Origin: a virus
Lineage: Duplodnaviria; Heunggongvirae; Uroviricota; Caudoviricetes
Length of the DNA stretch: 20,867 nt
Virus record (IMG/VR): IMGVR_UViG_3300028666_000028
Location: 1-20,867 of that record
Strand: one strand, 5' to 3'
Under the pieces are notes generated by a model, which did no database searches, had not been told where the DNA came from, and saw only the letters and a list, made by a program, of their open reading frames with translations. Of this stretch, positions 1 to 20,867 are shown piece by piece (positions within the stretch are counted from its first letter, which is position 1; each line of letters starts with the position of its first letter). The position numbers and the translations under genes were made by a program.

Positions 1-1069
1 ATCCTTCTTTACGTTCAACGAGTATAAGTATTTGATCTTTATCAGATATTCTATTCTGTACAATATCTGTAATAGATTCAAGTAACTCTAATCCTCCATA
101 ATTACTTTTATATTCAGTCTGATAGTTACTAGAAGGTTTACCTTTAAGCTTAATGATATTAAATTCAACTGGTGTTAGATAACCTTCCTTAGTTGCTTTA
201 GATGCACTGTAATCATAAACTACTTCACCTGATACTCCCCACAAATCAAGAGTCTTTGAATCATTACGCAAGTAAGTACCAGATAGTCCCAAACGATAGT
301 AAATGCCCTGGAACAATGGCAAGAGCTTTGTAAAGGACTCAGAGGCGGAATGATGACATTCGTCCAGCACAAGCAAATCTATGCCGTCTATAAGCAGTTC
401 TGCTAAGCCTTGCTTCTGTAGGCTACCTAATGACTGTATTGTAATAATTCTAATAGGCTTAAGCTTTTTATTCTTTTTAATGTCCAAAGTAGACACTTTT
501 TGTACATTTTTTAATCCAAATGAATTTTCTAGTACATCGTAAGCTTGAGTCAAAAGTGCAGAAGATGGCACTACAAATAGAACATTGACTCCCAATTCTT
601 TTATAATTTGAGCAGCTATACGAGTCTTACCGGACCCTACTGCCATTTGAAGTACACCTCTAGCCCTTCCAATAAATGCATCCACTGCTTCTTTTTGGTA
701 GGGTCTAAGATCATGTGGTTTATTATTCCATCTAAATAGTTGATATGATTCAGGTTTAACTCTATCATCTATTTGTATATAGTTACCTAATAGATCTCTA
801 ACTAAATGAAGTAGTCCAGTTGGAAATCTATTGTACTCATCTAACCAACAAACTGTATCTGGACCTAGAGCTTTGAAGCGTTCTTTAAGAATAGAGATAA
901 GTGGACCTTGTCTTCTAGACTTAGCTCTTTGAAGTTGACTATAAATCATTTGCTTCTCTCTGATGACCTCTTCATTGGTATAAGTGAGCTTAGTCTTGAC
1001 AGATGCAAGTATATCTGTACTGAATGATTGCAGTTGACAAAATGAATTATTTATGATAAGTCTAGACAT
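1..1069 (-). CDS. SF2 DNA/RNA helicase (UvsW/ResIII-like DExH), 3' end outside window
   Basis: Hand translation from ATG at 1069 (AGGA upstream): Q-motif LRPYQKEA, Walker A AVGSGKT, motif Ia VVPSSALLTQ, motif II DECHH, motif III GLSGT; open to the left edge; absent from the ORF track because it is truncated. Confidence 0.92.
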   Translation of the reverse strand, partial: MSRLIINNSFCQLQSFSTDILASVKTKLTYTNEEVIREKQMIYSQLQRAKSRRQGPLISILKERFKALGPDTVCWLDEYNRFPTGLLHLVRDLLGNYIQIDDRVKPESYQLFRWNNKPHDLRPYQKEAVDAFIGRARGVLQMAVGSGKTRIAAQIIKELGVNVLFVVPSSALLTQAYDVLENSFGLKNVQKVSTLDIKKNKKLKPIRIITIQSLGSLQKQGLAELLIDGIDLLVLDECHHSASESFTKLLPLFQGIYYRLGLSGTYLRNDSKTLDLWGVSGEVVYDYSASKATKEGYLTPVEFNIIKLKGKPSSNYQTEYKSNYGGLELLESITDIVQNRISDKDQILILVERKEG

Positions 1070-1211
1070 ATATCCTATATTTCCATATATTTTTATCCAT
1101 TCTTAACCATAATTCTACGCTATAAATACTATTGTCATATATACTATGCTTTGTATATACTTCATAAGGCGGTATCCCATTATAACCTAATGATTTAACT
1201 AGACTATTCAC
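1062..1211 (-). CDS. micro-ORF family member (49 aa, MNSLVKSLGY...IWKYRIYV)
   Basis: GTG start overlapping the stop of the FGE gene, AGGA 7 nt upstream; both family motifs present. Confidence 0.65.
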   Translation of the reverse strand: MNSLVKSLGYNGIPPYEVYTKHSIYDNSIYSVELWLRMDKNIWKYRIYV

Positions 1212-1342
1212 AATTTTGTCCTCACGAGGCGGAACCCCAAATAGCTGCCCTGAGACTCAGGCGAGTAGTAGTTGCGATAAGCCGAACGCAACGCCTGCGC
1301 AACGTTGAACCAACTACCGCCACGGAGCACGCGGAACGAGCC
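1208..1342 (-). other. DGR variable region (VR) candidate
   Basis: Abrupt GC rise (77/132 nt, about 58%, over 1211-1342 versus roughly 30% in the rest of the gene); variable codons TTC, GTT, TAT, TAC, TAC, TCT, GGC, AGC, TAT are all of the NNY form expected from AAC/AAT templates. Confidence 0.75.
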
Positions 1343-1834
1343 TTTACTAGGTCCTTTAGGATCTATACCACCTTTTAACATTTCATCATACCAGTCTTCA
1401 GTCCACTCCCAAACATTGCCGTATATATCATATAAACCAAAGTAATTTGGGAGTTTACTGCCTACTTTAATAGTTTTACCTGAATTGAAATGAGCATACT
1501 TATGTAACTGGTCTTCATTGTCACCAAAGAAGTAATTAGAAGTTAAACCGCATCCTGCTGCATATTCCCATTCAGCTTCAGTAGGTAATCTATAATTATA
1601 TTCTTTATTAAGTTTATTACATTTTTTAATGAACTCTTGAACATCTAACCATGAAACTTGTTCAACTGGTAAATCTTTACCTTTAAAGTTAGATGGATTC
1701 TTGCCAATTATCTTAACATACTGTTCTTGAGTCATTGGTGTAACTTGCATCTCATATGGTTTAGTAATAAAAGTTAATACTTTATTAGTTCCCATTAAGA
1801 ATGGTCTAGGTAATATTAGTTTAAAGTTATTCAT
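1208..1834 (-). CDS. FGE/sulfatase-modifying-factor-like (CLec fold) protein, probable DGR target
   Basis: FLMG, RLPTEAEWEYAA, NYFGLYDIYGNVWEW, RVLRGGSW...LRSAYR...GFRL motifs; lacks the catalytic Cys pair of true FGE. Confidence 0.9.
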   Translation of the reverse strand: MNNFKLILPRPFLMGTNKVLTFITKPYEMQVTPMTQEQYVKIIGKNPSNFKGKDLPVEQVSWLDVQEFIKKCNKLNKEYNYRLPTEAEWEYAAGCGLTSNYFFGDNEDQLHKYAHFNSGKTIKVGSKLPNYFGLYDIYGNVWEWTEDWYDEMLKGGIDPKGPSKGSFRVLRGGSWFNVAQALRSAYRNYYSPESQGSYLGFRLVRTKL

Positions 1835-1983
1835 ATAATTATATTCTTATTAGTTCGACCATTACCTTCATATATCCAATATCTTCTATATTCTTGTCCT
1901 GTAGTCTCAATTACAACTCTATATAAATGATAAACACTTATATAGTACTCAAGTTCACCTAATCTGTTAACTAGTTTATTCAT
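1831..1983 (-). CDS. micro-ORF family member (50 aa, MNKLVNRLGE...YWIY)
   Basis: ATGA overlaps with both neighbours; family motifs; shares YYISVY...IET with the adjacent member. Confidence 0.7.
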   Translation of the reverse strand: MNKLVNRLGELEYYISVYHLYRVVIETTGQEYRRYWIYEGNGRTNKNIII

Positions 1984-2129
1984 CTTCTTAATCCTAACAA
2001 ATGAGGATGTATATTAATACCCCATACCCATGCATATGCTATAGGATTAATACAAGTCTCAATAGATATATGATGCCAGTAAACGCTAACGTAGTACTTA
2101 TAATTAAACTGTCTATTAAGCTCTGTCAT
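1980..2129 (-). CDS. micro-ORF family member (49 aa, MTELNRQFNY...WVWG)
   Basis: Family N-terminal motif; YYVSVY...IET matches the 1831-1983 member. Confidence 0.65.
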   Translation of the reverse strand: MTELNRQFNYKYYVSVYWHHISIETCINPIAYAWVWGINIHPHLLGLRR

Positions 2130-2437
2130 TTATATAACCTTTCACCTAGGTAACTGTTAACCCATTAACAAATAATAGTAGAACTGCTTAGGCTAATAGT
2201 AAATCAGCTAAAGCAAAACCTTATAAGGGATCTGTTAAGGATTTAGTTAGCCTTACGGCTTATTAGCCACCTTAACCAGAGAGCAAATATACAAGCGAAC
2301 CTGTTTGAATGCCCTTACAATATATGTACTACTGACAAGTTTAATTTCATAGGTGAAGCTTCTACTGTTGTATATTCGACTTCAGCTACTGTTTTTCTTA
2401 TCAGTTCGTGCCTTTAGTTAGCTTATTTAGAGACGAG
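2130..2437 (-). ncRNA. candidate structured non-coding RNA or cis element
   Basis: About 300 nt with no ATG-initiated ORF of note in an otherwise packed operon; several complementary segments (2141-2148/2350-2357, 2232-2240/2270-2279, GTAA-capped hairpin 2249-2260 on minus, 2155-2170). Confidence 0.3.
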
Positions 2438-2545
2438 CTAAGGCTTACTAGTTAAACGTCCTTTAATATAAAATCTTCCTGTGTAATAATAATAAAACTT
2501 ATAATCTTTATAACATAATCCTAACTGTGTGCATAGGTGATTCAT
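2438..2545 (-). CDS. micro-ORF family member (35 aa, MNHLCTQLGL...)
   Basis: Family N-terminal motif, Tyr-rich, lacks the late Trp. Confidence 0.55.
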   Translation of the reverse strand: MNHLCTQLGLCYKDYKFYYYYTGRFYIKGRLTSKP

Positions 2546-2546
2546 A

Positions 2547-2666
2547 TTATTTTCTAAAGTAACTCCAAATTGTTATATAGTTTATAGTTCGAATATATAC
2601 TCCATTTATGTTTGTATTTACTACAGTATACCCATAATAATTCATTTGTCTAACTAGAGCATTCAT
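2547..2666 (-). CDS. micro-ORF family member (39 aa, MNALVRQMNY...IWSY)
   Basis: ATGA overlap with upstream member; both motifs present. Confidence 0.65.
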   Translation of the reverse strand: MNALVRQMNYYGYTVVNTNINGVYIRTINYITIWSYFRK

Positions 2667-2776
2667 TTCTTTTCATACTTCCAAATACACTTATGAATGT
2701 AATAATCCCAAGTACATATATCTCCATTTGTACAAACTACATATCCCATACCCATAATACTATATAGCTGTTGCAT
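2663..2776 (-). CDS. micro-ORF family member (37 aa, MQQLYSIMGM...IWKY)
   Basis: Probable true start is the internal ATG of track ORF 2663..2866; divergent head, clear IWKY. Confidence 0.55.
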   Translation of the reverse strand: MQQLYSIMGMGYVVCTNGDICTWDYYIHKCIWKYEKK

Positions 2777-2924
2777 AATAGTTTCCTTGTACATTATATT
2801 GCCATATCCAATATCTTTGTTCATATACAGGATTTGGTACATCATAAAGTATATTGATAAAGCCACCTCTAGCTATACGAACATTGTACTGATACTTTCC
2901 AAACTGTTTTACTAGTTCACTCAT
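2760..2924 (-). CDS. micro-ORF family member (54 aa, MSELVKQFGK...YWIWQY)
   Basis: ATG directly follows the VWA gene stop (TAAATG); both motifs present. Confidence 0.7.
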   Translation of the reverse strand: MSELVKQFGKYQYNVRIARGGFINILYDVPNPVYEQRYWIWQYNVQGNYYATAI

Positions 2925-4124
2925 TTACTTAATCCTTACACTATTACCATAAGGAGGTTTAACATCTGAATTAAGAACCCATAAACATTTATAGGTTACA
3001 TCATTCCTATTAGGAAAGTCTGCATAGCCATCTGTTAAATAGATTACACCTTTATATCTCTCTTCAATTGCTAACTCATGTACAGGCACAAAGCTAGTAC
3101 CACCTGCGCATACTCGTTTAGCTTCAAAGCCCTTCTTATAATCTTCTTTGTGATGAATATAAGTATCAAAGTAAGCTACTTCAATATTTACCATTCCAGT
3201 GTTATAGATAGCATCTACTTCTGCAAAACACTTTTTAATATCTTCGTCAGACATACTACCAGACATATCAATACCGATTAGAAGATCTAATTTAGGCAGC
3301 TTCTTAACACCAGGTAGTTTACCTCTAAAACGTCTGTTAACTTTTTTCCAAGTGTTCTTAGTCTTAACATCGACTAAGCTTTGCATAAACTGTCTGAGTA
3401 CAATATGCCAAGGAACTTGTTTACTTGCTTCGTGATCTAATAGGAATTTCTCAATCTCTCTAGGAGTGTTACCAGCTGATAAACACTTAGCTCGTTTAGC
3501 TGCGTTAGCTGCTATTTCATCCATCATCTTCTCATCACGAGTAGACTCGGTAAAGTAATCGTGATCTTGATGTGGTTGACCGTCTCCACTTCCTTCCTCG
3601 TCCCCTGGCTTACCTTCACCAGGTTTACTTTTGCCTTTCATAATTTTACCCTGACTCTTTAACTTAGCATAGTAGTTAACCCATGAGTCTTGATTATGAC
3701 AATTAAAGTCTTGAGGATATACACCTCTAAACTGTGCACCCTTTGGTGCAGGTAGTCCAAGCTTATCACTCTTAACTAATTCAGATATTCCTGGATTGAT
3801 TTCCATATCCATTGCAACATTCGCCATCATGTAGTTAGCTTCAATGCCTAACTTATCTGATATAGCTTCAATCTGCTTTAGCTGAGTCTGCTTAATGTGA
3901 TCTTTATACAAGTGTTGTAGTTCATGTATAAGTAATCCTGCTTGCTCTGCTACTGTGAAGTTACTAAACTTCTCAGGATTAATAGTAATCTCAATTCTAG
4001 TTTGCACCTTTACATAAGCTACATACTCTGACTTCTCGTCTAGATTGATTTTCGCTTGTTGCAACAATGCATAATAGTAGGGATAGTTACTTAATAGATA
4101 TAATTGAAGCTGCTTTATGTCCAT
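2925..4124 (-). CDS. VWA-domain protein with N-terminal HExxH putative metallopeptidase domain (DUF2201-like), MoxR partner
   Basis: HELQH motif; MIDAS GIDMSGSMS, GGTSF, YLTDGY; start placed at ATG 4124 behind a GAGGA Shine-Dalgarno. Confidence 0.88.
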   Translation of the reverse strand: MDIKQLQLYLLSNYPYYYALLQQAKINLDEKSEYVAYVKVQTRIEITINPEKFSNFTVAEQAGLLIHELQHLYKDHIKQTQLKQIEAISDKLGIEANYMMANVAMDMEINPGISELVKSDKLGLPAPKGAQFRGVYPQDFNCHNQDSWVNYYAKLKSQGKIMKGKSKPGEGKPGDEEGSGDGQPHQDHDYFTESTRDEKMMDEIAANAAKRAKCLSAGNTPREIEKFLLDHEASKQVPWHIVLRQFMQSLVDVKTKNTWKKVNRRFRGKLPGVKKLPKLDLLIGIDMSGSMSDEDIKKCFAEVDAIYNTGMVNIEVAYFDTYIHHKEDYKKGFEAKRVCAGGTSFVPVHELAIEERYKGVIYLTDGYADFPNRNDVTYKCLWVLNSDVKPPYGNSVRIK

Positions 4125-4332
4125 TTGAATCCTCACTCTCTTTTAAATAATCTATCATAGATTGTAAAGTTTGTCTAGTATTATACTTTATCTTATTATC
4201 TTTTTGCCACTTAAGCGATTTTAGTCTATTACAACTTCTACAAGTATAATGCAAGCCATCTTTTTTACTTTTATCTTTACTAAATTCTGATAAAGGTTTT
4301 GATAGCTTGCATTTAGAGCAGACTTTTTCCAT
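4087..4332 (-). pseudogene. internally deleted homing endonuclease (CxxC zinc finger plus EndoVII-like C-terminal helix, no nuclease core)
   Basis: CSKCKLSKPLSEFSKDKSKKDGLHYTCRSCN resembles the N-terminus of the 18972 HNH; continues KIKYN then LQSMIDYLKES with no DH/HNH motif. Confidence 0.6.
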
Positions 4333-4333
4333 C

Positions 4334-5674
4334 TTAACCAGTTGCGGCATCCTTTCGCTTGTGCTTATTTACCTCGTCCGTGCTTTCTAAGAATCTCTTA
4401 TAAAGATTAGAATGTCCAGGGATAAGATCATCTCTGTAAAGATACATAACCATCGTGTTATAAGCATTGAAACGTTTGATTTGTCGTTTGTGGTGTTCTT
4501 CATTGTCTTGACCATTATTATCCTCACATGGTTTGTTAGTGATGATACTATGACTAATTTGATATAGAACATCATTAGGAACTTCTTTAAGAAAGTCAAT
4601 GATAGCATCAAGCTTCTTTTTATTAACTCCCATGTTATTCTTAACATTAGTTTGAAGTTCAGCCAATGCATCCTTGACTAGTTTAGGATCAGTATTTCGA
4701 TCATACTCAAGTATACTAACTTTGTAATCAATCTTATCAACTAGCTTCTCGAATATATCTTTTAGACCATTAACAATATTTTCACTAGTAGCACTAATCA
4801 AATCATTACGCATTTCACCATAGAACTTGTTATATCGTTCAAGAGCTTTAACAGGATCTTTAACAATTTCATCATAGCTAACTGGTTTATCTTGTGTATC
4901 TAACCAGCTAAGGAATGATGCTGCTGCATTAACTCCAACTGAACTAACGAGTACATCTTTAATCAAATCTCTGTCATTCTCTAGGCCATCCTTCTGAATA
5001 ACATTATATAGTTTACTAACCATTTCCCACAGACGAGGACAAGGTTCCATCTTGATAAGAGTATCTAATGGTTTTTCTGCGCCAGTAATGTTAGGCATAT
5101 GTTTAAGGAAACTAAGAAGTTTAGGATTAACTCGTTTAGAATCATCACCCCATTTAATAAATTCACTAGCTTGAGGTTCAAATGATACTACCATAAAGCG
5201 TTTGACTAATGCTGTACTCATAGTATTAGCTGTAGTGTACTCAGAACTAGCTGGGTTAATAGCTGCACAGATATAACTATCTGGATGCAATGCGTGAGTA
5301 TGAATACGTTTTTCTAGAACCAATTGAAGCATAGCTGATTCAACGTCTGGACGAGCATTGTTAAGTTCATCTAAGAAGATAACACAAGGTTCTGTTGGCA
5401 TCCATTCAGGTCTTGCCCATGATGTAACTCTATTGACTTTCTTTTTGCCATTAGTATCAGTAGTTTCAACTGACATAATATCAGGTATACCTACAAAATC
5501 TCCGACATCTTGTTGACTTGCAAATACTGAAACGAACTTGTGATTAGGAAAAACTTCCTTTGCAATCTGTTCAGTAATCTGACTCTTGCCGATACCTGAG
5601 TGTCCCACTAGAAGGTATGGTACTCGTGCTTTCATCGCAACATTCATTAACCTGATACTATCTTTAATGTTCAT
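4334..5674 (-). CDS. MoxR-like AAA+ ATPase
   Basis: Walker A GHSGIGKS, Walker B VIFLDELNNA, ALVKRF; upstream of a VWA gene in the usual pairing. Confidence 0.88.
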   Translation of the reverse strand: MNIKDSIRLMNVAMKARVPYLLVGHSGIGKSQITEQIAKEVFPNHKFVSVFASQQDVGDFVGIPDIMSVETTDTNGKKKVNRVTSWARPEWMPTEPCVIFLDELNNARPDVESAMLQLVLEKRIHTHALHPDSYICAAINPASSEYTTANTMSTALVKRFMVVSFEPQASEFIKWGDDSKRVNPKLLSFLKHMPNITGAEKPLDTLIKMEPCPRLWEMVSKLYNVIQKDGLENDRDLIKDVLVSSVGVNAAASFLSWLDTQDKPVSYDEIVKDPVKALERYNKFYGEMRNDLISATSENIVNGLKDIFEKLVDKIDYKVSILEYDRNTDPKLVKDALAELQTNVKNNMGVNKKKLDAIIDFLKEVPNDVLYQISHSIITNKPCEDNNGQDNEEHHKRQIKRFNAYNTMVMYLYRDDLIPGHSNLYKRFLESTDEVNKHKRKDAATG

Positions 5675-5702
5675 TATCCTATCTCCTCATTTAAGTTAAA
5701 GT

Positions 5703-6635
5703 TCAAAATTCTTCTATGTCCCGCTTATTAATTCCCATCAATCTATCATATTTCATTTGAGCTAATCGCCTACGTTTTTGCATAGGTGATTCATTCTTAT
5801 TTTCATCATACTGGAAGTCTTTTAATCTGTCAAGTGCCTCATTAAAAGGTACATCAAGACAAAGAACACTTATGATTAAGTCTTTAATATGATCTATTGT
5901 AAAGCCTTCTGTTGCTTTAGCCCATACATCTATATCAATGTTATCATCGGCATGAATCTTATTAGATAGATAAACCTTTCGAGTCTCTTCATTAGGCAAT
6001 CCAACTTCAATTATACTGGCAAACCTACTAGGTCTATTCTTAAATCTATTAGGTATTCTATCAAGGTAGTTAGTAGTTCCAATATAAACAACGTTATCTA
6101 TTTGCATTTCACCATCTAATAGGCTTAAGAAGTCTGATTCATTAGCTTCAATTAAATCATCAAACTCTTCCCATACGACTAAACATCTGATATCACCTTG
6201 TATTTCTCTTATACACTTAACAACATATTGTAACATTCCAGGGGAAGGTGAAAAGAATACAATACCACCTTGTTTAACTTCAGCTTCCATTAACTGAGAT
6301 ACACAAGCTGACTTGCCAGTTCCAGGTAAACCGTGTAGAATAATACCACGCTTATAAACCAATTGTCGTTTAGTGAACTTTGCTTTAGTTTCTTTAGTCC
6401 AAAACTTCTCAACTTCTTTGATAACCTTCTCTGAAGTAAAGTCAGGTAGTCTAATAAGTGAATCGGTCATAGCTGACATACCTTCTAGGTATATTTGACC
6501 CATTGGATCTTGTTGTATAGTATATATACCAGGTTCTAGCTTCTTAGTTTTCTTATTAGGGCGTCCAAAGTAATAGGAGTTACCTTGTTTTTGATAATGT
6601 GATACGCCAACTTTAATTTCGTTTAGTATATTCAT
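5703..6635 (-). CDS. AAA+ ATPase (single-domain, BCS1-like architecture)
   Basis: Walker A GLPGTGKS, Walker B variant VVWEEFD, second region of homology TTNYLDRIPNRFKNRPSRF. Confidence 0.85.
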   Translation of the reverse strand: MNILNEIKVGVSHYQKQGNSYYFGRPNKKTKKLEPGIYTIQQDPMGQIYLEGMSAMTDSLIRLPDFTSEKVIKEVEKFWTKETKAKFTKRQLVYKRGIILHGLPGTGKSACVSQLMEAEVKQGGIVFFSPSPGMLQYVVKCIREIQGDIRCLVVWEEFDDLIEANESDFLSLLDGEMQIDNVVYIGTTNYLDRIPNRFKNRPSRFASIIEVGLPNEETRKVYLSNKIHADDNIDIDVWAKATEGFTIDHIKDLIISVLCLDVPFNEALDRLKDFQYDENKNESPMQKRRRLAQMKYDRLMGINKRDIEEF

Positions 6636-6654
6636 TTGAAACCTTTAATCATTA

Positions 6655-6683
6655 AGTATATCATACATTTATTATATAATCAA
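6655..6683 (-). promoter_or_regulatory. sigma70-type promoter for the AAA/MoxR/VWA operon
   Basis: TTGATT-17 nt-TATACT with TG extended -10 on the minus strand. Confidence 0.65.
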
Positions 6684-6805
6684 CTAAAATAAGAATAATA
6701 CCATATATCTCTATATGCTGAATAATTACAAAGTCCTATCTTTATTACCTTATCTGATTTATCTATTAGATAAGTTAAATTTAATTGTTTAATTAAATTA
6801 TTCAT
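6680..6805 (-). CDS. micro-ORF family member (41 aa, MNNLIKQLNL...IWYY)
   Basis: Internal ATG of track ORF 6680..6952; both motifs present. Confidence 0.65.
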   Translation of the reverse strand: MNNLIKQLNLTYLIDKSDKVIKIGLCNYSAYRDIWYYSYFS

Positions 6806-7007
6806 TGTCCTTAACTCCATTATCAACTTCCACTTCCAACAGTACACTACTTTTAGAATTAAGTAAAGAGATAGCCGCAAGCATATAAGCATATGCCTGT
6901 AACTTATGTGAGTCTCTTTGATATTCTGAATGTCGTGATAAGTCCACAACATTCTTTATTGCATAAGAATGAAGGTTAACTAAGTCTTTTTCTGTTATCT
7001 TAATCAT
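6798..7007 (-). CDS. hypothetical protein (69 aa)
   Basis: ORF track; ATGA overlap with upstream gene. Confidence 0.7.
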   Translation of the reverse strand: MIKITEKDLVNLHSYAIKNVVDLSRHSEYQRDSHKLQAYAYMLAAISLLNSKSSVLLEVEVDNGVKDNE

Positions 7008-7129
7008 TTCATTTTCCAGTCAGGGTAAGTATAATCCCAAAATATTTTAGTAACATCTTTCATGGAATAACCTACGCTGTTAGTTATAAAGTATCTGTCA
7101 AATCCAAATGATGTAAAGAGTTTATTCAT
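7004..7129 (-). CDS. micro-ORF family member (41 aa, MNKLFTSFGF...FWDY)
   Basis: ATGA overlaps on both sides; family motifs. Confidence 0.65.
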   Translation of the reverse strand: MNKLFTSFGFDRYFITNSVGYSMKDVTKIFWDYTYPDWKMK

Positions 7130-7284
7130 CTTCTAGTACGCCCTTTACGATAAGGTTTATATTGTGTACTAAACGACCATACTTTATTTTCCCTACCATA
7201 TCTACTAGAAATCCCAATTGATATATTGTAGCCATCATCTAAAACATATGAAATATAACCAAATTGTAATACAAGTTTATTCAT
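7126..7284 (-). CDS. micro-ORF family member (52 aa, MNKLVLQFGY...VWSF)
   Basis: Overlapping chain; family motifs. Confidence 0.7.
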   Translation of the reverse strand: MNKLVLQFGYISYVLDDGYNISIGISSRYGRENKVWSFSTQYKPYRKGRTRR

Positions 7285-7408
7285 TATTTATCCTAAAAAA
7301 CCAGTTAGTTGTATATGACTTATATGGCACAATCATTCTTGTAATACCTACAAGGCCATAAATATCACAATAGTTTATATATCCTAATATTTTAACTAGT
7401 TCATTCAT
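7277..7408 (-). CDS. micro-ORF family member (43 aa, MNELVKILGY...NWFF)
   Basis: Overlapping chain; family motifs. Confidence 0.65.
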   Translation of the reverse strand: MNELVKILGYINYCDIYGLVGITRMIVPYKSYTTNWFFRINNE

Positions 7409-7598
7409 ATCCTAATTCTTTGCGACAAGCTGGACACTGTTTATTAAACTTATGAGCAGGTTTAAATTCTTCTTGACAATTTAAACAGTTGTTATATCCT
7501 TTTTTCTTTGTCTTTGCTATGAACTTAATATAAAGTTCATTAAGATAAGTTTCATCATCCTCTTCAATTAATCTAAATATACTTTCATTGTTTTTCAT
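7401..7598 (-). CDS. small zinc-finger protein (CxxC-x13-CxxC)
   Basis: CLNC...CPAC; probable start MKNNES at 7598. Confidence 0.65.
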   Translation of the reverse strand: MKNNESIFRLIEEDDETYLNELYIKFIAKTKKKGYNNCLNCQEEFKPAHKFNKQCPACRKELGYE

Positions 7599-8034
7599 TA
7601 GGAGGACCTTTATCTTCTGCGGCAGGCAATCCAAAGAACTCTTCAATGATTCGTGTACTTACTTGAATAATCTGTTTGTTACGCATATAGATAGCGTATG
7701 ATTTCATTACCTCTTCATACTTAGGAATGTTATCTTCAAACTTAACTCCAAATCCAGTAGACAGTTTACTCTTCTTAGTTACTGCCCAACGCTTGTGAGT
7801 TACTTTACCATTTAAAGTTAAAATCCCCATATCTTGTGGTAGTTTAAAGTTTATCTTAACTATATCTTTTACATTAGGTTGAGTCTTGCAGTTAATAAAA
7901 ACGCCAATTGGTGATAAATCAAATAAAGTTCCTTCTATATCTGTTAGTGCATCTGCAAACGTATAAGTACATGCTTCTGATAAAATAGGTATTCTTATAC
8001 TTGATCTACGTTCTTTTTGTTTACTTGTTTCCAT
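7585..8034 (-). CDS. PilZ-domain protein (putative c-di-GMP receptor)
   Basis: R10-x-x-x-R14 (ERRSSIR) and D39-x-S41-x-x-G44 (DLSPIG), plus G-x-V and GFGVKF strands typical of the PilZ barrel. Confidence 0.85.
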   Translation of the reverse strand: METSKQKERRSSIRIPILSEACTYTFADALTDIEGTLFDLSPIGVFINCKTQPNVKDIVKINFKLPQDMGILTLNGKVTHKRWAVTKKSKLSTGFGVKFEDNIPKYEEVMKSYAIYMRNKQIIQVSTRIIEEFFGLPAAEDKGPPNEKQ

Positions 8035-8188
8035 CTTTATTTATCCCTGCTAATAGTTGATCTATAAGAGTATCATAGTCTCCATTATCTAAATAGATAG
8101 TTTGCCAATGAGTATCATTCTTTTTACGATAACGTATTCTTGTTTTATCGCTATTATCTGATATTAGAATTAATTTATTTTCACTCAT
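8021..8188 (-). CDS. hypothetical protein (55 aa, MSENKLILIS...)
   Basis: AGGAG Shine-Dalgarno before ATG 8188; the longer track start overlaps a micro-ORF in another frame. Confidence 0.6.
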   Translation of the reverse strand: MSENKLILISDNSDKTRIRYRKKNDTHWQTIYLDNGDYDTLIDQLLAGINKDGNK

Positions 8189-8348
8189 TGAATATACTCC
8201 TATATGTATAACAAAAAATCCAATCACTCGTTTCTGCATATGAATAATAACGATATATATGTATTCCAATGGCGCGTGTCTGTGTAATAACTCCAAACTC
8301 GCCCCTTGGTTCATAATAATAACCTAATTGTTTAACTAACTCAATCAT
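8181..8348 (-). CDS. micro-ORF family member (55 aa, MIELVKQLGY...DWIF)
   Basis: Near-consensus head ELVKQLGY; overlaps both neighbours by 8 nt. Confidence 0.7.
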   Translation of the reverse strand: MIELVKQLGYYYEPRGEFGVITQTRAIGIHIYRYYSYAETSDWIFCYTYRSIFNE

Positions 8349-8556
8349 TTGGTTTCCTACTGTTTTTAGCTGCGAGCTCTATGTAACTTATAAGCTGCGG
8401 TGCTACACTATTCAATACTAACACAAACTTCTTATACTCGTCAAGAGCCTTAATAGCATCTGAGCTTAATGCACCTGCTAACATTGCTACACTTATATCA
8501 TCTAAGTTATTATCTTTGGCATATGCTGTTATGAACTGAAGTAATCCAGCTTCCAT
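8341..8556 (-). CDS. hypothetical protein
   Basis: Track ORF 8341..8607, start moved to MEAGLL to avoid overlap with the upstream ORF. Confidence 0.6.
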   Translation of the reverse strand: MEAGLLQFITAYAKDNNLDDISVAMLAGALSSDAIKALDEYKKFVLVLNSVAPQLISYIELAAKNSRKPND

Positions 8557-8557
8557 A

Positions 8558-8719
8558 TCATCCGTCTCCGTTATAACCAATAAAATCTGAATCTCTTTGT
8601 TCATCATACATCATATCACAAATTGATGCATATTCATTAGTGATTTCATCTTCAGTTGGCTTACGTCCAAGTTCTTCTGTTAGTCGTTCTTGAATTTCAA
8701 TATAAGTATCTTTGTCCAT
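8558..8719 (-). CDS. hypothetical acidic protein (53 aa, MDKDTYIEIQ...)
   Basis: TAATG overlap with the collagen-like gene stop; hand translation. Confidence 0.55.
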   Translation of the reverse strand: MDKDTYIEIQERLTEELGRKPTEDEITNEYASICDMMYDEQRDSDFIGYNGDG

Positions 8720-9378
8720 TAGAATGTATTCCCAAATTGATCTGTTAAAGTAGTTCCACTAACTGTAAAATGACAGTTAGATCCATCTGTATCAACATAA
8801 CTTCCATTAGGTATAAGTGTTAACCTAACTGTTAATGCATCTCCATTAGCTGAGAATGAAGACAGGAATTGACCATTAACAAGTTTAATAATTACTTCAC
8901 GATAACTAGTAGTAATAGAAGGGCATGGTGTAATGAACTTCAATATAGCATATTGTGGCGCAGGTGTTCCAGGTGCACCTTGAGCTCCTGTTGCTCCAGT
9001 GTTACCTTGGACTCCTTGATTACCTTGCTGACCTTGTATACCATCGCATACTACAGTTGACTGATTCACTTCAGATGCTTCTAGTATGTTATTTGAGTTA
9101 TTATCTAATCCGCTTCGTACAATTGAACCAGAACCAGCGGCACAAATTGAAGTATCAGCCGTGAATCTTGAAAGTGAAAGTAATGAGTTTAGACCATTAG
9201 TTCCCGTCGTGCCTTGACTTCCATCCTTTCCATTTACTCCATTAGATCCATCCTTACCAGCTGGACCAGGAACTTGAACAGTATTTGATTTATAAGTCTC
9301 CTCGCCACATGATATAAATACCAGTGTTAGCACTGATACAGTTAGTAGACCAAGTATTAGAACTGCTAATTTTCTCAT
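8719..9378 (-). CDS. collagen-like (Gly-X-Y) lipoprotein
   Basis: Hydrophobic signal ending in lipobox-like VFISC; two Gly-X-Y tracts flanking a C...GLDNNSNNILEASEV...VCDG module. Confidence 0.8.
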   Translation of the reverse strand: MRKLAVLILGLLTVSVLTLVFISCGEETYKSNTVQVPGPAGKDGSNGVNGKDGSQGTTGTNGLNSLLSLSRFTADTSICAAGSGSIVRSGLDNNSNNILEASEVNQSTVVCDGIQGQQGNQGVQGNTGATGAQGAPGTPAPQYAILKFITPCPSITTSYREVIIKLVNGQFLSSFSANGDALTVRLTLIPNGSYVDTDGSNCHFTVSGTTLTDQFGNTF

Positions 9379-9662
9379 GCTGCTTCTGCCTTCTTTATTT
9401 TATTCACTTTTAATGTTACTACATTTGAAACTTTAATATAAGGTTTAAGAATAGTATTATCTAATTCAAGTGATGCCTTCTTAAGATCAAAGCTTTCACG
9501 ACTAGATGTAGTTAGTTCAACTGAATAATCATCTAGTGTATATACACCAGCTTCATTCTTAAATCTAGTCTTAATCTCTTTATTAATAGGATCTAACTCG
9601 GCTTCTAGTTCTTTGATTTGTTCTTTAAGTTCTACATATCTTTTAAGTTGTTCTATTTCCAT
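9375..9662 (-). CDS. phage coiled-coil hypothetical protein
   Basis: GGAGG Shine-Dalgarno; heptad-rich N-terminus. Confidence 0.75.
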   Translation of the reverse strand: MEIEQLKRYVELKEQIKELEAELDPINKEIKTRFKNEAGVYTLDDYSVELTTSSRESFDLKKASLELDNTILKPYIKVSNVVTLKVNKIKKAEAA

Positions 9663-9681
9663 ATATCCTCCTTTAATAACT

Positions 9682-9894
9682 TTAATTTAAGTTCACTGAA
9701 TTGTCAATAGGTGTTAATACTAATCTAGAGATATCCATACACCTCATTATCTCTCTATCTGTTAAATTACTATGAGAGAATGTTAATCTAAATATATAGT
9801 GTTTATAAAACATTCGAAGTTCATATCCAGTTAAGAAGCGATATGACTCTAATCTGAAATCTTTAGGACACTTTATATGATCTATTTTAATCAT
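9682..9894 (-). CDS. hypothetical protein (70 aa)
   Basis: ORF track, colinear with neighbours. Confidence 0.6.
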   Translation of the reverse strand: MIKIDHIKCPKDFRLESYRFLTGYELRMFYKHYIFRLTFSHSNLTDREIMRCMDISRLVLTPIDNSVNLN

Positions 9895-9898
9895 ATAG

Positions 9899-10222
9899 TT
9901 ACCATCTTAATGTTATAACTCCAGCTGACAATAAACTTCCAACTCCGCCGCTAATCAAACTTCTTTTAGTATCACTAGGGAAGCCTTCAGATGCCTTATA
10001 GGCAACGTTTGCGGCAGTTGATACTGCAACGCCTACAACTGTACACAAAGTCTTATCTGAAGGGCTATTGATTCGTTCGCAAGCTAACTCTGTTACATCT
10101 GTTATAGCATATGCTCCGCCTAAATGTGCAGTGATGTGCATTAAGTTATCTTGTGTAGTATCTGCATAGCAAGTATTGCATATGCAAATAAGTAATAGTA
10201 TTAATACTTGTAATATCGCCAT
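9899..10222 (-). CDS. secreted or membrane protein with signal peptide
   Basis: Hydrophobic N-terminus ending CYA-D; Gly/Ala-rich hydrophobic helices. Confidence 0.7.
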   Translation of the reverse strand: MAILQVLILLLICICNTCYADTTQDNLMHITAHLGGAYAITDVTELACERINSPSDKTLCTVVGVAVSTAANVAYKASEGFPSDTKRSLISGGVGSLLSAGVITLRW

Positions 10223-10308
10223 AGTCCTTGTCCTGTTATAATAATTACATTAAATTTACTTCCTACATGGTAAGATTCATTTATTAAATGTTCAACTAAT
10301 TCATTCAT
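10201..10308 (-). CDS. micro-ORF family member (35 aa, MNELVEHLIN...LWRY)
   Basis: ATGA overlap with the sigma-r4 gene stop; both motifs recognisable. Confidence 0.6.
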   Translation of the reverse strand: MNELVEHLINESYHVGSKFNVIIITGQGLWRYYKY

Positions 10309-10601
10309 ATAAAATCCTTAAGATTATCTTTAAATTTATGAAATCTTTTAAGTTTTTTTATACTTTTATCATATATGAAATGTATTCTAGCTTCTGTTAC
10401 TTCATATCTATTAGCTATTTCACTAATACTCCAAGGATAGTTTCCAGTTAAACCAAAATACATAATTAATAATTTAACTTCAAAAGGTCTTAAAAGTAAA
10501 CTTAATTGATTAATTACAATCTTATTTAATTCTTTATTTGAATATAATTCATCTGGACCAATTAATTCTTTTAAAAATGGATTGTATTTAATTTTACTCA
10601 T
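10305..10601 (-). CDS. stand-alone sigma70 region-4-like HTH protein
   Basis: LRPFEVKLLIMYFGLTGNYPWSISEIANRYEVTEARIHFIYDKSIKKLKR follows the RpoD region-4 pattern; no region 2; start MSKIK by ATGA overlap. Confidence 0.8.
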   Translation of the reverse strand: MSKIKYNPFLKELIGPDELYSNKELNKIVINQLSLLLRPFEVKLLIMYFGLTGNYPWSISEIANRYEVTEARIHFIYDKSIKKLKRFHKFKDNLKDFI

Positions 10602-10671
10602 ATAATAAACCATATTAATACCATAATCCAAACTACAACCCAAAGTAAACAAGCAAACACATCGTCATTCA

Positions 10672-10848
10672 TTAGTTACCCTTCAATTCAGCTTCTAAGT
10701 TATCATAGTAATCAGAATATGTCAAGTCGTCTAGTTCCATATCAGTTAGATTAAAGTCACATTCTAGACATTCAGTCCATTCATTGAATGTATCAAGATA
10801 ACGTTGACCTTCTGCACAATCGCAGTTTTCATAGTGTATACGTTTCAT
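10672..10848 (-). CDS. small acidic Cys-containing protein (58 aa)
   Basis: Hand translation MKRIHYENCDCAEG...CLEC... Confidence 0.55.
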   Translation of the reverse strand: MKRIHYENCDCAEGQRYLDTFNEWTECLECDFNLTDMELDDLTYSDYYDNLEAELKGN

Positions 10849-11301
10849 TTTTTAGCTTTCATTATTTTCTTAAATCTTGTTGGTCCTAATATTTCAAACA
10901 ATATAATTAATGGAATAAGTACTATTAAATGTAAAATATTTCGAGGGTTTACATAATGAGTACCTTTCATTCTAAAAGATTTTATGTACACTGTCTAACT
11001 CCTTTGTATATTCTATCTGTTCAAATATATCACAAACTAAATTAGCTTTCAATATACTCTTATGATATATTTCGTAAGGGATAGGCATATAAGTTCCATC
11101 ATACACGTAAACGTATTCAAAGTCACTCATTGCATAACCCAGTTAACTGCTACATAAGTTACAACTAAAGCTTGTCCAAACAACAACGCTTGGATTAAAA
11201 GATCCATAATTTCATTGTGAGCTTTAAGCTTCTTAGTTTGAAGTCTAATCTTTTTAATCTTAGTATCATATCCAAACTTTGGTGCATTAATAGTTTCCAT
11301 G

Positions 11302-11478
11302 TTATTTCACTCCCACTAATAGATCTTCTACATCCAGGAAGTTATAGAGATTGTACAATCTTGAATGTACTTCTAATGGTATCTTTGTACCTAATTCTGC
11401 ATTTATCATTTGATCTATTTTAATTTGTGCTTTAAACTCTGCTAATGCATTTAGTATATCTTTATTATGTTGAGTCAT
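11302..11478 (-). CDS. hypothetical protein (58 aa, MTQHNK...)
   Basis: GAGGTG Shine-Dalgarno before the internal ATG of the track ORF. Confidence 0.6.
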   Translation of the reverse strand: MTQHNKDILNALAEFKAQIKIDQMINAELGTKIPLEVHSRLYNLYNFLDVEDLLVGVK

Positions 11479-11521
11479 ATTTATCACCTCAATTAAAGAA
11501 TAACATAGTCTATTTGCTTTG

Positions 11522-12064
11522 TCAACGTCTCCAAAAACCACTAAAGGTTTGACAATAAGTGAAAGAATTTCCAATATAATCAACTACTTCCCAAACAGGT
11601 GCATATGAATAGTGGCCGCTATAGTGATTATAATTACTTTGTTCAAACCCTGCATATCTAAACTCTTTAAAATTCTCTATAATGTTCATCATTGATTCAT
11701 TATCATTAGGACCATCTGGAATAGTTAACTCACTCAATCTATTCACCTTTTTAAGTCGTCCAGTTGGAGTCTTATATAAACCTTGTAAGAATGCTAATCC
11801 TTGTTTAGTATGATCTAATTCAATTCTAACTATCTTGCTAGGTTTACCTTTGTATTCATGAATATCAGTTAACTCTTTTATCTCATGGCTAGTTAGATTG
11901 TGCACTAATCCATGATGATTAAGTATAGACTTTAAGTTAACAATCTCTTGTTTAGTAACAAAGCCTTTGTCTGCAATAGTTGCATACTTATGATATCGTT
12001 TACTAAACTTAGGCAATACTCCCAAATCTTCTTTTAATTTTCTTAGGCTATAATCTGCATTCAT
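11522..12064 (-). CDS. phage hypothetical protein (180 aa)
   Basis: Long ORF, TAATG coupling; no function recognised. Confidence 0.8.
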   Translation of the reverse strand: MNADYSLRKLKEDLGVLPKFSKRYHKYATIADKGFVTKQEIVNLKSILNHHGLVHNLTSHEIKELTDIHEYKGKPSKIVRIELDHTKQGLAFLQGLYKTPTGRLKKVNRLSELTIPDGPNDNESMMNIIENFKEFRYAGFEQSNYNHYSGHYSYAPVWEVVDYIGNSFTYCQTFSGFWRR

Positions 12065-12300
12065 TAGTAAAGCTCCTCATATTTAAATTTATACTTTGGA
12101 TATGTACTAAAATTAAGTAATAGATCTTTAATGTTTACAATTAAATATTCATTGTTATCTCTTTTAATTAAAATCTTCTCATGTCCTTCTGCTCTTAATA
12201 ATCCTTCTTTTAAATTAGTAGATGGAATAATTGGAGTTACTGATTCTTTTAATTTAGTATACCATACTTTAAAATCATATTCTTTAATCAAGTTATTCAT
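12064..12300 (-). CDS. hypothetical protein (78 aa)
   Basis: ORF track; overlaps both neighbours. Confidence 0.7.
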   Translation of the reverse strand: MNNLIKEYDFKVWYTKLKESVTPIIPSTNLKEGLLRAEGHEKILIKRDNNEYLIVNIKDLLLNFSTYPKYKFKYEELY

Positions 12301-12464
12301 TTAGTTAGTCTCCCTTCTAAGAACTCAATTACTTCAGCCGCCACATTAGCGTACTCAATCCAACCTTTGCTAGTTAACGTGTTACCAGCTTTCTCAGCTT
12401 CAATAGCTTTTATCATCCATTCAACTCTTAATTGTCTAACGTCTTCGACTGCACTATCTTTCAT
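12297..12464 (-). CDS. hypothetical protein (55 aa, MKDSAVEDVR...)
   Basis: GAGGAG Shine-Dalgarno; ATGA overlap downstream. Confidence 0.65.
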   Translation of the reverse strand: MKDSAVEDVRQLRVEWMIKAIEAEKAGNTLTSKGWIEYANVAAEVIEFLEGRLTK

Positions 12465-12631
12465 ATAATTAACTCCTCAGTTTGACTATATCTATAACTA
12501 TATTGAATGCAGTTATCCTCTTCCAAGTCTCTGTTATTTGTTTATTAAACCAATCTAACCTTAGTTGCATTCTATGGAATATTATAGTTACTTCATACTT
12601 AAAATAATTTATTCTATAAACTCTCATATTG

Positions 12632-13015
12632 TTACTTTACAATTGCATACTTAATTCCAGTTGTTAAGTCTTCTGTATAATCCCCATTGTAGTTATCGTT
12701 TACAGCTTCAAACCTACCTAATACTTCATTGACTTCATTAACAGTAACAAAGCTAGGATGCCTAGAGCCGTCAAGTTTCAATATACAGTCTTGATTATAC
12801 TTTCGACAATGATCTTGTGCAGTCTTATCATTCCATCCTAGAATCACTACTGAATCTTCTTTAGTTCCTTTATATACTCCTTTGACTTCTTTAATAGAGT
12901 ATCCATCATCTCTAAGTTGTCTAACAAAGTCAGCGTGAAAGCTTTGATTTACGGTTAGCGATTGACTTGTTTGATATACGCTTGCGATATAAGTTGTTGG
13001 ATAGATTGGCTTCAT
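12632..13015 (-). CDS. S-adenosylmethionine lyase (T3 gp0.3 SAMase-like)
   Basis: N-x-x-x-H helix, G46-V-Y-K...E53-D-S, Q75-D-C-I-L and C-terminal GRFEAV...GDYTED parallel the recalled T3 SAMase layout (GCY...EEK...QDCVL...GSFQEV...GCFTID). Confidence 0.72.
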   Translation of the reverse strand: MKPIYPTTYIASVYQTSQSLTVNQSFHADFVRQLRDDGYSIKEVKGVYKGTKEDSVVILGWNDKTAQDHCRKYNQDCILKLDGSRHPSFVTVNEVNEVLGRFEAVNDNYNGDYTEDLTTGIKYAIVK

Positions 13016-13016
13016 T

Positions 13017-13478
13017 TTAATTTACTCCTATAACTTGCTTCAAACTAGAAGCACTTAAGTTGTTAAGATTATACAATTGACGGCCTAATAGCTTATTAAC
13101 TACATCAATCTTCTGATTAAGTTCTGTTATCTTAGCTTGACGCTGTACATTCTTAGCCTTATGTGATCTAGGTTTAGCAATCTCATTCTTTAGTCTAGTA
13201 ACTTCCATAGTATGATAAGCTATAGCACTTTCTGGTGATTGCAAACCTTTAGGTGCTTCAATCTCTAGATCAATCTTAATGCCTAGGTCTCTAAGTACAC
13301 TTCTAATCTTCCATTGATGCTTATTAGTGCTAGGGCTATAGTTATAATCATTGAATATAACTAAACCATTAATCTTATCAACAAACCTCCACCAATCATA
13401 GGAATATGCTCGACAAGTTGCAGGATTAAAGCTAACATTAGATGCCTTGTATAACTTAAGTTTACTAAAGTACTTCAT
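13017..13478 (-). CDS. phage hypothetical protein with YSxSTxKHQ motif
   Basis: AAGGAG Shine-Dalgarno before MKYFSK; C-terminal coiled coil. Confidence 0.75.
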   Translation of the reverse strand: MKYFSKLKLYKASNVSFNPATCRAYSYDWWRFVDKINGLVIFNDYNYSPSTNKHQWKIRSVLRDLGIKIDLEIEAPKGLQSPESAIAYHTMEVTRLKNEIAKPRSHKAKNVQRQAKITELNQKIDVVNKLLGRQLYNLNNLSASSLKQVIGVN

Positions 13479-13654
13479 TTTAAAGACTCCTTTGCTAATA
13501 CGTTTCGAATAGCTATACATTCACTTTCAGTTTGACACTCTGTTAGCATCTTGTCAAGCTGTATAACTATATTACTTCTAGGTTTGCTATAAGCTTTAGG
13601 TTGCATCGCTAGATGTAAACCTGTTAACGCTATAGCTAAAATAATCCATCTCAT
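13475..13654 (-). CDS. small protein with N-terminal hydrophobic segment (59 aa)
   Basis: Hand translation MRWIILAIALTGLHLA...; overlaps both neighbours. Confidence 0.55.
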   Translation of the reverse strand: MRWIILAIALTGLHLAMQPKAYSKPRSNIVIQLDKMLTECQTESECIAIRNVLAKESLK

Positions 13655-13779
13655 TAGTTACCCTTCACTACTTCAACATATCCCTTGAAAGCTGCAGCAT
13701 ACTCTTTAGCCATGTTTACAGCTTCATATTCAGTATCAAACTCGTCTATGACTTCATTATTCCATATTAGTTTAAACAT
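13654..13779 (-). CDS. small phage protein (41 aa, MFKLIWNNEVIDEFDTEYEA...)
   Basis: GAGGAG Shine-Dalgarno; TAATG overlap downstream. Confidence 0.65.
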   Translation of the reverse strand: MFKLIWNNEVIDEFDTEYEAVNMAKEYAAAFKGYVEVVKGN

Positions 13780-13850
13780 GTCAATACTCCTCTATTCAAA
13801 GGCTAAGCAAATCACATATCCAATTATGACAATTAAAATCAGTGTAAACA

Positions 13851-14171
13851 TTAGATTGACTCCTCAACATAGAAGTGCTCAATTGTAGTCTTAGGCTTCT
13901 TATTATGCAGTGTAACCCACGTTTCACGCGTAAAGTATTCATTGCAATCTTCATACTTAACTTGCTTCTCAAATACCCATCCTATTGAAACTACACTTCC
14001 ATCTAGCTTCTCAATGAATACTTTACCTGTACATCTTCCGTTATCCTTCTGTAAAGCTTTAAAGAGTATAGCTTTACTATCCGTGAAAGTCTCATATACA
14101 TTGCTTTCACCTAAACCAGCATTATTAGTCTTATCAATCCAACATTCATTAATCATTAAGTTAGTTTTCAT
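13851..14171 (-). CDS. phage hypothetical protein (GRCTGKVF...IGWVF...ETWV)
   Basis: AAGGAG Shine-Dalgarno, 106 aa ORF. Confidence 0.8.
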   Translation of the reverse strand: MKTNLMINECWIDKTNNAGLGESNVYETFTDSKAILFKALQKDNGRCTGKVFIEKLDGSVVSIGWVFEKQVKYEDCNEYFTRETWVTLHNKKPKTTIEHFYVEESI

Positions 14172-14184
14172 TGTATAATTCTCC

Positions 14185-14397
14185 TTACTTAGTTATCATA
14201 ACGTATTGTTTACCTAAGCGCAATACCTTGCCGCATTTCATTAGCCTAACAAACTCCTCAAAGCCAACCAATATCTCTTTAAACAAAGGTATCTTGTATC
14301 CTTCTAACGTTAGCTCATATAAGTGTATTCTCACCATACAACTATACAATGCAACAACCATGCCAACTTTTAACGCTCTAATAGCCTCTATAAGCAA
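14185..14397 (-). CDS. possible hypothetical protein (70 aa)
   Basis: ORF track only; non-ATG start and no clear Shine-Dalgarno. Confidence 0.35.
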   Translation of the reverse strand: MLIEAIRALKVGMVVALYSCMVRIHLYELTLEGYKIPLFKEILVGFEEFVRLMKCGKVLRLGKQYVMITK

Positions 14398-14947
14398 TCT
14401 TCTATCTTAATGTTACACTTTACGTTCACTATTGCCTATAACAAAGCCTAATATGGTATATAACGACAATCTTTGTTACCTTAACTTGTATACATATAAG
14501 CAACTATAGTTAACAGTAAAAGCAAACAGTTAGCTAAGTCATGCTATAAGCAAGCTATAGACTGTATACTCACGTTATAAGCTATCTATATACTGTTAAC
14601 CAATAGACTGTATACAGTCAGCAGCAACCGCCGTACAGCCAACGCAACATTGGTCAACGGCAAACGGTATAGGTTTACAGTTACCATGCAATCTTTATCT
14701 ATGTAATGTTTGCATATGTAGAGTTTGCAGTGTATAAGTACGGTACACAACACGCTGCATGCAAGTATCATGCCAATAGTCAACAGCTACCCCCCTAATG
14801 GACCATAGGGGTTAACGCTGAGGGTTAGCCTATATGGTTGCCAGAGTGTGGGTGCACAGTTTAAATAAAAGAATGCAGTATAGGTCAATTGTGTACGTTT
14901 ACAGTGTACTATATGCTAGTATACCCCTAGATGGGTTATACAGTGTG

Positions 14948-15127
14948 CTATATATGGTCTACAGTTGACATATAATAAAAATAATCCCATACAGCTTCTG
15001 TTGACATATAATAAAAATAATCCCATACAGCTTCTGTATACTTAGAATCACACAAGATAACTGTTGTACCGCAAGCTTGTACATTATACATATAAACATA
15101 GTTAAACTGCTGACAGAGATCATTCAT
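14948..15127 (-). CDS. micro-ORF family member (59 aa, MNDLCQQFNY...) with an in-frame 12-aa duplication
   Basis: Translates TEAVWDYFYYMS twice; family head. Confidence 0.7.
   Translation of the reverse strand: MNDLCQQFNYVYMYNVQACGTTVILCDSKYTEAVWDYFYYMSTEAVWDYFYYMSTVDHI
14964..15035. repeat. perfect 36-bp tandem duplication
   Basis: gttgacatataataaaaataatcccatacagcttct at 14964-14999 and 15000-15035. Confidence 0.97.
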
Positions 15128-15272
15128 AATCGTAATACCCTATAGCATCCCATTGAACTATCCATAAGTAATGTTTTATCTCAACTAATGAGGCTTGTGG
15201 GCTTATACCTACTTCACCAAATTGAGGATATGAAGCATAATATAAACCATACGCATTTAAAAGGCTATTCAT
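15120..15272 (-). CDS. micro-ORF family member (50 aa, MNSLLNAYGL...LWIV)
   Basis: Overlapping chain; family motifs. Confidence 0.65.
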   Translation of the reverse strand: MNSLLNAYGLYYASYPQFGEVGISPQASLVEIKHYLWIVQWDAIGYYDYE

Positions 15273-15405
15273 AATTGTATTGCCATATAAGTTGGCCAGA
15301 ACTCCATGAGCTTTGATAAGGTACCCAAATACCTATGAAAGCCTGATTGCTAAGACCAAAGGAAGCCTCATAACTATAGCATAAGTGTTTACAAAGCATA
15401 TTCAT
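15265..15405 (-). CDS. micro-ORF family member (46 aa, MNMLCKHLCY...IWQY)
   Basis: Internal ATG of track ORF 15265..15459. Confidence 0.65.
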   Translation of the reverse strand: MNMLCKHLCYSYEASFGLSNQAFIGIWVPYQSSWSSGQLIWQYNYE

Positions 15406-15541
15406 AATAGGTGTATTCCCATAATACTTCGCCATAGCACATTCTATTAACGATATCATAGTTAGACCATATGCCTACTTGCATGATGTCTTCATCAACA
15501 TCGTAATTACCATATCCTAAAGCTACAATTAGGTTATTCAT
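15389..15541 (-). CDS. micro-ORF family member (50 aa, MNNLIVALGY...LWEY)
   Basis: Hand translation; both motifs present. Confidence 0.65.
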   Translation of the reverse strand: MNNLIVALGYGNYDVDEDIMQVGIWSNYDIVNRMCYGEVLWEYTYYEYAL

Positions 15542-15654
15542 ATAAGTCTGCTTTTAACATATAGAAATTATATTTTAAATCCATTATAATCATAGTTGGC
15601 CTCTAAAGTTCATATAAGCCTCTACATGAAGACTTTTTGTGAAGGTAAGGTAGA

Positions 15655-15816
15655 TCATATAAGTTTCCTATAAAACCACAAATCCTGCGTATAATCGCTT
15701 ACTGGGCCTATTATATGTCGAACTTCATAAAAGACTGCATATGGTTGACATGGATCTACAAATTGGTATATAACATGGTATTTGAAGTGTCCAAACTGTT
15801 GTATTAGCTTATTCAT
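15655..15816 (-). CDS. micro-ORF family member (53 aa, MNKLIQQFGH...LWFY)
   Basis: Internal ATG of track ORF 15655..15846, ATGA overlap. Confidence 0.7.
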   Translation of the reverse strand: MNKLIQQFGHFKYHVIYQFVDPCQPYAVFYEVRHIIGPVSDYTQDLWFYRKLI

Positions 15817-15950
15817 GGATATATAACTTTCCGCCATAAACAACATTCATCTATACCAAATTCATCTCCTCTGCAAATACCAATTGCACCACATACATCA
15901 TTAATAGTATAGTAATATTCATAATTGAATTGTTCACAAAGTAACTTCAT
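15813..15950 (-). CDS. micro-ORF family member (45 aa, MKLLCEQFNY...LWRK)
   Basis: ATGA overlaps on both sides; family motifs. Confidence 0.65.
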   Translation of the reverse strand: MKLLCEQFNYEYYYTINDVCGAIGICRGDEFGIDECCLWRKVIYP

Positions 15951-16084
15951 GGCCATATCCTTATATCCCATATAGGTTCTCCTCCCATTCTTCTAATTCT
16001 TAAACAAATATACCACATATTTGGGACTGCAACTGAATCATTTGCTTCATAACTATAACCTAACTGTTTAAGTAGATTATACAA
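15947..16084 (-). CDS. micro-ORF family member (45 aa, TTG start, MYNLLKQLGY...IWDI)
   Basis: Near-consensus LLKQLGY head; start codon uncertain. Confidence 0.55.
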   Translation of the reverse strand: MYNLLKQLGYSYEANDSVAVPNMWYICLRIRRMGGEPIWDIRIWP

Positions 16085-16313
16085 TTATTCTACCCCAAGG
16101 CATATACAAACAAATCTCGGTATATCCATTAGTATAGTTTAATCCCGAATATACAGCTTGCATATGTAAATCTCTTTTTAAACTATACATATCTACAACA
16201 ACCCACCATATTGGCTCAAGTCCATAACACCCTGGAGCAGTAAGATATAATAGTTGATCACCAGGACCAAATTTAGATAAAGTATAACCTAGTGTTTTAA
16301 AGAGTTCATTCAT
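16077..16313 (-). CDS. micro-ORF family member (78 aa, MNELFKTLGY...IWWV)
   Basis: ORF track; family head. Confidence 0.7.
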   Translation of the reverse strand: MNELFKTLGYTLSKFGPGDQLLYLTAPGCYGLEPIWWVVVDMYSLKRDLHMQAVYSGLNYTNGYTEICLYMPWGRIIV

Positions 16314-16870
16314 TTAGCAGTCTTAAGCCATTGCCAAATAGATTTTAATTTTGATATACCTTTATGAATTAATTTGACTTCTTTTGCTGGCGTAGAATAT
16401 TTTAAAGGAACTGGAAGGGTATACTGCTGTACATTTTGTTGTAAAGATGCTTGCTGTAACTGTCCTGATAAGGACAATTGAGATTGTTGCATTGCAGCCT
16501 GTTGATACTGTGCTTGTTGTTGACTTAATGCTGCACCACTTAATAATAACCCTCCAGTTAGACCACTAATACCTGATGAAGTATAAAATCCACCTTGATA
16601 AGTTTGAGAATATGTATAAGAAGGTAATACATAAGGATTTTGTTTTGCAATATATTGTGCATATTCATCACCAAATCTAGTTGTGTATTTCCAATGAATA
16701 ACCGGTGGATTATATGACATATATGCCGAATATGGAGTCGGTGTAATATATAATCCTAAACCTGTAAGATTATTTGAATCGGGAACAATATAAACAGGTG
16801 GAGTAATTAACCGTATATAACATTGCTCAAATTCTAATTGCATTCCTAATCTTTTAAATAGTTCGTTCAT
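16310..16870 (-). CDS. family-head protein fused to a Gln/Ser/Tyr-rich low-complexity tail (186 aa)
   Basis: MNELFKRLG head, HWKY, then SQQQAQYQQAAMQQSQ..., ending in amphipathic KGISKLKSIWQWLKTAK. Confidence 0.8.
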   Translation of the reverse strand: MNELFKRLGMQLEFEQCYIRLITPPVYIVPDSNNLTGLGLYITPTPYSAYMSYNPPVIHWKYTTRFGDEYAQYIAKQNPYVLPSYTYSQTYQGGFYTSSGISGLTGGLLLSGAALSQQQAQYQQAAMQQSQLSLSGQLQQASLQQNVQQYTLPVPLKYSTPAKEVKLIHKGISKLKSIWQWLKTAK

Positions 16871-17067
16871 AATATCCTCATCCTTGGGTAAGTGTTATAA
16901 AACCATTCTCCATTCCATCCAGTGGAAAATAAAGTATCACTTTTCATAGTTTGTTCTGCTTCTAATCTATTGATATACTTATATAAAAGTTTATCTGTAT
17001 TAAAAGTTAAAATAATCCCTTTTCTATAAACTGAATAATAACCTAATGATTTGAAGAGATTACCCAT
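16867..17067 (-). CDS. micro-ORF family member (66 aa, MGNLFKSLGY...EWFY)
   Basis: First gene behind the leftward promoter; family head; start could be 17085 instead. Confidence 0.6.
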   Translation of the reverse strand: MGNLFKSLGYYSVYRKGIILTFNTDKLLYKYINRLEAEQTMKSDTLFSTGWNGEWFYNTYPRMRIL

Positions 17068-17075
17068 CAATATAT

Positions 17076-17104
17076 AGTATATCATAATTATAAACTATAG
17101 TCAA
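17076..17104 (-). promoter_or_regulatory. leftward sigma70-type promoter
   Basis: TTGACT-17 nt-TATACT with TG extension. Confidence 0.75.
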
Positions 17105-17112
17105 GTTTATCC

Positions 17113-17141
17113 TTGACAAGATGAACTATAATTGATATACT
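17113..17141 (+). promoter_or_regulatory. rightward sigma70-type promoter
   Basis: TTGACA-17 nt-TATACT with TG extension. Confidence 0.8.
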
Positions 17142-17147
17142 TAGAGT

Positions 17148-17333
17148 ATGAACATAGTAAAAATTAAGAATCTAGCGGGCAGAGATATTTTTATTAATAT
17201 AGATAATATTAGTTATCTAGCATTAGATTTAATGGATACTAGTCATGTTCAAATTCATTTATCTAATACATTTCATATAGTTAAAGGTACTATAGAAGAT
17301 ACTATTAAACTATTACAAGGAAATAATAAATGA
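17148..17333 (+). CDS. small protein, FlbD-like pattern
   Basis: G-x-x-I-F-I-N-I-D-x-I...I-x-L...V-K-G-T-I-E-D pattern recalled from FlbD-family proteins. Confidence 0.55.
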   Translation: MNIVKIKNLAGRDIFINIDNISYLALDLMDTSHVQIHLSNTFHIVKGTIEDTIKLLQGNNK

Positions 17334-17518
17334 TTGAATTTGAATTAGTAGAAGCTAAGGGAGCTGCTAAAGTTAGTGTAAAGCCTGATTTTATTGAACT
17401 ATTAGTAGACATGAATGCCCTTGGACATTTGGACTGTACACAGATCACAATGCAATCAGGCACTAAATTTTTTGTAAAAGAAGCATATAACCTAGTAAAA
17501 GAAAAATTAAATAAATAA
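17330..17518 (+). CDS. small protein, FlbD-like pattern, probable paralog of 17148..17333
   Basis: V-x-P-D-x-I...T-x-I-T-M-x-S-G-x-K-x-x-V-K-E-x-x-x-x-V; ATGA overlap. Confidence 0.55.
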   Translation: MIEFELVEAKGAAKVSVKPDFIELLVDMNALGHLDCTQITMQSGTKFFVKEAYNLVKEKLNK

Positions 17519-17527
17519 AGGAGAGAT

Positions 17528-17740
17528 ATGAACCCATTTCTAATTGGACTAGCAGGAGCATTTGTAGGCGGTATTTTATTGGCAGGAGCTGTTTCATCTT
17601 TGTTCTGGTATGAAAAGAAACAAGCTAATAAGAAAGCTAATGAAGTTATTGATGATCTAAAGAAGATTTATATTAATAAATTAAATAACTTAGGTGATGT
17701 TAGTAAAGTAACAGATATTTCTAAAGTAAAAATGAATTGA
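17528..17740 (+). CDS. small membrane-anchored protein
   Basis: GGAG Shine-Dalgarno; N-terminal hydrophobic helix then Lys-rich tail. Confidence 0.75.
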   Translation: MNPFLIGLAGAFVGGILLAGAVSSLFWYEKKQANKKANEVIDDLKKIYINKLNNLGDVSKVTDISKVKMN

Positions 17741-17765
17741 CATTTAGTAGAACATATGATATACT
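17737..17765 (+). promoter_or_regulatory. sigma70-type promoter
   Basis: TTGACA-17 nt-TATACT with TG extension. Confidence 0.8.
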
Positions 17766-17770
17766 AAATA

Positions 17771-17861
17771 TGTTCTCAATCCTTACCCCTCCCGAGAGAC
17801 TCTCTTATGAGTCTCCTAGGCCTTAGAGTAAATCCTCCCCGATACTCTAAGGCCTTTTTTT
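17771..17861 (+). ncRNA. probable ~90-nt small RNA with C-rich single-stranded segments
   Basis: Bounded by a consensus promoter and an intrinsic terminator; 7-bp hairpin 17796-17815; CCTCC in the 5' strand and in the terminator loop. Confidence 0.55.
17818..17861 (+). terminator. rho-independent terminator
   Basis: 13-bp perfect stem aggccttagagta/tactctaaggcct, 12-nt loop, followed by a T-run. Confidence 0.85.
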
Positions 17862-18053
17862 ATTTCATTAAATTTAATAAGTACATTGTATAGATGATTT
17901 GTTTGGGACTAACACTCTCAACCTAATTATGTTTGCAATGGTGACTGCTCCCACAAACAAATCAATTCTATATTTTTAAATTTTCTTACCTCTTCTAAAG
18001 AGATAGATACTTTTTTACAGTTAACTTAATTGAAACTCGAAAGGAATATATCC

Positions 18054-18359
18054 ATGTCTGATCAACCACAAAAACCTATTCTATTTACTGAAGCAGAACA
18101 ACTTAAACTTCAAGAACTTCAAGCCAATGCAGAAGGTTTTAATAATTTTCAATTAGCAGTTTCACGTAGCCTACATTCTGGACAAGATACTGCTCTAATT
18201 GCAAATCTAATTACTTTTCTTAAACAAATGTCTGCACAAAGTTCACAACAAATTGAACAAATTAAAACAGATGCACAAGCACGTTCTAATGCTCTTAAAG
18301 AAGAATCTAAAGAAGAAGTTGCTAAACCTGAATTAAAAAAATCTAAGAAGGCAAGTTAA
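18054..18359 (+). CDS. hypothetical coiled-coil protein
   Basis: AAGGA Shine-Dalgarno before MSDQPQ. Confidence 0.75.
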   Translation: MSDQPQKPILFTEAEQLKLQELQANAEGFNNFQLAVSRSLHSGQDTALIANLITFLKQMSAQSSQQIEQIKTDAQARSNALKEESKEEVAKPELKKSKKAS

Positions 18360-18361
18360 TT

Positions 18362-18628
18362 ATGGTATTCAAAAAAGGTTGGTCTGAAGAAAAAAAATCA
18401 AAAGAAAAGAAAACAGTTGAAGTCAAGAAAGAAGAAACTAAGTCTCCTGAATCTCCAGTTCATAAAGCTTTCTATATTATGAAAGATAAAGGTACATGGA
18501 ACCTGGTTATGGCTGATCTTCAAGATGATAAAGTTATTAGTAAAAAAGTAAAAGATTGCGAAAACAAAGCTCTTTCACTTGAGAATTTCAAGATAGAATT
18601 TGCTCGTTTTTACTATTTCGGCAAATAA
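18362..18628 (+). CDS. hypothetical Lys-rich protein
   Basis: ORF track, colinear with neighbours. Confidence 0.75.
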   Translation: MVFKKGWSEEKKSKEKKTVEVKKEETKSPESPVHKAFYIMKDKGTWNLVMADLQDDKVISKKVKDCENKALSLENFKIEFARFYYFGK

Positions 18629-18629
18629 T

Positions 18630-18968
18630 ATGAAACATGTTAAATCACTTTTATCAAGATTACTTTATTTTCTTCGTCTAACAGATGATGATGGTTTGCT
18701 TTCTATTACTCATATCGCATGTATAATTGTATTAGTTAAAATTGCATTGAATCCTAATCCTTCAATTATAGATATGGGATCTTTACTAGTTACATTAAGT
18801 TTATACTATGGAAAACAACATCTCAATAAAAGTAAACAAGGTATAACTGACGAAAATAAACAAGCTATAGAAGATATTAAAGTTCAAGTACAGGGAATTA
18901 AAGATAAGACTGCAGGAATGGCCGCTCGTATAGGATTAACTGCACCCACTATTATTGGCGGTAAATAA
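18630..18968 (+). CDS. holin-like membrane protein
   Basis: Two hydrophobic segments after LTDDDGLLSIT and a charged C-terminal tail; function inferred from topology only. Confidence 0.45.
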   Translation: MKHVKSLLSRLLYFLRLTDDDGLLSITHIACIIVLVKIALNPNPSIIDMGSLLVTLSLYYGKQHLNKSKQGITDENKQAIEDIKVQVQGIKDKTAGMAARIGLTAPTIIGGK

Positions 18969-18971
18969 TTT

Positions 18972-19514
18972 ATGAAAATATGTTATCTTTGTAAAGTATT
19001 CAAAGATGTACTAGATTTTCCTAGAAATAAATCTACTAAAGATGGATTATCTGGACGTTGTAAACAATGTGATAATAAATTATGTTCAAATTGGAGAAGT
19101 AAAAATAAAGATAATAAAAAACAGTATTATCAAAAGAATAAGAAGAAATTATTAGAATATGATAATAATTATCGTAAAGAACGTAAATTAAAAGATATAA
19201 ATTTTAAACTTATATGTAATTTACGTACTAGATTAAAGATGGCATTAAAACAAAATAATAAATCAGGTTCTGCAGTTAGAGATCTAGGTTGTACCATTGA
19301 AAAATTAAAGGTATATCTAGAGTCCAAATGGCTTCCAGGTATGAATTGGTCTAATCATGGTAATAAAGAAGGTCAATGGTCTATTGATCATATTATTCCT
19401 TTATCTAAAGTAGATTTAACTAATAAAGAACAATTCTTAAAAGTAAATCATTATACTAATCTTCAACCAATGTGGCATATTGATAATATTAAGAAGTTTA
19501 ATAAATATGAATAA
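18972..19514 (+). CDS. HNH homing endonuclease with N-terminal zinc finger
   Basis: CYLC...CKQC; LGCT...GMNWSNHG...WSIDHIIP...HYTNLQPMW..DN..K. Confidence 0.88.
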   Translation: MKICYLCKVFKDVLDFPRNKSTKDGLSGRCKQCDNKLCSNWRSKNKDNKKQYYQKNKKKLLEYDNNYRKERKLKDINFKLICNLRTRLKMALKQNNKSGSAVRDLGCTIEKLKVYLESKWLPGMNWSNHGNKEGQWSIDHIIPLSKVDLTNKEQFLKVNHYTNLQPMWHIDNIKKFNKYE

Positions 19515-19755
19515 AGAATCTGAAGATAAACTAGAAACTATAGTACTTTCTGTTATTAATAGATTATACAGTAAAGAATCATCAATTGGTTTAGATATAG
19601 AAGATTTACGTTGTTTAGAGATAATCTATAAGATTAGTAAAGATGCAAGAAATACAAGTTCTTCTTCACTTTCTGCACCAGTTAGACCTGAAAACCTTAT
19701 TGATCTTCTAAGAGCTGTAAGAGGTATTTCAGATGACCCTACCACCATTAAGTAA
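19507..19755 (+). CDS. candidate terminase small subunit
   Basis: Small helical-looking ORF overlapping the start of terL; positional evidence only. Confidence 0.4.
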   Translation: MNKESEDKLETIVLSVINRLYSKESSIGLDIEDLRCLEIIYKISKDARNTSSSSLSAPVRPENLIDLLRAVRGISDDPTTIK

Positions 19756-20867
19756 AGAAGTTGCAGCTGAAGCTTTATGGCGCATGGGATTAACCTCCTG
19801 GAAGTTCCATCCTGCTCAATTAGATATCTATCAAGCTATAAATAATTCTACATCATCTACCTTTGTTATTAATTGCGGTAGACAGATCGGTAAATCTTAT
19901 ATGCTTTGTGGATATGCTATTGAATATGCACATCAACATCCAGGTGCTAAGATATCTTTCTTGGCTCCTACAGCTAAAGCTGTTAAGAAGATTATTCTGC
20001 CTCGTATTAAAGAAATCTTATCAGACTGTCCCAGAGATCTATTACCTGATTATAAAGTTAATGATCAAGTATATATCTTTAAGAATGGATCTGAAATACA
20101 CATAGCAGGTACTGATGCTGAACGTGCTGAGAACCTTAGAGGTCAGGTATTCCATCTAGTTATATGTGATGAGGCAGGATTTATGGATAAACTTGATTAT
20201 GTTGTATCCAGTATTCTAAGACCTCTTACAAGTACTGTTTCAGGTAAGATTATACTATCTTCCACTCCTCCTATTTCACCAGATCATCCATTTAAGAAGA
20301 TCTTTGTTGATAATGCCATTCAATCCGGTAACTATATTAAGAAGACTGTTCATGATAATCCTCTTATTCCTGAGCATATTAAACAACAATATATGCAAGA
20401 ATCTGGTGGAGCTGACAGTATAGCATGGAGAAGAGAATATCTAGCAGAGTTTGTTATTGATCAGAATGAAGCTGTGATACCTGAAGCTACTGAAAAGAAG
20501 CTAGTAGAACTAACAAAAGATATTATACCATATGTTCCTGGTGTTCAGCCTACAGATAAACAGATCATTAAACCGCCATTTTATGATGCATATACAGTAG
20601 CAGATTTAGGATATACAGATAACACAGGGATTTTATTTGGTTATTGGGATTTTTATAAAGCAGCTCTTGTAATAGAAGATGAAGCTCTTTTTAATAAACC
20701 TAATACTCAAATGATATCTAATATCATAGCTCAAAAAGAAAGCGTATTATGGAACGATAAGAAGCCATATATGCGCTTCTGTGATGGAGATCCTATTACT
20801 ATTAGTGATCTTAACACTGTTCATAAATTATCTTTTAGCCAGACTCGTAATGATGAACTAGAAGCTT
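19733..20867 (+). CDS. terL: terminase large subunit, 3' end outside window
   Basis: Hand translation: GAGGT Shine-Dalgarno, HPAQ, Walker A CGRQIGKS, LAPT, LRG...ICDEAG Walker B, SSTP coupling motif, nuclease-domain ADLG; open to the right edge. Confidence 0.93.
   Translation, partial: MTLPPLSKEVAAEALWRMGLTSWKFHPAQLDIYQAINNSTSSTFVINCGRQIGKSYMLCGYAIEYAHQHPGAKISFLAPTAKAVKKIILPRIKEILSDCPRDLLPDYKVNDQVYIFKNGSEIHIAGTDAERAENLRGQVFHLVICDEAGFMDKLDYVVSSILRPLTSTVSGKIILSSTPPISPDHPFKKIFVDNAIQSGNYIKKTVHDNPLIPEHIKQQYMQESGGADSIAWRREYLAEFVIDQNEAVIPEATEKKLVELTKDIIPYVPGVQPTDKQIIKPPFYDAYTVADLGYTDNTGILFGYWDFYKAALVIEDEALFNKPNTQMISNIIAQKESVLWNDKKPYMRFCDGDPITISDLNTVHKLSFSQTRNDELEA

Follow-up and report, generated by a model that had tools for sequence, protein, structure and literature searches.

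What are the many very short, aromatic-rich reading frames that recur along one strand of this phage DNA: chance ORFs, a DNA repeat or genes of one family, and, if genes, what might they do during infection? The stretch analysed (the window, 20,867 nucleotides in full) belongs to the 84,867-bp genome of an uncultured phage from a soil/rhizosphere source, and a first-pass annotation made from the sequence had proposed that it carries about 23 micro-proteins with a shared N-terminal motif. We found that these ORFs are real genes of one multigene family, comprising 29 diverged copies of one ~50-residue protein that occupy ~4.8 kb, or ~5.6% of the phage genome.

The short ORFs are genes of one family

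All 23 minus-strand ORFs proposed for the window are present (seven in 1062-2924, four in 6680-7408, ten in 14948-17067 and singletons at 8181-8348 and 10201-10308), with 22 of 35-78 aa and one of 186 aa. A whole-genome search with a profile of the N-terminal block revealed six further members beyond the window (60495-60686, 60679-60858, 62010-62165, 65523-65690, 78448-78603 and 84270-84368, genome coordinates), giving 29 in total, every one of them on the minus strand. These 29 ORFs score at least 9.4 bits, the next best match reaching 7.7 bits, and each match sits at a start codon at least 32 codons before the stop. By leave-one-out HMM, 21 of the 24 members scored attained at least 12 bits, whereas none of 30 dinucleotide shuffles of the complete genome did (best 11.8 bits) and residue-shuffled members did so once in 1200. 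Because most of the leave-one-out scores exceed those of shuffled genomes, and because 29 clean start-codon matches lie on one strand with no truncated or otherwise broken copy or pseudogene among them, we conclude that the family is real: many statistically related paralogs share one genome, as in a lineage-specific multigene family.

The constraint acts on the protein and not on a DNA repeat, as had been argued from synonymous variation: besides the HMM and shuffle results, Leu4 is encoded by CTA (10), CTT (6), TTA (5) and CTC (4), and Gly9 by GGT (9) and GGA (8). M1, L4, Y13 and W42 are invariant in an alignment of 37 sequences from three phage sources, and GC3 lies below both GC1 and GC2. 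Aromatic richness was likewise borne out (Tyr 12.8% and Trp 3.8%, whereas the large genes of the phage have 3.3% and 0.8%). A late W-x-Y motif had been ascribed to nearly all members, which holds for the late Trp (26 of 29) but not for strict W-x-Y (roughly 16 of 29), and the supposition that most members fall below ORF-calling cut-offs proved wrong, at least 15 being present in public protein collections as called genes. It is highly improbable that the ORFs are not genes but chance frames or a non-coding DNA or RNA repeat in AT-rich sequence. Their shortness, odd composition and weak overall selection would fit such an origin, but the shuffle controls and the synonymous variation at invariant residues speak against it, as do the gap-free tiling with start-stop overlaps and the independent arrays in other phage contigs that keep the same protein motifs (see below).

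The members constitute a previously undescribed protein family, in line with the first-pass annotation, which did not recognise it. Pfam searches with 37 members gave only six single-member matches, all below cut-off (the best, DUF5370, reached 19 bits where 25 are required), no PHROGs match fell below E 0.1 and a PDB sequence profile search returned 0 matches at E up to 10.

Members form overlapping chains on the leftward arm

The minus strand between 17085 and ~60495, followed through position 1, forms one arm that carries helicase, AAA ATPases and similar genes, with the structural arm opposite, and every member lies on this leftward early/replication arm. The interval that separates it from the rightward structural arm (17076..17141) harbours divergent sigma-70-like promoter matches on both strands (minus, 17104-17076, 10/12; plus, 17113-17141, 11/12), both with an extended -10 TG, which were identified by consensus matching only and whose overall count is not above that in shuffles. 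The ten members at 14948-17067 are the first block of the leftward arm and adjoin this promoter-like pair; an array also occupies the same position behind the divergent region in the relative L002.

The first gene of the arm is a 66-aa member (16867..17067; N-terminal profile 12.2 bits), located directly behind the minus-strand promoter-like site with no ORF within 90 nt upstream. It is followed on the minus strand by the 186-aa member (16310..16870; N-terminal profile 9.4 bits; 4-nt ATGA overlap), in which the N-terminal motif precedes a long insertion, an HWKY motif and a Gln-rich tail, and by a 78-aa member with a C-terminal extension (16077..16313; N-terminal profile 12.3 bits; 4-nt overlap). 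The next three, with leave-one-out scores of 18.5, 21.7 and 27.5 bits, are a 45-aa member with a TTG start (15947..16084; 8-nt overlap), a 45-aa member with five Cys (15813..15950; 4-nt overlap) and a 53-aa member (15655..15816; 4-nt overlap). After a 61-nt gap the array resumes with members of 50 aa (15389..15541; leave-one-out 15.2 bits), 46 aa (15265..15405; 21.9 bits; 17-nt overlap) and 50 aa (15120..15272; 8-nt overlap), the last being the weakest full-length member (leave-one-out 5.4 bits, N-terminal profile 11.1 bits). The array ends with a 59-aa member (14948..15127; leave-one-out 17.8 bits), whose W-D-Y segment is doubled by a 36-nt tandem duplication (repeat D11, 14959-15030). Public assemblies break at this member.

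The remaining members in the window, also on the minus strand, are scored by leave-one-out unless noted. The two singletons are a 35-aa ORF (10201..10308; 20.6 bits) with a 4-nt overlap with an upstream 115-aa ORF and a 55-aa ORF (8181..8348; 20.2 bits; 8-nt overlap; AlphaFold2 pLDDT 74). The middle cluster contains members of 43 aa (7277..7408; 20.3 bits; 8-nt overlap), 52 aa (7126..7284; 24.9 bits; 8-nt overlap), 41 aa (7004..7129; 15.9 bits; 4-nt overlap) and 41 aa (6680..6805; 25.1 bits), the last starting at an internal ATG of a 90-aa ORF and overlapping the non-family ORF 6798-7007 by 8 nt. The cluster at 1062-2924 begins with a 54-aa member (2760..2924; 19.4 bits) that lies 0 nt from the stop of a VWA/metallopeptidase-like gene. 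Its seventh member is a divergent 37-aa ORF (2663..2776; N-terminal profile 12.5 bits; 17-nt overlap) that starts at an internal ATG at 2776 and aligns with Y13 and W42. There follow members of 39 aa (2547..2666; 12.8 bits; 4-nt overlap) and 35 aa (2438..2545; 12.0 bits, N-terminal profile 10.9 bits), the latter Tyr-rich and lacking the late Trp, then an ORF-free gap (2130-2437) and a 49-aa member with no upstream ORF (1980..2129; 15.0 bits), a 50-aa member with a 4-nt overlap at either side (1831..1983; 13.1 bits) and a 49-aa member with a GTG start (1062..1211; 16.5 bits) that shares a GTGA overlap with the stop of an FGE-like gene. This FGE-sulfatase-domain gene is chained within the cluster.

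Across the genome, the start codon overlaps the upstream stop in 24 of the 29 members, mostly as ATGA or ATGAATGA (4 nt in 11 cases, 8 nt in ten, 17 nt in two and 1 nt in one). Since so many starts overlap an upstream stop, the members read as translationally coupled chains and are probably expressed as such. No RNA run contains the phage sequence. The overlaps also bear on the proposed N-terminal motif: because an ATGA or ATGAATGA junction largely dictates codon 2, the predominance of Asn at residue 2 does not reflect the protein alone, and the overlap itself imposes some of what is conserved at the N-terminus (ATG-AAT-GA).

Predicted fold and candidate activities

AlphaFold2 models of two members (pLDDT 74.1 and 80.6), both resting on a shallow paralog alignment, show the same topology, a short N-terminal helix packed against a three-stranded sheet, and end after strand 3; a second structure predictor left the protein not folded (pLDDT 38). 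The shared fold is thus predicted to consist of an N-terminal helix (M-N-x-L-h-x-x-L/F-G/N-Y) and three antiparallel strands with the motifs Y-x-V, h-x-I-x-h and h-W-x-Y, in this order. Leu4, Tyr13, the late Trp and alternating hydrophobics would form the core of a cytoplasmic mini-domain of ~45-55 residues, and the loop between strands 1 and 2 (0 to ~15 residues) and the Tyr/Trp-rich surface differ in each copy, which agrees with the conserved scaffold and variable surface that had been envisaged. Fold libraries gave no significant match (Foldseek PDB best E 1.6-1.8; best VIA Z 3.6), and AcrIE2 appeared among the matches at noise level (E 2.6). We also considered a HicA toxin or dsRBD-like fold, in which an N-terminal helix likewise closes with a Gly-aromatic turn and leads into three antiparallel strands, and a few dsRBDs occur among the weak fold matches. 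This candidate was rejected, as the members lack the C-terminal helix, the HicA catalytic His motif (there is no conserved His in the 37-sequence alignment), any sequence match and any significant structural match.

The members might be small nucleic-acid-binding proteins that stack on single-stranded DNA or RNA through an exposed, Tyr/Trp-rich sheet, the copies modulating replication, transcription or mRNA fate in early infection. The extremely aromatic sheets, the location among replication genes and weak structural neighbours that include PC4-like, PriB, SSB, cold-shock and dsRBD folds point in this direction, but we consider it unlikely: the structural matches do not rise above noise (Z at most 3.6; Foldseek E above 1), the mean net charge of the members is about zero and not basic, and the need for 29 divergent copies would be unexplained.

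The N-terminal decapeptide might instead be a shared address tag (for targeting, degradation or recruitment) that leads variable cargo to one common partner. The block is the best conserved part and heads unrelated C-terminal parts (in the 186-aa Gln-rich protein and in the members at 78448-78603, 84270-84368 and 60495-60686). In T4-type phages, polymorphic internal proteins carry a conserved ~10-residue capsid-targeting sequence, some having anti-restriction roles, and the present family is alike in layout, with a decapeptide conserved at the N-terminus ahead of small, highly variable proteins. However, there is no sequence similarity to these proteins, the members' conserved strand motifs continue past the N-terminus, the members are encoded on the early arm, away from the head genes, and searches for a prohead protease of the T4 type (PF03420) or the HK97 type (PF04586) gave no match, although the PF03420 search is uninformative, its control also matching nowhere. 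As the helix moreover belongs to the fold in the models, where it packs onto the sheet, a tag is quite improbable.

Barely credible is the idea that the members are RiPP-like precursors, in which a conserved leader precedes a variable aromatic core that is cross-linked or modified in another way, perhaps by the embedded FGE-like gene product. A hypervariable remainder containing Tyr, Trp and Cys does follow the conserved N-terminus, and the FGE-like gene sits inside the first cluster, but the "leader" spans only ~10 residues, conserved strand motifs cross the supposed core, the models give a folded domain, the genome encodes neither of the two enzyme classes searched (radical SAM and YcaO), and array-bearing relatives lack an associated enzyme.

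Distribution, turnover and selection

When 1.84 billion proteins were searched with the profile, only the phage's own copies and one foreign protein emerged; the latter led to a 1.5-kb contig (L022) with at least ten tandem members. The relative L002 (terminase 78% identical) has 4-5 tandem copies in a set that differs between strains: three L002-type strains whose flanks are 92-98% identical carry five, four and five members of differing content. No members were found in four complete 74-85-kb relatives (terminase 36-39% identical) or in cultured phages. The family is confined to a narrow lineage, and copy content varies among relatives. Within the present phage, paralog identity is low (median 31%, maximum 53%) and no closer than to members in other phages, suggesting that these copies are old and long retained; signs of recent duplication are limited to the L002-type relatives.

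Overall selection on the members is weak and near-neutral over the whole length: paralog dN/dS is ~1, and ortholog pN/pS is 0.70, versus 0.34 in flanking genes, an estimate based on a small pool of substitutions (10 synonymous, 29 nonsynonymous) from pairs that are not independent. The first-pass annotation had named a lack of purifying selection across related genomes as evidence against the family, an outcome avoided only narrowly, with constraint visible solely in a handful of core positions and in every copy being intact.

These values raise the somewhat unlikely alternative that the members are near-neutral, self-propagating micro-gene cassettes, spread by duplication and recombination at the conserved 5' 30 nt and the ATGAATGA junction, which would persist by keeping the operon's translational coupling while the peptide only folds harmlessly and has no specific target. 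The stereotyped junction, the members' position as coupled links between unrelated genes, a 31-nt DNA-level repeat (family D1) at their 5' ends and the copy-number variation between strains are all consistent with such cassettes. Against them stand the intactness of 29 of 29 copies despite divergence to ~31% identity, the core residues kept through synonymous codon changes and the conserved C-terminal Trp, which is far from the junction and unexplained by coupling.

Comparison with known systems and proposed role

Viral paralog sets that change quickly between strains, such as the ASFV MGF families and the poxvirus K3L amplification ("genomic accordions"), have been linked to host antagonism. 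The present family resembles them as a virus-encoded set that is fast-changing in copy number and sequence between strains, but their proteins are much larger, their hosts are eukaryotic and, in contrast to their recent amplifications, the present phage carries copies of long standing that have diverged strongly. Bacillus phage G, whose zinc-ribbon family has grown to ~35 copies (Iyer et al. 2021, PMC7824862), likewise shows one tiny domain multiplied into dozens of diverged copies within one phage lineage, a set interpreted with host-virus conflict or regulation in mind. Unlike these zinc ribbons, the members have no zinc ligands, being Tyr/Trp-rich with a predicted helix and three strands; copy density is several-fold higher because the genome is 85 kb rather than ~500 kb; and some of the copies are scattered over the early arm instead of all lying in one block. 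A third of the copies stand alone or in pairs, flanked by unrelated genes.

We tentatively propose that this lineage-restricted, fast-evolving early-arm family encodes intracellular binder proteins, because the early arm opens, behind the divergent promoter region, with members of the family, this position is conserved in a relative and copy content varies between strains. Inside the infected cell, the members would act as small binding proteins, each engaging a different host or phage macromolecule for host takeover or counter-defence, and duplication, loss and fast change in sequence may keep renewing the set.

A family of mini-proteins encoded in coupled chains

The virus record, whose first 20,867 bp are the window, is an 84,867-bp genome with direct terminal repeats (rated complete; 33.6% GC), in which the plus strand from 17148 to ~60.3 kb carries terminase (19733 onward) and large structural genes and the minus strand forms a single leftward arm, running from 17085 to 1 and then circularly from 84867 to ~60.5 kb. 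The minus-strand genes of this arm include those for a ResIII helicase, an FGE-sulfatase-domain protein, a DUF2201 VWA/metallopeptidase-like protein, two AAA ATPases and a PilZ protein; Shine-Dalgarno-like sites are present at the large genes, and aragorn found a single tRNA-Met gene (CAT) on the arm outside the window, at genome 80461-80534 (-). The PilZ-domain protein (window 7585-8034 (-); Pfam E 3.8e-08) suggests that the host uses c-di-GMP signalling.

The Tyr/Trp-rich mini-proteins of this early/replication arm constitute a real multigene family of small proteins, restricted to a narrow lineage and encoded in coupled chains. Every one of the 23 ORFs listed in the first-pass annotation exists, and the shared family that it proposed is borne out by an HMM built from 24 members and tested by leave-one-out: 21 of the 24 left-out members scored at least 12 bits (highest 27.5 bits), the maximum in 30 dinucleotide-preserving whole-genome shuffles was 11.8 bits (none at 12 or above), and residue-shuffled members reached 12 bits once in 1200. 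A profile of the N-terminal block scored 29 ORFs at 9.4-25.7 bits and everything else at 7.7 bits or less, so that we count 29 members: the 23 of the window plus 6 more on the rest of the arm. All 29 lie on the minus strand, match the profile at their start codon and stay open for at least 32 codons; together they occupy ~4.8 kb (5.6% of the genome), with no broken copy. Set beside these figures, the view that the ORFs are not genes at all seems very improbable. We also rejected the idea that the arrays are what remains of a decayed beta-propeller or repeat gene, since every unit comes with a start codon and junction of its own and singletons lie between unrelated genes.

The start codons of 24 of the 29 members overlap the stop codon of the upstream ORF, by 4 nt (ATGA, n=11), 8 nt (n=10), 17 nt (n=2) or 1 nt (n=1), with the 8-nt overlaps reading ATGAATGA, ATGAATAA or ATGAATAG, and two further members abut the upstream ORF at 0-1 nt. 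Judging from these start-stop overlaps, translation of the family almost certainly proceeds by termination-reinitiation coupling. The overlaps also account for two features of the encoded proteins, the near-invariant residue 2 of the members (mostly Asn; Lys, Ser, Thr or Ile in the others) and the '...Y-E-stop' or '...N-E-stop' with which upstream proteins frequently end; both are by-products of the junction rather than independent protein constraints. The FGE-sulfatase-domain gene (208 aa; window 1208-1834 (-); Pfam E 1.5e-39) sits between family members, joined to them by 4-nt overlaps; its GC-rich 3' end was considered and rejected as a DGR variable region, the complete genome having no RVT_1 reverse transcriptase match.

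Surroundings of the largest array

Next to the ten-member array at 14948-17067, two promoter-like sites with an extended -10 TG lie back-to-back at 17076-17141, one facing each arm; they are two consensus matches in a genome whose overall promoter count is not above that of shuffles. The leftward site stops 8 nt short of the ATG at 17067, so the mRNA of the first family member might have no leader, or almost none. At the other end of the array, member 14948-15127 contains a 36-nt tandem duplication (14959-15030, copies 94% identical) that repeats a W-D-Y-containing segment in frame, and public Logan assemblies break exactly there, with contig ends at 14993 and 15008. The ~775 bp directly downstream of the array (14172-14947) are ORF-poor and somewhat GC-richer; an Rfam search of the window, this stretch included, gave no match, and the stretch could be a non-coding RNA, an origin or a regulatory region. 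In L049 and L050, two contigs of relatives with tandem members, ~1 kb without called genes also follows the arrays. Just past its array, L049 has a small ORF (1334-1483) in which 15 residues are repeated in tandem, and at ~3085-3935 both contigs carry a one-frame ORF almost wholly of Leu/Met/Ser repeats, which is probably low-complexity repeat DNA.

Constraint, age and distribution of the family

The first-pass annotation had argued for protein-level constraint from synonymous variation at conserved positions, and the codon counts agree: the invariant Leu4 is encoded by CTA (10), CTT (6), TTA (5) or CTC (4), and Gly9 by GGT or GGA in near-equal use. M1, L4, Y13 and W42 are invariant in 37 sequences from three independent sources, and GC3 in the family is 0.20, lower than GC1 and GC2; a codon-model test was given little weight, as it is biased by the absence of stops. 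The aromatic richness remarked on earlier is likewise evident, with 12.8% Tyr, 3.8% Trp and 20.6% aromatics in all, versus 7.5% in large genes.

Among paralogs of L002, a contig from a related phage, dN/dS was 0.5-2.6 and centred near 1, and orthologs of three strains gave a pooled pN/pS of 0.70 versus 0.34 in flanking genes, a value that draws on non-independent pairs and on only ~10 synonymous and 29 nonsynonymous differences. Constraint thus falls mainly on a few core positions and on the open frame, with the rest of the protein evolving almost freely. Paralogs in the window phage share a median of 31% identity (maximum 53%) and are as distant from each other as from members in other contigs, and their expansion is therefore old or fast, with every copy intact. 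That the members are near-neutral, self-propagating coupling cassettes is a rival reading, which we hold to be unlikely.

Sequence searches of Pfam, PHROGs and PDB were empty for the family, and tblastn of one member against cultured phages gave no match; kinship with DUF5370 was dismissed, as it concerned a single member below the cut-off. When 1.84 billion representative proteins were searched with a family profile, 15 matches came back, 14 being the phage's own proteins and the last lying on a 1,526-bp public contig with a head-to-tail array of at least 10 members behind an HNH-like gene fragment; the only relatives among these proteins are within the same phage lineage. By these searches, the ~50-residue family appears to be previously undescribed. 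Two further candidates, L023 and L024, picked from viral contigs with a degenerate DNA pattern (M-N-D/E-L-V-K/R-x-L-G-Y), were both rejected by the HMM as chance.

The terminase of L002 is 78% identical, and its five tandem members are placed as in the window phage, heading the arm that diverges from the terminase operon. Two more L002-type strain-level contigs (flanks 92-98% identical) have four and five members, with one member found only in L002 and one only in L050. Four near-complete 74-85-kb relatives with terminases 36-39% identical have zero family members, and none was found in the flanks of L046 (CAZNER010000075.1), a 9.3-kb contig with a 60% identical terminase; L046 is binned in a Candidatus Saccharibacteria MAG, which may point to the host or result from faulty binning. 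Among cultured phages there is no relative: the whole window gave no megablast match to them, and the best terminase identity among them, to T5-like Vibrio phages, is at most 27%, so we draw no host inference from it. The same DNA occurs, near-identical, in several rhizosphere metagenome runs; compared with the window, four such runs gave low-coverage, near-identical contigs with too few differences for population-level selection analysis.

Amid the conserved terminase-operon genes, a Cys-rich ORF of 180 aa that bears an HNH-like motif (18972-19514 (+)) is missing at the syntenic position of L002 (window 18935 and 19504 correspond to L002 5959 and 5979), and because of this absence it resembles a mobile endonuclease gene that has been inserted. 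At 19413-19484 lies a foreign 72-bp piece that recurs in unrelated contigs from the same runs.

Predicted fold and possible functions

The proposal of a common scaffold was upheld by two AlphaFold2 runs, each with a paralog alignment, on window member 8181-8348 and on one member from another contig: both models comprise a helix (residues 2-7) followed by three antiparallel strands, with mean pLDDT of 74.1 and 80.6 from shallow paralog alignments. Conserved residues map to the helix and to alternating strand positions, which fits a hydrophobic core, and the loop between strands 1 and 2 varies from 0 to ~15 residues. The family combines a conserved predicted scaffold with a variable surface and strain-level turnover. 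Homodimer prediction with another predictor scored 0.02 with the chain itself not folded confidently, a value that speaks neither way on self-association. No characterised fold was matched significantly in searches of PDB by Foldseek (twice), VIA wide, AFDB clusters, BFVD or ESM Atlas; the best matches were uncharacterised phage proteins (BFVD, E 0.14-0.24), that in ESM Atlas being a 108-aa viral hypothetical (TM 0.74), and an ESM Atlas feature search gave sub-threshold matches only.

As the big array adjoins the two consensus promoter matches at 17076-17141, the family would be expressed early, and its members may act as intracellular binders in host takeover or counter-defence. We tentatively favour the combination of a coupled multigene family, early expression and such binders, at somewhat short of an even chance. 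The more specific proposal, a functional repertoire in which every mini-domain, by its own aromatic surface and loop, would have a separate host factor or defence protein to neutralise, or in which members form mixed oligomers, is quite unlikely. For the predicted sheet, nucleic-acid binding through its aromatic residues is also conceivable, if rather unlikely. Some members have only the N-terminal block in common with the family, which speaks for that block being an address tag with variable cargo, a reading that we nonetheless consider decidedly doubtful, and RiPP precursors are extremely improbable, radical SAM and YcaO genes being absent from the genome.

Discussion

An expansion of a tiny domain in a phage resembles that of the zinc ribbons of Bacillus phage G, whose ~35 copies were termed 'unprecedented' (PMC7824862). 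Tiny-domain expansions in phages are already known, and what is new here is the protein family and an expansion that is unusually dense for an 85-kb genome. Jumbo phages are not alone in having large paralog expansions: here one takes up 5.6% of the genome of an 85-kb phage. The stereotyped ATGA and ATGAATGA junctions illustrate clearly how coupling can be kept when micro-genes are chained, and also how a micro-gene can be inserted between unrelated genes with translational coupling unbroken. If the repertoire proposal were true, the phage lineage would possess a 'binder library', compact and evolvable, built on a minimal 45-residue scaffold usable as a new binding scaffold. Should members have individual targets, the family would offer a minimal binding scaffold of natural origin, along with new host-takeover or anti-defence activities; should they have none, it would usefully illustrate how a gene family can proliferate near-neutrally in a genome of constrained size.

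Follow-up and report, generated by a model that had tools for sequence, protein, structure and literature searches.

Among solved structures, the closest relative of the phage protein described here, both by sequence and by fold, is TvpA of Treponema denticola (PDB 2Y3C), a lipoprotein that is served by a diversity-generating retroelement (DGR) in its own genome. A phage-borne system with which it can be compared is that of the Bordetella phage BPP-1 (mtd-avd-TR-brt), whose target also has a C-type-lectin fold, carries its variable region (VR) at the 3′ end, has GC-rich constant flanks and is diversified by the rewriting of AAC-type codons. All of these traits appear to recur at our locus, whereas others are found in BPP-1 only: its cassette lies beside the target, a GC-rich inverted repeat follows the IMH and the target is a tail-fibre receptor-binding protein. 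Not every described target sits beside its writer. The remote targets of Treponema and Legionella (PMC5758913) and the trans-diversified loci of Thiohalocapsa PB-PSB1, for which trans use inside one genome has been described (PMC10907252), resemble ours in having no adjacent reverse transcriptase (RT) or template repeat (TR), but in those systems the writer is on the chromosome of its target and has a TR that matches the VR, neither of which holds for our phage. In the laboratory, Avd-TR-RT functions in trans from a plasmid (PMC5758913). Wu et al. have argued that phage-associated DGRs should have no remote targets, co-inheritance failing (PMC5758913).

The window that we analyzed covers positions 1-20,867 of a phage genome of 84,867 nt in IMG/VR, from soil, the source metagenomes being rhizosphere. 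CheckV puts the completeness of the genome at 100%, and its ends overlap by 127 nt, a sign of a closed assembly; GC content is 33.6% over the whole genome and 0.323 over the window. The genome has only one gene of the FGE-sulfatase type (the FGE gene below), and the features that concern us are these:

1208..1834, minus strand: FGE-sulfatase/C-type-lectin-fold gene, 208 aa, stand-alone
1223..1342, minus strand: variable region (VR), 40 codons, GSFRVLRGGSW...LGFRLV, 61% GC, 10.8% A on the coding strand
1310..1342, minus strand: 5′ GC-rich constant block, GGC TCG .. CGC GTG .. CGT GGC GGT AGT TGG
1238..1336, minus strand: putative mutagenised core, 18 codons with an amino acid different from that of the sister lineage L002
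1218..1237, minus strand: 3′ constant block, GGG TTC CGC CTC GTG AGG AC, at the IMH position
1062..1211, minus strand: micro-ORF of 49 aa, its start overlapping the FGE stop (GTGA)
2..1069, minus strand: ResIII/DEAD-type helicase (Pfam PF04851, E 7e-29), downstream neighbour of the FGE gene
1072..2952, minus strand: accessory insertion of ~1.9 kb with the FGE gene and micro-ORFs

The first-pass annotation, made from the letters of the window, had put the FGE gene beside a helicase, and so it is: the gene is placed in the replication module, with a MoxR-like AAA+/DUF2201 pair on one side and the ResIII helicase on the other, on the strand opposite to a plus-strand ORF block that begins near 17 kb. 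The helicase gene crosses the record start into the genome end, and its product is 79% identical to that of L002. The micro-ORF at 1062-1211 ends at the helicase start and belongs to a family of MNxLVxQLGY-type micro-proteins that fills the region; because its start overlaps the FGE stop, there is neither intergenic space nor a GC-rich inverted repeat 3′ of the VR. An Rfam scan of the window returned no family, a terminator scan of 900-3000 returned no terminator, and no integrase was found in the phage genome.

Residues 27-205 of the 208 match Pfam FGE-sulfatase (PF03781, E 1.5e-39), and the translation of the ORF at 1208-1834, which ends in ...RGGSWFNVAQALRSAYRNYYSPESQGSYLGFRLVRTKL*, reproduces the C-terminus reported by the first-pass annotation. 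In a PDB sequence search the best match was TvpA (2Y3C, E 1.7e-28), whereas true formylglycine-generating enzymes scored only about 1e-19; the AlphaFold2 model (pLDDT 97) had 2Y3C as its top Foldseek match (TM 0.90, 32% identity), and the C-terminal GGSW...GFR segment that holds the variable residues aligns between the two proteins residue for residue. True FGEs (human SUMF1/FGE, PDB 1Y1E, and others) have the fold in common (TM 0.84-0.86) but carry their catalytic Cys pair in the segment equivalent to the VR; our protein has no Cys beyond residue 95 and, therefore, lacks that pair. By sequence and model, the predicted product is a bare lectin-fold binding domain and not a formylglycine-generating enzyme. 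As in DGR targets, the C-type-lectin/FGE-sulfatase fold is C-terminal and the variable residues fall within the last ~40 codons. The protein had also been described as free of a tail-fibre extension or signal peptide, with which the translation and the span of the Pfam match agree, the N-terminus showing no evident extension or signal-like stretch. It differs from TvpA in being a bare 208-aa domain encoded in a phage replication module, in a genome without a DGR. An intracellular ligand for it would fit both this location and the absence of an anchoring domain.

What sets the 3′ end of the gene apart is its composition. The reported contrast of about 58% GC in the last ~135 nt with a background near 30% was borne out (0.578 for 1208-1342, 0.608 for the core at 1223-1342 and 0.309 for the remainder of the gene), and only 0.07% of the 135-nt windows of the genome have a GC content of at least 0.58. 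Within the VR, GC3 is 0.6-0.7, as against 0.1-0.35 (about 0.2) upstream in the gene. On the coding strand, third-position A stands at 0.05 in the VR vs. 0.37 upstream, and third-position T at 0.23 vs. 0.42. Could this be simply the ordinary C-terminus of an FGE-sulfatase domain, whose high GC and fast amino-acid change come from exposed loops and a motif rich in Arg, Gly, Ala, Ser and Trp, without any DGR? Such a reading is in keeping with the family-wide occurrence of the GGSW...RSAxR...GFR motif and with variation that falls in the same columns in every homologue. However, the anomaly is synonymous and strand-asymmetric, A being lost and T kept, so that it is attributable neither to amino-acid composition nor to GC-biased conversion. 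The same signature was surveyed in 80 metagenomic loci with homologues and in 80 viral loci. Among homologues it is bimodal, and it is absent from L018, L069, L075, L079 and L137, equally AT-rich contexts included; since family members without the signature exist, the fold itself does not impose it.

A relative of the protein, P0002 (69% amino acid identity), is encoded on the Logan contigs L002 and L003 in an unchanged gene order. The neighbor genes in L002 are 79-96% identical to those of the window, and a GC island stands at the matching place in its FGE gene. Both flanking blocks are conserved in this sister lineage, GC-rich constant flanks being a described trait of DGRs (PMC5758913): the 5′ block (1310-1342) is the same apart from two variable codons, and the 3′ block (1218-1237) is conserved at the nucleotide level, not only in L002 but also in L004, an unrelated phage, and in three phage genes from IMG/VR. 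In the form GGN TTC CGC CTN GTG AGG AC, the 3′ block shows the same synonymous choices in the window, in L004 (~10697-10717), in L186, in L187 and in L190, and the occurrence of such a block in unrelated phages resembles what a shared IMH family would produce.

The VR itself is another matter, as 18 of its 40 codons differ in amino acid between the window and L002 (F167, L170, F176-N-V, Q180, A181, Y186, N188-Y-Y, E193, S194, Q195, G196-S-Y and L199). In these 18 codons, positions 1-2 have changed at 26 of 36 sites and position 3 at only 4 of 18 (p=0.001). The third base is C in nine of the 18 codons of the window and in 11 of 18 in L002, with a background for C of 10-12% (10% for the window), which amounts to NNC enrichments with p=3e-5 and 7e-7, respectively; it is never A. 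The claim that variable positions carry NNY codons holds for 13 of the 18 and fails for the remaining five. This codon-position pattern is the outcome to be expected if AAC-type codons were rewritten A-to-N, and it is not what ordinary mutation would yield, whether selection were relaxed or positive. While the variable positions have diverged (72%) about as far as the four-fold sites of the gene body (66%), the neutral level, as a reading without a DGR would have it, that reading is at odds with variable codons in which third positions are conserved and C-rich and positions 1-2 are saturated.

Three homologues from verified DGR loci offer a further comparison. Downstream of the L023 target come an HRDC gene, an RVT_1 reverse transcriptase and the TR, and 23 of the 26 TR/VR mismatches are at TR adenines; L053 has the target, bAvd and a TR, and L005 a TR, and all three show the signature. 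Between their targets and the window protein identity is 33-45%, and the VR architecture is the same. Because no cognate TR is available, we assessed the adenine footprint through the TR of the homologue L023: codons with a TR adenine at position 1 or 2 differ between the window and L002 in 17 of 20 cases, vs. 1 of 20 for the others (p=4e-7). The variable positions called in the first-pass annotation are borne out in that the L023 TR reads N there, and the island in the window starts at the G-S-x-R-V codon, the codon position at which the L023 TR starts. This match between the 5′ edge of the island and the edge of a verified TR, together with the existence of signature-free family members, speaks further against an origin without a DGR, which we consider very improbable. 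We hold with high confidence that the ligand-binding tip of this TvpA-like protein is encoded by a genuine DGR-type variable region, 1223-1342. Where the three verified loci differ is in having a TR, RT or accessory gene no more than 2 kb away and, 60-85 nt past the VR in all three, a strong GC hairpin. The window has none of these, and neither in it nor in L002 was a GC-rich inverted repeat detected 3′ of the VR (fold z-scores of +0.4 to +0.8); an inverted repeat downstream of the VR occurs in just 34% of DGRs (PMC5758913).

That the phage itself encodes no DGR, with RT, Avd and TR all absent, is close to certain. The first-pass annotation had noted neither a TR nor an RT in the window, and the same is true of the complete genome. 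A six-frame search of the complete genome for RVT_1 gave nothing at E<=10, nor did bAvd (PF22296) at the same threshold, and the L023 RT protein used as a query had no match in it. The BLASTN comparison of the VR with the full genome that the annotation had proposed as a check, run with 7-nt words and permissive scoring, returned the VR alone. Two other GC islands of the genome, at 23055-23331 and 58834-59449, were considered as TR candidates and rejected, being Pro/Gly/Ala-rich low-complexity coding sequence. In the flanks of the FGE genes of the window and of L002, stop-to-stop reading frames held micro-ORFs only and no RT remnant, and the ~15 kb surrounding the L002 gene had no cassette.

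A major question arising from these observations is "What wrote this variable region?" Did the phage lineage once have its own Avd-TR-RT and lose it recently, leaving a VR that is now ordinary, fixed coding sequence? The genome without RT, TR or Avd and the lack of a downstream hairpin are as such a frozen relic would leave them, as is an allele identical in two samples (see below). Additionally, the GC3 of the VR (0.67) is below that of many active VRs (0.8-0.94), and among relatives there are the viral homologues L109/L110 with a TR-like repeat directly 3′ and one phage, G011, with an RT. How old such a loss could be is limited by the comparison with L002. At four-fold sites the neighbor genes of the two lineages differ in 49% of cases (174/354) and the FGE gene body in 66% (25/38), and in the VR six of 18 such sites differ without a single difference involving A, although neutral drift from an A-free start predicts 4.5-7.8 gains of A (P<=0.006). 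The exclusion of A thus persisted after the split, which rules out a relic orphaned before the window and L002 lineages separated; having lasted through 49% four-fold divergence, it makes any loss much younger than that split. Moreover, as the VR of L002 has been independently randomised and no synonymous A has crept in, a template was still acting after the lineages split. The first-pass annotation had proposed that the target is either served remotely or a relic: both alternatives stand, the second in the form of a recent loss, and the old relic is excluded. Even a recent loss is quite unlikely, however, in view of flanks without any RT remnant, the 15 kb of L002 without a cassette, and a count of related phages (0 of 9 near-complete ones with an RT) that would call for losses both recent and repeated in most lineages.

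That count comes from the wider family. The nearest homologues, P0003-P0005 and P0033, are encoded among small early genes in phage-like arrays; all have the island and none has a TR or RT in reach. Relatives are encoded on 398 IMG/VR stretches, and about 90% of the 80 that were kept show A3<=0.08. Among 31 long IMG/VR records only one or two have RVT_1, the clear RT being that of G011; none of the nine records at least 90% complete that carry a homologous gene has an RT, and none of six near-complete records has bAvd. In G034 (100% complete) there is no second copy of its own VR. The cultured Microcystis phage Ma-LMM01 also belongs here: its gp037 (L098, 1498-2238) has a VR island with GC3 of 0.65-0.75, A3 of 0-0.1 and NNY variable codons, its genome has no RT, and a TR pattern for its VR had no match in GTDB genomes. 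We found no literature linking Ma-LMM01 to DGRs. A repeat upstream of gp037 (L098, ~1140-1290) was rejected as a TR, as it is a degraded partial copy of the gene. Ma-LMM01, G019, G034, G030 and G007 are unrelated phages with RT-less genomes; their proteins are about 40-50% identical to that of the window, and the genes share its VR island and A3 exclusion. These observations suggest that the RT-less state is usual for this gene family in phages.

Some phages carry several copies of the gene. The complete 103-kb phage G019 (IMGVR_UViG_3300032177_000002), which has terminal repeats, encodes two FGE paralogues (L143, 2920-3642 and 4614-5336). Over the last ~330 nt only 17 nt distinguish the two, every one of them in a canonical variable codon; G019 has no RT, Avd, TR or third copy, and a TR pattern scanned across IMG/VR matched only G019 itself. 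In L004, an unrelated 87-kb phage contig, three FGE paralogues are found in the early region (10001-10738, 13961-14761 and 18649-19359), each with its own VR island and with different constant nucleotides, and L180/L181 have five paralogues.

Could the writer, then, be supplied in trans? If so, the VR would have been laid down from an adenine-poor TR by A-to-N mutagenesis at AAC-like codons; the DGR of the host cell or of a co-resident element would make mutagenised cDNA from a matching TR, and during infection this cDNA would replace the phage VR via the two GC-rich constant blocks. We infer both the location of the writer and whether it continues to write, and among the readings considered here we favor supply in trans by a host or co-resident DGR, a real possibility, though short of probable. 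The general RT-less state of these phages, the VR-only differences in G019, the lasting exclusion of A and the demonstration of trans action in the laboratory all point in this direction. Against it are the lack of a downstream hairpin in the window and L002, the alleles fixed between samples, and the multi-paralogue phages (three copies in L004, five in L180), whose differing constant nucleotides would need several templates. Also, with no integrase found, the phage has no prophage stage that would let a host DGR act on the gene as on a remote target in the chromosome.

A matching TR, moreover, was not found by exact scans of JGI metagenomes, GTDB and IMG/VR. Exact patterns that allowed either the VR base or A had no match in JGI metagenome contigs, which are expected, without confirmation, to include the source sample, or in GTDB species representatives, and stricter block-based and TR-3′-end patterns had none in IMG/VR; these are weak negatives, because a single non-adenine mismatch hides a TR from such scans. 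Among the 190 loci that were fetched, no TR fits the VR of the window.

Alternatively, was the tip imported finished? A DGR would then have written a cellular homologue, and ready alleles would have been recombined or converted into the phage via the constant blocks, with no cDNA involved. It is consistent with such an origin that the gene lies in the accessory insertion (1072-2952), which is absent from the related phages G002 and G001; in G002 (L096), a related IMG/VR phage, the helicase-DUF2201 gap is only ~300 nt and has no FGE gene, and IMG/VR relatives of the phage identified by DnaB had neither an FGE gene nor an RT. Between the window and L002, the gene body has also diverged further (69% amino acid identity; 25/38 four-fold sites) than its neighbors (79-96%; 174/354), the differing constants of paralogues within one phage fit separate donors, and gp037 of Ma-LMM01 is annotated as a "kinase", a label that would suit a gene copied from a cyanobacterial kinase-CLec DGR target. 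On the other hand, among 5.8 billion proteins the closest cellular homologue of the window protein is only about 50-54% identical, and the nearest relatives of the window protein all occur in phage-like contexts. A double crossover would have homology blocks of just 33 and 20 nt to work with, and the identical flanks and VR-only differences of the G019 paralogues are explained more simply by writing after a duplication within the phage. We consider an imported, finished tip unlikely.

If supply in trans is the right reading, its broadest form would be that phages outsource hypermutation: a phage of virulent type keeps the target only, and a cellular or co-resident DGR rewrites the binding tip. 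We put this forward as a doubtful proposal. Equally tentative is the extension that Ma-LMM01, G019 and other RT-less phages would be alike in this respect and that the early protein would act inside the cell. If true, the phage would have a diversified early protein directed, e.g., against variable host defence or sensor proteins, and not a receptor binder. Target, fold and footprint are those of a textbook DGR; what is unusual is to find them in a complete, apparently virulent phage without a retroelement, although for this early-gene family that is seemingly the rule. DGR surveys begin at the RT and then turn to nearby template/target pairs, so that targets on RT-less genomes are invisible to them (PMC8144416). 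Should the writer be cellular, the constant blocks of the VR would serve as a sequence tag linking phage and host, DGR activity would shape viral besides cellular proteins, and hypervariable, probably intracellular early phage proteins would become candidate counter-defence binders. Should the tips have been imported finished or be frozen, they would still testify to repeated gene flow into the early regions of phages from DGR targets.

As to variation within populations, the VR allele of the window recurs without a single difference in a second rhizosphere sample (X3 contig, 1051-1322), and the source run X1 showed no variants over the VR, in assembled contigs that cannot display minor variants; the contigs of run X2 leave 1180-1308 uncovered. 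The L002 and L003 alleles, from two separate runs, are the same as each other. The allele looks fixed in the samples at hand, and these contigs give no hint that hypervariation is ongoing. By protein, close relatives are lacking in IMG/VR and none exceeds 52% identity in metagenomes; the protein clusters have one member each. Among the contigs of source run X1 there is also a separate one of 1 kb (depth 5) that carries another FGE-type VR; its 3′ end matches 31 of 35 nt of window 1218-1252, and it may be a related target from a different genome in that community. Finally, upstream of the FGE gene, amid the poorly conserved micro-ORF region, ~170 nt of the window (2247-2417) are conserved with L002 (4036-4197); this stretch has no Rfam match and is a candidate small RNA or conserved small ORF.

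Follow-up and report, generated by a model that had tools for sequence, protein, structure and literature searches.

A Stand-Alone PilZ Protein of an Apparently Virulent Phage and Its Relatives in Other Phages and in Bdellovibrionota

The PilZ gene and its phage genome

The window analyzed here, a stretch of 20,867 nucleotides, is the first 20.9 kb of an 84,867-bp IMG/VR virus record with 33.6% GC and a 127-bp terminal repeat, which CheckV rates as 100% complete. A gene on the minus strand (positions 7585..8034) encodes a stand-alone PilZ protein of 149 amino acids, designated P0001, and lies within a long, tightly packed run of small minus-strand genes. According to the list of open reading frames and the sequence, the stop codon of a small open reading frame upstream (8021..8314, minus strand) overlaps the PilZ start by 14 nt, which places both in the same operon. 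The gene downstream (7401..7598, minus strand) starts at an ATG inside the final PilZ codons, with an overlap of 14 nt, and its translation is a 65-amino-acid protein with two CxxC pairs resembling a zinc ribbon. The PilZ gene belongs to an operon of early-type small genes located just upstream of ATPase and replication genes. Promoter and terminator scans gave signals at background level only. The public sequencing runs that contain DNA of this phage carry a rhizosphere metagenome label, and none of the runs listed was an RNA run.

Other genes in the window encode a helicase, a protein of the FGE-sulfatase type, a DUF2201 VWA/metallopeptidase protein, a MoxR-like AAA_5 ATPase, a second AAA ATPase, a collagen/DUF7151 lipoprotein, a sigma-70 region-4 protein, an endonuclease VII/HNH protein, and the large terminase. 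The helicase gene crosses the ends of the record, and therefore these ends represent an assembly join and there is no physical terminus at that point. Beyond the window the genome encodes PolB, a primase-helicase, SbcCD, a RecA-like protein, an RNA ligase, an HD phosphohydrolase, a peptide deformylase, and an SPFH protein. Neither a tyrosine integrase nor a resolvase was found in the phage genome, and searches of it for GGDEF and EAL domains were also negative. This is a complete phage and apparently a virulent one. The original prediction, which was made from the sequence of the window, had assumed a phage setting, and the terminase, HNH, helicase, PolB, primase-helicase, SbcCD, and RNA ligase genes of this complete, virulent-looking record bear that assumption out.

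Two other origins of the gene were considered. Carriage as prophage cargo is ruled out for this genome, which has no integrase or resolvase. Contamination with host DNA, or a mis-binned bacterial fragment, is ruled out because the phage genome is closed and many other phage contigs carry the gene too. The original prediction had named a host-derived region as a finding that would speak against it. Such a derivation applies in an evolutionary sense only, as discussed below, whereas the gene itself resides inside a phage genome and on at least eight other phage contigs.

P0001 scored 34 bits against the Pfam PilZ profile PF07238 (E 3.8e-8), above the curated gathering cutoff of 22.5 bits. The match spans residues 8-108 of the protein and positions 1-94 of the 102 in the profile, and it was recovered again in a domain scan of the whole genome. 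Both sequence motifs that characterize c-di-GMP-binding PilZ domains are present in the translation. The RxxxR motif (R10-S-S-I-R14; 7993..8007, minus strand) lies in a flexible N-terminal arm, and the DxSxxG motif (D39-L-S-P-I-G44; 7903..7920, minus strand) follows within the barrel. An AlphaFold2 model computed from a 62-sequence alignment had a mean pLDDT of 91.8. DSSP assigned to this model a six-stranded beta-barrel comprising residues 15-99 (7738..7992, minus strand), after which a single long C-terminal helix of 31 residues, residues 104-134 (7633..7725, minus strand), is modeled with a block pLDDT of 92-95.

A Foldseek search of the PDB with the P0001 model returned 29 matches at E<=1e-3, with c-di-GMP-bound PilZ domains on top. 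The best match was the PilZ domain of YcgR (5y6g; E 1.4e-5, TM 0.71 by target), and further matches included Alg44 (4rt1), PA0012 (8u0i), MotI, MapZ, PlzA, and MrkH. Swiss-Prot and AFDB cluster models agreed with these assignments to the PilZ fold. A phmmer search of the PDB with the single P0001 sequence found nothing meaningful. The prediction of a homodimer from two copies of P0001, with a 62-row alignment, scored 0.23 against a mark of 0.42.

These results demonstrate that P0001 is a canonical stand-alone PilZ domain, consisting of an RxxxR arm, a barrel with DxSxxG, and a 31-residue C-terminal helix; the protein itself is an added member of a textbook domain class. The original prediction had described a PilZ protein with both binding motifs intact and a C-terminal helical extension. 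The Pfam score, the confident fold, and the structural matches to PilZ proteins uphold this description and make the motif pair more than a chance occurrence, and the extension corresponds to the modeled helix at residues 104-134, where conservation within the family is highest. By analogy with other PilZ domains, P0001 would be expected to bind c-di-GMP.

Distribution and conservation of the family

A word-indexed search with P0001 retrieved only four close relatives. An exhaustive phmmer search of 1.84 billion cluster representatives retrieved 71 relatives at E<=1e-3, including 54 at E<=1e-10, and the best 64 of these relatives are 83-159 residues long. The family is narrow, with about 70 clusters at 50% identity. 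Outside the bacterial clade described below, all eight members that were checked reside on phage-like contigs that have phage genes and many small open reading frames in the same direction. These are the contigs of P0003 (8.5 kb), P0005 (118 kb), P0006 (39 kb), P0009 (76.7 and 25.5 kb), P0021 (52.9 kb), P0025 (100.6 kb), and P0036 (5.9 kb). A member is also encoded on three more viral contigs from IMG/VR (119, 83, and 50 kb), of which two have a rating of complete and exactly one PilZ gene each.

The original prediction considered PilZ genes unusual in the early regions of lytic phages, and the surveys of phage resources agree that they are unusual in phages. P0001 had no match in PHROGs or PADLOC, and neither megablast at the DNA level nor tblastn found a match among 50,697 GenBank phage records. 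The BFVD library of viral structures yielded a single match at E<=1e-3, the unnamed entry S5VYD7. The published literature that was searched includes phage proteins that target host PilZ, PilB, or YfiN, and no phage-encoded PilZ was found in it.

The gene neighborhood is partly conserved. In the window and at three other loci (L004, L034, and L044), a conserved AAA ATPase gene is found 0.3-1.5 kb downstream of the PilZ gene and is itself followed by an AAA_5/DUF2201 pair, and several member contigs keep the gene order of the window: DUF7151 or collagen protein, PilZ, AAA, AAA_5, DUF2201, helicase, and HD. This recurring proximity in several lineages might suggest that PilZ is an internal sensor of the phage, one that reads c-di-GMP and signals to the AAA, MoxR-VWA, or sigma-region-4 protein of the phage in order to time the phage's own program. 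However, the PilZ neighbors in other phage lineages are different (KTSC, Rrf2-like, and UDG genes), and ten phage records with an AAA ATPase at 37-42% identity, including a complete 106.5-kb genome, all lack PilZ. Thus, PilZ is an accessory gene of one phage sub-lineage rather than part of the core of the wider group. Furthermore, the bacterial orthologs described below have the same helix signature, and no such phage partner adjoins their genes. Considering this evidence, a role as an internal sensor seems quite improbable.

Conservation was counted over 61 phage-side and 13 bacterial sequences, 74 in all. The invariant positions in the family alignment are R10, R14, G44, L65, P66, W83, and I122. 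Among these, R10, R14, and G44 were found in every one of the 74 sequences, with no exception in either the phage-side or the bacterial set. Of the 61 phage-side sequences, 58 have D or N at position 39, 55 have S or T at position 41, and 52 show the full pattern of RxxxR plus [DN]x[STA]xxG. All 13 bacterial copies have the full pattern, and their second motif reads D-I-T-x-x-G. The ligand site is therefore under strong purifying selection.

The distal half of the helix (residues 116-135; 7630..7689, minus strand) carries a family signature that in P0001 reads Y-M-R-N-K-Q-I-I-x-V-S-x-R-I-I-E-E-F-F-G and that we propose as an output or partner-binding surface. Its consensus, Y-L-R-N-K-Q-I-I-x-V-S-K-R-I-I-E-E-F-F-G, is near-invariant, and P0001 matches the signature Y-[LM]-R-N-K-Q-I-I-x-V-S-K-R-I-I-E-E-F-F-G at 18 of the 20 positions. 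Mean pairwise identity among the 61 phage-side sequences is 68% over helix residues 116-135, 56% over the RxxxR arm, 29% over the barrel, and 27% over the first half of the helix. The fractions of phage-side residues that equal the bacterial consensus in these four regions are 80%, 57%, 31%, and 40%, respectively. Conservation is thus strongest in the second half of the helix rather than at the ligand site, and the distal helix constitutes a second, even more constrained surface that is common to phage and host copies. Because the rest of the protein has drifted to about 30% identity around ligand arginines and a 20-residue helix that stay frozen, these two surfaces should matter. The conserved helix could instead mediate self-association or touch the ligand.

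A sequence profile search placed the type IV pilus proteins XC1028 and XAC1133 nearest to P0001 among solved structures (E 5e-4 to 2e-3; barrel residues 33-97 only), and these proteins also had the highest identity among the Foldseek matches (22-25%). This closeness raises the possibility that the phage protein is a ligand-independent adaptor, like PilZ of Xanthomonas and Pseudomonas or PlpA of Myxococcus xanthus, that acts through protein contacts only, for example with the pilus motor or a polarity module, and that its motifs are vestigial. PilZ proteins of the XAC1133 type altogether lack the c-di-GMP motifs. This absence, which would be expected of a member of the PA2960/XAC1133 type, was not observed: both motifs are present in P0001 and conserved in its family. 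It is also difficult to explain how R10, R14, and G44 could remain invariant in 74 sequences, despite barrel identity of about 30%, if the ligand site had no function. Part of the motif is missing in 9 of the 61 phage-side members, as might be expected of an adaptor, and PlpA offers a precedent in that PilZ motifs alone do not guarantee c-di-GMP binding (PMC8316039). On balance, a purely ligand-independent adaptor appears distinctly unlikely.

A cellular counterpart in Bdellovibrionota

When one genome per GTDB species was scanned with two helix patterns, for which a 10-row alignment of the family was used, 13 loci were identified. All 13 are in metagenome-assembled genomes labeled Bacteriovoracaceae, Bdellovibrionota, or 'Deltaproteobacteria'. 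In every one of these genomes a single strong copy reaches 163-177 bits with the family profile, versus 36 bits or less for the other PilZ paralogs. The gene is present in 13 of the 14 species of one GTDB class and in none of the 287 other Bdellovibrionota genomes sampled (301 total). It has the same housekeeping setting in 13 of 13 loci, with glmU-glmS on one side and REC+DUF2497-birA-coaX on the other. The PilZ gene and glmS-glmU are convergent, whereas on the other side PilZ is divergent from an operon whose first gene encodes a receiver plus DUF2497 (PopZ-C-like) protein and which continues with birA, coaX, and a 360-amino-acid open reading frame. Two of the contigs that carry the bacterial gene are 415 and 551 kb long. 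Identity of the bacterial PilZ across the class is 58-77%, which is higher than that of BirA and of the receiver protein and about equal to that of GlmS.

On these observations, the cellular form is a vertically inherited, single-copy signature gene of a small uncultured class and not a prophage gene. P0028, the sequence nearest to the bacterial clade outside the genome set, comes from a contig of 1.3 kb, where the gene downstream is convergent with it, an arrangement also seen at the bacterial loci, and it is probably bacterial. The genomes of the class are 2.1-3.0 Mb in size, and each has 8-12 genes for GGDEF proteins and 12 or more for PilZ proteins, which indicates that c-di-GMP signaling is active and heavily used in the class.

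A phylogeny against bacterial PilZ proteins had been proposed as a check in the original prediction. A maximum-likelihood tree was computed from 77 sequences. A branch with an SH-aLRT value of 95 separates the 13 bacterial proteins from all the others, and this grouping is to be read on an unrooted tree, as there was no reliable root. The end branches of the bacterial sequences are 0.2 or shorter, whereas those of the phage-side sequences are 0.3-1.7, with the exception of P0001 at 0.12. One transfer would be enough to explain this distribution, and we infer that the phage lineage and the bacterial class exchanged the gene once. The phage gene is located among early-type phage genes, outside the glmS / REC+DUF2497-birA-coaX setting, and it is therefore a xenolog rather than a strict member of the chromosomal orthogroup. 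Judged from these comparisons, the phage PilZ appears to be a xenolog of a lineage-specific core gene of the host, a point that was absent from the original prediction.

It is reasonably probable that bacteria of this Bdellovibrionota class are the hosts of the phage. The main argument for this assignment is the sharing of a PilZ gene that is specific to the lineage. The phage peptide deformylase provides a second, weak host signal. When it was searched across the 301 Bdellovibrionota genomes only, all 14 genomes of the class ranked in the top 29, at 33-39% identity. The GC content counts against the assignment, because the phage is at 33.6% compared with 40-50% in the bacterial loci, a value 7-16 points lower. 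Also against it, a search for CRISPR spacers with positions 1-20000 of the window against 13 genomes of the class found only matches of 19-38 nt. The three best of these were outside repeat arrays and were taken as chance. DUF7151, the domain of the collagen-like phage lipoprotein, was also evaluated as a host marker; it had no match in the 13 class genomes and none in the controls.

The comparison with the bacterial form bears on whether the phage protein simply depletes the signal. A c-di-GMP sponge would be an abundant protein that soaks up free c-di-GMP, and the global drop in concentration would shift motility, adhesion, or the state of predation without any specific partner. The intact and conserved ligand motifs would serve such a function, as would a small single-domain protein made among early-type small genes, and in a phage that has no GGDEF or EAL domain binding would be the sole route by which to touch the signal. 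However, a sponge has no need for a surface like the distal helix, which is under the strongest constraint and is near-identical to that of the host receptor. Moreover, of the 12 or more PilZ paralogs in the host only one type is found in phages. The original prediction had included a pure sponge among its options, and this option fares poorly because the distal helix, rather than the ligand site, is the part most strictly kept; a shared protein partner is a better fit. The more specific outputs that it named, namely disabled pili or flagella, blocked superinfection, and a sponge against CBASS-type signals, gained no support from the analysis. We consider a sponge unlikely.

A related possibility is that the protein is an anti-defense sponge for cyclic-dinucleotide immune signals of the CBASS or STING type. 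In bacterial TIR-STING systems the alarm signal is c-di-GMP, which would lend this possibility some appeal. In relatives of the phage an Acb5-annotated gene (PF26761) lies a few kilobases from PilZ; in the phage itself the open reading frame at the equivalent position encodes 87 amino acids and has no Pfam match. However, c-di-GMP would be a housekeeping signal in candidate hosts with 8-12 GGDEF genes and cannot be an infection alarm in them. In addition, no PADLOC match was found, the fold is that of regulatory PilZ proteins and of no known sponge, and the conserved distal helix argues against an immune-signal sponge in the same way as against a c-di-GMP sponge. An anti-defense function is therefore highly improbable.

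Proposed role and comparison with known systems

The best explanation of these results is that P0001 is a phage version of a host c-di-GMP receptor, a captured effector that engages the partner of the host protein, and we give this explanation an even chance of being correct. The PilZ protein would be made from the tightly packed, co-directional small genes upstream of the replication genes and would bind host c-di-GMP through the DxSxxG loop and the conserved arginines. With the distal half of its helix, where it differs very little from the host protein, it would engage a partner that is normally under control of the host receptor. The phage copy might then compete with the host receptor or substitute for it, so that one c-di-GMP output would be driven or blocked and fixed in a state that favors infection. 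Because the host ortholog keeps the helix without any phage, the helix would be an output surface for a partner that is present in the host. Precedents for such a surface are available: in YcgR the patch that binds the partner includes the C-tail helix of the PilZ domain, and in the MapZ-CheR1 complex (5xly) a ligand-bound PilZ domain binds its protein partner.

There are two leads to the output that might be affected. The closeness of the sequence profile to the Xanthomonas PilZ adaptors points, weakly, to the control of type IV pili. The divergent neighbor of the host gene encodes a receiver plus PopZ-C-like protein, which gives a hint of a module at the cell pole. Its architecture of a receiver with a PopZ-type C-terminus may resemble that of RomR, a hub in Bdellovibrio that defines the pole and governs pili and prey invasion (for context, see bioRxiv 10.64898/2026.07.08.737194).

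Taken jointly, these considerations outline a reading in which virulent phages of 50-120 kb carry a fast-evolving copy of a host receptor that would be the first viral c-di-GMP effector to act by mimicry, keeping the ligand site and the output helix and plugging into the host partner. This joint reading is tentative, and the chances are somewhat against all of its parts holding together. It predicts that the helix binds the same partner in phage and host. If it is true, the hijacked partner may belong to the machinery of the pilus or cell pole with which predatory relatives invade their prey, and the gene would provide the first host link for these phages as well as an entry point into the biology of an uncultured class. 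The PilZ gene ties phages from metagenomes to a 14-species class of uncultured Bdellovibrionota that has no known phages or genetics. If the reading is wrong, the gene is merely another accessory phage PilZ gene, of modest interest.

Among characterized c-di-GMP receptors, YcgR (5y6g/5y6f), MapZ/PA4608 (5xly, 1ywu), Alg44 (4rt0/4rt1), and PA0012 (8u0i) share with P0001 the barrel, the RxxxR arm, the DxSxxG loop, and a C-terminal helix, with Foldseek E values of 1e-5 to 1e-3 and TM scores by target of 0.6-0.75. Two of them, MapZ and PA0012, are also receptors made of one free-standing domain, and they exert their effect on a protein partner that they bind. P0001 differs from this group in that it is encoded by a phage and has only 12-22% identity to its members. 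Furthermore, its helix of 31 residues is about twice as long as theirs, and the near-invariant signature is absent from them.

The PilZ proteins of type IV pilus systems, of the type of XC1028 (3dsg), XAC1133 (3cnr/7lkm/7lkq), and PA2960, are also small stand-alone barrels with a C-terminal segment. These are pure protein adaptors that bind PilB and FimX. Unlike P0001, which keeps both motifs, proteins of the XC1028/XAC1133 type have neither RxxxR nor DxSxxG and do not bind c-di-GMP (title of 3dsg).

We know of no PlpA from phages. Like P0001, PlpA of M. xanthus is a single PilZ domain with intact motifs from a lineage of the deltaproteobacterial type, and it acts on the polarity module (PMC8316039). 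PlpA controls cell polarity and reversals. As a parallel, the host ortholog described here is divergent from a receiver plus PopZ-C-like (DUF2497) gene.

Phage interference with pili and c-di-GMP is known through small invented inhibitors, and no characterized phage homologue of a host c-di-GMP receptor was found. For example, Aqs1 and Tip, which bind PilB, Zip/PlzR, which binds PilZ, and the phage peptides that bind YfiN are small and phage-encoded and, as proposed for P0001, rewire pilus or c-di-GMP pathways (PMC11461919, PMC13436744, PMC8085984). However, those proteins are novel inhibitors with no homology to host signaling proteins, in contrast to P0001, which is a homologue of a host receptor and therefore would work by mimicry rather than as an invented inhibitor. 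We did not find a description of an arrangement like the one proposed here, in which a phage lineage of the virulent type carries a xenolog of a receptor specific to its host class and has kept both the ligand site and the output helix.

Genes around PilZ and the ends of the record

Two genes on the same minus strand lie close to the phage PilZ gene (window 7585-8034). One (7401-7598) encodes a 65-aa protein whose translation has two CxxC pairs and resembles a zinc ribbon, and this gene is coupled in translation to the PilZ gene, whose end it overlaps. The other, about 0.7 kb upstream of PilZ (8719-9378), has a lipoprotein-like product that contains collagen repeats and DUF7151. It keeps its relative position in related phages (L003, L004, and the P0006 contig).

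A helicase gene of 482 aa runs across both ends of the complete phage record (G000), from window 2-1069 to its continuation at about 84.3-84.7 kb. The 127-bp "direct terminal repeat" is therefore a place where the assembly of a genome that is circular or circularly permuted overlaps itself, and there is no physical end at this site.

Differences among the related phages

In the related 76.7-kb phage contig L004 (13184-15858 and 17446-19422), an insertion encoding a type I restriction-modification HsdM methylase and HsdS specificity subunit separates the AAA_5 gene from the DUF2201 gene, and the helicase gene contains an intein. Both the HsdM/HsdS insertion and the helicase intein are absent from window positions 1-20,867. 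In L004 (from 20415-20426 onward) and in the 39-kb P0006 contig, a small gene annotated as Acb5 (PF26761) immediately follows the HD phosphohydrolase gene. The equivalent position in G000 is occupied by an 87-aa open reading frame (81953-82216, minus strand), which had no Pfam match among the profiles searched, a set that did not include PF26761.

Sequence likeness to candidate host genomes

Elsewhere in G000, the minus strand encodes a peptide deformylase (64172-64657), a RecA-like protein (72659-73534), and an SPFH/Band-7 protein (75060-75905). When the deformylase was searched against 301 genomes, all of them from the Bdellovibrionota, the candidate host class had all 14 of its genomes within the top 29, at 33-39% identity.

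A match at the DNA level was found at the 3' end of the FGE-sulfatase/C-type-lectin-fold gene (window 1208-1834, mainly 1215-1441, minus strand), a region that the original prediction had already marked, from sequence alone, as a possible DGR variable region. Over 150-224 nt it shares 70-71% identity with genes from four members of the candidate host class (genomes G090, G030, G046, and G076), and three of the matching stretches are on a single G090 contig. This likeness may reflect a DGR-type variable/template region, or it may reflect a common gene pool.

The bacterial neighbor of the PilZ ortholog

The gene transcribed divergently from the PilZ ortholog, in 13 of 13 bacterial genomes, is the first of an operon that also contains birA and coaX, and it encodes a response-regulator receiver domain followed by a PopZ-type C-terminal domain (DUF2497; minus strand, 4986-5705 in bacterial locus L012, with an equivalent gene across L007-L019). 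A literature search for this architecture did not find a paper joining both terms. The combination of a receiver with a PopZ-type C terminus is reminiscent of polar hub proteins.
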